From NCBI GenBank assembly GCA_964035575.1, contig OZ037836.1, forward strand, positions 1,240,001-1,304,000: a stretch of DNA of 64,000 nt, in the 5' to 3' direction. The notes under the pieces were generated by a model, which was not told the DNA's origin, made no database searches, and saw only the letters and a list, made by a program, of their open reading frames with translations. Both the position numbers and the translations under genes were made by a program. Positions within the stretch are counted from its first letter, which is position 1; each line of letters begins with the position of its first letter. Below are positions 1-64,000 of this stretch, piece by piece. This DNA comes from Rhynchopus sp. YZ270_cl-10. Lineage: Eukaryota.

Positions 1-155
1 CTGTACTGTACTGTACTGTACTGTACTGTACTGTACTGTACTGTACTGTACTGTACTGTACTGTACTGTACTGTACTGTACTGTACTGTACTGTACTGTA
101 CTGTACTGTACTGTACTGTACTGTACTGTACTGTACTGTACTGTACTGTACTGTA
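1..155. repeat. (CTGTA)n microsatellite, runs off the left edge of the window
   Basis: 31 perfect CTGTA units followed by CTCCC, the same right boundary as the array at 36140-37013. Confidence 0.98.
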
Positions 156-751
156 CTCCCCGAGAAAACCACTTTTTTGGGATAATTCAGCGCATTAGAA
201 AATTTTGCGACCCCGCTCGGTTAGAACCGTGACTCTGTGTGACCCTTACCACCGTGAGAGTAAACACCAAAAAACGGGGAAAATAAAAATAAAAAGGGGT
301 ACCCCCTCCAAATTCCCCGTGGTTCGCCCGTATGTCTCCCGCGGTTGTACCGCGTACAACGGTTCACACCATTTTGGCCATTTTTTCACAAAAAACCAAT
401 TTTTTTTAATCAGGAAAGTATCTGTAGAGGTCGTCAGGTGGTTTAATGGGATATTTGGGTGATCCCCAGGGCGATTTGCGGCCAGGTACGACCTTTTTGG
501 TGGGTTTCTTCACCTAAATTTCAAAAAAATGGGTTTGTGACAGTATTTGTACAGGGATTTAGACACCACTGCGCCCCCTAGAGGGGGGGGAAGCTGAGAA
601 AACCGTATTATTTTGTCTGTTTTGTGCATAGCTGAAAGGGAAAAAGAAAGAAAACTTGAAAGATGTACCGCAACACATCTTCACCACCATCGCATGAGGG
701 AACCAGAAAAAGGCGGACAAAACCCACAAACCAAATTCAACCCACGTTCAT

Positions 752-1972
752 TCAGCCCTTTTTAACCCTCTTGCCAGGACGCACAACAGCGGTGTCCCTC
801 TTCACTCGTGGCGTCTGTTCCTCCTCACCTTCATCCTCGCTGCACGCAGGCGAACCCTTGCTCTCTGCGAACCCTGCTTCCCTTTCCTCAGAGGGCTCTG
901 TGTCTGCATGAAGACGCTTCCGCCTGCACCCTTCTTTCTGCACGGTTGCGGGGTCGGGCACGTTGTCAGTCTCGCATATCAGACCGTGAATCACATTTGT
1001 CGGCAAACCCACTTCTTTCGCAAGCAACCTCCTCACAACCAGAGCGTCCTTGCTCAACCCTGAGGCATCGATTCTTGTTAACTCTGAGCAGGACTCGAAC
1101 AAATACTCCCCAATACTCCTGACCCCGCTCAACGCAGACAGGCCATCGACGACTTGCAAGCGTAAGCAATGCCCAAAGAAGTACTTCCCGATGGTAACGA
1201 CACTCCTCAGCCCCGAAAGACAAACTCTCTTCAACGACGAGCAGTTGTAAAGAAATCCGTCAACTATTTTGGTGACATTGCTCAACCCCGAAAGGTCCAC
1301 GGACGTCAAATGGCTGCACTTGTTAAGAAAATCCCCCGCAATCACAGTCAGGCAGCGAAACACAGAGAGGTCAACCGTTCGCAATGCAGAAGAACCAAGA
1401 AAGTATTGGTCTATCATAGTGACACTGCCGAACCCCGACAGGTTGATGCTCTCCAATCGTTCGGCGAAGGGGATGAAGCGAACTCCTATCACAGTCACAT
1501 TGCACAACCCTGAAAGGTCAACCTCTGTCAACTGTGGGCAATTGTACAGGAAGTTTGCCCCTATTTCGGTGACAACCGACACAGCACTAAGGTCAAGTCG
1601 CGTTAACGCACTGCGTTCCAAGAAGTGAAAAGGAATCACAGTCGCAACCTCCGCCTCCAAAAGCAAACGCGCAACGTCCGGATTCTTCACAGTCGCCAAC
1701 CTCTGTTTTGTCAGGTCTGTCTCGCCCAATGCGTGAAGTGCTGCAATGGCAGCAGACTTCGTTGTCCTCATGAGCATAATCGTGTCCCCAGCACTCAGCT
1801 CCTTGATGCCCTCCTCGTCACGCAGCACCTCCCCTCTGAAAGTCATCTGAAAGCTGTCTTCCTGCAACCCTGCTGCAGACGCCACCTTCAGACGCAGGTG
1901 TCCAAGTGCATCATCCACACCCACCTCCACCACATGTTCCTTCTCGTCAAAATCCTTGATCGTGATATCCAT
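752..1972 (-). CDS. UBL-LRR protein, subfamily A (UBL domain + BspA-like 25-aa LRRs + basic tail), 406 aa
   Basis: ORF 752..2056; start placed at MDITIKDFDEKEHVVEVG by alignment to paralogs; LxxxDLSGLxNVTxIGxxFLxxC repeats; tail RRKR...RPGKRVKKG. Confidence 0.85.
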   Translation of the reverse strand: MDITIKDFDEKEHVVEVGVDDALGHLRLKVASAAGLQEDSFQMTFRGEVLRDEEGIKELSAGDTIMLMRTTKSAAIAALHALGETDLTKQRLATVKNPDVARLLLEAEVATVIPFHFLERSALTRLDLSAVSVVTEIGANFLYNCPQLTEVDLSGLCNVTVIGVRFIPFAERLESINLSGFGSVTMIDQYFLGSSALRTVDLSVFRCLTVIAGDFLNKCSHLTSVDLSGLSNVTKIVDGFLYNCSSLKRVCLSGLRSVVTIGKYFFGHCLRLQVVDGLSALSGVRSIGEYLFESCSELTRIDASGLSKDALVVRRLLAKEVGLPTNVIHGLICETDNVPDPATVQKEGCRRKRLHADTEPSEEREAGFAESKGSPACSEDEGEEEQTPRVKRDTAVVRPGKRVKKG

Positions 1973-2442
1973 TTTTGTGTTTTTGTGTTTTGTGCTGTGT
2001 CTCTGCTGAGGTGTGCTGCTGTTTTGTGTCAGAGTGAGCTGAGTAATGTTTGTCATCAGAGTCGATCAAGCTAACAGGAAACGTTGAAAAGGTTTGTCAT
2101 CACGTCTCGGGGGAAATGGAAGTTGGAAACAGCACAGACAGGTCTCTTGCCAAGGTTGACAGGCAGATGTGAGGGAGTTACCCAAATGACCGCCAGAGGA
2201 CCTTGTCCTCAATCAAATTATACCTTCTTCTTTCAGGTTGGGGAGGGAGGTGGTAAAAACGCTGCATAAACTCTCGAGGGAGGTGGGAATGTCTTGTTTT
2301 GTCTGTTTTGTGTTGCGACTGAAAAACAGGGAAAAAGAAAGAAAACTTGAAAGATGTACCGCAACACGTCTCCACCACCATCGCAAGAGGGAACAAGAAA
2401 AAGGAGGAGAAAACCCGCAAACCCAATTCAATCTACGTCCAT

Positions 2443-3663
2443 TCAACCCTTTTTAACCCTCTTGCCAGGACGCACAACAGCGGTGTCCCTCTTCACTCGT
2501 GGCGTCTGTTCCTCCTCACCTTCATCCTCGCTGCACGCAGGCGAACCCTTGCTCTCTGCGAACCCTGCTTCCCTTTCCTCAGAGGGCTCTGTGTCTGCAT
2601 GAAGACGCTTCCGCCTGCACCCTTCTTTCTGCACGGTTGCGGGGTCGGGCACGTTGTCAGTCTCGCATATCAGACCGTGAATCGCGTTTGTCGGCAAAGG
2701 TGGTTCTTTCGCAAGCAACCTCCTCACAACCAGAGCGTCCTTGCTCAACCCTGAAGCATCGATTCTTGTTAACTCTGGGCAGGAGGAGAAGAAGTCCTCC
2801 CCAATACTCCTGACACCGCTCAACGCAAACAGGCCATCGACGACTTGCAAGCGTAAGCAATGCCCAAAGAAGCCCTTCCCAACGGTAACGACACTCCTCA
2901 GCCCCGAAAGACAAACTCTCTTCAACGACGAGCAGCGGAAAAGAAAGTTGTCACCTATTTCGGTGACATTGCTCAACCCCGAAAGGTCCACGGACGTCAA
3001 ATGATAGCAGCAGCAAAGAAAAACCTCCTCAATCACAGTCACGCGGCGAAACACAGAGAGGTCAACCGTTCGCCATGCAGAGTAGCCAAGAAAGCTATCA
3101 CCTATTTTAGTGACACTGCCGAACCCCGACAGGTTGATGCTCTCCAATCCCACGGCGAAGGTGATGAAGTTACGTCCTATCACAGTCACATTGCACAACC
3201 CTGAAAGGTCAACCTCTGTCAACTGTGGGCAATTGTTCAGGAAGTCATCCCCTATTTCGGTGACAACCGACACAGCACTAAGGTCAAGTCGCGTTAACGC
3301 ATTGTTGCGGAAGAAGCCATCAGGAATCACAGTCGCAACCTCCGCCTCCAAAAGCAAACGCGCAACGTCCGGATCGTCCACAGTCTCCAACCTCTGTTTT
3401 GTCAGGTCTGTCTCGCCCAATGCGTGAAGTGCTGCAATGGCATCAAACTTCGTTGTCCTCATGAGCATAATCGTGTCCCCAGCACTCAGCTCCTTGATGC
3501 CCTCCTCTTCACGCAGCACCTCCCCTCTGAAAGTCATCTGAAAGCTGTCTTCCTGCAACCCTGCTGCAGACGCCACCTTCAGACGCAGGTGTCCAAGTGC
3601 ATCATCCACACCCACCTCCACCACATGTTCCTTCTCATCAAAATCCTTTATCGTGAGATCCAT
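2443..3663 (-). CDS. UBL-LRR protein, subfamily A, tandem paralog, 406 aa
   Basis: ORF 2443..3753; start MDLTIKDFDEKEH; UBL and tail near-identical to 752..1972, with LRR positions diverged. Confidence 0.85.
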   Translation of the reverse strand: MDLTIKDFDEKEHVVEVGVDDALGHLRLKVASAAGLQEDSFQMTFRGEVLREEEGIKELSAGDTIMLMRTTKFDAIAALHALGETDLTKQRLETVDDPDVARLLLEAEVATVIPDGFFRNNALTRLDLSAVSVVTEIGDDFLNNCPQLTEVDLSGLCNVTVIGRNFITFAVGLESINLSGFGSVTKIGDSFLGYSAWRTVDLSVFRRVTVIEEVFLCCCYHLTSVDLSGLSNVTEIGDNFLFRCSSLKRVCLSGLRSVVTVGKGFFGHCLRLQVVDGLFALSGVRSIGEDFFSSCPELTRIDASGLSKDALVVRRLLAKEPPLPTNAIHGLICETDNVPDPATVQKEGCRRKRLHADTEPSEEREAGFAESKGSPACSEDEGEEEQTPRVKRDTAVVRPGKRVKKG

Positions 3664-4155
3664 TTTTGTGTTTTTTGTGTTTTGTGCTGTGGCGTTTATC
3701 GTGGAGAAGGTGTGGACAAGCAAGAAACAAAGAGATAAAAACGGAAGCTGCAATATGCAGACAACCCATTAATGAGCGAACTCAACAGGATGCAGGCACA
3801 ACGTACCCTGCACACAACCAGAAGATGCAGAAAGAAACTGAGGCTTGCCTGCACCACACTGCAATGTGAACCAGACCTGCACATCACCACTCACCACCAC
3901 CAACCCACCTCCCGATGAAGCATCCTGAGCTTGCAGGTAATCCCACCTCCTGCACCACATCGTATTGTGAAGGATCAAGCAAGAAAGAAAGAACTGAGGA
4001 CTCTGAACTTCACAAGGACAACGCAACGAAGAAGAGGGAGAAAAAATCTTCTCTTTTTTTTTGGGTTACAATACTCTAATTGGGGTGTGTGGGGGTATAC
4101 AGGTACACAGGGCCGAACAAAAAAATGATTCTTTTTTTCGCCCGTTTGGTTTTTA

Positions 4156-4795
4156 CACCATGGACTCGTAATGACATTACGTGACGAGGGACGAGGGAAA
4201 TTACGTGGGAAATTACGCGCGCAATGACGTCGTCACGACGCGGGCACCCCCTCGTAATGACGACGTCATGACGTGGGGTTTCCCTCGTCACGACGACGGC
4301 ATTACGACGTCATGACGAGGGGGTGCTCCCGTGGTCATTGTCTGGCTATTGCCTCCCAGGGAAAGGGACTCTCGAATTTTTTTTTTTTGGCCCCTATATA
4401 GGGCTAATTTCGACGATTTGAGGCCATTAAAAGCAAAATTTGGCACTTTTAAGCATCTGTGGGGGTCTAATGGCCGTATTTTGGCTGAAATTTGACTTGA
4501 CAATTTTTTTCACCATTTGGTCAATCTGAGGTTTTCTTTGGATTTTTTGGGCCACTTTATGACCTACCACGCCCGATTTTTGAAAAAAAAATTTTTTTTT
4601 GTATTGGTCAAAAATCGCCTTGTCGTGGGTGCCCACGTCATGACGACGTCGTGACGTGGTAATTACGAGGGGGTGCCCTCGTAATTACCTCGTCATGACG
4701 AGGGCACCCCCTCGTAATTACGAGGGGGTGCCCTCGTCAAGGCACTCGTAATTACCTCGTCATGACGCGCGTAATGTCATTACGAGTCCATGGTG
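4156..4795. mobile_element. MITE with 26-bp TIRs and TA TSD (Tc1/mariner-type signature)
   Basis: TA|CACCATGGACTCGTAATGACATTACG ... CGTAATGTCATTACGAGTCCATGGTG|TA; subterminal palindromic CCTCGTAATTACGAGG and CGTCATGACG repeats; no ORF. Confidence 0.9.
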
Positions 4796-5212
4796 TATTT
4801 GACAAGAAAATATGGAAAAAAAAAAAAAATTGAATGTATCTCTTGTACACACACATCTGAAATAAAGAAATTTTACGATGTATGGATCTCAAAAGGTGGA
4901 CACAAAAATTGGGTAAGATAGGGCTCTCTCTCTCTCTTTCTATTACGAATCCATACTGTCACATATCTTTTGGAGAAATTGAACAAATTTTCACAAATAA
5001 AAAAGAAGAAAAAATCGGGTCTATTGTTTGTGCGCTCAAAACCGGAAAACAAAGGGGTAAAAAAAATGTGTACTGAAGTTGTTGGCGAATGGAGTACTCA
5101 AAGAACAAGCCAGCTCTGTCTTTTTCAATCCGTTTTGTTTTTGCCCGCAGCGCTTGCCTCCAATCTTTTTTTAGAATTGACAACAAGTTGTTTTATCAAA
5201 AAAGACTAAAAA

Positions 5213-8200
5213 TTACTTTCGGAGCAATGCAGCTGCAGCTTCTATGTCGGCCACTGGAACAGAACGCTGGTAGAACCTGAGGGGGACTGAGGACGTTTTG
5301 GCCTCATGCACTGGGGTGCTTGGCAAATACTTGGGTGTGGCAGAGAGCATCGGTGGTGGCGTCATCGTATGTGCTCGCTCTGTGCCAGACAGCGGCGTGC
5401 TGTAGCTGTTTGCCATCGTCCTGTGGGTTTGCGTTTCGCTTAGCTTTAGGTCCAGCAGCCTGCTCTTGGTTGCCACTTCATTCATCTTCTTCTGCAACTC
5501 CTGCTCCTTAATGAACTGCTCCGTCCTCTGTCTATCCAAATCGCTTCTAGACTTATCCAACTCTAGCTCCTGAATCTGCATTTATTTTTTTCATAATTTT
5601 TTTTTTTTTTGAAATTATTGAAAGCACTTCCGACTGACCCACTTCCGATGACAGCCCCGGATAAAAGAGAAGTACCCTACAGCCAACAGCAAAAGGTATA
5701 AAAAAGAACCCTAATGGCTTGTCCGTAACGAAGGCGGTGCACAACCGCTCGTCAGCTGGCGACCCACCTTCCGCTGAAGAGTTGTGACTTTACGAATACT
5801 CTCATTCGCTTCACCCAACTCTTAGTGAACGATTGTCGAGACAAGAGAGCAAAGGGGGGAATCATAGCATCTCTCTCTTTGCGTCCCATGCTGTACTGAC
5901 AGTGCCTCACCCTTAGGGATTTAAATGGACGTCCTTAGAGCCACCCCGTAACACAAAGGTGTAGCAGAACCGAGGTCCTAGCATTGATATACCCTGTCAG
6001 GGTTTACCTTGCAAACAATAGGCACCCCCGAAACATACCTGCACGACCCTCTCCCTTGCAGCATCGTACTCCTCCCTTCTGCGTGTAGGAGAGGACTGCT
6101 GTGCAACCAACTCTGGGTACACCTCGCCGCCCCAACCCTGTTGTTTTAGTTGTTGTTTTTTTGTGTCGCCAATGACCTGCTAGTGCAGGGTGTACTCAAT
6201 GTCGCCCGAAGGCTAATGTACTTCAAAGATATTGGCGAAAGTCGTCCTTTTATTCGAAACAGCATCGTGGAGGGAAGAGTGGTGGTGCTTAATCTCATAC
6301 CATCCCGCTTCCCGCAAAGCTACGTGGTGAACCACTATTATGATAGGATGGGCTGCTGATATGCCTTTCTTTGCGAAGCGCGGCAGTGTCTTCAAACGCA
6401 CGTACCCTCACGTTTTCTTGCGAGGCTAGAATAGCGAAGATCCGATCCGCAGAATCGGTGACCAACTCACGCTCAGACTCCTCAAGACTTTGCAAGCTTA
6501 GCAACCCATGCAAGATGTGAAACTCATGCATGGTTCGTTTGTTTTGCTTTTTCAATGCACTACGGTTGTCTTCTTCATCTTTGACAAGTCTGGTGATATT
6601 GGAGGAGACTTGATGGTAGAGAATTCCTTGCTGATTACGCAATAGGTCGCACCACTCTAACTCCATCCCATGAAGAAGCTTGGACAGGTTGGTAGGGTAG
6701 AGCTCTGTTTCGAGGTAGATACGATGACGGTGTTCGTCCAGCTGGATTTGATGCATGCCGTGTCGTGAAGCAAGCTCTACGTCCCATCGCCAGCGGTCTT
6801 CCGCCATGATGTATGCTTCCCACTGTGCTTCTTCATCTCGTTTGTATGCTTGGCGTCTGGCGGTTGTGATACGACGCCACTCATGCTCCTCTTCCAGCTC
6901 AATCTGCCCCCTTCTGTAGTCTTCACTCCACTGCCCACCCCCAGAAGCTACCATACCCTGCAGTCTCTCTAATAGCCAGCTCTCGATCCGCGACCGTTCC
7001 AGCTTCTCCCTCCGTGAAATGACCTCATGCCGTTCCCTTAACTCCCACCGCGCCTCCTCAATGAAGCGTACCCGAAACAAATCCGCATTTCCCAACGCGT
7101 ACAACCGTTTCCGCATATCCATCTCCTGAAACACAAGACGCTGCATGGTGCTCTGTGCATCCTGCACCATCTCCTCAAGAAGCCGTCCATAAAAGTCTGT
7201 CAAATAATCCCCCGTTTCCTTATCAAAGCTTGACCGAAAGGAGACATTCACCCGAGAGGTGGCCTGCTCATTAGGCCACAGAGAAGCGCCAGCTGTAGGC
7301 GGATCTGTATAGGAGGGGGTAAAGTCGCTGTGAGGTGCACTGCTATTCCCCTGAAGCGTGCCACGTGGACGGGACACATTGTACTCTGGTGTTGTGAAGG
7401 AGATGTGGTTGTCTGTGCGTACCGAATCGCGTGTTGGGTCCTTCAGCACAGAGGACGGTGAGGTTGCCCCGAAAGGGTTGGATGGGGTGTCCGCTGCTTC
7501 CATGGCAAGTGTCGAGCCAACGTCAACTGCCATCTGGCTGTCAGGTTGTGATATTACCTCTGAAATGGGTGCATCCGGAAGAATCTCTTGTTTCTTAAAA
7601 GGGTTGTTCGAAGCAGAGCTGTCCTGTGTAACCTGGCTGCGGAAGGGGGTAGTCCCTTCTGGGGCCTGGCTGTCTTGCATTTTGAAAGGGTTGTTTGACA
7701 CTCCCTCCGATTTAAACTGGTTTTGAACTGGCGGTGCGTCTGTGTTGGGTTGGCTGTCCTGCTTCTTGAATGGGTTGTTCGATACAGAGCTGTTTTCATT
7801 GCTTTTGAAGGGATTTGGTGGGTTCGGTGTGTCCTGGGAATCCTGCTTTTTGAAAGGGTTGTTCGAAACCGAGACTTCCTGGTCCTGCTTCTTGAAGGGG
7901 TTGCTTGAGAGAGAGCTTTCCGTTTGCCCTCTGAAGGGCGGCGGAGGGGGTTGGCTGTCTTGCTTTCTGAAGCCGCTTGACCCTTCTGATTTGAACTGGT
8001 TTGGTGCGTCTGGAGCGGCCTGGCTGTCTTGCATTTTGAAAGGATTGTTCGACACTCCCTCCGATTTAAACTGGTTTTGAACTGGCGGTGCATCTGTGTT
8101 GGGTTGGCTGTCCTGCTTCTTGAACGGATTGTTCGATACAGCGCTATCTACTGCATTGCTGTTGAAAGGTTGTGATACTGGATTTGAGGGACCCCCACTC

Positions 8201-8373
8201 TGCGAGTTAAACTGCCGCACCGCAGATGGCTGAGGAGGCTCGCTTGTCTGGTTTTGAAGACCGAATTGACTTGCCAAAGCACTCACTCCCGCAGGACCCC
8301 CAGCACCCCCTGTTGCACCACCACTGTGTGTCGAGCCGACCGATTGGCTCTCATATTTTTCCGTGAGTGACAT
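5213..8373 (-). CDS. Multi-exon gene: NPF-repeat / coiled-coil protein of unknown function
   Basis: Large first exon from 8373 to about 6301 with repeated SNNPFKKQD motifs and a Glu/Arg-rich helical region; last exon 5575..5213 after a TGCAG acceptor; small candidate exons near 6138-6039 and 5820-5768; internal splicing not fully resolved. Confidence 0.7.
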
Positions 8374-8435
8374 TATGCCACCCTCTGCAAAAAAATGGGT
8401 TTAAAAAGGTGCAAAAGATAGTATTCGAAGGGAAT

Positions 8436-8560
8436 TGGTGTGGCTGACGACCCCAAAAATAGCACAAAATAGCACCTCCCTTCAGCCGCACCAAAAAAAT
8501 CCAGATGCCCAGAATAGCAGAAAATAGCACGACAATAGCACCCCCCTTTCAGCCACACCA
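8436..8560. mobile_element. 125-bp MITE with TGGTG...CACCA ends and 5-bp TSD
   Basis: GGAAT|TGGTGTGGCTGA ... TCAGCCACACCA|GGAAT; internal AAATAGCA repeats; second copy at 37914-38037. Confidence 0.9.
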
Positions 8561-9124
8561 GGAATGGATATAGGAAGTTTATATCGCGAACACCATAAGA
8601 TGAACCTAAGCCTCAGCCATGTTTAGCCATCTAAAAAAGCGGGCTAAGGTGGGGGTCATGAAAGGCACAAGGTAATGATATAGGGAAGGGTGTATATTGT
8701 CTAACAAGCCAAGTTTTTTTTTTGAGAATAGGAAAAAGAAAAAAAAAAAAGACAAAAACAAACTTAGAGAGATGTAGGGGAAGGAACCCGAAGCACATCT
8801 GTTCAAGCTTAAAATAGGAGAAGTCGGGAAGGGTGTGGCTAGAGAAAAAAAAATGAAAGAGAGAACGTCTGTGTCCAAAAAACACAGCGCTCGGCAGTGG
8901 GAACCAGCTGTTGTAAGAACAGCATCGGCTCGTTTCCGAACCCGCACGCCCACCCTCCCTTTGGTCCCTTTGTATGTGTTTTATTTTGCTTTTTGTTTGT
9001 TTGTTACTGTTATGGCGACGATCAGTGTCGGTACTCAATATTGCCCGAAAGGCAGAGAGACAGTTAGTTACCGCATATTTTTATTTGCTAGGTTTTGAAG
9101 TGCTGTAGCTGTCCACACACACAA

Positions 9125-12100
9125 TCACGCCTTCTTGCTCTCCATCAACAGCATGAGTTCGCGTTTCTTCTCTTCAACCTTCTGTGCGAGCAATACTTTA
9201 GCGGAGGCTACAACATTTTGTGCGACACCACGTGTGAAAAATCTGTGAGAGAGCGAGAGAGAGATATTCAGTGGATCAACAAGTTACAAATTTACATTAA
9301 ATAATGGTTATGGTTGTTGATGCAGGCATCTCCAACTGACTGTACGATGTCAGCCATCCGGATGCAAGTCCCAGTACCCTGCAGTTAACAGAATGTGTAA
9401 ATAAGACACTGTACACAAAAAAGATCTCTCATGACAACAAGAGATAAATAAACTTTGTCTAAAAAAAGCTATTTACAGATTTCTCTGGATTTGAACGGCA
9501 TTTGGCCTGTTTATCATTTTTGTAGTTTACACAAAAAATTGCTCCCAAAATGTGCTATATATTTTTGTACAGAGACAACTTTAAAAGAACCTGAGCACAA
9601 CAGGAACACTGCAAACGCGAGGGGGATTTTTTTTTGCATACTTTGCGGCTGGGTTTTCTCGTCCATTTTTGGACCCCCCTTGCTTGACCCTCAAGAAGAG
9701 AGTTTCAGGGTCGGCATTCGCGATTGACTGCACAGTTTTGTAGCCAGCACTGAACAGACAGCGTCCTCGCCCAGCCTGAACACCGGCGATCTCGGCGAGA
9801 TGTGCACAGTCGGCCTTCATTCCACAGCCAAGCCGTTTAACATACGACTGGATGGTCACCTGGAGGGACGTCCACCCGTTGCTCTCTGTGAAGTTCACCA
9901 TCATATTGCAGAAGATCGCTGCGTTGAACTGCAACTTTTGGATTTGGCCCTGTAAGGAAGGAAAGAGGGATTACGCTCCACATCCCACAACGTGTATTTC
10001 AACACGTTAATTGGGTTTTTTTTTTTTTTTTTTTTTTTTTTTGAAAAAAATGGGAGGGAAATACAAAATCTTAAGAAGAACCTCAAAGATGCATGTCTCT
10101 TGACGTCCTTTATGGAGAAAGGAAATAGCAAATATAGATTGTATCGAGGGGGTGATGCCATACCCTTTCACAAGAAAACTTCTTAGAAACCACTGCGACG
10201 GGCATTTCTGAGAGCAGGTCGGAGAGGATCAGCGCACACCAGAAGCGGCGGCACTTGTATTCATCTCTGCAGCCTTTGTTGCGTTGTTTGTCGCTTTGCT
10301 CGCATTTGACGAGGACATAGGGCTCGCTTATGCCGATCATTGTCGCTATCTGTCGTGGTATCGCCTTCATATTTGCTAGCAGATGCGCTAAGGTACGCCA
10401 GTTGATGCTCCACGTCTCTGCATCCTTGATAGGTGTCAGGTAGTACAGCATGTGAAGGTCGTGGCCGAGGATGACACCGTTGTCTTGCATGTGCTTCAAC
10501 TCCTCCTTCAGGAGACGTGCCTCATTAAGGGTAAACCCTGATTTAAAGACCGAAGCACCAAAAGGGGAGATCTGCAGTGGCATTGCTTCAGGGCGGTCTT
10601 CGTGGCTGTCGTCTGCACGGCCAACGATTCTTTCTCCGATCATTGCATAGAGTTTTTGTTGGTGTGCGTCCTTGTATGCGAGGACAGAGTCGTTGTCTTC
10701 GGCCACGTGGTCTTGCTGGGGGTAGAGCATGCGCTCTGCATAGGAGATGAGCTCGGAGTAGCATTTCGCAACACCGGTTGCCATGGCGTCGAGGACCATG
10801 CCCTCAATGGAGGCTGGCGCGTTGCTTTTGCTTGTGAGTGGTTCGATCTCGGACCGCATGAGCTCCTGGGAGCGGTGGAAGTCGTTGTCTCTGCACAGCA
10901 GGTACGCCTCACCATTAGAGTCAAACCCAGCCCGACCTGCACGACCGCACATCTGAAGGTATTTGGATTTGTCAAGGTGGCTGATCCCGACGTACGGATA
11001 CCGTATGATCACCCGCCGTGCAGGAAGGTTGACCCCCGCCGCAAGCGTGCTGGTGCAGCACAGCACGCAGATGACCTTGCGTTTGTACGCTTCTTCAATG
11101 AGGACGCGCTCCTCCCCCAGCATGCCTGCATGATGATACGCAATGCCCGCACGCAGGAAGACCTCAAAGTCGGCATCAAGACTGCCACTCACAACACCCT
11201 TCATCTCCGTCGCCAGCGCTTCGCGTGCATATTCATTGTGGGTGCGCGCCTCTTCAGAGACAAGACCTGCAAGCACCTTACACATCCGCTGGCACTCCTT
11301 CTTGCTCGGACAAAACACAAGACAACACCCAGACGGAACAACCTCGTTCACCAGAAGCGCAACCTTCTTGTCGTCGTGCTTAGTAAGAGGCAACGTCCGA
11401 GCGGTTTCGCCATCACCTTTGAGAACCATAGTACACTCCTTAGTGTCCTTAAGAAGAAAGCACTCAAGGGTAACAGGACGGAAGTCTGACACATAAAGCT
11501 CTGCATCCAGCCACCGTGCCAGCAGCGGAAGGTTTGGTAGGGTTGCACTCATGCCAACAATCTGGCAGGCAGGGATGGTGACGCAGATCTTGGTCAGAAG
11601 CATTTCGAGGATAGGTCCACGGCCAGGCTCGCCTATCATATGCAGCTCGTCTGCCACGACGCAGCCAATCTCCTTAGTGCGGCCCTCTGCAGCCATTTTG
11701 TTTACGAGAGAGTTTGCCTTTTCGATGGTGCAGATGGCGATAAAGCGTTTCCCCGCAATGGGCACCTGGCTCAACTCCCCTGCGCAGGCTGTGAGCTCAA
11801 AGCCCAGCGCCTTTGTGTAGGGTTCGAGGGCTGCCATCTTTTCGTCTACAAGCGCAACAAAAGGCATCACCAAAATCCCCGAGCGCTGTGCGGCCACTGC
11901 ACGAAGGAGAAGCACCTCGGCCACAAGACTCTTCCCGCCACTGGTGGGGAGTGAGAAGACGAGGTTCCCGCCACGGCACACCTTGGGCAGGGCCAGCACC
12001 TCCACCTGCCAGTCGTACATACGTGTGATGCCACGCTTTGCAAAGATCTGCCGCACGGATTCGGGGAACCCTGCCAACGGGTCTGCTGGGTCTGCCCCAG

Positions 12101-13814
12101 GCGGCACCACAGGCACTGTTGCCACCTCTGTGGACAGCATTGCGGGTGGTAGTGGTGGTGGTTGTGGTGTTGTGCTGTCGGCAGGTGAGGACGAGGATGA
12201 GGGTGCAGGTGTCACAGGGGTCACAGGGTTGACAAAGAGCTGTGGGACACGCTTTCCAACCACAGGGCGCACCCAGGTGGTGGGTGGGCTCGTCTGTTGT
12301 AGGGCGCTGTCGTCCATGGTGGCAGGGGAGTGGGTCTGGACGTCGCTTGCTGGCGCCTGCGGCTGTTGTGGTTGTGGCTGTGGCGGTTGCTGTGGCTGTA
12401 GTTGGTATGGTTGTGGTTGTGGCTGTGGCTGTGGCACTGCAGCAGGGACAGGGACAACCTTTGTGACAAATGGGACAGGCTTGGCGGAGGGCTTCTTCTT
12501 TACGTCGCACCGCACGTCGACTGCAGGTGGGAGTACCGGCTGCCGCACGCACGCCTCTGCCTTGGGCGATCGCGATGCACTGCGCGACCCAGCACTGGAG
12601 CTGGGGTTGCGGAAGGGGACAGGCTTGCGTCGTGCTGCAGCACTGGCGCTGGCTGCGGTAGTGGCACTGCCACCACCACTGCTGCAGGCACGCTCCTCCT
12701 TGTCCTGCTCCTTGTCCTCCCTCCTCGGCGGGGGAGCACTTCTATTGACAAAGGGAACAGGCTTCGCACCCTTCGGCCGTGCAGGGTCAGGGCTGGCGCC
12801 GCTCTGCACAAAAGGGACCGGCACCTTGCGGATCTCGGGGGAGGTTCGTGTACGTGGGGGCACACCCACACCTTCGGGGCTGGGGTACGCACCCATGCCC
12901 ATCCCTTCGGGGCTGGTGTGCACACCTGCGCCTGCACCTGCGCATTCGGGGCTGTACGCAGCTGCACCCATACTCCCCACACCTTCAGGGGTAACGTGTG
13001 CTCCCACACCGCCCACACTGCCTACTCGTTCAGAACTGTACGTAGTTGCACCCATGCCGACACCTTCAGGACTGTGGGTAACGTATGTGTTCATACCACC
13101 GACACCTTCAGGACTGTTGTACGCACCCATACCCACACCCATGCCCATACCCATACCCAGATACTCGAGGTGTGCATCTGGGAGCACCACAGCAGTGTTC
13201 ACATCAACAAGCGACATGTCTGCCTCAGGCACATGCTGCTGTGTGAGATACTGACCAGGAGCCGCAGCAAGCAGTGCGTTGCTGTTGGCAAGCTCGTCGG
13301 CAGCACAGGGCATCTCCTGCGAGAGCATCGCGAGGGGCGGCGTCTTGCCTGCCTCCATGTTCTCCTCTTCCTCCACGTCCTCCGCTGCCCATGTGGTGTG
13401 GGCCTTTTGTGGCGACACGCCTTCGTCGAAAATAGCACCGTCGTTGACGGGGACGGCGTACCCATGAGACTCTGCCGGCTCTTCGTAGAAAGGATAGGGC
13501 TGCTGCCTTGGGGGTGACAGGTGTGGCGAGAGAGAGAGAGACTGCTGCAGAGGTTGCTCTATGTGCTGTGGTGCAACACCTGCCAGGCTGTCCATGATGC
13601 CACCACTGCTGTGCACCTTCGTGGCGCCCATGCCCATGGTGCTCACACCTGCAGGCATGCCAGGTGCATTGCGCCCAAACAGAAGCGGCACTGCGGGTGC
13701 ACGCTGGTCTCGCACAGCCTTCACACGCTTTGCAGGCGGTGCTGCGGTGACTGCGCTCCCCGCACGCCGTCTCTTCAAGGTAAAGTCGGACGGCATGCCG
13801 TTCACACATGACAT
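9125..13814 (-). CDS. HELQ: HELQ/POLQ-type Ski2-like DNA helicase with no polymerase domain; 3 exons: 13814-10164, 9949-9642, 9242-9125
   Basis: Motifs LPTSGGKSLVAE, VADELHM, GMSAT, CTSTLAAGVNLPARRVII, QMCGRAGRAGFD; GT-AG introns (AGG|GTATGG...TTACAG|GGC and AA|GTATGC...CACAG|ATT) keep frame and give an HhH region plus the C-terminus VAQNVVASAKVLLAQKVEEKKREL...KKA*. Confidence 0.85.
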
Positions 13815-14189
13815 CTCAACACAACATGAGAATCACAACGTGATGTTATTGCTGCAGGCTCCGACTCACTCACGATGCCAATCCCAATGAAAGAACAAAG
13901 TACGCTCCAGCCAACAGCAGAAGATATGAAAAAGAGAAAAAAAGTCCCGCGGGTTCACCACGACTGTTAGATGGGGGAGGGGAGGGTTGTTCGTTGAGGC
14001 ACACCCAAAATTACGACCACCTTTGCAGCACCCACCCCCCATAAAACCCCAGCACAGAAAGCCCCGCAAACTTCGCCAACTGTATGTTCAGGTCTCCAAT
14101 ACCCCCCACCCCACCACATCACCCCATTTCCCCCCACAGCGCCATTCACGGTGTCAGGGGGAAACCCCGCGAACCCCACGGTGCATTTG

Positions 14190-14940
14190 ATCAGATAGTT
14201 GAACAAAGCACAGAATCTCCGTTTTTTACGGTACAGTGCACAAGAACCCAGGCATCTCTCTTTGCGTTGTAGGTCGGGAAACGTGAGCTGCATTGAGACC
14301 TCCATGAGACAGTACCATCCTGCTCGAAAACCGAGCCCTCTCTCCTCCTCTCGCAATATCGCGAGACCCACTCCCTTCCCCCAACGTCCTTTATGACGCC
14401 TTTATCAAGGATGAACACACCACAAACATGCAATTATTTCCCAACGGCGATCAACCACACTCATCCATAAGCCCTCCACCCCAACCCCTCAACCCACATC
14501 ATGTGGTGTACCACTTTTTTTGCGTGATGATTCGCTCTCCCCCAAGGGAGAGCCCGCAACTGCTTCCGACACAAACCCTGAACCCTCGCTTCCCTCAGTG
14601 CCTGTTCTCAGTTAACTCTCGCGGTCAGAGGAACAGGTGCGTGTTTTCCTTCCCATCCCCCATCCTCTGCTTGACGCAACAACCTTACTCAATTGGAGAG
14701 AGTTCTCCAGGATTCCCACAATGCTGCATACTTCTCGACATTGATAGCAAGAATCTAAGGAAGACAGACGGCACCACCCTTCCCCTCGAACATCAGAGCT
14801 CTTCCATTGAAAGACAATGTGAGCTCACTCTCTGCTCGCACCCCTGCATGAATCTGGCATCTGAAAGGGTTCAGACACCTATGCGGGTTTACCGAATGCA
14901 CCTCTACTTCAACAGAGACAGCGGTGTGAGGACATAAAAC
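14190..14940 (-). pseudogene. Possible highly degenerate UBL(-LRR) pseudogene
   Basis: Stop-interrupted peptide VEVEV...SELTLSFNGRAL...EKYAALWE resembles the UBL-linker of the family; it lies downstream of the same upstream segment (15131-15345 = 2004-2218) that precedes gene 752..1972; boundaries approximate. Confidence 0.3.
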
Positions 14941-15371
14941 ACAACCACTAAACTCTTCCCTCCCATCCCCTCCCATTGACGTACCAACCCACAGATGTAT
15001 CTTCGGATTGTAAGATGAAAAGAAGTCCCTCTGTGCTGAATCACCGGGGGGAAAAGGAGCTCTCGCAGATGCTCGGCGTACGTTTGGCCACAAAGAGGAC
15101 CACCGCACTTCCTAGAGTCTGCTCCTCTCGTGCTGAGGTGTGCTGCTGTTTTGTGTCAGAGTGAGCTGAGTAATGTTTGTCATCAGAGTCGATCAAGCTA
15201 ACAGGAAACGTTGAAAAGGTTTGTCATCACGTCTCGGGGAAATGGAAGTTGGAAACAGCACAGACAGGTCTCTTGCCAAGGTTGACAGGCAGATGTGAGG
15301 GAGTTACCCAAATGACCGCCAGAGGACCTTGTCCTCAATCAAATGATATGGTGCTATCCGGGGGGCGGCGT

Positions 15372-15730
15372 TTCACAAAGTTTCACAAAATTTCAATCAA
15401 AATCACAACTTTTCACAACTTTTCACAACTATTCACAACTTTTCACAACTTTCACAACTTTTCACAATTTTCAATCAAAATCACAACTTTTCACAACTAT
15501 TCACAACTTTTCACAAAATTCCACAAAATTTCAATCAAAATCACAACTTTTCACAACGTTTCACACGTAAAGGCTCAAGAGGGTTGTGAAAACTTGTGAA
15601 AACTTGTGAAGAGTTGTGAAGAGTTGTGAAGAGTTGTGAAGAGTTGTGAAGAGTTGTGAAGAGTTGTGAAGAGTTGTGAAGAGTTGTGAAGAGTTGTGAA
15701 GAGTTGTGAAGAGTTGTGAAGAGTTGTGAA
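15372..15730. repeat. Inverted pair of 10-bp arrays (TTTTCACAAC)n / (GAGTTGTGAA)n, left subterminal region
   Basis: Read directly; orientation switches near 15565-15583. Confidence 0.95.
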
Positions 15731-18104
15731 GACATGAGGGTTTTTTTAGCTTGCATCTCGGTCTTATGAGCTGTAACGATGGTGCAGAGTGTGTAGCCCG
15801 TCCATCAGCAGCAGGGGAGACAGCAAACGTCTACTAGGACGCCAGGGCAAACGACCCTTCGTCGTCAATGCTTGAACATCAGCTCTGTGCAGGTGCTGTG
15901 CATCTCCTACTTCCAGCGAGTCCGCCGGCTCCATCGCCTCCAGCAGCTTCAGTCTCTGCATCTTCTTCTGGTACATCCAAAAGAACAGTAGGCAGATTCG
16001 CGGACACGAAACCTGTAAGAGGTGGTGGTTGTTTAAAAGATTATCCAAATAATGTAATCAATTGGTGTGCAATTCCCCGTGGTTCTACCGTGTTTCTACC
16101 AGTTGTTGTCACTCCGTAAAGGGGGGGGTAGAGATGCTGGAATTTTAATTCTGCTACTTGAGTTAAATAAATTTGTACACAGTGACCCTACCCGTAAACC
16201 CGAAAAACTTCCCAAAAAACTCGCCTACTCGCCCAAAACCAGGGATATTGCTAACTTTCGGGATTTTGGGATTTCGTGGGGCGATGGTCGAAAAAAGGGG
16301 GGGGAGTGCGGACTTTTTTTTCCAGTCGATCCCGGGCGCGCTTCGCGCGCCCGGTCCCCACCTTAGCTCAAGTTGGGGGCCTCCGGCGGAATGTATGAAT
16401 TCCGTGGTTGTCCAACTGCGGAGTTCGGCACTTCAATGATATTTACACCAGGCAGACGGGGCACACGAATTATCAGTAACCTCAGTACATTTACAAAAGA
16501 AACGGCGGTCGTGGTACCCAAAGGTTCCTGGCGAAGCCACGGTACGCAACATTCCTAAAATTTGGCTTAAATTTGCACATTTTTACTGCCAAACTCTGTC
16601 ATGGGAAGGGTGGGTTGCAAGCTTGCGCCGCAGGCGCACGGTACGCTACTTTTTGTCTTTCGCCATGCTGCATGCTTCCTTTTCCTTCGGCGCTTGACCA
16701 ATTGCATAGTACCATAGTACACTAGTTACCGTGGGGCGATGGTGCGATGGTTTATGGAAAGGGGGGGAACCCCAAATTCAGTGGGGCGATGGTCGATGGT
16801 TAGCAATATCCCTGGCCCAAAACTCGCCCATTTTTGGGGGGCGAGTTTTGGCGAGTTTTTTTTTTTTGGTAGGGATTTTACCTTGGGAAAAGTGTACAAA
16901 CAAAACTATGAGGGAAATTTGAGTTTTGAAGAGAGAATTTTTTTCGTTCCGCTTGAACAAGACCTCTACAGTTTGCTTTGTAGGCTTCCACAACCCGTAA
17001 ACCCGTCCAGCTGTAGGTTCTGCAGATCCATGAAGCTTGCACAGATGGGTGCGATGTAGTCGTGGGGGAATACCGCCAAGGGGTGGCCTGCAGTGTTGCC
17101 ATTTACCGGCATGGCGAGGGCATTGTTGTATAGCGAGTGTAGCCTCGGTTCATCCATGTCTTCGTCATCCTCCGGATTGTAGCACGTCTTGTCCCCCGGT
17201 ATCTGTATGGCACAGCCACTGTTACATTCCTAGAGATGAAAGAACAAGACAACACTTCTGTACCCACGCATCAAAATTGTGGAAAACTTTGCACCCCAAA
17301 ACACCTCAACAACGCCCGCCAAAAGGCGCCCCTTGTTGCTGGGAGTTGGTTTTCATGTTTGATACCTGCATAGCGGGCATTCCTCTGAGTCCAATGCTGT
17401 TGGCCTGTCTGCGGCGTTGCACCGAAGGTGCAGGAAGACAGGGTCTGTGGTAATTTTTGCGGTGTCGCATTCCCTCATGCGTGGGTCACTCACACTTGAG
17501 GTCATGTGACACTGCGTGGGTCTGGGTACCTGGGTACGTGGGTACATGTGACCACGTGTGACTTGTCACACCTGTGCGCAAAAAATCGCAAAAACCCGAA
17601 ACGCGAATCGCAAAAAATCGCATTGCGAATTTTTCGCATTTTTTTTCCGATTTTTCCTGGTTTGCGAATTTCGTAGCAGAATACAACCCGGATCACCCCA
17701 CTTTCAGGTGATTTCTGCACTTTTGGGGTCAATGCGTGCACAAACTGGCTTCCGGAACCCTAAAACCAAAAATCCCCAAAAAATGCCCACAAAGTAAAAA
17801 TGAAGCCCACCCCATTTTGCGTACTTGTTGCGCAGTTGTTGCGTACTTGGTATTCTTTATTTCTGGGGTACCAATATTAATAAGGCACGGTATAGATTTG
17901 ATGAGGTTGGCGCTTTGATAGCCATTTGAGTTGTTTTGGGGAAGTACATACCATAAATCACACATTGTCGCGGAAGGGCTCAGCCGTGTTCAGTCAAAAT
18001 CGGCGCGTCCTGTGGTTACAATAAGCTCTGTCGTGTTCCCACCGTGACCACTACCCATGCCAACCCCCCTTCAGAAAGCCCCTATAAAAATCAAAAAACG
18101 GGCT

Positions 18105-18500
18105 CACAAAATTTCAATCAAAATCACAACTTTTCACAACTATTCACAACTTTTCACAACTTTTCACAAAGTTTCGCAAAATTTCAATCAAAATCACAAC
18201 TTTTCACAACTATTCACAACTTTTCACAACTATTCACAACTTTCACAACTTTTCACAATTTTCAAACAAAATCACAACTTTTCACAACTTTTCACAAAAT
18301 TTCAAACAAAATCACAACTTTTCACAACGTTTCACAACTTTTCACAACATACAGTTGTGAAAAGTTGTGAAAAGTTGTGAAAAGTTGTGAAACGTTGTGA
18401 AAAGTTGTGCAAAGTTGTGAAATGTTGCGAAACGTTGTGACACGTTGTGCATAGGATTGAAATTGTGTGATATTTTGTGAAAATTTGTGAAACTTTGTGA
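18105..18500. repeat. Inverted pair of 10-bp arrays (TTTTCACAAC)n / (AAGTTGTGAA)n, right subterminal region
   Basis: Read directly; orientation switches near 18350. Confidence 0.95.
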
Positions 18501-18748
18501 AACGCCGCCCCCCGGATAGCACCATGATACCTTCTTCTTTCAGGTTGGGGAGGGAGGTGATAAAAACGCTGCATAAACTCTCGAGGGAGGTGGGAATGTC
18601 TTGTTTTGTCTGTTTTGTGTTGCGACTGAAAAACAGGGAAAAGAAAGAAAACTTGAAAGATGTACCGCAACACGTCTTCACCACCATCGCATGAGGGAAC
18701 AAGAAAAAGGCGGACAAAACCCGCAAACCCAATTCAATCCACGTCCAT

Positions 18749-19832
18749 TCAACCCTTTTTAACCCTCTTGCCAGGACGCACAACAGCGGTGTCCCTCTTC
18801 ACTCGTGGCGTCTGTTCCTCCTCACCTTCATCCTCGCTGCACGCAGGCGAACCCTTGCTCTCTGCGAACCCTGCTTCCCTTTCCTCAGAGGGCTCTGTGT
18901 CTGCATGAAGACGCTTCCACCTCACCCTTCTTTCTGCACGGTTGCGGGGTCGGGCACGTTGTCAGTCTCGCATCTCAGACCGTGAATCGCGTTTGTCGGT
19001 AAACCCACTCCTTTCGCAAGCAACCTCCTCACAACCAGAGCGTCCTTGCTCAACCCTGAGGCATCGATTGTTGTTAACTCGAAGCAGTATAAGAAGAAGT
19101 CCTTCCCAATACTCCTGACCCCGCTCAACGCAGACAGGCCATCGACGACTTGCAAGCACGAGCCATCCCCAAAGAAGCCCTCCCCAACGGTAACGACACT
19201 CCTCAACCCCGAAAGACAAACTCTCTTCAACGACGAGCAGCCGTAAAGAAAGTGGTCACCTATTTCGGTGACATTGCTCAACCCCGAGAGGTCCACGGAC
19301 GTCAAATGCTTGCAGTAGCTAAGAAAATACCCCTCAATCACAGTCACGCGGCGAAACACAGAGAGGTCAACCGTTCGCAATGCAGAGTCGGCAAAAAATC
19401 CTTGGCCTATTTTAGTGACACTGCCGAACCCCGACAGGTTGATGCTCTCCAATCGCCCGACGCTGTTGATGAAGTGATCTCCAATCACAGTCACATTGCA
19501 CAACCCTGAAAGGTCAAGCTCTGTCAACTCCGTGCACCAGTTCAGGAAGCCATTCCCTATTTCGGTGACAACCGACACAGCACTAAGGTCAAGTCGCGTT
19601 AACTCACTGACTTGCAAGAACTCATCAGGAATCTCAGTCGCAACCTCCGCCTCCAAAAGCAAACGCGCAACGTCCGGATTCTTCACAGTCGCCAACCTCT
19701 CTTTTGTCAGGTCTGTCTCGCCCAATGCGTGAAGTGCTGCAATGGCAGCAAACTTCGTTGTCCTCACGAGCATAATCGTGTCCCCAGCACTCAGCTCCTT
19801 GATGCCCTCCTCTTCACGCAGCACCTCCCCTC
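18749..19832 (-). pseudogene. UBL-LRR subfamily A copy, 5'-truncated and frameshifted near its 3' end
   Basis: Matches 2443..3663 up to 19832, where RT sequence takes over; a 1-nt deletion near 18920 gives an early stop (ORF 18922..19824). Confidence 0.85.
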
Positions 19833-22471
19833 GTCAACCTTGTCTTTGCCCATAGCCGATATACCGCCGACATCACGGAAATTGGTCGGTGGTCGAGTGG
19901 TTGTGGGTCCTCCACCTTGGCGATCATGCTCACGGTCGCGTGGAGGAGAGCTTCTGGCCATATGCCCGTCTCTTCTACTTGGTTGAGGATTGATGCCAGC
20001 CTGTCGAAGATCCCCGTTGGGAGAAGCGCAAGTTCTTCTGGGTGCCAGCCGTCTGTGCTGGGGGCCTTCCCCTTCGGCATGCTCTCGGCCACGGCTTTCA
20101 GCATCCTTCCGGTGAGGGGTTCTACGTGCATCGGCCGTTGAGGTATGTGTGTGCCAAACCTTTCCTCGAACGCTTCCCACGTGGGTGTGTCACTCAGGGT
20201 GTTGTGCTTTTGGAGTATGGGAAGCCATGCCTCACGCAACCACGTGTCCATGTCCTCCACATTCGCGGTCTCTTCCGTCCCGCGCTTCATCGTGTTGCAC
20301 CGCACTTTGGCTCCGTTGAGGCGCTTGTAGATAAGCCCTGGTGTGGTGTGCCATTGCGTGCGTATCATACGATATCTTTGCGTGGCCCTGTCCCTCTCCA
20401 GGTTCTTTCTGGCAGTTTCGAGTCTCTGGTGCAGGCGCTGTATCAGCTCCAGTGTCGTGCTGGCCTGCGGCTCCTCCTCTGGGGTAGCGTCGAGAATGCT
20501 CACCAGCCCTGCCTTCGCTTTGTCCCACGCCTTGCGTGCGCTGGGTGTGAGGGCTCCTTTGGTGCGTAGAGTGTTGCCGACCTCTGTTAGTCTGCGGATC
20601 GTCTTCCGGATGCGCGTCATCTTGAGGGTCTCTCCTGCGTCGCCTTCGCGAGACTGTCTGCTGCACAGCCAGGTGCGTCGAAGTTTGGGTGGTCGGCCTT
20701 TGCGGAAACATGCTGCTGAGTTGTCGTCTCCCTGCCGTGCCCAGAAGTTGGTCGCATCCTCATTCCATGCTTTCCACTTGTCCTCTACCAATGTGCTTGT
20801 GTGCCATTGTGCTTTGGAACCATCGCAGATCTCTTCAGCCTCCTTTTCCAGGTCTGCCTTCGTTTTCTTCCTGCTCAGTTCATCCTGTTGTAGCATAGGG
20901 GCCCTTTCCTGCTTGAGCACACGCTGCCTGAACGTCATATTCTCAAATGTCGCGTCCAGGGGGATGTGTGAAGGTATTCCGGCCGTCCCCGTTTTGCACC
21001 CTGCCAGCGCAAGCACCGCAATCTGGTTGGCCAGGATGATGTCAATTCGTGAGCACACACTTTTGGCTTCAGACTTTGTGCTCTTACCGATGTGGGTGTG
21101 CTCTGGCTCTTGGTTGGCCCAGCCCGCGGCTCGTTCGGCACAGTCCGTCCATCGTTCTGAGCTGATGGCTAGGGATATTGCTTCGCTTGAGCTGGGTTCT
21201 GGGTGGCTGTTGCAATCCCCGAGGATAATCGCTGGTACGTCCCCTATCTCTGCTTCTGCAAATACATCCGATAGGAAGCTCTCGCGCTCTTGCTTTGCTT
21301 GCGGGGAGTTGCCGACTTTCGCGTATATCACGAATAGGTGTAGAAAATGGTTCCCTGCCCCATGTGCCACCTTTGCGTGCAGGTAACGCTTTGAGTCCCA
21401 GAGTCTCTTTGCTCGTTCAGTATCTCTCCTGACCACACTTGCTGGTATGCCTCGTTTCACCATTAGGCCCACCCCCTTGTGTTCTCCGTAGCTCTGTTGT
21501 ATTGCGTTTGGAAGTAACTTTACTGGGCACCCCCAGAGACCTGTCCAGCCTTGTTCATACAGCGTTCGGGAAGCTTGGGCCTGTTTCTTCTGTGTGAGCC
21601 GGGTCTCCTGCAGTGCGACTATGTCGTTGTCCCAACTCCACACCTCCTCCTGGTGAGCATTCATTGAGGTGATGTTGGCAGTACGTATGGACAGGTTTGG
21701 AGTGGCCCGGGCAGCGCGGCGTCGCTTTCTCTCCGTCTTGGTACGTTTCCGTGAGCGAGACACTGCGATATTCGTGTCCAGGTTCTCCAGCGTGACACAG
21801 CGGTTGCCCTCTGCCTGCGTCGTTGCAATCAGCGACAACAGCCCCTCGGTTGCTTTGAGGCGGTCGAAGTGCTCGGGCCTGTACGTGAGCACAACTGGGT
21901 TCGATGTAGGTGGTCCGCCGACGTGGCTAAACCGTTTCGCTCTGGCATCCAGTACCCAGATGGCCCTGTCGAGTATGCTTGCCGCAGTCTGTAGCTCACG
22001 TTCTCCACCGTACGTTCCTTGCATTCTCATTTTGGCTAGGTGTTGCGTGTAGGTGGAAGGTTCGTTTGCCTCAGGAGAGTAGCTGTCAGCATAGAGGTCA
22101 CTGTCGTCGTTTTGCAGTACGTCCACCACCCGTTGTCGCAGTGAGTTCGTTGTCCACCCCTCGCTCTGCTCAGCTATGGCAGAGAATAGGCAGTCCCCGT
22201 CTGGCGCTACTGCTATCCTTGTAGAGTTGATACTGCGGGCTGTTGCGTCCAACCACTCCTTGTGGTCGGTGATGGCCCTCAGTGGGTTCACGGGATTGTC
22301 GTTGTTTTTGGGGTAGGCGCTCCTACCTATCCCCGGTTCTATGTGCGATTCTAAGTACGTATCTAATCTAGTGGGGGGGGTGAGGTGGGGGAGTGGAGGG
22401 GTTGGGTCTAGAATCAAACGAACAGGAGATCGTTGATCTCGTCCGCAATCGCCTTCGACTCCTTCTTCCAC
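19833..22471 (-). CDS. Retrotransposon ORF2: OTU-like cysteine protease + APE endonuclease + start of reverse transcriptase (truncated)
   Basis: OTU: VAPDGDCLFSAI...YGGERELQTAA...EHFDRL; APE: TANITS, VALQETRL, ILGDCN, SRIDIIL, SHIPL; RT: KAPSTDGW, DHRPISVMSAVYRLW; no ATG before the OTU core. Confidence 0.9.
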
Positions 22472-23946
22472 CGCTCCATCTCCTCCGTCCCCTCCGTCAC
22501 CTTTCCCGCCCCCTTTCCCATCTTTCCGCCGTCCTTCGACTTGCCCTTTTTGCGCTGGGGGGGGCCCGACCCGAAGATGTCGTCCATTGTGCTTCCCTTT
22601 CCCGCGCCGGACGACTTTGACCCCTTTTGCTTGTTGGGGGTGGTTGGTGGCGACAGTGTCTCGGTCGCGGTTTTCGGCTTTACCGTCTCGTTGGCCTTCA
22701 CATCACAGTCCTTCGTGTCCTCCGTGGTGCTTTGTTGTTGTTGGAGCGGAGAGGGTGGGTGAGCCGGTTCCGCGTTGGTGGTAGGCTGGAGTAGCCTGAG
22801 GAGGTGGGCCAGGTGCGCGTCCGTCGCCTCCTGTCGTGCCTCCGCTGCACACTGCCGAGCCACCACCGTCGCCAGCGCCGCGTTCATCTCCTCCTGAGCT
22901 TTGTTGTTACTGATAACTGCAGAGAGGATTTGCTCCCGCTGAGCTTCCGCGTTTGTCGCCAGTTCTTCCGCTCTGGTGGCGTGGCTGTCCATCTTGGACA
23001 GTTGGAGCACTTGACGCTCTAGGAGCGCTTCAATGCCCTTGCCCATTTGTAGAAGAGGGGTGGTGATAGAGGTGAGGTCGGCCGGTGTTGCGTTGTGGTT
23101 CTGATGCTGTTGGGGAAGTTGGTGCTGAACTACGCGCTGCATCCATGCCAGCTCCAGCTTCTGTCCCTGTTCGAACAGCTTTTTGCCTCTGTCCGCGCCG
23201 TACTCTGCTACAAATTCTTGGCTGGTGTATTTTACCTTCCTGTTTCTCTCTGTGGGGTCAGGTACCCGTGTAGGAAGCTGTTGGTGGGTGTCTGCTGTGG
23301 TGGTGACGGTGCTGGTATCTCTTGCTACTGCAGGGAGGATTGACACCACTAGGCTCTGCCACTTGACGCTGCTGTGCGGTGGCTGCGTCTCTGCGCGCAC
23401 CACGAGGGTCTTTTCCCCCGTTCTGCCCTTGCTGAGCAGCGTCACCACCCGCGCCCCCTCCCACTTCATCGCCTTCAGTGCCGCGATGCAGTCCTGCTTC
23501 GTTGCGGGGGGAGGAACCGGCCTGAGGTCGAAGAGCTGGGTGGTGGTGTGCGTTGTGGTGCTGTCGGGTATCTCGAACGTGAATGTGGGGGCGTCATCCA
23601 TCGCCTCCGGGGCACCACCGCTGCTACCTCCCCTTAGCCTACCCAGCTCCCACACGTTGCAGTGCGTCCTGCACATCCGGAGCGACTCCTTGTCGCTCAT
23701 GTCCCTCCCGTTGATGGTAAGGCGGTGCACGTCCCTGCGTCCACCTGTCTTCGCGCGCACTGCCGCCTTCAGGTCAGCCACCGAGTCCGTGTCGCTGACG
23801 TCCACTGTCACTGTCTTTCCAGTCAGCGTTCGCACAAAAATCTGCCTTTTTACCTCTTCATTTTCTTCTTCTTTTTGTTCCGAGTCTTTGCCGCAGTCCT
23901 CTGCGTTGCCCGGGGTCACCTCGTGGAGGTGCTCGGTAAAAACCCC
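22414..23946 (-). CDS. Retrotransposon ORF1 with N-terminal ubiquitin-like domain ending RLRGG and a coiled coil
   Basis: RQIFVRTLTGKTVTVDV...LKAAVRAKTG...LGRLRGG (compare ubiquitin MQIFVKTLTGKTITLEV...LRLRGG); heptad Ala/Gln/Glu-rich region; basic C-terminus; start codon undefined. Confidence 0.8.
   Translation of the reverse strand, partial: GVFTEHLHEVTPGNAEDCGKDSEQKEEENEEVKRQIFVRTLTGKTVTVDVSDTDSVADLKAAVRAKTGGRRDVHRLTINGRDMSDKESLRMCRTHCNVWELGRLRGGSSGGAPEAMDDAPTFTFEIPDSTTTHTTTQLFDLRPVPPPATKQDCIAALKAMKWEGARVVTLLSKGRTGEKTLVVRAETQPPHSSVKWQSLVVSILPAVARDTSTVTTTADTHQQLPTRVPDPTERNRKVKYTSQEFVAEYGADRGKKLFEQGQKLELAWMQRVVQHQLPQQHQNHNATPADLTSITTPLLQMGKGIEALLERQVLQLSKMDSHATRAEELATNAEAQREQILSAVISNNKAQEEMNAALATVVARQCAAEARQEATDAHLAHLLRLLQPTTNAEPAHPPSPLQQQQSTTEDTKDCDVKANETVKPKTATETLSPPTTPNKQKGSKSSGAGKGSTMDDIFGSGPPQRKKGKSKDGGKMGKGAGKVTEGTEEMERWKKESKAIADEINDLLFV
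23880..23946 (-). ncRNA. HDV-like self-cleaving ribozyme at the retrotransposon 5' end
   Basis: GGGGTT(P1) TTTA CCGAG(P2) C ACC(P3) TCCACGA(L3) GGT(P3') GACCCC(P1') GG(P1.1) GCAA CGCAG AGGA CTGCG(P4) GCAAA(J4/2, catalytic C) GA CTCGG(P2'); the first G coincides with the insertion junction. Confidence 0.85.
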
Positions 23947-24231
23947 ACTCTCCAACTTCTCGGCTGTGATGTCTGTCACACCCAACGCATGAAGCTCTGC
24001 AATGGCTTCGTACTTCTGCGACTTCTTCGTGAGGATGATTGTGTCACCAGCACTCAGCTGCGTCATGTCCGCTCCTTCTCCCATCGGTTCGCCTCCGAAA
24101 CTCATGCAAAAGCCGTCTTCAGGCAACCCCATTGCAGTCGCCACCTTCCGCCGCATCACCGCAAGTGTATCATCCTCACCCAGCTCGACCGTATGCTTCA
24201 CTCCGTTCAACCCCTTGATAGTCAAATCCAT
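23947..24231 (-). pseudogene. 5' fragment (UBL domain) of a subfamily B UBL-LRR gene interrupted by the retrotransposon
   Basis: MDLTIKGLNGVKHTVELGEDD...AEKLES followed by element sequence; the rest of the gene is absent. Confidence 0.85.
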
Positions 24232-24950
24232 ATTTGTGTCGCTCTGTATCATAGGTAACGGAGGGTGATGGTGATGTGGAGAAGGTGAGGAGGTGTGGGG
24301 GAAATAAACAAGAGTTTCTTTTTTTTTAGGCCTCGAGCATGGTCATGCACGGATTCGGGTGTTTGCACGATGGCGAAGCAATGGGAGGTACATGTAACTA
24401 TAGCTACATATAGCATTACATGTCTTGATGGGATTATCCGGAAAGACGGGACATAGTTACATTTTCATTTTTCATTAGGAATTCATGTACTTTTTGCAGA
24501 GTATAAATATTCCCCTACGCCGTCTGCTTTAATCGTATGCAACGAAATAAAGGTGGGCAAGAGAGAGGAGCCTAGGGGGAAGTGTTCCACTCTTGAGTAT
24601 CAGGTGTGTCGGCAGAAGGTCTGATTCAAAGAAGACTTGGTGAAGCAGGGTGGGGAACAATTCTGCAATTCGTTGTTGAGAACTGCGAGTCGAAATAACA
24701 TTGTTCTCGGGGTGTAGTGGTGGGGGTCATAACTAAACAGCACCAAACTTCAGGCACAATTTGGTGCTAGTGCATGTAACATTATGCTAATATTACATGC
24801 TACATGTAACATTACAAGGTCTGACTGGTGTGGGTAGGGGCTTTGGTGGGTTACGGTCAAGATTATCCGAACCAGAGGACGCAAGCAGACATACTGCCAG
24901 AGACCCTCCACCTCGGGGAGGTGCTGCCCTGCCACCAACACACCACGTCG

Positions 24951-25790
24951 TCATTGTGCGTGTCTCCGTCGCTTCTGGCTTTGCTCGGGGGATTCGTCTC
25001 TGCTTCGTTTCGGAAGTGCTTCAACCACAAGCTTACTCAGCTTCTTGTCGTTCCTCACTTCGTTGGACACCACACTGCTGCAGCCGGAAAGGTAAATGCT
25101 CGTCAACGAAGTGCAGTTCGCAGCAAAGTTCGTAGTATTATTGCAAGTCAAACCAATCGACGTCACATTGCTGAGTGGTGATAAATCCAGGGTGGTTAAG
25201 CTGCTGGACTTCGCAAGGAACCACGCGCCAACCTGTGTAACGTTGCTGAGTGGTGACACATCCAGCGTCGTTAAGCTGCTGCAGTTGTAAAGGAAGCCCG
25301 CACCGACCCGCGTCACATTGATCAACCCAGAGAGGTCGATACTTGTCAACGAGGTGCAGTGGTGTAGGAAGCAACCTGCAATGCGAGTCACAATGGACTC
25401 AGCACTGAGATCAAGTCTCGTCAACGAAGTGCGTGACAAGAAGTAACTCGGAATGACAGTCGCAACCTCCGCCTGTAGAAGCAAACACGCCACCTCAGGA
25501 TCTCTCACACTCTTCAACTTCTCGGCTGTGATGTCGGTCACACCCAACGCATGAAGCTCTGCAATGGCTTCTTGCTTCTGCGTCTTCGTGAGGATGATTG
25601 TGTCACCAGCACTCAGCTGCGTCATGTCCGCTCCTTCTCCCATCGGTTCGTCTCCGAAACTCATGCAAAAGCTGTCTTCAGGCAACCCCATTGCAGTCGC
25701 CACCTTCCGCCGCAAGCCCTCCACTGTGTCATCTTCACCCACCTCGACTGTGTGCTGATTCGCTCTGAAATCCTCGAAGTGCACGTCCAT
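24951..25790 (-). CDS. UBL-LRR protein, subfamily B, 5 LRRs, 279 aa
   Basis: Start MDVHFEDF from paralog alignment; tail PKRSRDESPEQSQKRRRHAQ. Confidence 0.85.
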   Translation of the reverse strand: MDVHFEDFRANQHTVEVGEDDTVEGLRRKVATAMGLPEDSFCMSFGDEPMGEGADMTQLSAGDTIILTKTQKQEAIAELHALGVTDITAEKLKSVRDPEVACLLLQAEVATVIPSYFLSRTSLTRLDLSAESIVTRIAGCFLHHCTSLTSIDLSGLINVTRVGAGFLYNCSSLTTLDVSPLSNVTQVGAWFLAKSSSLTTLDLSPLSNVTSIGLTCNNTTNFAANCTSLTSIYLSGCSSVVSNEVRNDKKLSKLVVEALPKRSRDESPEQSQKRRRHAQ

Positions 25791-26459
25791 CTGTTTGTTG
25801 TGGTTTTGTGTTCTGATCTCTGTGTGTGGTGGTGGGGTGTGGAGGACAACAAGCCTGCAGTCATTTTCAATGAAGGGTTGAAGGGCAGGGGTTCTTTGAG
25901 TACAATCGTACCATCGTGGGTTGGGCACATATACCCAGGTACCGACGTGCGGTTTTGTTAAATTGTTGAGTAGTGTAGTTGCCTCGGTTGTGTTGCCACA
26001 GTTGTGCAATCTCCACTTTGTATCTCTCTGTTTTGTGCAGGTGTTTTCAATTGGGGGTGAGAGTACGCAAGAGACAACAAACAGTCATAAGGGGAGAGGT
26101 CTTTTGGTATGCTACTTTTGTCCGAATATTTGTGAGAACAGTATTTAGAAGTGGTTGGTGATAACTTACTCGGATTTTCCGTTTGAGAGGAAGATAACCG
26201 GAGCCACGGCACTCTTCGTGTGCTGTGCCACGTTCTCCCCCACATTCCTTCCTCCCAGCCTGGCAGCGAAACAGCCGCACTGACACTAGAGCATCATATA
26301 AGCTGGCCTGACTGCAAAACAAATGAAAGAAGCAATGCACAAAACCCTAACATATGGCGTGCTAATAAAGAAGGGCGACCACCTTGTGTGTTGCGCTTCC
26401 TGTCCCCATGCACCATCCCCGAATATGCTTTCAAATGACATAGGTTCGTGATACTGGAT

Positions 26460-26651
26460 AAACAACAGCGCACGTCAGTTGTCTCACGTACAGTGTATAC
26501 ACCCTGAAAACGTAACCCCTTCCCTCTGGCACAGACCCCACCTTGGGCAGATGGTCTGCCCTACTGCCTCTTCTGCACCGTAGCTGAGTGCCACGGTGAC
26601 AGCTTGTACCCACCTGCGAAAGAATGTTCGCAAGGTCCCTTCTTCTACTAA
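26460..26651. repeat. Diverged fragment of the 203-bp repeat of the retroposon at 46462-49125
   Basis: TGGTCTGCCCTACTGCCTCTTCTGCACCGTAGCTGAGTGCCACGG...CCCTTCTTCTACTAA matches 48392-48490. Confidence 0.8.
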
Positions 26652-28140
26652 GGGAAAACAAACTTTTCGTCTGCGTGCGCGTCGGGACGTCCCCCAGAAA
26701 AACCCAGGCAGGCATGCAAAAAAAAGTTTGTTTTAATGGTGTGATTTTCCTAAAAATTAGGTGTAAATTGGGTACTTCTTGGGTCCTTCTTGGGTATAGT
26801 GATTTTCCTTAGGGCACTTCCTTAAGGAAAACGTGATCTTTTTCCCGAGCTTTCCCTGTGGTTAGTAGCCTTGTTTTCGCAAAAATTTTCTCAAAATCCG
26901 GGATTGGCACCCAGTACCCAGTACCCAGTACCCAGTACCCAGTACCCAGTACCCAGTACCCAGTACCCAGTACCCAGTACCCAGTACCCAGTACCCAGTA
27001 CCCAGTACCCAGTACCCAGTACCCAGTACCCAGTACCCAGTACCCAGTACCCAGTACCCAGTACCCAGTACCCAGTACCCAGTACCCAGTACCCAGTACC
27101 CAGTACCCAGTACCCAGTACCCAGTACCCAGTACCCAGTACCCAGTACCCAGTACCCAGTACCCAGTACCCAGTACCCAGTACCCAGTACCCAGTACCCA
27201 GTACCCAGTACCCAGTACCCAGTACCCAGTACCCAGTACCCAGTACCCAGTACCCAGTACCCAGTACCCAGTACCCAGTACCCAGTACCCAGTACCCAGT
27301 ACCCAGTACCCAGTACCCAGTACCCAGTACCCAGTACCCAGTACCCAGTACCCAGTACCCAGTACCCAGTACCCAGTACCCAGTACCCAGTACCCAGTAC
27401 CCAGTACCCAGTACCCAGTACCCAGTACCCAGTACCCAGTACCCAGTACCCAGTACCCAGTACCCAGTACCCAGTACCCAGTACCCAGTACCCAGTACCC
27501 AGTACCCAGTACCCAGTACCCAGTACCCAGTACCCAGTACCCAGTACCCAGTACCCAGTACCCAGTACCCAGTACCCAGTACCCAGTACCCAGTACCCAG
27601 TACCAAAGGGCCGATGGAGGGTTCCGAGACGGCGATAGCCTGCGACACTATGTCATGGGAAGGTGGGATACTAGCTTGCGCCGCAGGCGCACGGTACGCT
27701 ACTTTTATTGTTTCGGCGTATCCTTTTTTCTCACTCTTCGTTGGGTTCCACGAGCTCCGCCCGTCAAATGATGGGGTGTAAAATTCGCATCTACGCAAAC
27801 TGCCCCACGTTCATTTTGTACTTTTCCTTCAGAAGTCAAGTACTGACCATATTTTGCACACAGAACCTGAAAATGGCCTGTAAAAACTGACACATGCATT
27901 TTAGGTCAAAAATACTCATTTCTGAGCGCAAAGTGACCCCATCACAGCACGTACAGGCTCCGGTGCACCGAAATCAAAAAATTTTTTTTTTGATTTTTTG
28001 TGGGGAAAAATTTCTGGGGAAATTTTCTGGCCACAAAAAACCACCAAAAAGATGTACACAAAATAATTTTAGCACCCCCAAAAAAAAAAGGTGTAAAAAA
28101 GGTCCTTCTAAGGTCCTTCTAAGGTATACCACTACCCTTG
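26652..28140. mobile_element. Probable PIF/Harbinger-type non-autonomous element related to 38507-39465, carrying (CCCAGTA)n; right end not resolved
   Basis: Begins TAA|GGGAAAACAAACTTTTCG exactly where similarity to 48481-48490 stops; shares AAAAACC(C/T)AGGCAGGCA, the 25-nt hairpin motif and (inverted) 27890-27950 with 38507-39465. Confidence 0.5.
26910..27602. repeat. (CCCAGTA)n satellite, 99 units
   Basis: Perfect 7-bp tandem array. Confidence 0.98.
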
Positions 28141-29243
28141 TATAGGTCACACCAAAATTAGATATTTTATTATCGCGCAATTATGGTCGAGTACAAAAAT
28201 CCGGCGGGTTCCAAGAAGGTAATCAGAACCTGGAGTGAGGGTGGTATGGTGTTAAGTGTGAGTGTGAGTGACAAGTAAAGAGAAAATGTGCAGATGGGCT
28301 CTTCACAATCATTAGCCATGTGCTCGGCAGTCTTGTTCGAACTACGGCTACTTGGAAGACGTCCGTCGTCTATTGTGTGTATTTGTATGGATCTTTGTGA
28401 TTTTTTGTTGATTTTTTTTCAAAAAAAAAATTTTTTTTTGTGTCCAAAAAATGTGTTCCCCATGTCGTGGCAGGCCGAAAAAAAATTTTTTTTTCGCGTG
28501 TAATTATTTCCTTAATTTTACTGTCAAAAATTTTACGGCTATTTTATACACAATCCTTAATCCCACTAGTGGGATTAAGGATCTTAAAAATACTTTTTTG
28601 GTCAGGATTTTTGTACGAGACCTTAATTGCGCGTTAATAAAGTGAAATAAAATCCTTTTATTTTCACGCACTGTTTCCGCTCAGAATACACCACTATTTC
28701 AGGCCATTTTTGGCTTAAAAAAGTCCAAAAATGAATTATTTTGTGTCAATACAGTGAATACAGCGCGTCTGTGACACACAACGCGGATAAGTCGACCTGT
28801 GTGGGCACATGTGCGGCGTGACTGTGTCGGCATACAAGGCAACATGTGTCTGCGACACACTACCACCAGTGGAGTGGGATTGGGTCACTTGCGCTGAGAA
28901 ATGCATATTTTTGACCGGAATGATTTGTGAGTGTATTGATGTGTTTGTTCACAGGTGCCAGCCAGTTTTAAAACAGGGTCGTGAGTGCACGCTACAGCGT
29001 GCCGCGAACTGCGTGTGTGAGTGAAGCTGCCCAGCACGCACACTCCATTTGTCACCAAAAAAGTGAGATACTATGTGCATAAAAACCACGATTCTGCCTC
29101 AGGACTTTTCCAACTTGCTTTTTGGGCCGTCACAAACACCACCGTAGACAAAACACGTATATTTTTTCATAACACCTACCCTATTTGACTGCCCCCCTGT
29201 AGAAATTGTACTTTGACCTCCTCAAACGCTGAATAAAATATTG

Positions 29244-29392
29244 TATTCATGTGAAATAAGATTCATATTTCACGCTCCCTGGCCTGGAGACACGCGTTTC
29301 ATAATTTTCACTCGCTACGCTCGTGAAAATTAACCCACTTGTGACTCCAGTCCGGGAGCGTGAAATAAAGGGAATCTTATTTCACGTGAATA
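29244..29392. mobile_element. ~150-bp palindromic (hairpin) MITE-like element
   Basis: TATTCATGTGAAATAAGATTC..TATTTCACGCTCCC..CTGGAG..AATTTTCAC-TCGCTACGCTC-GTGAAAATT..CTCCAG..GGGAGCGTGAAATA..GAATCTTATTTCACGTGAATA. Confidence 0.7.
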
Positions 29393-30146
29393 AATAGTTA
29401 TTATTTTTTTTTTTCTTTTTTTCTTTCTTGCTTTCAATTACTGCTTTTTGTACACACAAAAGGCCTGTTTTCAGCCACACCGATACAGGATACCTTTCAT
29501 TTTGTAAATAACTTTGCTGCACTAGCGTCGACACCCGAAGATGAACTTCACTATTTTATTCTGCTAATGAACATACACGCTAACCCATTCCTTGACGCTA
29601 TGTCGCCTATTGCGTAACACGGTGTTTTCTACGTGCTCCTCTGGAAAGGGGACACACAGAGGTAGATCCCATGCGGGCAGAGTCTGCTGCTGCGCGAATA
29701 TCCAAACAAAAAAGGGGGGTAGAGGAAAAAAGGAAGAAAAAAGAGGGAGTAGTAAAAAGTCAAAGTGTGTACACAAAGAGAGGGGTATGTTTGTGACAGC
29801 TTTTTTTTTTTTGATATCCCAGTAGAAATCCCTGCCCTCCACCGTACTGTGCTGTTTGTATGCCACAATCTGCAGTTTGCTGGGTGGGGAGAAAGTACGA
29901 GGCAAAAATGCAAAGAATAAAAATTAAAAAAAAAAACGAGTCGGGGAGAAGACAAGGAAAGGGGAACAAACAAAGAAGAAGAAAAAAAAACACACACAAA
30001 TTCATATCTGGGATGGTTGAAAAAGGGGGTGATTCGCACTTCTTGCATACGGTGCGCACCATCCTACTCAGCCACACCAACGTGCTTCCTATTAAAGGGT
30101 GTAACAGCTATCCCCCTCCTTTAAAAAAGAAAAAAGATAAACTGTA

Positions 30147-31721
30147 AACCCCCCTCCCAACTATTGTTTACATCCAGGTATTGTTTACATGGCAGCGTCC
30201 GCGAAAGACCCCCCCCTAAAGCTAACATCCATGCTTATTGGTATTTCACTAATTAAAATTTTGGTATTTTATAAGATTTTTTTTTACAATGAACTCAGAG
30301 TTAAGTTTCTGAGCTCATTAAAAAAAAAATCGGTGAAAAATTCCGAGTAGGTATTAATTTAGATAGGAAAAGCTATGTCAACAGCTATGTGTCCCCTTAT
30401 TTTACCTGTAAATACTAAGGATATACAAGGAAATCCTCACAAACACCCATATAACCACCCATAGAACAACACAACAGGGGGAAATGTAATCAGCAGCCAA
30501 AGCATTCGCTCAGGAGCTGAAAACCCGGCCTTTCCGAGGCCTAAAAAACTTCGCCGAGCTGCAGGTGTATGCAGGGGTCCACTGGCAGGGGGGCAAAGGG
30601 TGGGGCGCGAGGAGCTGGATGCGCGAGGTGTGTAGCTCGAAGCATATGTCCCTCCATATGCAGAAGACAACCACCAGGAGAAAAGGGGTGTCCGCCGTTT
30701 ACTACTCCTGTAGTTGCATCAGCGACACCCTCAGGACAGTGACAGCGAGACGGAGGAGGAAGAGGAGGAACAGGCGGACAATTGTCTGTAACTCTTGGAG
30801 AGACTCATCACGGAGGTCAATAGGGTCACTCAAAAAAGGGGGTTTTCTGCGAGAAAGTCGACGTCGCCGCAGACGACCCGGAGCGTGAAGCTCTTTCGCG
30901 CTCTATTTAGAGTGTTCGGAGGGGGCGACAAGCCTCCACCCCCCTTTCCTCCCCCCCCTTTTTGATAATGGGTTTAGAGACAGATATTAGTGAATTCCTT
31001 CCTATATCCTTAGTATTTACAGGTAAAATAAGGGGACACATAGCTGCTGACATAGCTTTTCCTATCTAAATTAATACCTACTCGGAATTTTTCACCGATT
31101 TTTTTTTTAATGAGCTCAGAAACTTAACTCTGAGTTCATTGTAAAAAAAAATCTTATAAAATACCAAAATTTTAATTAGTGAAATACCAATAAGCATGGA
31201 TGTTAGCTTTAGGGGGGGGTCTTTCGCGGACGCTCCCACATATAATTATTCACAGCTATTATTTACATCCAATTACTATTTACATTCGAATTATTTATTT
31301 ACACCCCCTTTTTTTTTGCCGGTTTTTGGTGACGGGGTGCGGATTCGTGACCAAAAACACAATTTTTTGGAATTTCCGGAATCTGTCCAGAAAATGGTGG
31401 GGTCGATGTTGAAAATTGGACAATTTTTTGACCACTTAAATTTTGGAAAATATGAGCCCGGTCACTAGGTGGGGCCCATTTTCGGCCAAAAATTTTCACA
31501 AAATCCGAGTTTGTAAAATTGACCCTACACCCACATCAATTTCAATACTATACCTCACTTCACCTTCGGTTACCCTACAGGGGAGGTGTGGAAAATGTAA
31601 ACAATACATGAGTGATAATTATTTACATGTACTATTTACATTTAAATTATTTACATGTATTATTTACATGCACGAATACTATTTACATAAAAATATGTAA
31701 ACAATAGCTGTGAGGGGGGTT
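30147..31721. mobile_element. TIR element with TA flanks and TATTTACAT subterminal repeats, host to a nested element
   Basis: TA|AACCCCCCTCCCAACTATTGTTTACAT ... ATGTAAACAATAGCTGTGAGGGGGGTT|TA. Confidence 0.8.
30191..31237. mobile_element. Nested element with ~235-bp near-perfect TIRs and 4-bp TSD ACAT
   Basis: ACAT|GGCAGCGTCCGCGAAAGACC...(30191-30425) is the reverse complement of about 31003-31237 ...CTTTCGCGGACGCTCCC|ACAT; ~560-bp GC-richer spacer. Confidence 0.9.
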
Positions 31722-34700
31722 TAGTTGTTGATGCAGGCACCTCCGACTGACCCACGTACGATGCCAGCCATCCGGATGAAAGCACAAAAAAAAAAAAAAA
31801 AAAAAATGGGTAAATTGCGATAACACACACGTATACTTTTTTGTGTGCGTGTTATCGCAATTTACTAAAGAAATAATAACAGGGGGAAGAAACTCTCGTG
31901 CACACACATAAAAAAGTTGAAAGACGAGAAAAAAAAAATTAACTGGATGCACAAAAAGGGGGGGAGAACTGTTGGAGGGAGGGGATGGGAAAGAGAAGAA
32001 GAACTTATAAGATGACCCTAAGCCTCTCTGTGCTGAAGTCACCTTTGGACACAATCGTTATTGCACAGCATCAGCCTGACTGTGTAAAGCATTGCTGAGG
32101 CAGACGTCTCAGACTGACCCCGGACACCATCCCCAGACGATAGCACAACACAGAATACTCTGATAGGCAAGTAAAAGGGGGGGAAAAATTGGAATTTTTT
32201 TTTTTCCGTTGATTGCTCAATTACCCCTGTTGGAGGGGTGGTGATTGGCGATCGCATTGGGGGAACCATTTCTCCTTTAAGCCAAACGTTGTTTGTGAGA
32301 TCCAAACTATTTCATATACCGTAATCGTACTAATGTTCGTAAAAAAAAAAGGTCGAACTTCCAGAAAAATCTGAAAAGGTCAACAAACATATTTACGGTC
32401 GATATTTTTTTACGATTACGGTACTTCTTATACAACACCGCTGGTGATCAAGGATGCATCTAAGACTCGACAGGCAACCTCTGTCCCCTCTAACTGCTGT
32501 TGAACAGTCAGGACTTTAATATACATAAAAACATATCTTCAAGGACGTCCCCGTGCTCTGTAAACACACACACACACACACACCCTTTTTGAAATGTGGT
32601 TGTATTAGTGTAGACACCCGAGGATGCGCTCCAATATGTAAATCTGGGGCTTTTTTTTTTTTTGATAAATTTTTGGAGTAGTGTACACGGTGGAGTCTAC
32701 CCGGGGGGGAGTTACTCTTTGGGGGGGACTTAAAGGGGGACTCAAAGAGTCCCCCTAGGGGGACTATGTAGTCCACCTAGGGGGACTATAGTCCCCCTAG
32801 GTGGACTCTTTTGGTGGGTTCTTGTGGGTTGTGGGGGCTGGTGCTGGCAGGTATGTACACACCAGGGGGGTGGTGAGGGTCCCAGATGGGGCCCGGGGAG
32901 GTAAAAGGTCATGTTGTGCATATCATTGCACAGTTTATACAGTGCAAACTGTTGTTTGCCATTAGATGCGATACAATGACAGAGTCTTGTTGCTTATTTC
33001 CTTTCAGTCCTCAGTTGTTAACGCCTGATGTGGTTTGCATGTTTGAAATGTATAGCTATGAGAGCAGCTGCGCACGGGAGACGTGCCGAGAGAAGGAGCC
33101 GTCGCCATACTGGATAAGGCGACGGCCTACAACCATCCAGACCCACCCCAACTCCAGGGATAGACCCTCGGTCGCTGTCGTGATGATGGAGTCCCTCTAC
33201 GGCAGCAGCCCCTCCTGGGCCTCCCCCCACCAGCACCTTCATCATGTGCGCCAGGCAGGCACCTACATCGCCATATATACAGTCGCTCTCCGCACTCCAC
33301 TCCAACATACTCAGGTCGATGCACCTGGGTGGCTACACCACAGATGATGCGAGCGGTGTTAAAGGACGCTAGCGACCACCCCGCCTGGCAGAAGACCCCC
33401 GAGAAGACCGCACGCAAATGGCTTGCGAAAGCACATCGTGGATACCTCCGTGACTGCAGCACGCGATTGCAAGAACACCCGCCTGCTGATGCGACTGCTC
33501 GTGGAGGTGCACCCCGACACCGACCTCCGTCGCGTATCGGGCTTCGACGGCGTGCTGAGGATGAGGCCGCAGACAGCCTCACGCGAGAGGGTGGTGTGGC
33601 TGAGCCGGAGCACAGCCTCAAGGCTCGTGAAGCAGCATTGCTGCATCACGGGAGGGTGATGATCGCCTCACCCAAATATTTTGGGCTTGTCGTACGCCCC
33701 GTCCAGGAACGCAGCGCATGCGCCGCCAGAAGTCGCTCCTCATGCGGGCCCAAAGACCACCCAACCGCGGACTTTGTCGCCGCACTTAACAACAGCGGCC
33801 TCGCGTGCGCAACGCAGACCGTGCCGAGCACTGGGAAGACCTGGTGCGTTAAGTTAACATCATGACACCCGTCCCCAAAGACGCATGTGTCATCAAGGGA
33901 AGCCGGTGATGGCTTGCCAGGCCCAGCCTGGTCACCGATTCAGAAGCAGGAAGAGGGCGGGCCCGGCCACACCCGACAGCGCCAAGCCTGAGGCGAAACG
34001 GCAATGCAAGCCGGAAAAAAGGGGGCAAAAGAAATAGTAGGATCGGTAGGTAAGTAAAGTTGCTTCGTTCATTGCACAAACAAAATAGCAGCAACAGGAC
34101 CACTGCAGCCGAGGGAGAGGAGTCGAGGGAGGAGCTGCAGAGGCAGAACCTCGACCTTCTGCGACAGCTGGTGGAACTGAAGCAGCAGATAGCGTGACGG
34201 CACAGCTCACCGTCACCACCAACCAAGACACTGTGATGACAGCAAAGACCCCTTCTCAAGAGGTCTCTGCCACCTCCACAACTGGGATACACTCCACGCT
34301 CCCTAACCCCGGACCCAAACCCCTCAAGTGTCTCTCCGACAACATCAACGGATTGACACAAACGACACGAGCAGAAGCTGACGTGCCGTCTGCAGGACAC
34401 GGCGTTTGATGCAGGGGTGCAGGTTGTGCTTGCCCGCCCTCGCTTGGCCGACATCAAGTGTCCTGCTCAGTACAGTGTAACGCATACGGGAGACAACGGG
34501 TTACTGTCGCGTTGTGGAACGCTCTGCATCTATAGTAGCAGGCGTGGGCATGTTGGCGGCTTCGACACAGAAACCTACGAGCCTGTCTTCTCATTTGATT
34601 GATGCGGACAATTATGTGTACGGTGCGCCTGCCATCTCTCAGTGCAAGACACGCTGCTACCTGCCTTGTGGGGATTGCCTTCTCAAGGTTGCACTTCCGG

Positions 34701-36139
34701 GTGGGGAGGTGGTCCGCAAAGTCGACTGCGCTTCGTGGACCTTGTTCTCCTGTGGCAGTGTTGTTGTCTCGTATGGCAAAGACGGCGTCTCTGTGTATGA
34801 CGAAGACCTGACGTTGCTCTGCTCTCTCTCGCACGAAGAGTGTGTTACTCTACTGCTCGCCCAAAAAGAGTACGACGTTGTCTGCCTTAAGGAACTCAAA
34901 GCGAGCCAGACAGGCGACATTGGCTTCGACGTTTACATTATGTATGATACAAACGCATGCGTATCCAAAAGCGTGCGAAGGGGGCGACGGCATCGGGAGG
35001 CGGCATCCACGTCTGCACCACACGCACATACAAACACATCTTCACTTCTCCAGAGAGCAGCGTGACGGAGACTCGCCTTCGAAGTGGAAGGTGTGCGATT
35101 CTGCAATATGCACAGGCCAAGTGCGGCAGGCCTGCACAAAAATGACACACTACGTGCCGACGGCAACGTTTCAGAACTGCCCACACACAAGGGAAGGTGG
35201 TGGTTGCGGGGACGTGAACGCGCACCACCGATCCTGGGCACACTGCACTACACGACGCTATGCCACTGCACAAAAAAGGGAAAGACATGACTGACCCTCG
35301 TCGTACCGCCCGATCTCCCTTACCGGCAGTGTGTCGAAGGTGATGGAGAAACTGGTGGGGCGACGCATGCACCAACTGATGAGCCAGCCAGACTCTTCAG
35401 TGAACAACCTCCACTCAGCTTAGGACGAGCCACCCTCTTGCTCCACCGGAAGGCAGCAAAGGTGATCACCGGTGCGACTACATGTCGCACGGTCAGGACG
35501 TGTTGTGGGAGGCACCGCAGATCACAGCGTACCACCAACGACTACGAGAAGTTTGTAGGACTGCCCGGCTCGCTTGGGCATGCTGTGTTTAACAAACTAA
35601 ACCAGGCATTTTCATAGTTCATGAAATGCTGGAGACATACATCTTAGGTACGTACGTAATACGCGGCAAATAGGTAGCAAAAATAATAAAATACATAGTG
35701 AACTGAGGACTGAAAGGAAATAAGCAACAAGACTCTGTCATTGTATCGCATCTAATGACAAACAACAGTTTGCACTGTATAAACTGTGCAATGATATGCA
35801 TACCATGACCTTTTACCTCCCCGGGCCCCATCTGGGACCCTCACCACCCCCCTGGTGTGTACATACCTGTCAGCACCAGCCCCCACAACCCACAAGAACC
35901 CACCAAAAGAGTCCACCTAGGCATACATGGTAAGCGAACAAAAAATTCGCTTTATTCGCTTTTGGTTCGCTTTTTTATTCGCTTTATTCGCCGGCGAATA
36001 AAGCGAATAAAGCGAACCAAAAGCGAACGAAAAAGCGAACAAAAAGCGAATAAAAAGCAACGTATTTTTTGTCAAGTCTAGTGTGTCGAGTCTAGTCCCC
36101 CGAGATCCCCCAATACCCGCAACGACGCCAAAATAAGGC

Positions 36140-37013
36140 TACTGTACTGTACTGTACTGTACTGTACTGTACTGTACTGTACTGTACTGTACTGTACTGT
36201 ACTGTACTGTACTGTACTGTACTGTACTGTACTGTACTGTACTGTGCTGTACTGTACTGTACTGTACTGTACTGTACTGTACTGTACTGTACTGTACTGT
36301 ACTGTACTGTACTGTACTGTACTGTACTGTACTGTACTGTACTGTACTGTACTGTACTGTACTGTACTGTACTGTACTGTACTGTACTGTACTGTACTGT
36401 ACTGTACTGTACTGTACTGTACTGTACTGTACTGTACTGTACTGTACTGTACTGTACTGTACTGTACTGTACTGTACTGTACTGTACTGTACTGTACTGT
36501 ACTGTACTGTACTGTACTGTACTGTACTGTACTGTACTGTACTGTACTGTACTGTACTGTACTGTACTGTACTGTACTGTACTGTACTGTACTGTACTGT
36601 ACTGTACTGTACTGTACTGTACTGTACTGTACTGTACTGTACTGTACTGTACTGTACTGTACTGTACTGTACTGTACTGTACTGTACTGTACTGTACTGT
36701 ACTGTACTGTACTGTACTGTACTGTACTGTACTGTACTGTACTGTACTGTACTGTACTGTACTGTACTGTACTGTACTGTACTGTACTGTACTGTACTGT
36801 ACTGTACTGTACTGTACTGTACTGTACTGTACTGTACTGTACTGTACTGTACTGTACTGTACTGTACTGTACTGTACTGTACTGTACTGTACTGTACTGT
36901 ACTGTACTGTACTGTACTGTACTGTACTGTACTGTACTGTACTGTACTGTACTGTACTGTACTGTACTGTACTGTACTGTACTGTACTGTACTGTACTGT
37001 ACTGTACTGTACT
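36140..37013. repeat. (CTGTA)n microsatellite, ~174 units
   Basis: Perfect apart from one CTGTG variant near 36245. Confidence 0.98.
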
Positions 37014-37022
37014 CCCAATCCC

Positions 37023-37355
37023 CTGTGTATACTGTGTATACTGTGTATACTGTGTATACTGTGTATACTGTGTATACTGTGTATACTGTGTATACTGTGT
37101 ATACTGTGTATACTGTGTATACTGTGTATACTGTGTATACTGTGTATACTGTGTATACTGTGTATACTGTGTATACTGTGTATACTGTGTATACTGTGTA
37201 TACTGTGTATACTGTGTATACTGTGTATACTGTGTATACTGTGTATACTGTGTATACTGTGTATACTGTGTATACTGTGTATACTGTGTATACTGTGTAT
37301 ACTGTGTATACTGTGTATACTGTGTATACTGTGTATACTGTGTATACTGTGTATA
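37023..37355. repeat. (CTGTGTATA)n array, 37 units
   Basis: Perfect 9-bp tandem array. Confidence 0.98.
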
Positions 37356-37913
37356 CTCAGTACTCAGCACCCACTAGCTCTCAGTAAGCTCTCACAGCCT
37401 GTTACGTGTCCCACGGAGACGATCATAGATCACCCAAAGGCGAATAAAAGGCGAATAAAGCGAATAAAAAAGCGAACCAAAAGCGAATAAAGCGAATAAA
37501 GCGAATAAAAAAGCGAACCAAAAGCGAATAAAGCGAACTTTTTATTCGCTTTTTTGGAAAAGCGAATAAAGCGAATTTTTTGTTCGCTTACCATGTATGC
37601 CTAGGGGGACTATAGTCCCCCTAGGTGGACTACATAGTCCCCCTAGGGGGACTCTATAGTCCCCCTAGGGGGACTATGGAGTCCCCCTAATCCGACACCC
37701 CAAAAGAGTAACTCCCCCCCGGGTAGACTCCACCGTGTAGTTGCCTCGGTTGTGTTGCCACAGGTGTGCAATCTCCACTGTTTTTTTCTGTTCCTACAAA
37801 ATGGACACTGGAAATCACTTTGTTGTGCAAAGTCTGGTTCCAACTTTTTCCTTTATTAAAAAGTACCAGTTCTTTGACAAGCCGCGAACCTCTACAAAAA
37901 AGCCCTGGAAAGC

Positions 37914-38037
37914 TGGTGTGGCTGGCGACCCCAAAATAGCAGAAAGTAGCACAAAATAGCACCTCCCTTCAGCCGCACCAAAAAATCCAGAATAGCAGAA
38001 AATGGCACAAAAATAGCACGCCCTTTCAGCCACACCA
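37914..38037. mobile_element. Second copy of the 125-bp TGGTG...CACCA MITE
   Basis: High identity to 8436-8560; TSD not clean. Confidence 0.85.
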
Positions 38038-38506
38038 GAAACGGGGAAATAAGAAAAATATTGCAAACGACTCACCTAACGGCGGACACAGGTACTAAAA
38101 AAAAAGGGGGGAAAGAGGGAACTGGGTAAGATAACCGTAAAGCACTTTCGTGCTTCGTCACTGGGGGGAAACACATTGAAATAGTGTATGGTCCTTTTTG
38201 CTTCTCCTTGTGATTTGCCTAATTAAAAATAGCAAATTATCTGAGGGAAGCAGGAAGGAGATGGGTGTTTGAAGGAAAGTTATTGTTTTTGTTTTGTGCT
38301 CTTTTTCTTGTTTTGGTGGTATTTAAAAAAGGGGGAGGGGAGGGGGGGGGGGGGAAAGGGGGAATGTGAAGCCGACAGTGCAAAAGACATCAGGACAAGA
38401 GGCACCGACACTTTGTGGATTAAAAAAAAAAAAATACCCAACTATCTTCTCACGTCACCTTGACTACAAAAAAGGTTGAAACAGGGGGGAGTAAGGAAAC
38501 AAATAA

Positions 38507-39465
38507 GGGCTAACAAACTTTCGTTTTGTGTAAGCGTCCCAAGCCTCTCCAGAAAAACCTAGGCAGGCAGGCAAAAAAAAGTTTGTTTCAAAAAAAAAAA
38601 AATATCCGCTCCCAAAACTGGTCGGGTCCCTGAATACTGCAGTGTAATGAGGGGGTGGGCCCGAAGAAAAAGTTTTTCACACAAAAAATCGAAAAAAAAA
38701 ATTTCTTTTTTCGATTCTCCCGGTCTGTGTGTGCTGTGATGCGGTCAATTTGCGCTCAGAAATGAGTATTTTTGACCTAAAATACATGTATGGGTTTTCA
38801 GGCCAAAAATCGTAAAAAAATTGCCACGATTCGCAGTTTTGCCAACGTGCTTTTGTCTTTATGAAGACAGCAAGAGCGCCGCAGGCGCACGGTACGCTAC
38901 TTTTGCCCTATTTTCTTTGGCTTGTGAAGGTGGTGGAGGCTGAACGGCTTGCGAAGGAAGCTGAGACGGTGATGGTGTTTGTTGGGTAGGTGCAGACAAT
39001 TTGAAGAGTCGCGCAAAACCTTGGGACTCCATTTGATTGTGTGCACTGGTGAGAAACAATTCAGCGCCGCAGGCGCACGGTACGCTACGTCCTTTTTTTT
39101 CTCCTCCTTTTTCTGTCTTCTTTGGACTAATCGAACCGATTGCTGCTCACGATGGGGTCACAGGTGCATATGAAATCGTGCGTCGCACCGTACTACCCAG
39201 TGTGCCTCATGCTGCATTTTTTTCTTTTTTTTGCGATTCCCAAAATTTGGTCCCCCCGGGCGGGGGGACCAAAATCCTACGCGGAAACCCTGAAATTTTT
39301 TGTGTGTAAAAATTGGTGGGAAATTTGTTTTTTTTTCGGGCCTTCCCCTTATAAGACCGTGTATACAGGGGGAAAAAACTTTTTTCAAAAAAAACTTTTT
39401 TTTTTGGATTCTCAAAAAAACCTAGGCAGGCATGACGCTTACACAGAAGAAAAGTTTGTTAGCCC
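38507..39465. mobile_element. PIF/Harbinger-type (Tourist-like) non-autonomous element, TAA TSD
   Basis: TAA|GGGCTAACAAACTTTCGTTTTGTGTAAGCGTC ... GACGCTTACACAGAAGAAAAGTTTGTTAGCCC|TAA. Confidence 0.88.
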
Positions 39466-39497
39466 TAAAGTGTAAATGTCTCGCCGCTGTTAGGCGA

Positions 39498-39629
39498 GAC
39501 ACGACGCCGTGGTCTCTTGTCAGACAAGTGAAATAACATGTCAAAAAATGACATGCAAAATGACAACCACTAGTCTTCTATTTCGCTTGTCACGTGACAT
39601 GTCATGACAAGAGATTATGGTGTCGTGTC
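39498..39629. mobile_element. Small inverted-repeat element, ~25-bp imperfect TIRs
   Basis: GACACGACGCCGTGGTCTCTTGTCA ... TGACAAGAGATTATGGTGTCGTGTC; internal TGACA/TGTCA repeats; TSD not clear. Confidence 0.6.
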
Positions 39630-40254
39630 CGCAGGCACTGCGGGGAGGGGAGGGGGGGGTTAGGGTCGCATGACGGTGAAGCAACTACAGTAACACAACA
39701 ACCACCGAGCAGGGTAAAAAAAAACCCCCCCCCCCCCCCCCCCTTCCTTAGAGTTTTGAAAGTCCTAACACCTGACTTAGTTTTTTTTTTACCCCACCTA
39801 TGTTTATTGTATTACTGCATGTTGACATGTGGTGCTACTTTTGTATTTGCATATCGTCGAAATACGACTGTAAAACCACAAGTCAAGTCATTTACGTCAC
39901 CATTGTAGACCTCTCCTGGCGTGAAATTGTAAAAACCATCTACTAAAAAAAGTAGGATCAAAAACAGCCATTGTGAAATTATTACGCGTCCACTCGACGT
40001 TTGGATAAAGAAAACTAGAGATGAAAAAGGGGGTTTGGGGGAAGAGTTTAATTCTTGAACGCATCCCCACACTCAGTCATACATGTCTTATAAACATTTT
40101 TTGCAAGGATAGGGGCTGGAGACAGTCTTGAGATAACAACTTTTATTTCTTCCCTTTTTTTCCTTTTTTTGAAAACTGTGTTTTGTTGTGTAGACACCCA
40201 AGGATGAGTTCCACTTAACCCTTTTTTTTCTCTCTTTTTCGTTTCTTATAATCA

Positions 40255-42558
40255 CTAATGCAGAACGGCAGTGTGGTAATTTACACCAAATTTCACTGGC
40301 TGGCAGCCGTTTTGCAGGATATTGCCTAAGTGCTCAATCGTGCTGGCCACCTTCGTTGTGTCCATTTCCTGGAGCTTCGCCATGCCCTTCTCAGCGTCGT
40401 GCACCTTCCCATTCTTCATATCCAGGCACAGCTCGTTTAGCTTCCCCTCTACCGTCTCGCCATCGTCAATCTCGTACATCCACTCCTTTTCGTCGTCCTG
40501 CTTTTTACCACAGTAACTGTACACTACGTCTGTGCTTTTTGCGTTTGCAAATCTCACCAAATCGCAGGCCCTCCACAGGAATAGGGAACGGGTCTGCTCA
40601 CTAATCTTTTTGGTGCATAAATAAGGCGAGTCGTGGTAGCAGGCCAGAGCAGCGAGGAGGTTGGCCTGCACCCTGGCGTCGGTTAGCGTCGCGACAGTGC
40701 GAATGGCATCACCTCCTGCCGATCCTGTTACGCCTTGGCCGACGGCGCAACCTACTGTCACACTACCAGTGAAAGCCATACTCTTTACAAGGCCGACTGC
40801 TTCTGCGACGTTGTTGAGGTTCACAAACCCGTCGCGGCCCCACACTATGTTAAACGTTTCGCTGGAAATCTGGTCAAGGACGCCTTTCAACGAGAGCGTC
40901 GCTGCTGAGAGCCGCTCCATAAACTCGCAGTGCAAAGGGTGGATTTTGTCGCATTCTTTGTCAGAGTGGCGGTGGGCGACTTTGACACTCATTACTGCAA
41001 GGTGCTTTTTGAAGTCAAATGTGCGGACCCCCATATTCTGACGGACCACCACAGAGCGTACGGTGCTGTCAAGGGTGTGGGTAGTGCCCTGGGAGTTGAT
41101 TCGGGTTGACTGGGCCGATTCCGAGTCCGGTTCTTCTTCGTCATCGTCGGCGAATAAGGCTTGAGGCATGTACGATTTGATGACTTTCATTTGCTTGAGA
41201 AGTGTAATGAAAGTAAGTTGTAAGGTTCGGATCTCGCTCCAGCCGGACATGATAACAGAGGATTCGTCCATTTTGAATTCCGATAGGAGGTCGAGCTCGA
41301 TGGCGAGTCTGCGGAGCGGGGCAATGAAGAAGTAGATGACGATTGCGGAGAGAAACGCCTTCACCACCAGCACCGAGATGTACATCACCAGCAGCCACCG
41401 CCCGGTGTTGTTGATATCCTCCAGGAAGATCTCCTCTGGGAGCAGGATCACCACACACCAACGCAGATTTTTCCTTTGAATCGTGCTGATCGACAGGAAA
41501 TGCTTCGTTCCTTCCACCGAAAGCTGGTCAGAAACACCGGTCACACCCTCCCACGACCCAAAATTCTCCACCACAAAAAAATGCGTTCTTTTAATGTACG
41601 ACACCTGAGTAGTGTTGACCGGAACAAACTCGATGGTACCTGGCGCAACACATTCGTCACCAAGCATGGGTACCGACACCAACGCTGAGGTCCGACAATA
41701 CAGCAACGGGGTGTTGTCCGAGGTGCCAATAATCGCCTGCACACCCCCTTGACGAAGCACATCCTTGACATCCACGACGAACGCTTTGTACCCCAACGGC
41801 AGCTGCACGTTGCGGAGCAACTCCCCTGCGAACCCTAGCGCCATATCAATCGTGGTCACTCCCATCAACCCTGACTTCGTGTAGGACACTGTCGACTCCG
41901 ACAACATGGTGACCGGGGTTTGCGATCCCATCGTGTAGATAGACGTCCATGCTTTGTCATTAGGTATCGCAGCATTGCACACTGTGTACCATTCCTGCTC
42001 CGAACTATTATAGTCCGGCTCCATATAGAGCAGCCGTGCAGCAGGGAGGCTGCCCTCATGCAGCAGAGGCAGGGTGGTGTTGAAGTCGTACAGCTGGACC
42101 TTCCCGGCAGCGCTGGTGTTGCTGGACCAATAGCCTTTGTGGATTCCGACTGAATCCGTGTAGACCCCGTGGAGATGGCCCATTTTTGTTGTCATGGAAA
42201 CTGTCGTAATCGATTTACGATAGGCGTCGAGCTGCATTTTGAATATCCCCATAAAGTGTGTAACGTTGTGCTCTGAGAGGGAGCCGTCCGTGAACAACCC
42301 TGCATTCATCAGTGTAACGGTTTCGGCTACCTCAAGGTGGTGCTGCATGCTGTCTTTGATGTGGCTGCGAATCTCCGTCATGAGTTTGTCGGACAGATCG
42401 TTAATCGCGTCTGTCGCGGAGTCGGAGGACACCTTCCACGTGACCAGGCCCGAAGCGTACATAAAAAGCATCAACGCAGACAGCACAAAGCGCAGCGAGA
42501 ACACAGTCCGTACCACAACGTTCCGTGTGTCCACCACGCGTTCGACTTCGTCCTGCAT
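40255..42558 (-). CDS. Receptor-type protein: TM - Cache-like extracellular domain - TM - HAMP-like linker - degenerate class III nucleotide cyclase-like domain, 767 aa
   Basis: Two hydrophobic segments; Cache-like QEWY...AWTSIY...GVTTIDM and RWCVVILLPEE; PLRRLA...SEIRTLQ..F..L...IKSYMPQ; C-terminal EWMYEI; catalytic Asp residues not evident. Confidence 0.75.
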   Translation of the reverse strand: MQDEVERVVDTRNVVVRTVFSLRFVLSALMLFMYASGLVTWKVSSDSATDAINDLSDKLMTEIRSHIKDSMQHHLEVAETVTLMNAGLFTDGSLSEHNVTHFMGIFKMQLDAYRKSITTVSMTTKMGHLHGVYTDSVGIHKGYWSSNTSAAGKVQLYDFNTTLPLLHEGSLPAARLLYMEPDYNSSEQEWYTVCNAAIPNDKAWTSIYTMGSQTPVTMLSESTVSYTKSGLMGVTTIDMALGFAGELLRNVQLPLGYKAFVVDVKDVLRQGGVQAIIGTSDNTPLLYCRTSALVSVPMLGDECVAPGTIEFVPVNTTQVSYIKRTHFFVVENFGSWEGVTGVSDQLSVEGTKHFLSISTIQRKNLRWCVVILLPEEIFLEDINNTGRWLLVMYISVLVVKAFLSAIVIYFFIAPLRRLAIELDLLSEFKMDESSVIMSGWSEIRTLQLTFITLLKQMKVIKSYMPQALFADDDEEEPDSESAQSTRINSQGTTHTLDSTVRSVVVRQNMGVRTFDFKKHLAVMSVKVAHRHSDKECDKIHPLHCEFMERLSAATLSLKGVLDQISSETFNIVWGRDGFVNLNNVAEAVGLVKSMAFTGSVTVGCAVGQGVTGSAGGDAIRTVATLTDARVQANLLAALACYHDSPYLCTKKISEQTRSLFLWRACDLVRFANAKSTDVVYSYCGKKQDDEKEWMYEIDDGETVEGKLNELCLDMKNGKVHDAEKGMAKLQEMDTTKVASTIEHLGNILQNGCQPVKFGVNYHTAVLH

Positions 42559-43965
42559 AGTATAAAGAGAGAGAGTGTAATATGTGTAGCTTTGCTGGGA
42601 ACATGGTAGGGAAAGGAATATAAAATGACTCTAAGCCTTGGTCACCTTAAACAAAAGGTAGTGTTGAAATACAAAGCCCTCTCGTGAAACAGTGTACCTT
42701 GGTATGACCAGGCTGTACCGGGGATGGACACCCAACCCATGCAGTCCTACATCCATTTCGTGGTTTACATCTGATTTGTGCTACTCCTGCTTCCACTCAA
42801 GCCAGATGAACGGGGAGCATTGCAAACACGGGGATGCTGTATGCTGTCTTTAATTTGGCTACGAATCTCTGTCATAGTTTTGTCGGACAGATCGTGTCCC
42901 TTCTTGCAACTCTATGAAGGTTTAGGGTGGGACGGCTTCCCGTACGTCATGGGAAGTGGTATGACAAAGGTCGCAGTGGAAGCGGTTGGGTGTCACCGTA
43001 ATGGATCAAAAGACACTTACACGAGTAAGTCACTCTTCGAAGGTAGGTCCAGGTCAGGACACCTAGCCACACAGAGGAGGGGAAAAGTTGGGAGCAGCTT
43101 TTCGCCTTCAGACCCCCGACTTCAGATCTCTCACCTCTCCACCCCCTCTCCCTGAACCAGCGCCCTTCACAGACGTTCCCTCCTCACGAAAGCAAACCCA
43201 CCTTCCCCTGCCCCTCTCACGCACCGTTACCTGCCCCGTTCTGCACAAGAAACCCGCACAGCCTCCACGCTGTCTCCACCCACCCCACGCAAGGAAGAAC
43301 GCCAAAGGTGTTCTCGTGCTGCAACCACAGACAAGCTGAGGTGCCAGACAAATGCACGAAAGCACCCCACCGCCAGACACAGCTTCCCTCCCATCATCAC
43401 CACAAAACGATCGAGGGAAGCGCCACACCCAAACCCCCCACACTCACAACTCCACCCCCCACAAGGACAGCCGTTCAACATCAAAGCGCCTCAAAACAAA
43501 GCGCATCCTCCCCCCTGAGTCCCCCCAGTCACATCATCAAGTGAAAGCACGCCAGCAGTGCATCAGAGCACACAACGGAAGCCACTCGCCTCCGTCATCA
43601 CACCTCACACCTCTTCGTGCAAGCTACCAAGAAGACAGTGAAAGACCATGTGGTGTCGACTTCAGTAGTATTTAATTACAGCAAAAAGGGGGGTTGGGCG
43701 GGGAGGTACGTTGTAATGAATAAGACATGGGTTTTTGTGGGTATTCTTTTGCAGCACAGAGTAAAATAACACAATGTGTGGAACGTCTTGCTCAGCACAG
43801 CTCTCCTCTCGCACCAAGTAGTAGTCTGTGCCACGGTGAGCAAGACTGTGCCCCTCTTCTTCTCCGAACCAGAGGACGCAAGCAGACATACTGCCAGAGA
43901 CCCTCCACCTCGGGGAGGTGCTGCCCTCCCACCAACACACCACGTCGTCATTGTGCGTGTCTCCG

Positions 43966-44817
43966 TCACTTCTGGCTTTGCTCGGGGGATTCGTCTCTGC
44001 TTCGTTTCGGACGTGCTTCAACCACAAGCTTACTCAGCTTCATGTCGACAACAAGATGCCTCAGCTCGCTGTTCATCACTTCGTCGGACACAACACTGCT
44101 GCAGCCGGAAAGGTAAATGCTCGTCAACGAAGTGCAGAACGCGGCAAATTGCGTAGTGTTACCAGTAAAAGGTTCCACACCAACCTGCGTCAGGTTGCTG
44201 AGTGGTGATAAATCTAGGGTGGTTAAGCTAGTGCACCTGTAAAGAAAGGTGCCACCCACCTGCCTCACATTGCTGAATGGTGACAAATCCAGGGTGGCTA
44301 AGCTCCCGCAGTACGCAAGGAAGGCCCTACCAACCTGCGTCACATTGCTCAACCCAGAGAGGTCGATACTTGTCAACGAGGTGCACTCTGCCAGGAAGCT
44401 GTCTCCAATGTGAGTCACAATGGACTCAGCACTGAGATCAAGTCTCGTCAACGAAGTGCGTCCCAAGAAGTATTTCGGAATGACAGTCGCAACCTCCGCC
44501 TGCAGAAGCAAACACGCCACCTCAGGATCCTCCACACTCTCCAACTTCTCGGCTGTGATGTCGGTAACACCCAACGCATGAAGCTCTGCAATGGCTTCTT
44601 GCTTCTGCGTCTTCGTGAGGATGATTGTGTCACCAGCACTCAGCTGCGTCATGTCCGCTCCTTCTCCCATCGCTTCGTCTCCGAAACTCATGCAAAAGCC
44701 GTCTTCAGGCAACCCCATTGCAGACGCCACCTTCCGCCGCAAGCCTTCCACTGTGTCATCCTCACCCACCTCGACTGTGTGCTGATTCGTGTCGAAACCC
44801 TTGATGTTCAGGTCCAT
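43966..44817 (-). CDS. UBL-LRR protein, subfamily B, 5 LRRs, 283 aa, tail shortened by CGA>TGA
   Basis: Start MDLNIKGFDTN; ends EQSQK*. Confidence 0.82.
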   Translation of the reverse strand: MDLNIKGFDTNQHTVEVGEDDTVEGLRRKVASAMGLPEDGFCMSFGDEAMGEGADMTQLSAGDTIILTKTQKQEAIAELHALGVTDITAEKLESVEDPEVACLLLQAEVATVIPKYFLGRTSLTRLDLSAESIVTHIGDSFLAECTSLTSIDLSGLSNVTQVGRAFLAYCGSLATLDLSPFSNVRQVGGTFLYRCTSLTTLDLSPLSNLTQVGVEPFTGNTTQFAAFCTSLTSIYLSGCSSVVSDEVMNSELRHLVVDMKLSKLVVEARPKRSRDESPEQSQK

Positions 44818-45764
44818 GTCTTTGTTGTGGTTTTGTGTTCTGATCTCTGTGTGTGGCGGGGTGCTTGGGGGTAATGAGGTGTGAAAACAATGAAGTAAGT
44901 GCATAATTATCGGGGCTCATCGGAGCCACTGTGCAATGAGGCCTATTCGATTTGGGTTGTGTTCCGGCTGGGCACCTCCTCCTGTTTCCCTGTGGAGGTA
45001 AATGACTCGTAAACAATAGTGCTGGCAATGCGGCTGGGCTGCTCATTCTGTTCTCTGTCTTTGCTGCTGTGCGTTGTGGGGTCATCTGCACAGATCGAGA
45101 ATACGTGAAGAACACACGGGCAGAAGGAGACAAGAAGAAGGCAGACATGTTGCCACTGAGACGATAGAGGTGCAAGACAAAGGGGACACCTCTGTGTGCA
45201 GAACTGTATGCTGCAAGGCTGTGATGGGATGGGAGGGATGTCTCTCTCTGTGGGGGTGGAAAAATGGCAAATCAAAGGGACTGAAATTCGCAAAAACAAT
45301 TTCGTTTTTCATCTTTTCTTGGGGAGGAGGCACAATGTAAAACCAAACGGTCTTTGTTACTAAGGTAATGAGCATCTTGCCTCACGAAACATGCTCGTGT
45401 CTCACGTGCACACATTCGTGCCCAATACCATGCTTGCCCCGTCTATGACGTTACGGCTGTTCACAGAGGTAGCCCACCCTACCTAGACACCTATGAACGG
45501 ATCACAGAGGCCCAACAACCTTCGTATCTTCAAAACATCGTGGGCAGGTGGAAGTGTGCCAGCAGATATGAGGTTTGAGCTTCTTGGAACTGAAAAACAA
45601 AGTTGAAAATACCCCCCAAAGCTGCACCTCTACCCCACGAGGCCTAGTTGTCGTTATGCCTCGTGGTATTCTGGGGTGCTTGGCGTGCTTGGGGTGCTTG
45701 GGGTGCTTCGTCTGTACTAAGATATTTTTTAAGAAAATTTTGTTCGTCATTGTGCGTGTTTCCG

Positions 45765-46461
45765 TCACTTCTGGCTTTGCTCGGGGGATTCGTCTCTGCT
45801 TCGTTTCGGACGTGCTTCAACCACAAGCTTACTCAGCTTCTTGTCCTTCCTCACTTCGTTGGACACAACACTGCTGCAGCCGGAAAGGTAAATGCTCGTC
45901 AACGAAGTGCAGTTCGCAGCAAAACGCGTCCCTGGTAAACTGCTATGAATCTGCGTCACATTGCTGAGTGGTGACAAACCCAGAGATGTTAAACTGCTGC
46001 AGTTCGCGAGGAAATATGCACCCACCTGCGTCACGTTGTTGAGTGGTGATAAATCGATGTTGGTTAAGCTGCTGCACTCGAAAAGAAAGCACGCACCAAC
46101 CTGCGTCACATTGCGGAGTGCAGATAAATCGACGTTGGTTAAGCTCGTGCAGGTAGAAAGAAAGCTGTTACCAACCTGCGTCACATTGCTCAACCCAGAG
46201 AGCTTGATGCTTGTCAACGAAGTGCAGTTGCACAGGAACCTGTCTCCAATGCGAGTCACAATGGACTCAGCACTGAGATCAAGTCTCGTCAACGAAGTGC
46301 CTGACAAGAAGTAATTCGGAATGACAGTCGCAACCTCCGCCTGCAGAAGCAAACACGCCACCTCAGGATCCTCCACACTCTCCAACTTCTCGGCTGTGAT
46401 GTCGGTCACACCCAACGCATGAAGCTCTGCAATGGCTTCGTACTTCTTCGTCTTCGTGAGG
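45765..46461 (-). pseudogene. 3' part (6 LRRs) of a subfamily B gene split by a retroposon
   Basis: Resumes at LTKTKKYEAIAEL after the duplicated target site. Confidence 0.88.
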
Positions 46462-47174
46462 TAGGGGTCCGTTTTAGGTCTCTGGCAGGCCGGGCCTTCT
46501 TTCTGTGGCCTTCCCAACCAAAAGACCCCCAAAAAACACAGGTACCTGCTGCGTTTAATGGCACTTTACCCCAGTCCCTGGAACAGATCGGCAAGCCGAC
46601 CAGCCCAGGTATGCATGCCAACACTACTGGGGGTGCACTGTTCGATAGCATAAAAGAAAAGTCAAAAAGTCAAAAAGACAAGAAGGTCAAACAAAATAGG
46701 TACTTCGAACAGGGCTGACAGGAGGGGATTCTCACCCGAGGTTCGGTGCCTGTCAGGCTGCGATTAGTGGTTCTGGGTGATTCCCTTCTTCCTAGCCACC
46801 GTTACCGCGGTGCCCGCACCGTAAGAGAGTGGGGACGGTTCACGACCGTTCGTACGCGTCAGCAAAAGTAGGGGTCGGAGTCCAGGCCCGAACCGGAAAC
46901 ATTAACCTCCGTTTTTCGAAACATTAAAAAGTAAAAATGAAAAAGAAAAATCAACAGCAAGAGCAGTGTTGCTGTAAAAGAAACAGCAGCACCGTCAGCT
47001 AACATGTCCACACAATATGGCAGACGGCCACACAAAATTCCCCTGATTTGTACAGAGAAAGTTGTAACTTCTTCCTTACAAGTAAGGGAGTGCCGGCAGG
47101 GAAGGAGTTACAACAAACAGTGAACAAACTCAAGTACCAGCCTTTCCGCGTAGCACAGACCCTACATTTGGTAG

Positions 47175-48450
47175 TTGGTCTGCCCTACTGCCTCATCTGC
47201 ACCGTAGCTGGACGCCACGGCGACAACTCCTTCATCTTCAACGTACCAAAGCACGTGAAAATAGAACAAAAACAAACAGATTGGAAAAACAACAGAGCAT
47301 GTACCTGCAGATCCACAGTTGTTTCACGTACAGTGCATACACCCTGAAAGTTTAACCTCTTCCTTCTAGCACAGACGTTGGTCTGCCCTACTGCCTCATC
47401 TGCACCGTAGCTGGACGCCACGGCGACAACTCCTTCATCTCCAACGTACCAAAGCACGTGAAAATAGAACAAAAATAAACACAATGGAAAAACAGCAGAG
47501 CATGTACCTGCAGATCCACAGTTGTTTCACGTACAATGCATACACCCTGAAAGCTTAACCTCTTCCTTCTAGCACAGACGTTGGTCTGCCCTACTGCCTC
47601 ATCTGCACCGTAGCTGGACGCCACGGCGACAACTCCTTCATCTCCAACGTACCAAAGCACGTGAAAATAGAACAAAAATAAACACAATGGAAAAACAGCA
47701 GAGCATGTACCTGCAGATCCACAGTTGTTTCACGTACAGTGCATACACCCTGAAAGTTTAACCTCTTCCTTCTAGCACAGACGTTGGTCTGCCCTACTGC
47801 CTCATCTGCACCGTAGCTGGACGCCACGGCGACAACTCCTTCATCTCCAACGTACCAAAGCACGTGAAAATAGAACAAAAATAAACACAATGGAAAAACA
47901 GCAGAGCATGTACCTGCAGATCCACAGTTGTTTCACGTACAGTGCATACACCCTGAAAGCTTAACCTCTTCCTTCTAGCACAGACGTTGGTCTGCCCTAC
48001 TGCCTCTTCTGCACCGTAGCTGAGCCACGGCGACAACTCCTTCATCTATCAACGTACCAAAGCACGTGAAAATAGAACAAAAATAAACACATTGGAAAAA
48101 CAGCAGAGCATGTACCTGCAGATCCACAGTTGTTTCACGTACAGTGCATACACCCTGAAAGCTTAACCTCTTCCTTCTAGCACAGACGTTGGTCTGCCCT
48201 ACTGCCTCTTCTGCACCGTAGCTGAGCCACGGCGACAACTCCTTCATCTATCAACGTACCAAAGCACGTGAAAATAGAACAAAAATAAACACATTGGAAA
48301 AACAGCAGAGCATGTACCTGCAGATCCACAGTTGTTTCACGTACAATGCATACACCCTGAAAGTTTAACCTCTTCCTTCTAGCACAGACGTTGGTCTGCC
48401 CTACTACTTCTTCTGCACCGTAGCTGAATGCCACGGCGACAACTTGTACC
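47175..48450. repeat. 202-203-bp tandem repeat, 6 full units plus a partial; degenerate copies extend to about 48740
   Basis: TTGGTCTGCCCTACT recurs at about 47175, 47378, 47581, 47784, 47987, 48189 and 48391. Confidence 0.95.
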
Positions 48451-49051
48451 CACCTGCGAATGAATGTTCGCAGATCCCTTCTTCTACTAACTTATAAAAA
48501 CGTAAAAACAGACCAAAAACTACAACATGCCACACTGAATTAACGACAGAGCACGCACCTGCAGATCCACAGATGTTTCACTACGGTGTACACAGCCTGA
48601 GGTTAAACACATAACACAAGAATTCTACTACGGCAAAAAGATGAAAACTGAACTGAACTGAACAAAACTACAACACACCACACTGAATACACAAGAGCAC
48701 GTACCTGCTGATCCACAGTTGTTTCACATACAGTGTACGCACCAACAAAGCAACAAAACGTTCCCATGCGGTCAAACGACAACACAGGAACAGCAACAAT
48801 ATTCCGTCACCAGTAGAGACACCGGCAACGCTTCCTTCTTGTACCTGGGATCCCCTCATCGGCATCAACACACTCCCAGTCACCGCACAGGTAACAGATC
48901 CTTGAAACCCCTCGAAGGGGTTTGCGTAGCCTACATAAGCTGGTGATCTGCCCGAAATTGACTGTGATGTTGTGTTAATAACCAGGGTTCCCACGTCGGC
49001 TTGTTCCTCCTCCGGTCCCGAGCGAATCCATCATTGGAGAGGCGGCCGCCC

Positions 49052-49125
49052 ACGCTGACTCAGTACCATGCGAACACGGCGTCCAGGGGCCCCACTTGGC
49101 GGTTGGTCAGACGTTAATTGCCCCC
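49052..49125 (-). ncRNA. HDV-like ribozyme candidate at the retroposon 5' end
   Basis: GGGGGC(P1) AATTA ACGTCTGAC(P2) CAA CC(P3) GCCAAGT(L3) GG(P3') G GCCCCT(P1', G1-U wobble) GG(P1.1) AC GCCGTG TTCG CATGGT(P4) ACTGA(J4/2) GTCAGCGT(P2'); P3 has only 2 Watson-Crick pairs. Confidence 0.7.
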
Positions 49126-49340
49126 TTCTTCGTCTTCGTGAGGATGATTGTGTCACCAGCACTCAGCTGCGTCATGTCCGCTCCTTCTCCCATCGCTTCG
49201 TCTCCGAAACTCATGCAAAAGCTGTCTTCAGGCAACCCCATTGCAGTCGCCACCTTCCGCCGCAAGCCCTCCACTGTGTCATCTGCACCCACCTCGACTG
49301 TGTGCTGATTCGTGTCGAAACCCTTGATGTTCACGTCCAT
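49126..49340 (-). pseudogene. 5' part (UBL domain) of the split subfamily B gene
   Basis: MDVNIKGFDTN...TIILTKTKK followed by the insertion. Confidence 0.88.
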
Positions 49341-50565
49341 GTCTTTGTTGTGGTTTTGTGTTGTGATCTCTGTGTGTGGTGGTGGGGTGTGGAGGACAAC
49401 AAACCTGGGGTCGTTTTCAAGAACCTTGCCCACCAACACTGTGGGGAGAAGGGGTTCGAAAGGGCAAGAACACGACCGTTTTGGTCCTAGAAATTTAGGG
49501 GGAAAGGAATTATTGTGCTCGGTTGTGTGCACATGCGTATCGAACGTATGGCTCCAGGTGTGTCGGTTGGTTAGGGGTAACCGCACATATCATCCTCACA
49601 AATAAGGCAACAACGGAACACCGAAATGACAACTTCGCAAACGTTGTCTCAGCACACATCCAAGGATATGCAACACAACGATGCCCACTGTCCCTCTCCC
49701 CGACCCACAACCCCCGACTTCAGATCTCTCACCTCTCCACCCCCTCTCCCTGAACCAGCGCCCTTCACAGACGTTCCCTCCTCACGAAAGCAAACCCACC
49801 TTCCCCTGCCCCATGCACCTTTACCTGCCCCGTTCTGCACAAGAAACCCGCACAGCCTCCACGCTGTCTCCACCCACCCCACGCAAGGAAGAACGCCAAA
49901 GGTGTTCTCGTGCTGCAACCACAGACAAGCTGAGGTGCCAGACAAATGCACGAAAGCACCCCACCGCCAGACACAGCTTCCCCTCCCACCATCACCACAA
50001 AGGATCGAGGGAAGCGCCACACCCAAACCCCCCAAACTCACAACACTGTCCACCTCCACCTCCCACAAAGACAGCCGTTCACCCCAAGCACAGCAAAGCG
50101 CCTCAAAACAAAGCGCATCCTCCCCCCTGAGTCCCCCCAGTCACACCATCAAGTGAAAGCACGCCATCAGTGCATCGGAGCACACAACGGAAGCCACTCG
50201 CCTCCGTCATCACACCTCACACCTCTTCGTGCAAAGCTACCAAGAAGACAGTGAAAGACCACGTGGTGTCAACGAGTTCAGAGTGATGAATTGCAGAAAA
50301 AAAAAGGGGGGTTGGGAGGGGAAGTACGTTGTAATGAATAAGACATGGGTTTTTGTGGGGATTCTTTTGCAGCACAGAGTAAAAGAACACAATGTGTGGA
50401 ACGTCTTGCTCAGCACAGCTCTCCTCTCGCACCAAGTAGTAGTCTGTGCCACGGTGAGCAAGACTGTGCCCCTCTTCTTCTCCGAACCAGAGGACGCAAG
50501 CAGACATACTGCCAGAGACCCTCCACCTCGGGGAGGTGCTGCCCTCCCACCAACACACCACGCCG

Positions 50566-51630
50566 TCATTGTGCGTGTCTCCGTCGCTTCTGGCTTTGCT
50601 CGGGGGATTCGTCTCTGCTTCGTTTCGGACGTGCTTCAACCACAAGCTTACTCAGCTCGCCGTTCCTCACTTCGTTGGACACAATACTGCTGCAGCCGGA
50701 AAGGTGAATGCTCGTCAACGAAGTGCAACCGACAGCTAGTTCCGTTGTACCAGACCAAGGATTCAAATCAATCGACGTCACCTTGCTGAGTGGTGACAGA
50801 TCCAGGGTCGTTAAGCCGCTGCAGTTCTGAAGGAACTCTGCGCCAACCTGTGTAACGTTGCTGAGCGGTGATAAATCTAGGGTTGTTAAGCTGCTGCAGC
50901 TTTCAAGAAAGTCGCACTCAATTTCCGTCACGTTGCTGAGTGCTGACAAATCGACGGAGGTTAAACTGACGCAGTCGTACAGGAAGTGCTCGCCAACATG
51001 CGTCACATTCCTGAGCGGAGGAAAATAGACGATGGTTAAGCTCGTGCATCCCTCGAGAAAAGCGCACTCAATGTTTGCCATGTTCCTGAGTGCTGACAAA
51101 TCCAGGGTCGTTAAACTCCTGCAGTTCATAAGAAACTCTGAACCGACCTGCGTCACATTGCTCAACCCAGAGAGGTCGATACTTGTCAACGAGGTGCAGT
51201 CTGCCAGGAAGCCGTCTCCAATGTGAGTCACAATGGACTCAGCACTGAGATCAAGTCTCGTCAACGAAGTGCGTGCCAAGAAGTCATTCGGAATGACAGT
51301 CGCAACCTCCGCCTGCAGAAGCAAACACGCCACCTCAGGATCCTCCACACTCTCCAACTTCTCGGCTGTGATGTCGGTCACACCCAACGCATGAAGCTCT
51401 GCAATGGCTTCTTGCTTCTTCGTCTTCGTGAGGATGATTGTGTCACCAGCACTCAGCTGCGTCATGTCCGCTCCTTCTCCCATCGCTTCGTCTCCGAAAC
51501 TCATGCAAAAGCTGTCTTCAGGCAACCCCATTGCAGACGCCACCTTCCGCCGCAAGCCCTCCACTGTGTCATCTTCACCCACCTCGACTGTGTGCTGATT
51601 CGTGTCGAAACCCTTGATGTTCAGGTCCAT
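50566..51630 (-). CDS. UBL-LRR protein, subfamily B, 8 LRRs, 354 aa
   Basis: Start MDLNIKGFDTN; intact ORF and tail. Confidence 0.87.
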   Translation of the reverse strand: MDLNIKGFDTNQHTVEVGEDDTVEGLRRKVASAMGLPEDSFCMSFGDEAMGEGADMTQLSAGDTIILTKTKKQEAIAELHALGVTDITAEKLESVEDPEVACLLLQAEVATVIPNDFLARTSLTRLDLSAESIVTHIGDGFLADCTSLTSIDLSGLSNVTQVGSEFLMNCRSLTTLDLSALRNMANIECAFLEGCTSLTIVYFPPLRNVTHVGEHFLYDCVSLTSVDLSALSNVTEIECDFLESCSSLTTLDLSPLSNVTQVGAEFLQNCSGLTTLDLSPLSKVTSIDLNPWSGTTELAVGCTSLTSIHLSGCSSIVSNEVRNGELSKLVVEARPKRSRDESPEQSQKRRRHAQ

Positions 51631-53097
51631 TTGTTTGTTGTGGTTTTGTGTTCTGATCTCTGTGTGTGGCGGGGTGCTTGGGGGTAATGAGGTGTGAAAA
51701 CAATAAAGTAAGTGCATAATTATCGGGGATCATTGGAGCCACTGTGCAATGAGGCCTATTCGATTTGGGTTGTGTTCCGGCTGGGCTCCTCCTCCTGTTT
51801 CCCTGTGTAGGTAAATGACTCGTAAACAATAGTGCTGGCAATGCGGCTGGGCTGCTCATTCTGCTCTCTGTCTTTGCTGCTGTGCGTTGTGGGGTCGTCT
51901 GCACAGATCGAGAATACGTGAAGAACACACGGGCAGAAGGAGACAAGAAGAAGGCAGACATGTTGCCACTGAAACAATAGAGGTGCAAGACAAAGGGGAC
52001 ACCTCTGTGTGCAGAACTGTATGCTGCAAGGCTGTCCTGGGATGGGAAGGATGAAAAATGGCTCAAAAGTGCTAAAATTCGCAAAAACAGTTTCTTTTTC
52101 CATCTTTAGAGCAGGCACAATGTTTTCTTCACAGGATCCTTAAAACAGAGCAAATAGAAGGAGTACGCTTTGCAGGAGGTGTCAGAATGCTTTTCTTTCC
52201 TATTTTGAAAACTTGGTTGTATTAGTGTAGCCACACTGCTACAGTATGTTGTTTTGTTTTGGCGGAATTATTTGCATTTGCACCTTTGCACAAACATGTC
52301 TGCAGTCAACTCATTTAGAGTCACCCACGTGAACGTCCTTTAGCAGACCCTGCAGAAGCTCTCGTGTTGACCTTCGGGACAAAAGAGTAAACAACTTCAT
52401 GCATATTGGAGTGGCCAATCCTCCTGTAGCATGCAAAAAGGCAAGATCTTAACGAACACACTCTGTTGATTCTAAAAACGGGGGTGGGGAAAAAATCGCG
52501 AATAGAAAAATGGGGGGAGACATTAAAAAGTTAGAACGCTTCCTCACCCCCACATCACACTAAAATACAAAGGTTTGGGTTTGAATAGTTATTGAAAAAG
52601 TAACATAACTCCTCTCGAAATAGTTCAACATTGAACTGAGAGAAATAAGAGGAAAACCCGAAACCCTCCCAGACCAAACGGTCTAACCTGTTGTATTGAT
52701 ATAGTGTGGGGAGAATGAGGAGCACGAGAATCGTCTTCGCGTATACTAAAAGATTTCCTACGATATGTCACAAGTGTCATGTCCCCGAAAAATAGAAATA
52801 GAGTCATTGAGTGAGAAAACATCAAGTATTTTCATCATATAAACATCAATAAAAAGGGAAATCCTAACAGGCAGAGGAGTGAAAAGAAAGCTTCACAATG
52901 GGGACACGGCGTAACATAACACAATGTGTGGAACGTCTTGCTCAGCACAGCTCTCCTCTCGCACCAAGTAATAGTCTGTGCCACGGTGAGCAAGACTGTG
53001 CCCCTCTTCTTCTCCGAACCAGAGGACGCAAGCAGACATACTGCCAGAGACCCTCCACCTCGGGGAGGTGCTGCCCTGCCACCAACACACCACGTCG

Positions 53098-54309
53098 TCA
53101 TTGTGCGTGTCTCCGTCGCTTCTGGCTTTGCTCGGGGGATTCGTCTCTGCTTCGTTTCGCACGTGCTTCAACCACAAGCTTCCTCAGCTTCTTGTCGTTC
53201 CTCACTTCGTTGGACACAACACTGCTGCAGCCGGAAAGGTAAATGCTCGTCAACGAAGTGCAGTTCGCAGCAATGTTTGGAGGACCAAATGCCAAAAGAA
53301 ATGTCCTCACGTTGCTGAGTGGGGATAAATCAAGAGTCGTTAAGCTCCTGCAGCCGTCAAGAAAGCTGCTACCCATGTGCGTCACGTTGTTGAGTGGTGA
53401 GACATCGACAGAGGTTAAGCTGCGGCATTTGTAAAGGAAGCAATAGTCAACGTGCGTCACGTTGCTGAACGGAGATAAATCAAGTTTCGTTAAGCTCTTG
53501 CAGCTGCACATAAAACCGCCAGCAATGTGCGTCACATTGCTGAGTGCTGATAAATCGATGCTGGTTAAGCTCTCGCAGCCGGAAAGAAATATGCTCTCGA
53601 TCCGCGTCACATTACTGAATGCAGATAAATCGAGGGTCGTTAAGCTGATGCAGTCGTCAAGAAAGCTGCCAGACACCTGCGTCACGTTGCTGAGTGGAGA
53701 AAAATCGACAGTTGTTAAGCTCCTGCAGCCGGAAAGAAAGCAGCGAGGAATATGCGTAACATTGCTGAGTGGCGAAAAATCCAGGGTCGTTAAACTGCTG
53801 CAGCTGGAAAGAAAGCGCGCACCAATCACCGTGACATTGCTCAACCCAGAGAGGTCGATACTTCTCAACGAGTAGCAGCCTGCCAGGAAGCCGTCTCCAA
53901 TGCGAGTCACAATGGACTCAGCACTGAGATCAAGTCTCGTCAACGAAGTTTCTCCCAAGAAGTAATTCGGAATGACAGTCGCAACCTCCGCCTGCAGAAG
54001 CAAACACGCCACCTCAGGATCCTCCACACTCTGCAACTTCTCGGCTGTGATGTCTGTCTCACCCAACGCATGAAGCTCTGCAATGGCTTCTTGCTTCTGC
54101 GTCTTCGTGAGGATGATTGTGTCACCAGCACTCAGCTGCGTTATGTCCGCTCCTTCTCCCATCGCTTCGCCTCCGAAACTCATAGAAAAGCTGTCTTCAG
54201 GCAACCCCATTGCAGTCGCCACCTTCCGCCGCAAGTCCTCCACTGTGTCATCTTCACCCAGCTCGACTGTGTGCTGATTCGTGTCGAAACCCTTGATGTT
54301 CACGTCCAT
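53098..54309 (-). CDS. UBL-LRR protein, subfamily B, 10 LRRs, 403 aa
   Basis: Start MDVNIKGFDTN; intact ORF and tail. Confidence 0.87.
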   Translation of the reverse strand: MDVNIKGFDTNQHTVELGEDDTVEDLRRKVATAMGLPEDSFSMSFGGEAMGEGADITQLSAGDTIILTKTQKQEAIAELHALGETDITAEKLQSVEDPEVACLLLQAEVATVIPNYFLGETSLTRLDLSAESIVTRIGDGFLAGCYSLRSIDLSGLSNVTVIGARFLSSCSSLTTLDFSPLSNVTHIPRCFLSGCRSLTTVDFSPLSNVTQVSGSFLDDCISLTTLDLSAFSNVTRIESIFLSGCESLTSIDLSALSNVTHIAGGFMCSCKSLTKLDLSPFSNVTHVDYCFLYKCRSLTSVDVSPLNNVTHMGSSFLDGCRSLTTLDLSPLSNVRTFLLAFGPPNIAANCTSLTSIYLSGCSSVVSNEVRNDKKLRKLVVEARAKRSRDESPEQSQKRRRHAQ

Positions 54310-54368
54310 TTGTTTGTTGTGGTTTTGTGTTGTGATCTCTGTGTGTGGTGGGGTGTGGAGGACAACAA

Positions 54369-54811
54369 GTACCAGTTGGCACAGTGTACCACAAGGCGCT
54401 GGAAGGATACACTGCTGTGCGTTTAGCCTTGGCGGACGATGTGGACAGGAACAGAATGTTCCTGACGTGTCGTGCAAATTGCATCACAAGAACACCATTC
54501 GCCTCCACACGGTGCACCAGTGCACAAAGGAGATGGCCCGTTGGCTCAACCTCGACCATTCAAATCAATACACCAGTCACAGCCTTAGAAGGTCTGCTGC
54601 AACCACCGCTGCTGACTCCGGGTCCACCGAGGTGAGTATGATGCGCCACTTTGGGTGGCGAAGTGCACAAATGGCGAACCACTCTGTGAGAGAGTCTGCA
54701 TTGGGAAGGGCAGAAATGGCAGGTGCCATCATGCATGAGCCAGGATCAGCGCCAGAGGAAACACCCCCGCAGGAACCCCCAGTACTGTCTACTGGGGTGG
54801 GTCATTTCGAG
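54369..54811 (+). pseudogene. Tyrosine recombinase catalytic-domain fragment, Crypton-like
   Basis: RMFL...KEMARWLNL...YTSHSLRRSAATTAADSG...MRHFGWRSAQMANHSVRES: HxLR box, HxGW, and the catalytic Tyr position reads Ser (TCT); one frameshift. Confidence 0.8.
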
Positions 54812-55111
54812 TGGTGTCAACGAGTTCAGTAGTGATTTTTTCAGAAAAAAAGGGGGGTTGGGCGGGGAGGTACGTTGTAATGAATAAGACATGGGTTTTT
54901 GTGGGTATTCTTTTGCAGCACAGAGTAAAATCACACAATGTGTGGAACGTCTTGCTCAGCACAGCTCTCCTCTCGCACCAAGTAGTAGTCTGTGCCACGG
55001 TGAGCAAGACTGTGCCCCTCTTCTTCTCCGAACCAGAGGACGCAAGCAGACATACTGCCAGAGACCCTCCACCTCGGGGAGGTGCTGCCCTGCCACCAAC
55101 ACACCACGTCG

Positions 55112-56023
55112 TCATTGTGCGTGTCTCCGTCGCTTCTGGCTTTGCTCGGGGGATTCGTCTCTGCTTCGTTTCGGACGTGCTTCAACCACAAGCTTACTCA
55201 GCTCGCCCTTCCTCACTGCGTCGGACACAACACTGCTGCAGCCGGAAAGGTAAATGCTCGTCAACGAAGTGCAGTGCGCAGCAAAGTGCGTACCTCCAGC
55301 ACGGCTGCCGATATGCGTAACGTTCCTGAGTGGCGACAAATACAGGGTCGTTAAGCTGGTGCAGTGCTGTAGGAACCACGCACCAACCTTCGTTACGTTG
55401 CTGAGTGGTGACAAATCCAGGGATGTTAAGCTGCTGCAGTTGTAAAGGAAGCCCGCACCAACCTGCGTCACATTGCTGAGTGCTGATAAATCGACGTTGG
55501 TTAAGTTGCTGCAGCCGTAAAGAAAGTGCTCACCAACCCGCGTCACGTTGCTCAACCCAGAGATGTCAAGACTTGTCAACGAGGTGCAGTGGGCCAGGAA
55601 CCTGTCTCCAATGCGAGTCACAATGGACTCAGCACTGAGATCAAGTCTCGTCAACCAAGTGTCGAACAAGAACCAATTCGGAATGACAGTCGTAACCTCC
55701 GCCTGCAGAAGCAAACACGCCACCTCAGGATCCCTCACACTCTCCAACTTCTCGGCTGTGATGTCGGTCACACCCAACGCATGAAGCTCTGCAATGGCTT
55801 CTTGCTTCTGCGACGCCTTCGTGAGGATGATTGTGTCACCAGCACTCAGCTGCGTCATGTCCGCTCCTTCTCCCATCACTTCGCCTCCGAAACTCATGCA
55901 AAAGCCGTCTTCAGGCAACCCCATTGCAGTCGCCACCTTCCGCCGCAAGCCCTCCACTGTGTCATCTTCACCCACCTCGACTGTGTGCTGATTCGTGTCG
56001 AAACCCTTGATGTTCAGGTCCAT
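55112..56023 (-). CDS. UBL-LRR protein, subfamily B, 6 LRRs, 303 aa
   Basis: Start MDLNIKGFDTN; intact ORF and tail. Confidence 0.87.
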   Translation of the reverse strand: MDLNIKGFDTNQHTVEVGEDDTVEGLRRKVATAMGLPEDGFCMSFGGEVMGEGADMTQLSAGDTIILTKASQKQEAIAELHALGVTDITAEKLESVRDPEVACLLLQAEVTTVIPNWFLFDTWLTRLDLSAESIVTRIGDRFLAHCTSLTSLDISGLSNVTRVGEHFLYGCSNLTNVDLSALSNVTQVGAGFLYNCSSLTSLDLSPLSNVTKVGAWFLQHCTSLTTLYLSPLRNVTHIGSRAGGTHFAAHCTSLTSIYLSGCSSVVSDAVRKGELSKLVVEARPKRSRDESPEQSQKRRRHAQ

Positions 56024-56082
56024 GTCTTTGTTGTGGTTTTGTGTTCTGATCTCTGTGTGTGGTGGGGTGTGGAGGACAACAA

Positions 56083-56520
56083 GTACCAGTTGGCACAGTG
56101 TACCACAAGGCGCTGGAAGGATACACTGCTGTGCGTTTAGCCTTGGCGGACGATGTGGACAGGAACAGAATGTTCCTGACGTGTCGTGCAAATTGTATCA
56201 CAAGAACACCATTCGCCTCCACACGGTGCACCAGTGCACAAAGGAGATGGCCCGTTGGCTCAACCTCGACCATTCAAATCAATACACCAGTCACAGCCTT
56301 AGTCTGCTGCAACCACCGCTGCTGACTCCGGGTCCACCTCGGTGAGTATGATGCGCCACTTTGGGTGGCGAAGTGCACAAATGGCGAACCACTCTGTGAG
56401 AGAGTCTGCATTGGGAAGGGCAGAAATGGCAGGTGCCATCATGAGCCAGGATCAGCGCCAGAGGAAACACCCCCGCAGGAACCCCCAGTGCTGTCTACTG
56501 GGGTGGGTCATTTCGAGAAA
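56083..56520 (+). pseudogene. Second copy of the Crypton-like tyrosine recombinase fragment
   Basis: Near-identical to 54369-54811, with two 4-nt indels. Confidence 0.78.
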
Positions 56521-57385
56521 ATGGACAGGTTCTTGATTGATACAAATTTTGGTCACTACCACTAGTGAGTTGCTCACAACGCTAAATGAGTGTCAGAACT
56601 GTGATTCTGGGCCCACTTTAACCGCCCTTTGGTCTAGTTGCATTTTTGGCTGCAAAATGCAAAGGGATCCCCAAATACGTTGGGAATATTATTTGGATGG
56701 GGCAGTGATTTTGTACCTGCATACACCCTCCCTCTGTGGCAACCGTGTGCATGCCAATGAAGTGCTCTCTGGGGTTCGATAACCCGCGTGGAACCAGTGC
56801 TCAAAGATCGTAGTGCAATTTGGGGGAGGGGGGGTTTTACGCATCGACCCATATCATACTACAAATAAGAGTCCCCAACCCCACCCTGCCCTTGTTTGAT
56901 TCTACCCCACCTCTCCCACCCAGTCAGTGTCAGTGGCAGCAGCAGCAGTGGAAGCAGCAGTGTCAAAAACCGAGTGTTTTGTCATCGTCCACCATCAAGA
57001 TCGGAATGTGTGTTTGTGTTGCGTGCAGATTTATGCTGAAACCCACCTGGAATACACCTGGAATCACCTGGAATACCTGGAAAACCCCTGGAATTTCACG
57101 AAAAATCTGAGAAACCTGGAATCACCTGGAACTGGATCCAGATACTGCCCATGTCTAATCGAATCAATAGTTATTTTCTACCCCCAAAACGTCCAGAAAT
57201 GGATGTCAAAAGGGGGGAAACCCTTAGCCTGAAGTACAAGAAATGAGGTACGTGCACAATAGAAGGGAGGGGGATACACAAAAAGTCTCAAGACGTTTGA
57301 ATCATTTCCCACAAAGTATTTGTCCTCACAAAAGCAAACCCACCTTTCCCCTGCCCCTCTCACGCACCGTTACCTGCCCCGTTCT

Positions 57386-58086
57386 CAGTCTTTCCGCACT
57401 GAAGCATCTGAAGGGCCCCAGCCCACCTCTTTCATGTTGCTCCCAGCCCCCTCGCCCGAGCCACCGACCGACTATTTCCTTCCGTTGCACGCAACATAGC
57501 AGATGAAAACAAGGAGTGGGGAGAAGCTCCTGGTGGATCCGGCGAAGCCGGGGGCAAGAAGGAGTACGGAATAATGTGAGCAGTCGCGACGAGGCTGACG
57601 AAGTGCGTGCAGAGGCTCTACACATAGCATACTCTGTTCGAGTAGGCGTACACCCGAAAAGGATGAGGATGCACACTGCACACCTTTTTGCTTTTGTGCG
57701 ACCCGCCTTCTGCCTCCCCGATTCGTCTTGGTAAGAGGAGCGGGCATTTTCGTGGTTGAAGTTGGTGAAGACACGTCTCCGCTCACGACTTCTCGACGAA
57801 CCCCTTTCTGCACTTTTGCATGCCAAGAACCACCCCGTGAGTACCTCAGTGAGGAGTTGTCCGCAGAGGTTCTGCATCTCTTTGAATATCATAAATATCC
57901 ACCCCACCCACCACCGTGAGAAAGCTCAGACCCTTCTAGGACAGGAATTCTAGTTTCTCCGCCAGAGGTCCAGCAATTCCTGCACGTATCGCGCCGAGCT
58001 TGCGGCGAATTTACCTTTTATGCGCAAATTGTCAATATCACCATTCTTCATCAATAAGCGAACCCAATGAAAGAGCGGAAACACTG
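57386..58086. mobile_element. hAT-type non-autonomous element, 8-bp TSD
   Basis: CCCGTTCT|CAGTCTTTCCGCACT ... AGAGCGGAAACACTG|CCCGTTCT; empty sites in the intergenic repeat near 43231, 49825 and 60171. Confidence 0.9.
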
Positions 58087-58840
58087 CCCGTTCTGCAAGA
58101 AACCCGCACAGCCTCCACGCTGTCTCCACCCACCCCACGCAAGGAAGAACGCCAAAGGTGCTCTCGTGCTGCAACCACAGACAAGCTGAGGTGCCAGACA
58201 AATGCACGAAAGCACCCCACCGCCAGACACAGCTTCCCCTCCCATCATCACCACAAAACGCTCGAGGGAAGCGCCACACCCAAACCCCCCCACACTCACA
58301 ACACTGTGCACCTCCACCTCCCACACCCCTTCCTCCAGCACAGCACAAGAGTTCACTCCACACCGCAAGCACCCCAAGCACAGCAAAGCGCGTCTTCCCC
58401 CCTGAGTCCCCCCCAGTCACACCATCAAGTGAAAGCACGCCATCAGTGCATCAGAGCACACAACGGAAGCACTCGCCTCCGTCATCACACCTCACACCTC
58501 TTCGTGCAAGCTACCAAGAAGACAGTGAAAGACCACGTGGTGTCAACGAGTTCAGAGTGATGAATTACAAAACAAAAAAAGGGGGGTTGGGAAGGGAGGT
58601 ACGTTGTAATGAATAAGACATGGGTTTTTGTGGGGATTCTTTTGCAGCACAACGTAAAATAACACAATATGTGTAACGTCTTGCTCAGCACAGCTCTCCT
58701 CTCGCACCAAGTAGTAGTCTGTGCCACGGTGAGCAAGACTGTGCCCCTCTTCTTCTCCGAACCAGAGGACGCAAGCAGACATACTGCCAGAGACCCTCCA
58801 CCTCGGGGAGGTGCTGCCCTGCCACCAACACACCACGTCG

Positions 58841-59683
58841 TCATTGTGCGTGTCTCCGTCGCTTCTGGCTTTGCTCGGGGGATTCATCTCTGCTTCGTTT
58901 CGGACGTGCTTCAACCACAAGCTTACTCAGCTTCTCGTCGTTCCTCACTTCGTTGGACACAACACTGCTGCAGCCGGAAAGGTAAATGCTCGTCAACGAT
59001 CTGCACTGCATAGCAAATAGCGTAGTAGAAGTATAGGGATTCAAACCAATCGACGTCACATTGCTGAGTGGTGATAAATCTAGGGTGGTTAAGCTCGTGC
59101 AGCCGGAAAGAAAGCCGCCACCCGCCTGCGTCACATTGCTGAGTCGTGACAAATCTAGGGTCGTTAAGCTGCCGCAGTACGCAAGGAAGCCCCTACCAAC
59201 CTGCGTCACATTGCTCAACCCAGAGAGGTCGATACTTGTCAACGAGGTGCACTCTGCCAGGAACCTGTCTCCAATGCGAGTCACAATGGACTCAGCACTG
59301 AGATCAAGTCTCGTCAACGAAGTGCGTGCCAAGAAGTCATTCGGAATGACAGTCGCAACCTCCGCCTGCAGAAGCAAACACGCCACCTCAGGATCCCTCA
59401 CACTCTTCAACTTCTCGGCTGTGATGTCGGTCACACCCAACGCATGAAGCTCTGCAATGGCTTCGTACTTCTTCGTCTTCGTGAGGATGATTGTGTCACC
59501 AGCACTCAGCTGCGTCACGCCCGCTCCTTCTCCCATCGCTTCGCCTCCGAAACTCATGCAAAAGCTGTCTTCAGGCAACCCCATTGCAGTCGCCACCTTC
59601 CGCCGCAAGCCCTCCACTGTGTCATCTGCACCCACCTCGACTGTGTGCTGATTCGTGTCGAAACCCTTGATGTTCACGTCCAT
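58841..59683 (-). CDS. UBL-LRR protein, subfamily B, 5 LRRs, 280 aa
   Basis: Start MDVNIKGFDTN; intact ORF and tail. Confidence 0.87.
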   Translation of the reverse strand: MDVNIKGFDTNQHTVEVGADDTVEGLRRKVATAMGLPEDSFCMSFGGEAMGEGAGVTQLSAGDTIILTKTKKYEAIAELHALGVTDITAEKLKSVRDPEVACLLLQAEVATVIPNDFLARTSLTRLDLSAESIVTRIGDRFLAECTSLTSIDLSGLSNVTQVGRGFLAYCGSLTTLDLSRLSNVTQAGGGFLSGCTSLTTLDLSPLSNVTSIGLNPYTSTTLFAMQCRSLTSIYLSGCSSVVSNEVRNDEKLSKLVVEARPKRSRDESPEQSQKRRRHAQ

Positions 59684-60908
59684 GTCTTTGTTGTGGTTTT
59701 GTGTTGTGATCTCTGTGTGTGGTGGTGGGGTGTGGAGGACAACAAACCTGGGGTCGTTTTCAAGAACCTTGCCCACCAACACTGTGGGGAGAAGGGGTTC
59801 GAAAGGGCAAGACCACGACCGTTTTGGTCCTAGAAATTTAGGGGGAAAGGAATTATTGTGCTCGGTTGTGTGCACATGCGTATCGAACGTATGACGCCAG
59901 GTGTGTCGGTTGGTTAGGGGTAACCGCACATATCATCCTCACAAATAAGGCAACAACGGAACACCGAAATGACAACTTCGCAAACGTTGTCTCAGCACAC
60001 ATCCAAGGATATGCAACACAACGATGCCCACTGTCCCTCTCCCCAACCCACAACCCCCGACTTCAGATCTCTCACCTCTCCACCCCCTCTCCCTGAACCA
60101 GCGCCCTTCACAGACGTTCCCTCCTCACGAAAGCAAACCCACCTTCCCCTGCCCCTCTCACGCACCGTTACCTGCCCCGTTCTGCACAAGAAACCCGCAC
60201 AGCCTCCACGCTGTCTCCACCCACCCCACGCAAGGAAGAACGCCAAAGGTGCTCTCGTGCTGCAACCACAGACAAGCTGAGGTGCCAGACAAATGCACGA
60301 AAGCACCCCACCGCCAGACACAGCTTCCCCTCCCACCATCACCACAAAGGATCGAGGGAAGCGCCACACCCAAACCCCCCACACTCACAACACTGTGCAC
60401 CTCCACCTCCCACAAGGACATGCGTTCACCCCAAGCACAGCAAAGCGCCTTAAAACAGAGCGCGTCCTCCCCCTGAGTCTGCCCAGTCACACTATCAAGT
60501 GAAAGCACGCCATCAGTGCATCAGAGCACACAACGGAAGCCACTCGCCTCCGTCATCACACCTCACACCTCTTCGTGCAAGCTACCAAGAAGACAGTGAA
60601 AGACCACGTGGTGTCAACGAGTTCAGAGTGATGAATTGCAGAAAAAAAGGGGGGTTGGGCGGGGAGGTACGTTGTAATGAATAAGACATGGGTTTTTGTG
60701 GGGATTCTTTTGCAGCACAGAGTAACATAACGCAATGTGTGGAACGTCTTGCTCAGCACAGCTCTCCTCTCGCACCAAGTAGTAGTCTGTGCCACGGTGA
60801 GCAAGACTGTGCCCCTCTTCTTCTCCGAACCAGAGGACGCAAGCAGACATACTGCCAGAGACCCTCCACCTCGGGGAGGTGCTGCCCTGCCACCAACACA
60901 CCACGTCG

Positions 60909-61751
60909 TCATTGTGCGTGTCTCCGTCGCTTCTGGCTTTGCTCGGGGGATTCGTCTCTGCTTCGTTTCGGACGTGCTTCAACCACAAGCTTACTCAGCT
61001 TCTTGTCGTTCCTCACTTCGTTGGACACAACACTGCTGCAGCCGGAAAGGTAAATGCTCGTCAACGAAGTGCACTTCATAGCAAATAGCGTAGCAGAAGT
61101 ATAGGGATTCAAATCAACCTGCGTCACATTGCTGAGTGGTGATAAATCTAGGGTGGTTAAGCTCGTGCAGCCGGAAAGAAAGCTGCTACCCACCTGCCTC
61201 ACATTGCTGAGTGCTGACAAATCCAGGGTCGTTAAGCTCTCGCAGTACGCAAGGAAGTGCCTACCAACCTGCGTCACATTGCTCAACCCAGAGAGGTCGA
61301 TACTTGTCAACGAGGTGCAGTCTGCCAGGAAGCTGTCTCCAATGCGAGTCACAATGGACTCAGCACTGAGATCAAATCTCGTCAACGAAGTGTGTGACAA
61401 GAAGTCTTTCGGAATGAAAGTCGCAACCTCTGCCTGCAGAAGCAAACACGCCACCTCAGGATCCTCCACACTCTCCAACTTCTCGGCTGTGATGTCTGTC
61501 TCACCCAACGCATGAAGCTCTGCAATGGCTTCTTGCTTCTTCGTCTTCGTGAGGATGATTGTGTCACCAGCACTCAGCTGCGTCATGTCCGCTCCTTCTC
61601 CCATCGCTTCGCCTCCGAAACTCATGCAAAAGCCGTCTTCAGGCAACCCCATTGCAGTCGCCACCTTCCGCCGCAAGCCCTCCACTGTGTCATCTTCACC
61701 CACCTCGACTGTGTGCTGATTCGTGTCGAAACCCTTGATGTTCAGGTCCAT
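60909..61751 (-). CDS. UBL-LRR protein, subfamily B, 5 LRRs, 280 aa
   Basis: Intact ORF; upstream region replaced by a LINE 3' end about 44 nt before the ATG. Confidence 0.87.
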   Translation of the reverse strand: MDLNIKGFDTNQHTVEVGEDDTVEGLRRKVATAMGLPEDGFCMSFGGEAMGEGADMTQLSAGDTIILTKTKKQEAIAELHALGETDITAEKLESVEDPEVACLLLQAEVATFIPKDFLSHTSLTRFDLSAESIVTRIGDSFLADCTSLTSIDLSGLSNVTQVGRHFLAYCESLTTLDLSALSNVRQVGSSFLSGCTSLTTLDLSPLSNVTQVDLNPYTSATLFAMKCTSLTSIYLSGCSSVVSNEVRNDKKLSKLVVEARPKRSRDESPEQSQKRRRHAQ

Positions 61752-61794
61752 GTCTTTGTTGTGGTTTTGTGTTCTGATCTCTGTGTGTGGTGGT

Positions 61795-64000
61795 TTAATG
61801 CCTAGTGAGGGTAATTCTTGCGCAGAATATGGCCCTTAGGTGTGGGGGGGGCTACGTCACCTGCGAAGACCCCGCGGGGTGTTGCCTGTGATGTAGGGGG
61901 AGTGTGCCTCGTGTTGACGTGCTGTTATTGATGTGGCGTGTGTGGCACGTTCCGCAGCACTGGGCCAATGATTTCTTGTCTAGCAAGCATGCCCCACATC
62001 TCGTGAGTCTATGTTTCGTGCAGAAGTCCATCACAATGGCGCGGCCATCGCCTTCTGTGTGGTGTAGGCTGCAGCAGGTTTCTGGAGCGGCTCGCAGCGT
62101 CTTGCACGAGTTACATCGCACTTTGCCGTGGGTCAGACAAGACAAGGTTTTGGCGCACTTTCTGGCGTCTGGAGGGGCCGTGCGAGGTGGGCGGGCCCGT
62201 CCTGCAGCTCTGGCTTCAGTCGCTCTGCCTCGCCATCCTGCGGAGGCTTCAGTCCAGTCATCAGCGTAATGCTCTTGCGGCCGGAACTGGGCTGCCCAAG
62301 CCTGGGTCTCCTCGTACAAGAGGGAGCGGCGGTTCCCTGCAAAGGCTGCTATGTGCGACTGTAGGTGGCGCAGTACCTCCTCAGTTTTGCTGTTGAGAAC
62401 TGCTCGTTTGCTCACACCACTGGTCACCGAACCTCCGATGGCAGTAAGGCTAGTGACGTTGGTGTAGTGGCCGTACATCCAGGACTGTGGTTTGTACACC
62501 TTCGCAAAGGTCTGCATCAGCTCGCCCAGTGAGAGTGACTTGGCCAACGCGCTTTGCAGGAAGGTGTCGCGTTCCGAGGAGGCAGCGGCAAGTTCTGCTT
62601 GCTTCTGGTTCTCCACCTCATCCATTGCCTGGTTGCTGACAGCGTCAGCGTCCTTGTTTCGCTCTCGCGCGATGTGGCGGAACCCCAGGGTGAAACGGGG
62701 TTGAACCTCTCTGATCAGTTCTTTAGCCACGAGGAACAGCGGTTTGAGGAAATCGTTGCAGTCAGCTACCCCCCGGAGCTGGTCCACAATCAGCTTGGAG
62801 TCTCCGCTGATGGTGACCGGGCCTTGCAGCTCAGAGGGGAGTTCGTTGAGGAGGCGGAGGCCACTGATGACTCCTTCGTACTCCGCCACGTTGTTGCTTC
62901 TGGCTGAGGGAAGTGGGGTGGCCACCGATGCGCTCTTGACACCATCCACATATACCACCGCTCCTGCCCCAGCCCTCGCGAAGACAGTTTTGTTCTGTCT
63001 TGCTCCGCCGTCAAAGAACATTTCCACCCCGCTGTGGTCCGCGATATGGTCCCTAACCGTGCACGACGAGGTAGAGGCTTTGAACTGCGGATAGCGGCGG
63101 CTGCCAACGTCTGGGAGCGGCATTCCTGTGGTGAGCTCAAAGTCCACTGCCAGCTCGATGAGGCTGATTGAGTGTTCGGACCCGACGTGGGCCCACTGAA
63201 GTCCTCGCACCCAGGAGTTTAGTGCATGCCAAAGGTCTTCGTTGTGTTTCCACTGTTGACGGACGCTCTCGTAGCTGTAGACTGGGAGATGTACCTGTCT
63301 GGGCTGGGGTGAGGACCAGCCCCACGGAAAGCTCTGCAGCCGGTGGTGTCTGGCAGATTCTTCGGGGCGGTCGGCACGGATCTGTCGCTCTTTTACCACC
63401 TCCACAAAGAAGCGTTGGAGACTCCTGACGATGAAGCATCTGTCGTCCGAGTTTTGCGGTAGCGCATTGTCCCCTTGTCGGAAGGCTGGGGCCACCCCAC
63501 ATATCGACAGGCAATTTGGCCAATTGGTTCGATCCTGCGATGTGATGCTGTGCCTGGCTCGCACCGACGACCACGCCTGGCAGTCCCACCAAAGATGCTC
63601 AACCGTCTCTCGTTCGCCAGACACGCAATAGGGGCAAGATGTTGTGCTGAGGCCTGAGCGGCCCGTGGTGTTCACCGCACCCGCGATGACTGATCTGAGA
63701 ATGCCTTTCTGGTAGCCGGTTAACTCGTTAGCAGAGTCCTCTAACAGGTGCCTGGTTGTGTGGCCATCGACACCATGCTGCAGGCCTTCGAAGTCGGGGC
63801 GCCTGTTAGCCATTTTTGAGAGTATCTCCGTACGGAGGAAGTGGCGGGCTTCTGCCTCCATTCCTGCCACTTGCTTGTCTGTGAGCGTACTCAGCTCCAA
63901 GGTAGCAGCGTCACCTGCCTCGTTCACAAAGCTAATCGACGTTGGAGACTGCCATGTCCAGCCGAGTGCTCGCAGGGTGAGCGAGATGAGATGGAATGGG
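61795..64000 (-). mobile_element. Non-LTR retrotransposon, 3' portion (continues beyond the window)
   Basis: Similarity to the gene upstream region stops at 61794; ~57-nt 3' UTR with a stem-loop, ending ...GGCATTAA. Confidence 0.85.
61852..63999 (-). CDS. C-terminal part of LINE ORF2: CCHC zinc knuckle, RNase HI, Cys/His-rich tail
   Basis: CPYC...ETVEHLWWDC; FDGGAR...NNVAEYEG...GDSKLIVDQL...HIARERNKDADAVSN (D-E-D-D intact); frame open to the window edge. Confidence 0.9.
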   Translation of the reverse strand, partial: PFHLISLTLRALGWTWQSPTSISFVNEAGDAATLELSTLTDKQVAGMEAEARHFLRTEILSKMANRRPDFEGLQHGVDGHTTRHLLEDSANELTGYQKGILRSVIAGAVNTTGRSGLSTTSCPYCVSGERETVEHLWWDCQAWSSVRARHSITSQDRTNWPNCLSICGVAPAFRQGDNALPQNSDDRCFIVRSLQRFFVEVVKERQIRADRPEESARHHRLQSFPWGWSSPQPRQVHLPVYSYESVRQQWKHNEDLWHALNSWVRGLQWAHVGSEHSISLIELAVDFELTTGMPLPDVGSRRYPQFKASTSSCTVRDHIADHSGVEMFFDGGARQNKTVFARAGAGAVVYVDGVKSASVATPLPSARSNNVAEYEGVISGLRLLNELPSELQGPVTISGDSKLIVDQLRGVADCNDFLKPLFLVAKELIREVQPRFTLGFRHIARERNKDADAVSNQAMDEVENQKQAELAAASSERDTFLQSALAKSLSLGELMQTFAKVYKPQSWMYGHYTNVTSLTAIGGSVTSGVSKRAVLNSKTEEVLRHLQSHIAAFAGNRRSLLYEETQAWAAQFRPQEHYADDWTEASAGWRGRATEARAAGRARPPRTAPPDARKCAKTLSCLTHGKVRCNSCKTLRAAPETCCSLHHTEGDGRAIVMDFCTKHRLTRCGACLLDKKSLAQCCGTCHTRHINNSTSTRGTLPLHHRQHPAGSSQVT

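Follow-up and report, generated by a model that had tools for sequence, protein, structure and literature searches.

Among the closest described counterparts of the element presented here are the trypanosome L1Tc and ingi retrotransposons, which combine APE and RT enzymes and a euglenozoan-type host with an HDV-like ribozyme at the first base and an N-terminal processing device (PMC3708506, PMC4035085, PMC12278014, PMC7563717). Like it, they have a hot spot inside a protein-coding multigene family, the RHS genes, although the RHS insertions reported in these sources lead to truncated or frameshifted products. Elements of the Ingi clade are described as lacking ORF1 and carrying a 2A peptide (PMC3708506), and LINE proteins have been described as unprocessed (PMC3894237).

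Cysteine proteases of the ubiquitin/SUMO type are fused to the enzymes of several other mobile elements, such as NeSL and Utopia-1_TSP (Ulp1 protease; PMC4640811) and Ginger1 and Helitron transposons (OTU/Ulp1; PMC2836005). NeSL and Utopia are moreover target-specific (PMC4640811). These are, however, RLE-type elements or DNA transposons, and no element-encoded ubiquitin substrate is described for them in these accounts. A deubiquitinase-type domain at the N-terminus of ORF2p occurs in Dualen/RandI elements (Josephin) and in a LINE of Symbiodinium necroappetens (OTU), the latter dealt with in a single sentence, which reports a 2A-like peptide in the same protein and is silent on a ubiquitin leader, on a ribozyme or GG site, and on target specificity (PMC13405545). 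An OTU on a LINE ORF2 is thus already known in print. The original prediction knew of no described element with this pairing of ubiquitin and OTU; for the ubiquitin leader on a LINE, no description was found in the article texts searched, and PMC5203782 contains no occurrence of OTU, ubiquitin or protease. On the purpose of OTU, Ulp1, and Josephin domains in mobile elements, PMC2836005 only speculates.

RNA viruses provide two further parallels. In cytopathic pestiviruses, ubiquitin inserts, including N-terminally truncated ones, serve as processing signals, and ubiquitin without its normal start sets the exact N-terminus of the downstream protein (PMC8310069). The pestiviruses captured their ubiquitin from the host recently, and cellular hydrolases do the cutting (PMC8310069), whereas the leader described below is diverged, fixed in its family, and placed beside a candidate cognate protease. 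The OTU-fold enzymes TYMV PRO and EAV PLP2 process their polyproteins at ubiquitin-mimicking sites such as RLIGG and also remove host ubiquitin (PMC5695851, PMC3744425), with cleavage of RLIGG-like sites by OTU-type viral proteases documented in PMC5695851. In contrast to these viral enzymes, the predicted OTU studied here resembles cellular OTUD3 and OTU1 by sequence.

The window analyzed, a stretch of 64,000 nucleotides, carries on its reverse strand a 3′-broken copy of a multi-copy, site-specific APE-type LINE, likely of a marine protist (Table 1). We hold with moderate confidence that ORF1 loses its ubiquitin-like leader by a cut after RLRGG, and that the cut is most likely made by the OTU which the element itself encodes; this OTU is predicted to take the part played by 2A in sister elements.

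Table 1. Features of the element and its flanks, in window coordinates.
Feature	Position	Strand
Host Ub-LRR paralog other than the interrupted gene, 3′ part, onto which the broken RT joins	18922..19832	-
First reverse transcriptase motifs, then break	19830..20068	-
ORF2 frame, open as of 22702, AUG-less up to the OTU, cut short early in the RT	19830..22702	-
APE endonuclease domain	20960..21685	-
OTU cysteine protease domain (predicted); Cys 22192-22190, His 21871-21869, Asp 21865-21863	21850..22250	-
UUG of the -1 frame (ORF2) overlapping the ORF1 stop, as UUGA; a candidate for stop-start coupling	22414..22417	-
ORF1 frame, 510 codons and stop, no in-frame AUG ahead of the ubiquitin domain	22414..23946	-
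ORF1 body: small alpha/beta stretch, then long predicted helix (coiled-coil-like), low confidence	22789..23532	-
In-frame AUG 8 codons past GG, kept in both subtypes; rival ORF1p start	23599..23601	-
Ubiquitin-like domain, 74 aa, Arg at Met1 position, ends RLRGG (23640-23626); predicted cut after 23626	23626..23847	-
Out-of-frame three-codon uORF (AUG AAG AGG UAA), acidic linker	23850..23861	-
HDV-like ribozyme fold beginning at base 1 of the element, with its catalytic C at 23890; only the ORF1 frame is open through it	23880..23946	-
Codons E-K-L-E-S immediately upstream of the element (target motif); probably the unit of a 19-nt target-site duplication	23947..23965	-
Host Ub-like + LRR gene, 5′ part, 95 codons from ATG, interrupted by the element, in frame with ORF1	23947..24231	-

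The copy in the window ends early in the RT, at ~19830-19833, where a 3-nt microhomology (GAG, 19832-19830) lies at the join with the host paralog; no contigs bridging the 19833 junction were seen, and both a real deletion and an assembly join are possible. Whole copies exist elsewhere, known from proteins and short contigs alone. Dispersed members form a cluster of 19, on contigs of at least nine different sizes, and include two 5′-truncated copies (P0004 and P0009) that begin inside the OTU at the same target position. The APE match (PF03372, E=7e-7) lies in the window, and copies of 99% identity contain APE and the full RT (RVT_1, E=5e-22 in P0001), in keeping with an APE-type LINE, in which APE lies upstream of the RT in ORF2. 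The predicted order of OTU, APE, and RT in ORF2 is therefore borne out for the OTU, with its Cys and His, and for APE, and for the RT in P0001 but not in the window; likewise, of the profile matches that were expected, PF00240, PF02338, and PF03372 were found in the window and RVT_1 in other copies only, because the copy breaks off before a Pfam RT match could form. The combination of parts is no local chimera. A chimera with the host's UBL is ruled out, as the domain is present in other copies and is unlike the host UBL.

Insertion is directed to a fixed site. E-[KR]-L-x-x precedes the element in all six protein junctions with a visible flank (probably five events); four of the six fall in a large host Ub-LRR gene family and are in frame with the host gene, and a contig junction of one type, seen twice in separate runs, marks that position in a distant paralog too. 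Independent copies thus occupy one position of a repeated target. A 19-nt duplication behind an AT-rich end would agree with the flanks of P0031 and P0004 and with the two loose ends, 23965 and 23956; the AT-rich end, a candidate part of the element, is absent from the window. Fixed-site insertion after E-[KR]-L-x-x is a new point. With it, an APE element is seen to target a family of protein-coding genes in frame and to the exact codon. In the window the interrupted host gene and ORF1 were called as a single 605-aa fusion (P0208).

The expected HDV-like fold at the start of the element was recovered in two ways. Rfam HDV-F-prausnitzii matches 23878-23946(-) with 37.2 bits (E=1e-4), under the gathering score of 44, and a hand-written descriptor, composed after the sequence had been seen, places P1, P2, P3, L3, P1.1, P4, and the catalytic C with one match in 64 kb on both strands, exactly at 23946, and none in 20 of 20 Markov shuffles. 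The nested double pseudoknot (P1, P1.1, P2, P3, P4) with its catalytic C makes this a predicted ribozyme. The link to L1Tc/ingi drawn in the original prediction is an analogy, with the 5′ HDV-like ribozyme as a shared feature; clade membership fails on two defining features: a separate 510-codon ORF1 with its own stop is present in both subtypes and no 2A-like motif before APE was matched in P0001, P0007, or P0013.

ORF1 had been said to begin with a ubiquitin-like domain that ends in RLRGG and reads Arg (AGG) at Met1. The domain (PF00240, E=2.9e-9), its end, and its Arg are all in place, but the frame opens 33 codons earlier, at ribozyme base 1, and runs on upstream through the host gene to the ATG at 24231, while the other two frames are closed from base 1 through ubiquitin. 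In-frame AUGs occur inside the domain at 23700 and 23676. Over the aligned stretch 23 of 56 residues are identical to ubiquitin (~41%). Thr at 44, Arg at 48, and a length of 74 aa in place of 76 depart from the canonical ubiquitin surface; by its sequence the leader is a diverged ubiquitin variant, not host ubiquitin. It also differs from the UBL of the host's target gene (best E=0.23), and such a GG occurs in 0 of 120 host paralogs. A ubiquitin-family domain that ends in RLRGG and is fused to a downstream protein has the makeup of a processing signal, and RLRGG is the sole LxGG in the two ORFs of the element family.

The misgiving that other copies might lack the domain, or that GG or the catalytic residues might not be conserved, proved unfounded: both ORF1 subtypes carry the domain with RLRGG, and all seven family proteins that cover the Cys and the His of the OTU retain the two residues. 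Between the subtypes 72 of 74 ubiquitin residues are retained, whereas ORF1 as a whole is 59% identical and the rest diverges. One subtype encodes the Arg at Met1 by AGG and the second by AGA, and the terminal Gly codon is GGT or GGA, so both residues are fixed; a recent ATG-to-AGG mutation in the window copy is ruled out by the AGA codon. Changes within the domain are estimated at six silent and two replacement (P=0.004 against neutrality), although three of the six silent changes and both replacements were worked out from the protein alignment together with the number of differences between contigs, and not read base by base. In run X3, however, 197 nt over ubiquitin show no listed difference, and the near-identity could reflect exchange between subtypes, not selection. 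The ORF1 body gave no Pfam match and no usable Atlas match; its model has a mean pLDDT of 39, with the helix at residues 309-402 of P0031, and homologues were found in the element's own family only (one match among 7991 scored candidates).

The OTU domain matches PF02338 above the cut-off (E=4.6e-8), with D-G-D-C at 22201-22190 and H-F-D at 21871-21863, so that Cys, His, and Asp are in place; its closest solved structures are OTUD3 and OTU1. It is a predicted protease for which cleavage after di-glycine is a candidate activity.

Comparison with relatives offers a context for this domain. Of 152 relatives, 10 have an OTU in the slot before APE in ORF2, 20 have a 2A-like motif there (21 matches, one dropped as an internal chance match), and none has both; as most of the 152 have no N-terminus, this exclusivity is tested on ~30. 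A single clade of OTU carriers is rejected (p-AU 0.0007), and two sister pairs differ in this slot (P0043-OTU/P0047-2A and P0042-OTU/P0035-2A, support 100/99), in trees comprising only unnamed, diplonemid, and other database relatives. This exchange of OTU and 2A-like motif is a new point, although the OTU and 2A-like peptide reported together in the Symbiodinium ORF2p (PMC13405545) indicate that the two are not always alternatives. A second new point is a virus-style GG site before the OTU in other lineages: of the six further OTU lineages whose leader is visible, four have [LIVM]xGG|G just before the OTU and all six have a GG of some kind. The motif, which was defined after the data had been seen and in lineages that are not independent, occurs in 11 of 2123 background windows and one of 50 non-OTU leader windows, and plain GG is common (26% and 48%, respectively). 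In one copy of L001, a metagenomic LINE with an OTU, a frameshift parts the motif from the OTU. The original idea that the ubiquitin leader, by way of proteolysis, replaces 2A is partly supported by the shared slot and the differing sisters, but in the relatives the stand-in is an OTU with a bare GG site in ORF2, not ubiquitin.

The element's own family lacks the ORF2 GG site in all three versions and retains the OTU, an arrangement that suits a role beyond self-processing just as well. L001 has a ubiquitin-interacting motif ahead of its OTU (Pfam UIM above the cut-off), which points to host ubiquitin as a possible substrate, and its ORF1, the only one available for an OTU relative with DNA, has no ubiquitin. 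Joint conservation of ubiquitin and OTU was examined within the element's own family, the only one in which the leader was seen, and the OTU is therefore probably older than the leader. A Josephin-like domain followed by LRGG/IRGG in P0048 was a by-eye impression that Pfam did not confirm, and it was left uncounted.

The element codes for a ubiquitin-like tag at the front of its first protein and also for an enzyme of the tag-cutting class, so it likely trims its own proteins in the manner of some RNA viruses; ubiquitin is likely a leader that the OTU or host enzymes cleave off. The host gene transcript would read into the element, and the ribozyme would free the RNA at the element's first base. 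As no AUG lies ahead of ubiquitin in ORF1, translation of the cut RNA would begin at a non-AUG codon and that of uncut RNA at the AUG of the host gene, so that N-termini would be ragged or fused to host sequence; a cut after GG would strip everything upstream and leave a single ORF1p starting SSG. Ribosomes would come to ORF2, which lies in the -1 frame, by way of the overlapping stop and with no need of an AUG. The OTU would probably serve two functions, polyprotein processing and deubiquitination, like enzymes of some RNA viruses, and host deubiquitinases may contribute to the cut after GG. More tentatively, N-terminal processing may be a swappable module throughout this protist LINE clade, consisting of 2A or of an OTU with its own GG site, with a private ubiquitin/protease pair in this family; in-frame landing would then borrow the promoter, cap, and start codon of the host, and the host part would be cut off at the element's own ubiquitin.

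Alternatively, host deubiquitinases could cut the leader, as with the pestivirus ubiquitin inserts, and the OTU could act separately in counter-defence, removing host ubiquitin from element proteins or chromatin. This division of labor is rather unlikely, although it would fit the wider spread of the OTU than of the leader, the UIM that adjoins it in L001, its company with 2A in Symbiodinium (PMC13405545), and the cleavage of viral ubiquitin fusions by cellular hydrolases (PMC8310069). Sister families count against it: the GG sites next to their OTU are bare, with no ubiquitin fold for a host enzyme to read, and thus point to a self-processing OTU in the clade. ORF1p is normally far more abundant than ORF2p, an excess that would favor an abundant host enzyme, but Ile44 is a main host recognition patch of ubiquitin, and the leader has Thr there and is two residues short.

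It is improbable that the domain is no processing signal at all but a captured passenger, with ORF1p starting at the AUG past GG or keeping the domain as an uncleaved adaptor. The conserved AUG at 23601 would permit nearly the same ORF1p without a cut, no in-frame AUG precedes ubiquitin, and recombination may account for the near-identity of the subtypes; yet only the frame that contains the domain is open from base 1 through ubiquitin, the changes in it are mostly silent (partly deduced), the exact RLRGG end is kept despite such low identity to ubiquitin, and the domain was not taken from the UBL of the target gene. Less probable still is an effector role for the freed variant as a decoy or chain terminator against ubiquitin-based defence, with ORF1 trimming as a by-product. 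The positions of Lys6, Lys29, and Lys48 are Arg, Ala, and Arg, no Lys is found near 63 (read from the alignment), and the conjugatable GG end is kept, which would fit such a role, but the lysine loss is equally explained by avoided degradation of the fusion, and the product would bear an N-terminal extension. Loss of Ile44 is also expected to weaken handling by host E1/E2 enzymes.

If the more tentative reading with a private ubiquitin/protease pair is correct, a cleavable tag built into the retrotransposon would be its solution to translation without an AUG, comparable to the use of polyproteins by viruses. The element would also offer an answer to how ribozyme-cut RNAs without an AUG yield a defined protein. 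The pair could also be an orthogonal ubiquitin/protease system. Because enzyme, candidate substrate, and natural controls (2A sisters and GG-site sisters) occur in one clade, the purpose of such domains in mobile elements is testable with two small recombinant domains.

Several minor observations accompany these results. The Gly/Lys-rich ORF1 tail contains G-GGA-AAG runs, and programmed -1 frameshifting was considered beside stop-start reinitiation; no canonical slippery site was seen by eye in L001. No relatives were found among 40 pattern matches in the viral contigs scanned. The metagenome scan yielded seven loci from 229 matches, none with an HDV fold; L001 and L005 are LINEs, and L006 and L007 resemble bacterial nucleases. 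P0001 has no Pfam RNase H match; its C-terminus aligns with the RNase H region of relatives, but by eye three acidic positions in P0001 look replaced.

The element is a real, conserved APE-type LINE and a new variant, for which domain parts, conservation, targeting and the exchange of OTU and 2A-like leaders among relatives are established directly. The original prediction placed an HDV-like fold at the element's start (base 23946), and this is borne out by an Rfam match and by a descriptor, composed with the sequence already known, which accounts for every helix as well as the catalytic C of the 5′ fold and has a single match in the window against none in 20 shuffles. The predicted ubiquitin domain of ORF1 was likewise recovered by Pfam. 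As for the proposed OTU-APE-RT order, OTU and APE are present in the window copy and the RT is broken off early, where a host paralog is joined via a 3-nt microhomology; other copies encode a complete OTU-APE-RT-zinc finger product of 1753 aa.

Features of the window and of related sequences
Feature	Position	Strand	Details
HDV family match	23878-23946	-	Rfam, 37.2 bits, E=1e-4, under gathering score
ORF1	23946-22414	-	Contains ubiquitin domain
Ubiquitin domain	23847-23626	-	Pfam E=2.9e-9; Arg at Met1 position; C-terminal end RLRGG
ORF2 frame	22702-19817	-	OTU above Pfam cut-off, plus APE
Tandem Ub-like + BspA-type LRR genes/fragments	605-3768, 18922-19832, 24954-25790, 43969-61835	-	At least 12; >100 paralogs in assembly
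Second LINE family, 3′ part	61855-64000	-	P0038 cluster (17 members); identity to first family about 28%
PolQ/HELQ-type helicase gene	10113-13832	-	Intact
Long simple repeats	26911-27604, 36100-37370		7-nt unit (CCCAGTA) and ACTGT/ACTGTGTAT-type arrays
Tandem array	47174-48750		Period about 203 bp; unit partly recurs at 26476-26651
Two inverted-repeat pairs	30190-31238, 32796-35921		About 220-250 bp, 98% identity; may be termini of DNA transposons or MITEs
Two tandem decayed LINE copies	L001 (metagenome locus) 333-1351, 8833-9400		Each xGG|G, UIM-like helix (Pfam match in first copy), OTU; second copy has ORF1 upstream of ORF2, ORF2 in -1 frame
Leader frame preceding ORF1	L001 6508-7281		Two H-x-x-N-G-N motifs (HATNGN, HSMNGN)
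N-terminal domain	P0048 (Flectonema neradi) residues 1-190		Cys/His/Asp domain without Pfam match; LRGG|G + IRGG|G, then APE
RNase H-like C-terminal domain	P0001 (copy with full RT) residues about 1596-1740		Outside window; three acidic catalytic residues seemingly lost, retained in family P0038 (both by eye)

The ORF2 cluster comprises 19 members (15 listed), whose aligned parts match the window at about 97-100% identity. Two ORF1 subtypes, whose depths are similar in sequencing runs X1 and X3 and differ by no more than about a factor of two in X2 and X4, share 59% overall identity but 72/74 residues in the ubiquitin domain, where the Arg1 codon is AGG or AGA and that of the last Gly GGT or GGA. 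An estimated 6 silent and 2 replacement changes separate the two domains (P=0.004 if neutral; only 3 changes observed base by base), a similarity for which sequence exchange among the subtypes might also account. The ubiquitin shared by both subtypes, together with the 19-member cluster, rules out a local chimera; nor have the critical residues been lost, the last Gly being kept in both subtypes and the OTU Cys and His intact in 7/7 family proteins spanning both. Named relatives, among 20 of 150 matches checked, are Diplonema papillatum, D. ambulator, D. japonicum, Flectonema and Rhynchopus, which makes a diplonemid host probable.

The element disrupts, at a specific site and apparently in frame, a host gene that encodes a ubiquitin-like domain plus LRRs, from a family with at least 120 paralogs listed (2656 matches, including other LRR proteins). 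The motif E-[KR]-L-x-x directly precedes 4/4 full-length 5′ junctions with visible flank (window, P0013, P0010, P0031) and both 5′-truncated junctions (P0009, P0004), the latter probably one event; it is matched in 84/120 host paralogs, followed by Val in every one of the 84. Host coding sequence flanks 4/6 junctions, and contigs from two runs carry a junction at the identical codon of a distant paralog. The flanks of P0031 and P0004 consist of an AT-rich stretch and then a 19-nt target copy, with contig ends arranged likewise, as would be expected from a 19-nt duplication with copies in tandem and with the AT-rich stretch as a candidate element end. Gene calling favours in-frame fusions and may bias the apparent insertion phase at protein junctions.

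ORF1 is the sole open frame from element base 1 through ribozyme and ubiquitin, and is continuous with the host frame from the ATG at 24231. It has no in-frame AUG upstream of the ubiquitin domain; the first lie at 23700 and 23676, within ubiquitin, and at 23601, 8 codons past the GG. ORF2, which also lacks an AUG upstream of the OTU, runs in the -1 frame across the ORF1 stop in the window, in subtype two (-1 gives 0 mismatches, +1 gives 10) and in distant L001; the sequence at the stop is UUGA in the window and GUGA in L001. Judged from these frames, stop-start reinitiation would fit, weakly, because any UGA produces such an overlap; SART1 uses UAAUG for this purpose (PMC3894237).

Under the proposed mechanism, the element would be co-transcribed from the host gene, the ribozyme would release its RNA, ribosomes would enter at a non-AUG codon or the host AUG, and cleavage after GG would give a single ORF1p. 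Ribozyme-cut RNA is uncapped, and ORF1p normally far exceeds ORF2p in abundance. We somewhat favour processing of the ubiquitin-led ORF1 by the element's own OTU, one of the two cutters originally suggested. Against this reading, ubiquitin is found only in the window family among the families examined, the ORF1 of L001 has no ubiquitin domain, a UIM adjoins the OTU in L001, OTU and 2A coexist in a Symbiodinium ORF2p (PMC13405545), and the AUG downstream of GG gives ORF1p a simpler start. Processing by host enzymes, with the OTU as an anti-defence enzyme, is a less probable reading. The two would be compatible if the OTU had both protease and deubiquitinase roles, like the TYMV enzyme. That the leader is not processed at all is unlikely, and a ubiquitin variant acting itself as effector seems improbable. 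Ile44 and the lysines of ubiquitin have functional roles in the host ubiquitin system.

The leaders preceding APE were compared in relatives (the best 150 of 22,846 matches plus P0001 and P0002, n=152, most without an N-terminus). OTU occurs in 10/152 and a 2A-like motif in 20/152 (21 pattern matches, one dropped), never together, with GEA-type variants provisionally classed as 2A-like by position and PG-P ending. The local OTU profile was trained on most of the same proteins; Pfam independently recovers 8 of the 10 carriers, 3 below cut-off (24 proteins scanned). In an RT tree of 22 rows, picked from 126/152 relatives with sufficient RT, a single clade of OTU carriers is rejected (p-AU 0.0007) and the OTU/2A sister pairs P0043/P0047 and P0042/P0035 stand at 100/99; both recur in a 47-row quick tree. 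An [LIVM]xGG|G site lies 36-60 residues N-terminal to the catalytic Cys in 4/6 other OTU lineages with visible leader (P0038, P0196, P0114, L001), and P0049 and P0198 have plain GG only, which is common; P0043 and P0058 have no visible leader. Background for this motif, which is post hoc and comes from lineages related to one another, is 11/2123 windows and 1/50 non-OTU leaders. The window family's ORF2 has no such site, its only LxGG being the ubiquitin end. Protease processing in the clade has good comparative support, and a putative ubiquitin/OTU pair in the window family is plausible. The P0048 N-terminal domain may be another kind of protease occupying the position ahead of APE.

The parallel with L1Tc/ingi holds for the ribozyme, the predicted N-terminal processing and a hot spot within a multigene family; unlike the ingi clade, the element has an ORF1 and no 2A. 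Proteases are already described in NeSL/Utopia (PMC4640811), in Ginger and Helitron (PMC2836005), and in Dualen and a single LINE from Symbiodinium (PMC13405545); ubiquitin is a cut signal in pestiviruses (PMC8310069), arterivirus OTUs process GG sites (PMC5695851), and the D. papillatum genome paper leaves element identification for later. In the literature searched, which takes in few subscription journals and not Repbase, no ubiquitin leader turned up on any LINE, OTUs of LINEs were not reported with GG sites next to them, and the diplonemid elements seen here were nowhere described.

The second LINE family in the window has the order OTU-APE-RT-RNase H plus an MVGG|G site. Its copy stops a short way upstream of a Ub-LRR gene, and to judge from the corresponding record P0194 its 5′ junction lies within that same leader motif; this LINE may therefore insert into 5′ leaders of the Ub-LRR host family too.

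Follow-up and report, generated by a model that had tools for sequence, protein, structure and literature searches.

A likely self-cleaving HDV-type fold at the first base of an OTU-bearing LINE inserted in a UBL-LRR gene of a Rhynchopus species

A stretch of 67 bases on contig OZ037836.1 of Rhynchopus sp. YZ270_cl-10 forms an HDV-type fold at the very first base of a LINE, and we put at roughly three in four the probability that it cleaves itself 5' of the G at 23946 and thereby frees a unit-length element RNA. Positions refer to the 64,000 nucleotides analysed, hereafter the window. Judged from its sequence, the HDV-type fold is real; the speed of any cleavage is a separate matter. By analogy with R2 and L1Tc, and from the sense orientation of all four flanks seen, such cleavage would likely serve to release the element from read-through host transcripts. 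Statements drawn from the cited papers refer to the accessible parts of their text.

The ribozyme fold

The fold and its parts lie as follows:

23880..23946, minus strand: 67-nt fold of the HDV-like ribozyme type, expected to be cut 5' of the G at 23946
23941..23946, minus strand: P1 5' strand, 6 bp with 23912-23917
23931..23936, minus strand: P2 5' strand, pairing with 23880-23884 and 23886; the A at 23885 is bulged
23918..23930, minus strand: P3 helix and L3 loop; two Cs of L3 form P1.1 with 23910-23911
23893..23904, minus strand: P4 hairpin, 4 bp
23887..23891, minus strand: J4/2, with the catalytic-position C at 23890

An earlier note on this DNA had proposed five helices in the canonical nested double-pseudoknot order within 67 nt, leaving out the strand, which is the minus strand read from 23946 to 23880. 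Direct counting bears the arrangement out: P1 has 6 bp (nt 1-6 with 30-35; four G-C, one U-A and one U-G), P2 has five Watson-Crick pairs (11-15 with 63-67) plus C16-G61 across the bulged A62, P3 has 3 bp (17-19 with 27-29), P1.1 has 2 bp (C21 and C22 with G37 and G36), P4 has 4 bp closed by a 4-nt loop, and J1/2 is 4 nt long. The letters that the note had given for L3 (UCCACGA), for the GGGCAAC stretch and for J4/2 (GCAAA) are all present; GGGCAAC is presumably, as the note identified it, the junction of genomic HDV, and the RF02682 consensus at this position reads GGCAAC. The catalytic-position C57 (23890) aligns to J4/2 of RF02682, with the conserved A next to it. Thus, P1, P1.1, P2, P3 and P4 stand in the order of an HDV-like nested double pseudoknot, with P1, P3, P1.1 and J1/2 of sizes within the described ranges of 6–7 bp, 3 bp, 1–2 bp and at least 3 nt, respectively (PMC4908430).

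The Rfam model RF02682 (HDV-F-prausnitzii) matches the stretch end to end with 37.2 bits (E 1.8e-4 for 4 kb, E 0.0029 for the 64-kb window) and is the sole ribozyme family among the 41 rows of the Rfam scan of the window, with a score below the gathering threshold of 44 bits that leaves the stretch outside the family. The fold is accordingly best described as one that is predicted to work like RF02682 but is not filed under it. A custom descriptor, written after the sequence had been seen, has one site on the two strands of the window, whereas 367 dinucleotide-shuffled versions together contain 15 (0.041 per window). Such a model and descriptor search had been proposed in the earlier note, and it yielded the match and the unique site while falling short of the cut-off. 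A chance resemblance within the coding sequence of a chimeric gene model would accord with the open frame across the stretch, the sub-threshold score and the late writing of the descriptor, but this is extremely improbable given an independent Rfam match, the exact position at the junction, and the retention of the fold across lineages with different downstream sequence.

The LINE downstream of the fold

22414..23946, minus strand: frame of element ORF1 (510 codons), free of stops from the ribozyme's first G onward; the earliest in-frame ATG is at 23700
23626..23847, minus strand: leading domain of ORF1, ubiquitin-like, with LRGG as its last residues and 29/76 identity to a canonical ubiquitin unit
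19833..22702, minus strand: element ORF2 frame with OTU, APE and the start of the RT; cut off at 19832-19833
Cys codon 22192 and His codon 21871, minus strand: OTU protease in ORF2
about 21017-21631, minus strand: APE endonuclease in ORF2 (E 8.6e-7)
18922..19832, minus strand: 3' part of a different UBL-LRR paralog, fused to the broken RT

By its encoded domains the element is a non-LTR retrotransposon with an APE followed by an RT: alongside the APE match, homology continues into the RT of whole relatives, which are 27–35% identical to ORF2 over long matches and carry RT and, in some, RNase H and OTU. The named relatives are all diplonemid, belonging to Rhynchopus, Flectonema and three Diplonema species, and point to a diplonemid as the probable host. 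The Cys and His motifs of the OTU are retained in ORF2 and in most of the relatives that were compared. Among 37 matches to the RT region of one relative, P0004, the nearest named are from Diplonema and then Symbiodinium, and none is an ingi/L1Tc protein.

At 19832 the RT is broken and the 3' part of the other UBL-LRR paralog follows, with the 3' end of the element lost and no target-site duplication readable. Among the rows listed no read contig supports this join, X1 and X6 contigs continue past 19832 with other sequence, and an assembly error is possible there. As the RT is cut off, the copy would be unable to move on its own and, on its sequence, is dead as an autonomous element. The earlier note had overlooked this truncation, along with the element's ownership of the ubiquitin domain and the recurrence of the insertion site.

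ORF1 and ORF2 overlap by about 290 bases (22414-22702, minus strand) in a -1 relation, with three in-frame GGGAAAG heptamers (22603, 22519 and 22507). A -1 frameshift is a candidate for the expression of ORF2, although the overlap is rich in Gly-Lys codons. The search with the ORF1 protein recovered its own cluster and three polyubiquitin-type proteins, and neither a ubiquitin nor an ORF1 match occurred among 179 fetched proteins. Viral contigs searched with the ORF1 and ORF2 alignment held no related loci, ORF1 residues 108-300 had no usable Atlas match, and a search on the clade name Ambal found nothing. A single-sequence structure prediction for the first 180 residues of ORF1 after the ribozyme was too poor for use (pLDDT 42.7).

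A second LINE 3' end occupies 61794-64000 on the minus strand of the window and is 99.3% identical to P0004, an OTU-APE-RT-RNase H element that is itself about 27–30% identical to the one studied here. Its end lies some 43 bases before the start codon (ATG) of a further UBL-LRR paralog, with both in the same orientation, placing two sister LINE families in this gene array. Elsewhere, the window carries near-perfect short-unit arrays at 26909-27604 (7-mer x 99), 36140-37013 (5-mer x 175), 37023-37357 (9-mer x 37) and 1-157 (5-mer x 31), which account for several miRNA-model rows of the Rfam scan. At 15371-15732 and 18124-18502 lie two pairs of facing 10-mer arrays (CACAAC-type, then the reverse complement), which form long imperfect inverted repeats, possibly of a MITE-like kind, and a tandem array with a 203-base unit (6.3 copies, 97% alike) spans 47174-48444. 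A 1234-aa ORF at 10110-13814 on the minus strand has the DEAD, Helicase_C and POLQ-helical domains of a HelQ/POLQ-type helicase, whereas no Pfam domain matches the ORFs at 6295-8373 and 40255-42558.

The 5' junction and a recurring host site

23947..24231, minus strand: 5' part (95 codons) of the host UBL-LRR gene, in frame with element ORF1; fusion protein P0185, 605 aa
23946..23958, minus strand: target-like motif common to the flanks seen; present at 9/12 homologous paralog sites and nowhere else in the window
705-3700, 18922-19832, 24951-25790 and 43966-61751, minus strand: UBL-LRR paralog array

The host gene encodes a ubiquitin-like N-terminus followed by LRRs and belongs to a tandem family with 12 homologous sites within the window. 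The array holds at least 12 such paralogs with BspA-type LRRs, all on the minus strand, in two subfamilies that are about 70% alike, with LRR repeats of 75 bases. Likeness to the paralogs stops at 23946, in agreement with the earlier claim that the host gene is broken at the first G of the ribozyme. The claim needs one qualification: at the break 11/11 other paralog sites read T then G, so G1 may come from either side of the junction, and the place of the break has an uncertainty of one base. The further claim that the element is 5'-complete is supported on two grounds, in that the different 17-residue N-terminus of another copy, P0180, meets the same first ribozyme codon, and in that the point where read contigs depart from the window is the first base of the ribozyme or lies a little upstream of it. 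An X3 contig of depth 1871 includes a U at -1, and most copies would therefore likely share it. Short X2 and X3 contigs span the window's own 5' junction without a difference, with fewer than 31 letters a side, the minimum of the tool.

The flanks seen number four, one of them only partly read, and all four fit one codon-boundary site of the UBL-LRR family with the element in sense. The motif derived from these same four flanks has nine matches in the window where 0.44 would be expected, and each of the nine falls at the homologous site of a paralog. One flank resembles the second paralog subfamily (21/27 to that subfamily and 17/27 to the flank in the window, compared by eye), joins one base later and has two unlisted differences; a 16-base motif taken from this unusual flank is absent from the window. 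Two others, one of them that of P0180, match the site for 10–19 bases and then diverge.

Near-identical elements in unlike flanks argue for repeated targeting over duplication, and we regard such targeting as fairly probable on these sequences. The insertion hot spot of ingi/RIME elements in trypanosome RHS genes provides a precedent (PMC7563717). The shared flanks might, conversely, stem from one old insertion spread by segmental duplication or gene conversion, a process to which the host family would lend itself, since its paralog sites, at least 12 in number, stand in tandem and bear marks of rearrangement such as the join at 19832; the flanks are also only four and show no readable target-site duplication. 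Yet the flanks differ far more than the elements within them, as the 17/27 likeness of one flank attests, and the P0180 flank is unrelated beyond about 20 bases while the ORF1 copies differ at one residue in about 500. Spread by duplication is therefore an unlikely account, and repeated targeting is the reading carried forward here.

Other copies and variants

The ORF1 cluster comprises three near-identical members, on contigs that all differ in length: P0185, which is the window's own fusion, P0184 and P0180. Apart from the predicted start of P0184, the latter two each differ from the window at one residue of about 500, and in P0180 a different 17-residue start is joined to the same first ribozyme codon at the same G. 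Further copies were sought in read contigs of 4/10 runs compared with 23770-23975, and the variant counts that follow are those among the matches listed. The ribozyme core reaches depths of 2218 (X1) and 1871 (X3), versus 398 and 374 just downstream, and apparent single places have depths of 126–169. The ratio suggests on the order of 13–17 ribozyme copies, depth being in itself no copy number.

An abundant variant, with a depth of 1640 in X1, follows the window through the ribozyme and for 17 bases more before leaving it at 23863 (X1, X3 and X4); over the 30 letters listed for it the same frame continues without a stop and includes an ATG, as judged by eye. As the depths of the two ORF1 variants add up to roughly that of ORF2 (865–975), this ribozyme-bearing variant likely belongs to another family or is a non-autonomous partner, by analogy with NARTc, the non-autonomous partner of L1Tc (PMC3185411). 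It may possibly be SINE-like. Comparison of these sequences establishes that several copies have the fold in common while differing in their flanks and in what follows downstream.

Another variant has eight differences in 23794-23879 and none in 23880-23907, a contrast that by itself does not reach significance (Fisher p 0.20; binomial 0.065) and whose binomial value falls to 0.009 if the 34/221 variant belongs to the same lineage. The sole variant position inside the ribozyme among those listed, leaving aside a few unlisted differences at contig ends, is 23900 in the P4 loop. The listed copies are too alike to show covariation, and there are no compensatory changes among them.

Competing folds and natural look-alikes

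When pseudoknots are left out of the calculation, folding favours a rival structure in which the 5' end pairs with J4/2-P2, at -23.9 kcal/mol versus -14.3 for P1, P3 and P4 together; such nested-only folding is unable to score the pseudoknot. The fold was therefore set beside natural look-alikes recovered by core-pattern scans (243 loci, 292 matches; the metagenome scan covered 24/64 parts), a set in which the core is common to all by construction. The crude energy gap to the rival fold is ordinary by this standard, being as large in 18/50 look-alikes, and P1 and P2 are both as improbable as here in only 1/50. The P2 with one pair beyond a bulged base recurs in 30/71 and the identical J4/2 letters in 9/71. 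P1 has 7 bp in all fully parsed look-alikes, versus 6 bp here, and their median length is 73.5 nt, with only 5/50 as short as the 67-nt fold. None of 12 distinct core matches with a 6-nt P1, from two collection scans, is a convincing short 6-bp ribozyme. A 7-bp register of P1 starting from U(-1) with a U-G pair is disfavoured, a U-G first pair occurring in 0/71 look-alikes.

None of the look-alike loci adjoins a close relative of the studied LINE. Only L171 and L178 among the scanned loci had weak RT matches (22–27% identity), these being to relatives of the element and not to the window's own ORFs, so that the look-alikes serve as a comparison set alone. Six metagenome loci (L120, L189, L222, L171, L209 and L237) have HDV-like cores with a C-rich P1 3' strand, a long P2, and a P1 5' strand that is distant or unseen; in L120 it lies 184 bases upstream of the core, and L171 carries RT sequence. 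These six are probably R2-like ribozymes with a large J1/2.

A fold that is real and conserved might nonetheless cleave slowly or rarely, with its main job being a 5' structure for the start of translation or for binding the ORF2 protein. The strong competing fold, the shortness of P1, P2 and J1/2, and a reading frame open across the whole fold would all suit this, as would the IRES-like roles proposed for HDV ribozymes of retrotransposons (PMC6765202). It is nevertheless a distinctly improbable account, in that the catalytic C and P1.1 are intact, G1 stands at the junction in more than one copy, and the folding calculation that produced the competitor is blind to the pseudoknot.

A model for release from host transcripts

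With self-cleavage as the preferred reading, the element's cycle may be pictured as follows. Pol II would read through from the host gene cluster, in keeping with the description of Diplonema papillatum genes as likely co-transcribed in groups (PMC10161547), and the RNA would fold while being made. C57 with Mg2+ would then cut the bond that joins U(-1) to G1, so that the element RNA begins with a 5'-OH. Since the ribozyme lies on the element's side of the cut, it would remain on the RNA and be copied into each full-length insertion, so that host sequence is never carried along. Unit-length release by a 5' HDV-like ribozyme has been described for R2 and L1Tc (PMC6765202, PMC3774820, PMC3383444). 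More tentatively, the APE endonuclease may prefer one site of the UBL-LRR family, which would place each copy in sense behind host transcription.

The earlier note went on to conclude that the element needs no promoter of its own, a step that does not follow from the ribozyme, since in L1Tc the same first 77 nt are both promoter and ribozyme (PMC3383444). The 67 bases could be dual in just this manner, acting as a ribozyme once transcribed and, in the DNA, as an internal promoter, making read-through unneeded: Pr77, in a sister group, has both activities and is common to the non-autonomous NARTc (PMC3383444, PMC3185411), and the near-invariance of the 67 bases among variants suits a DNA signal equally as well as a fold. 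We consider this unlikely, as 4/4 flanks are in sense at one kind of site, a pattern that PMC3383444 ties to promoter-less elements like R2, and as the 37 RT-region matches of P0004 include no ingi/L1Tc protein. Given such sense-only, site-restricted insertion, a promoter-less element released from host transcripts is the better guess here, though a guess and not a result.

An ATG-less ubiquitin-like leader

Across the ribozyme a single one of the three frames lacks stops; this frame begins at G1 and is that of ORF1, whose first in-frame ATG (23700) falls inside the ubiquitin-like domain. In the variant with eight changes the frame stays open, four of the changes are synonymous and no ATG is restored. 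An equally good outcome arises in 3.7% of trials with random changes, and 23% of shuffled stretches of like composition are free of stops in any given frame, so the open ATG-less frame is to be taken as a hint only. The fused protein matches Pfam ubiquitin (E 2.9e-16), and the ubiquitin domain after the ribozyme, to go by its sequence context, belongs to the element.

As the target is broken at a codon boundary, insertion into a UBL-LRR gene yields an in-frame fusion of host, ribozyme, ubiquitin and ORF1, and this leads to a reading with two fates for the RNA, in which one host site serves both. Cut RNA would be the template, capped uncut RNA or ATG-less cut RNA would be translated, and clipping after LRGG would free the ORF1 protein; whether a host deubiquitinase or the OTU protease encoded by the element did the clipping, the same protein would result whatever lies upstream. 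In L1Tc a 2A peptide performs a similar job. We offer this as a speculative proposal that is more doubtful than probable. The first Met of ORF2 (22030) comes after the OTU Cys (22192), so that the OTU would need a frameshift or a non-ATG start; the protein searches, including the 179 fetched proteins, found no ubiquitin-led ORF1 outside this cluster; the commonest ribozyme-bearing variant departs before the ubiquitin domain; and the domain itself is diverged.

Relation to known systems and significance

Like the Pr77 of L1Tc/ingi (L1TcRz) in trypanosomatids, the fold is a short, here putative, HDV-like ribozyme at +1 of an APE-RT-RNase H type of LINE (PMC3185411, PMC3383444) in a euglenozoan with polycistronic transcription. 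As in L1Tc with NARTc/RIME, the 5' module is common to elements of other downstream sequence, and, as with ingi/RIME in RHS genes, there is an apparent insertion hot spot in a protein-coding multigene family (PMC7563717). The element differs from L1Tc/ingi in having two ORFs rather than a single APE-RT-RNase H ORF, an OTU before the APE, a ubiquitin-like leader on ORF1 and UBL-LRR in place of RHS genes as the target, besides the lack of ingi/L1Tc proteins among the RT-region matches of P0004.

With the R2 5' ribozyme it would share host co-transcript release, site-specific sense insertion and a proposed role in cap-less translation (PMC3774820, PMC6765202). Unlike this element, R2 inserts in 28S rDNA, and many R2 ribozymes have a long J1/2 and a P1 borrowed from 28S. 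The present fold has a J1/2 of 4 nt and a P1 that the element itself supplies, G1 being the one possible exception, and the endonuclease is an APE. The P3/L3/P1.1/GCAAC core is that of minimal HDV-like ribozymes (RF02682; phage theta) and occurs also in phage and metagenome contigs, although P1 has 6 bp here, as opposed to 7 bp in those parsed, and the fold as a whole is among the shortest. RTE/Baggins elements are likewise APE LINEs, promoter-less ones, freed by a 5' HDV-like ribozyme that possibly starts translation (PMC6765202, citing Ruminski et al. 2011); in contrast to the present case they are animal elements, for which the accessible text of PMC6765202 reports no ubiquitin leader or OTU. 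An OTU has been described in Helentrons (PMC6431247).

Thus, 5' HDV ribozymes are already known from R2, L1Tc and RTE, whereas the 5' cassette as a whole is new, namely the recurring sense site in UBL-LRR genes, the ATG-less ORF1 frame from G1 and the ubiquitin-like start ending in LRGG. A literature search outside subscription journals and Repbase, on a diplonemid ribozyme, a Diplonema retrotransposon and OTU or ubiquitin in non-LTR elements, found no such element; in the D. papillatum genome paper (PMC10161547) the word ribozyme is absent from the main text and seven supplements, and its repeat section may be elsewhere.

With this ribozyme the 5' HDV-like device of R2, L1Tc/ingi and RTE reaches diplonemids, and with them a LINE lineage that carries an OTU. 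If the leader proposal is true, a ubiquitin leader with the element's own protease would be a new route to a defined ORF1 N-terminus that dispenses with a start codon of its own. If the rest holds, the element would offer a small system in which to ask how LINE RNAs without a cap come to be translated after release by a ribozyme, and the UBL-LRR genes would join the trypanosome RHS genes as the second protein-coding family to serve as a retrotransposon hot spot.

What the first reader, a model, noticed from the sequence alone, without database searches (positions are those of the whole stretch)
24951..61751. Diversifying UBL-LRR-NLS receptor array with variable LRR number: candidate intracellular immune or targeted-degradation system
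Seen: eight subfamily B genes with LRRs have near-invariant UBL, linker and tail but 5, 5, 6, 8, 10, 6, 5 and 5 LRR units of 25 aa. Amino-acid differences concentrate at G-x-x-F-L-x-x-C-x positions. There is no signal peptide or TM segment, the UBL lacks a terminal GG, and the tail KRSR-x8-KRRR looks like a bipartite NLS. Established: integral UBL domains often dock on the proteasome or on ligase machinery, and variable LRR arrays (NLR, VLR) are recognition modules. Inference: these may be nuclear adaptors that bind variable foreign proteins (virus, TE, symbiont) and route them to degradation.
Basis: partly seen in the sequence, partly recalled or inferred. Interest (0 to 1): 0.82.

Follow-up and report, generated by a model that had tools for sequence, protein, structure and literature searches.

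The report
Diversifying LRR genes targeted by retrotransposons
A marine protist (a diplonemid) has well over a hundred genes for ubiquitin-like/leucine-rich-repeat proteins whose repeats are under strong diversifying selection, likely a repertoire of intracellular sensors of invaders, and several retrotransposons repeatedly insert into these genes at the same few codons.

Summary
There are eight UBL–helical linker–BspA-type LRR genes with 5,5,6,8,10,6,5,5 repeats, and variation sits at repeat positions 14,17,18,21,22,24. Only six are complete: one is split by a 2.66-kb retroelement (18-bp target duplication), and it and one other lose the second basic cluster.

The host is a diplonemid. At least 120 paralogs exist, apparently all in this genome. 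Diversifying selection passed every test: ω≈5.6 at variable codons against 0.25 elsewhere, M8 vs M8a 2ΔL 52, and ω≈12 in subfamily A. It held under multi-nucleotide and recombination controls.

Proteasome docking is weakened: the ubiquitin Ile44 position is Ser/Gly in 132 of 139 copies, and the selected sites lie off the canonical concave strand.

New here: the family is a retrotransposon hot spot like trypanosome RHS genes. 21 of 58 short copies break at codon 72–74 and 10 at 94–97, with the same elements in divergent subfamilies. One element is a LINE with an HDV-like ribozyme, a ubiquitin-like ORF1 and an OTU domain. Other subfamilies have CaaX-like tails or B-box fusions.

Best reading: a conflict-driven intracellular recognition repertoire. 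Expression, localisation and ligands are untested.

The parts
752..1972 (-). Subfamily A gene A1: UBL-linker-8 LRR-acidic/basic tail (406 aa)
2443..3663 (-). Subfamily A gene A2 (406 aa)
18922..19833 (-). Subfamily A gene A3: 5' end missing, joined directly to a LINE reverse-transcriptase fragment; tail cut short
19834..23946 (-). LINE (element E2) inserted after the linker codon AEKLES of gene B0, 3'-truncated. ORF1-like frame with a ubiquitin-like domain ending in LRGG (23626-23847); ORF2 with OTU protease (about 21857-22225), AP endonuclease and the start of RT
   Evidence: Pfam OTU 6e-8, Exo_endo_phos 8.6e-7, ubiquitin 2.9e-16; junction; coordinates
23878..23946 (-). HDV-like ribozyme at the 5' end of the LINE
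   Evidence: Rfam RF02682 37.2 bits, E 0.0021, below gathering score 44; it coincides with the junction
23947..24231 (-). B0: UBL and half of the linker, cut at hot-spot site 2
24951..25790 (-). B1: UBL-linker-5 LRR-basic tail (279 aa); mosaic UBL start
43966..44817 (-). B2: 5 LRR; stops before the second basic cluster
45765..46460 (-). B3 3' part: linker-6 LRR-truncated tail (interrupted gene)
46461..49124 (-). Element E1: 2.66-kb insertion with no long ORF at hot-spot site 1, internal 203-bp tandem repeat (47174-48444), 18-bp target-site duplication; likely a non-autonomous retroelement
49125..49340 (-). B3 5' part: UBL, ending at codon 72
50566..51630 (-). B4: 8 LRR, complete (354 aa)
53098..54309 (-). 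B5: 10 LRR, complete (403 aa); folded model
55112..56023 (-). B6: 6 LRR, complete
58841..59683 (-). B7: 5 LRR, complete
60909..61751 (-). B8: 5 LRR, complete
61795..64000 (-). 3' part of another LINE (RNase H) ending about 45 bp upstream of the B8 start codon
   Evidence: Pfam RVT_3 1.4e-9, RNase_H

Best explanation
These genes belong to a lineage-specific diplonemid family of UBL-linker-LRR proteins whose repeats are under diversifying selection, and which likely act inside the protist's own cell as variable binders of foreign proteins (symbiont, virus or retroelement) with the UBL as a fixed handle for a host partner. Shown: the architecture, more than 120 paralogs, change in repeat number in whole 75-bp units, recombination among copies, ω>1 at six positions per repeat, a hypervariable loop in the penultimate repeat, purifying selection on the repeat scaffold and (between subfamilies) on the UBL, and repeated insertion of the same retroelements at the same codons. 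Inferred: unequal crossing-over and gene conversion generate new binding surfaces while flanks are homogenised; the selected residues form one non-concave face; basic or CaaX-like tails send copies to the nucleus or to membranes; binding recruits a ubiquitin-system or dedicated partner through a UBL surface other than the Ile44 patch; the retroelements use this multicopy family as a renewable target, as ingi/RIME use RHS genes.
For: Selection: ω 5.6 at 18 variable codons vs 0.25 at 44 others (2ΔL 46.5); 4.2 with only neighbouring codons as the synonymous baseline; 6.1 and 4.8 with multi-nucleotide changes allowed. 0 of 75 and 0 of 52 neutral simulations with recombination reached it. M8 vs M8a 2ΔL 52, ω 8.5, with all 12 sites of posterior >0.8 at those positions. 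Subfamily A replicate ω 11.7, 2ΔL 79.9. Diversity: 556 of 566 units distinct; 58 of 59 penultimate loops distinct. Recombination p=0.0015. Confident fold (pLDDT 93.9). Modular variants: B-box(-coiled-coil) fusions, with weak Pfam zf-B_box hits in 4 and ANCHR-like B-box in 2 of 6 tested, and CaaX-like ends. Repeat consensus is 19-20 of 25 identical to Holosporales-type LRR proteins; diplonemids host Holosporaceae rich in LRR proteins (10.1101/719211, passages).
Against: No ligand, partner, localisation or transcript is shown. The Ile44-equivalent is Ile in 1 of 139 and the Val70-equivalent Val in 1 of 139, so the degradation step has no direct support. Selected sites are in the variable segment, not on the concave strand (positions 3-5) where most LRR receptors bind (PMC2946307 passages). 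There is no catalytic, NTPase or E3 domain in the window copies. Many copies are broken. Positive selection fits an exported effector equally well. The codon tests rest on 8 and 3 genes and on my own implementation.
Confidence: 0.5

Rival explanations
1. Crinkler/RHS-like exported effectors: the N-terminal UBL would be a translocation header, and the NLS or CaaX tail would place the variable LRR in the nucleus or membranes of prey, host or competitor cells.
For: CR effectors have signal-peptide-less Ubl headers, go to the nucleus and include the retrotransposon-hot-spot RHS genes (PMC5289972 passages). The same UBL is fused to a P-loop-like domain in P0343/P0435 (AAA_16 E 0.01-0.09). Diplonemids prey on or colonise algae and invertebrates (PMC8061765 passages). 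The repeats resemble Holosporales LRR proteins, many with hydrophobic N-termini.
Against: There is no LxLFLAK or HVLVVVP motif (strand 3 is F-x-M-S-F-G). The UBL is closest to ubiquitin itself. The window copies have no toxin or nuclease domain. The P-loop hit is below the Pfam cut-off and has no PDB relative.
Confidence: 0.25
2. RHS-like nuclear regulators or decoys involved in retroelement control: the family would bind retroelement proteins or chromatin, and its insertion hot spots would be part of that conflict.
For: Several elements insert at fixed codons. RHS proteins are nuclear and were proposed to control retroelements (PMC7563717 passages). The inserted LINE carries an OTU domain and a ubiquitin-like domain.
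Against: Targeting of a multicopy sequence needs no functional link. CaaX-like subfamilies would be non-nuclear. No binding to element proteins was tested.
Confidence: 0.12
3. One reading: the UBL docks directly on proteasome receptors (Rad23/Dsk2-like shuttle) and delivers LRR-bound targets.
For: Integral UBL without di-Gly; UBL conserved between subfamilies; Pfam ubiquitin hit.
Against: The hydrophobic patch used by shuttle UBLs (recalled: Leu8/Ile44/Val70) is Phe/Ser/Thr in most copies.
Confidence: 0.08
4. Neutral birth-and-death expansion or TE-driven amplification with unconstrained surface residues.
For: Many pseudogenes and insertions. The same positions also vary between repeats within single Holosporales proteins. 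ω in the B UBL is not below 1.
Against: ω is significantly above 1 at variable codons and 0.13-0.27 on the scaffold in B, replicated in A. Elements break the genes rather than carry them.
Confidence: 0.05

Closest known systems
BspA-like (TpLRR, Pfam LRR_5) families of Trichomonas vaginalis and Entamoeba
   Same: Same repeat class, large paralog expansion in a protist; some Entamoeba members end in CAAX (PMC2843621 passages).
   Different: Those are described as surface or extracellular proteins of mucosal microbes; 'ubiquitin' does not occur in PMC2843621. These have an N-terminal UBL, no signal or TM segment, basic tails, and a marine host.
Trypanosome RHS (retrotransposon hot spot) genes and Crinkler-RHS (CR) proteins
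   Same: Euglenozoan multigene family, conserved N-terminus with variable C-terminus, recombination, many pseudogenes, fixed 5' insertion site for a LINE and its non-autonomous partner (PMC7563717). CR headers are Ubl folds without a signal peptide (PMC5289972).
   Different: No RHS domain, NTPase or REase in the window genes. The variable part is a BspA LRR. There are at least three hot spots used by about eight element types (told apart by junction peptide), not one.
Variable lymphocyte receptors and plant/animal NLR LRRs (recalled)
   Same: Variable repeat number, positive selection on repeats, and a hypervariable loop near the C-terminal cap.
   Different: Different LRR class; germline paralogs, no evidence of somatic assembly; no NB/NACHT domain; selected sites are off the concave strand.
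Holosporales LRR proteins (P0310, P0326, P0349) and a Flectonema neradi LRR protein (P0339)
   Same: The 25-aa repeat consensus is 20/25 (P0310) and 19/25 (P0339) identical.
   Different: They lack the UBL and the helical linker. Direction of any transfer was not tested, and a 2026 preprint reports no clear transfer from Holosporales symbionts to diplonemids (10.64898/2026.01.29.702485 passages).
Ubiquitin + DUF285 (BspA-like) clusters in the ESM Atlas
   Same: UBL fused to a BspA-like repeat.
   Different: Scores 0.80-0.82, a lead only; different repeat family; taxa mostly unrecorded.

Membership tests
BspA/TpLRR repeat proteins | LRR_5 repeat LxxLxLxxxLxxIgxxAFxx(C/N)xx, 23-25 aa | tested here: met
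   Pfam LRR_5 81 bits over cut-off 27.7; consensus in PMC2946307; top PDB fold match is a Bacteroides LRR protein
BspA/TpLRR repeat proteins | Surface or secreted location (signal peptide or TM segment) | tested here: not met
   Hydropathy scan of 7 ORFs; no dedicated predictor was available
Proteasome shuttle UBL proteins (Rad23/Dsk2 type) | Integral UBL with Ile44-centred hydrophobic patch | tested here: not met
   Ser 108, Gly 24, Ile 1 of 139; Val70 position Thr in 127 of 139; the role of the patch is recalled
Proteasome shuttle UBL proteins (Rad23/Dsk2 type) | Binding to Rpn1/Rpn10/Rpn13 | not testable with these tools
   No partner sequence of this organism was held
RHS / Crinkler-RHS proteins | Fixed retrotransposon insertion site in the 5' coding region | tested here: met
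   21 of 58 short copies break at codon 72-74, 10 at 94-97; same elements in different subfamilies
RHS / Crinkler-RHS proteins | CR NTPase/REase or RHS domain | tested here: not met
   No such Pfam hit in B1, B5 or A1 at E 0.1; one outlying paralog pair has a weak AAA_16 hit
RHS / Crinkler-RHS proteins | Ubl header with LxLFLAK / HVLVVVP | tested here: not met
   Ubl present but motifs absent
NLR immune receptors | NB-ARC/NACHT NTPase | tested here: not met
Diversifying receptor repertoire (functional class) | ω>1 on repeat positions with conserved scaffold | tested here: met
Diversifying receptor repertoire (functional class) | Expressed, binds non-self ligands, triggers a response | not testable with these tools
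   Needs RNA data and bench work
TRIM-like proteins (outlying paralogs only) | RING + B-box + coiled coil | tested here: inconclusive
   Weak B-box hits, no RING hit; gene models not checked

The most novel reading that the evidence does not exclude
A unicellular euglenozoan has built a germline, compartment-addressed (nuclear, membrane, B-box-fused) intracellular immune repertoire from a symbiont-type LRR and a ubiquitin-like handle. It is locked in an arms race with its own site-specific retrotransposons, which knock out receptor genes at fixed codons and carry an OTU deubiquitinase and a ubiquitin decoy.
Probability: 0.12. Interest if true: 0.92.

Novelty: new variant of a known kind. Interest (0 to 1): 0.63.

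Why it matters
How single-celled eukaryotes recognise intracellular bacteria, viruses or retroelements is largely open. This family gives a concrete, testable candidate in diplonemids: more than a hundred paralogs, selected sites mapped to six positions per repeat, and alternative targeting tails. It is also a second euglenozoan case, beside RHS, of retrotransposons inserting at fixed codons of a protein-coding family. That offers AP-endonuclease-type elements with defined target sites to study.

Tried and rejected
No whole genome was held, so DNA-level tests use only window copies.

Sequencing-run search: no RNA holder listed. This is no evidence on expression. The four laid runs have no library type on record.

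Relatives in viral contigs (72 pattern matches, 0 confirmed) and metagenome contigs (261, 0 confirmed): none.

Earlier scan notes: nothing.

The first class test had the cap codons off by one position. It gave ω 4.3 and was replaced. Its UBL, linker and tail rows are unaffected.

Rfam did not detect a ribozyme at the 5' end of E1, and MFE folding was not better than shuffles. An HDV-like pairing there is my reading by eye only.

I considered the linker as an F-box or BC-box by eye and rejected it. It is treated as a helical N-cap, and no Pfam family other than a PhnG chance hit covers it.

E1 as an intron was rejected: no GT-AG ends, an 18-bp duplication and high copy.

The Atlas look-up of P0343 and the VIA fold comparisons did not complete, so the P-loop variant and a finer fold match stay open.

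Surface mapping was not possible because model coordinates are not returned.

No complex prediction was run: no candidate partner sequence was held.

The careful tree did not finish (the quick tree was used) and test_one_clade was not run.

Zhang et al. 2016 on CR proteins was not held; I know it only through the review PMC5289972. Paper supplements were not read and could list this family.
Full report
HOST AND CONTEXT. The window is eukaryotic. Its HELQ-like helicase (10113-13832) is 47-50% identical to three unnamed proteins and 49% to a Diplonema papillatum protein, then 35-40% to trypanosome and animal proteins. I read the host as a diplonemid other than D. papillatum. No assembly was available to search.

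OBSERVATION. The repeat counts 5,5,6,8,10,6,5,5 hold if the long penultimate unit and the capping unit are counted. Pfam finds ubiquitin and LRR_5. AlphaFold gives a confident model of B5: a β-grasp UBL, three linker helices, a solenoid and a C-terminal helix (pLDDT 93.9, pTM 0.82). Foldseek's best matches are bacterial and viral LRR proteins with low whole-chain TM scores.

FAMILY SIZE. A search with B4 listed the best 120 of 2656 hits among 7994 scored candidates; many of the lower hits are probably unrelated LRR proteins. All 120 listed are this family, from ENA or the window, on 26 contig lengths, and 47 are on the window's own 2.16-Mb contig (my count). 119 of 120 have the UBL. A profile of the N-terminal 147 positions gave 75 clusters at 50% identity with E≤1e-30, most of them full or truncated family members by inspection. 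Eight of the most divergent members looked up are ENA-only, and four sit on contig lengths shared with close paralogs, so the radiation appears to lie within one genome. Only 150 of 930 hits were visible, so presence in other diplonemids is not excluded. No relative was confirmed in viral or metagenome contigs.

SELECTION. Entropy over 550 repeats from non-window paralogs peaks at positions 14,17,18,21,22,24 (2.9-3.7 bits) and 3 (2.6). I tested the first six in the 62 codons (cap, units 1-2) that are one-to-one in all eight B genes, using my own GY94 implementation. ω is 5.6 at 18 codons against 0.25 at 44 (2ΔL 46.5). It is 4.2 when only neighbouring codons supply the synonymous rate, and 6.1 and 4.8 with multi-nucleotide changes allowed. 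The copies recombine (neighbour-incompatibility p=0.0015). I therefore simulated ω=1 with trees shuffled every six codons, with and without a doubled local rate: 0 of 75 and 0 of 52 runs reached the observed value (maxima 8.4 and 17.7). M8 vs M8a, with no preset classes, gave 2ΔL 52 and ω 8.5; its 12 best sites all fall on those positions once the cap label is shifted by one. The three colinear A genes replicate this (ω 11.7 at 39 codons, 0.87 at 157, 2ΔL 79.9). The UBL in B has almost no synonymous divergence (tree length 0.05 vs 0.66 in unit 2; ω 3.0, p=0.04), and B4-B8 3' flanks are 98-100% identical. Its invariance is therefore recent homogenisation. Between subfamilies the UBL is under purifying selection (dN 0.27-0.30, dS 0.8-1.1).

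WHAT THE UBL AND TAIL SAY. The UBL aligns without gaps to ubiquitin 6-57. The Ile44 position is Ser in 108 and Gly in 24 of 139 alignable copies (154 examined); Val70 is Thr in 127. Shuttle UBLs use this patch for proteasome receptors (recalled), so direct docking is doubtful. Of 119 close paralogs, 81 have two basic clusters, 21 one, 10 a CaaX-like end (one subfamily) and 7 other. Of 35 distant representatives, 9 end CaaX-like, some poorly. Some distant members carry B-box-like zinc fingers before the module (weak Pfam hits), and one pair has the UBL on a P-loop-like domain. The model's strands are at repeat positions 3-5, the concave face in PMC2946307 (passages). The selected sites lie in the variable segment, which is atypical for LRR receptors. 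That they form one face is inferred, not mapped.

RETROTRANSPOSON HOT SPOTS. E1 (46461-49124) interrupts B3 after codon 72 with an 18-bp duplication. E2 interrupts B0 after linker codon 94-95. It begins with an HDV-like ribozyme (RF02682, E 0.002, below gathering) and encodes a ubiquitin-like domain, OTU, AP endonuclease and the start of RT. Among all 58 short family proteins found, 21 end their family match at profile 72-74, 10 at 94-97 and 7 at 151-152. Uniform placement of the 52 ends within positions 60-160 never put more than 10 in three codons in 20,000 draws. Site 1 is also the UBL edge, which may inflate recovery. The junction peptides, however, identify the inserts: E1's 5' end follows codon 72 in 11 clusters, its 3' end precedes the duplicated codons in 7, and E2's 5' end follows site 2 in 4 more; six further signatures recur at fixed sites. 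The flanking residues are subfamily-specific. On a quick, weakly resolved UBL tree of 166 rows, E1 carriers need 8 changes (at least 3 forced by strong branches) and E2 carriers 4 of 4. This means repeated independent insertion. In public-run contigs, the E1 3' end joins family sequence in the junction pieces shown, and both distinct outward loose ends read as site-1-like (my reading; 8 loose-end rows and 206 pieces not shown). This parallels trypanosome RHS genes, where ingi and RIME insert at one 5' site (PMC7563717 passages). OTU domains are known from Ginger and Helitron transposons (PMC2836005 passages); my one search showed none for a LINE, which is not proof of absence.

ORIGIN OF THE REPEAT. 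Outside the family, the best repeat matches include Holosporales proteins and a Flectonema neradi protein (4 named of 10 looked up as such; consensus 19-20 of 25 identical). They lack the UBL and linker. Diplonemid symbionts encode many LRR proteins (10.1101/719211 passages), but a 2026 preprint found no clear symbiont-to-host transfer (passages). Direction and even transfer are untested.

MECHANISM AND RIVALS. Strong, replicated diversifying selection on a binding scaffold with a constant N-terminal module is the signature of biological conflict. I favour an own-cell recognition repertoire (0.5). An exported Crinkler-like effector reading (0.25) is the main rival, because CR proteins combine a Ubl header, nuclear targeting and hot-spot genes (PMC5289972 passages). 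A retroelement-control role (0.12), a strict proteasome shuttle (0.08) and neutrality (0.05) follow. Ligand, partner, location and expression are all untested.

NOVELTY. Ten literature searches (listings) showed no description of a UBL-BspA family in diplonemids. Term searches in the D. papillatum genome paper main text found no 'leucine-rich', 'LRR' or 'ubiquitin' (PMC10161547); supplements were not read. Each ingredient has a precedent: BspA expansions, RHS hot spots and Ubl headers. The combination, the measured selection and the several element-specific hot spots appear new. Verdict: new variant of a known kind, interest 0.63.

Noticed in passing
window 19834-23946 (-): LINE whose ORF1-like frame has a ubiquitin-like domain ending in LRGG and whose ORF2 has an OTU domain with Cys and His motifs present: a possible self-processing or anti-ubiquitin pair.
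   Followed up: partly
P0264, P0284, P0286, P0282, P0304, P0309, P0321: Distant paralogs, most with B-box-like zinc fingers and a likely coiled coil, ahead of (UBL-)linker-LRR: TRIM-like without a RING hit.
   Followed up: partly
P0343 / P0435: The family UBL is joined at the site-1 position to a P-loop-like domain (weak AAA_16), reminiscent of CR-NTPase architecture.
   Followed up: partly
P0370: Family UBL fused in frame at site 1 to a 5'-truncated reverse transcriptase, 48% identical to the window LINE's RT start.
   Followed up: partly
window 26476-26651: Degenerate (about 80%) relative of E1's 203-bp repeat outside any family gene, upstream of B1.
   Followed up: no
window 40258-42630 (-): 791-aa predicted membrane protein with a PDC-like sensor domain and a degenerate cyclase-like C-terminus (the latter by eye).
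   Followed up: no
window 10113-13832 (-): HELQ/POLQ-like helicase with a long low-complexity N-terminus; used for lineage placement.
   Followed up: partly
window 1-157, 26909-27604, 36140-37357, 15371-15732, 18124-18502: Long perfect microsatellites (CTGTA, ACCCAGT, TACTG, CTGTGTATA) and palindromic 10-bp arrays, some inside inverted-repeat-flanked segments (30190-31238, 32796-35921) that look like DNA transposons.
   Followed up: no
window, about 45-60 bp upstream of each B start codon: Conserved CA-rich leader with a possible trans-splice acceptor AG; sequence further upstream switches among four unrelated types, one being a LINE 3' end, suggesting another insertion or recombination point.
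   Followed up: no
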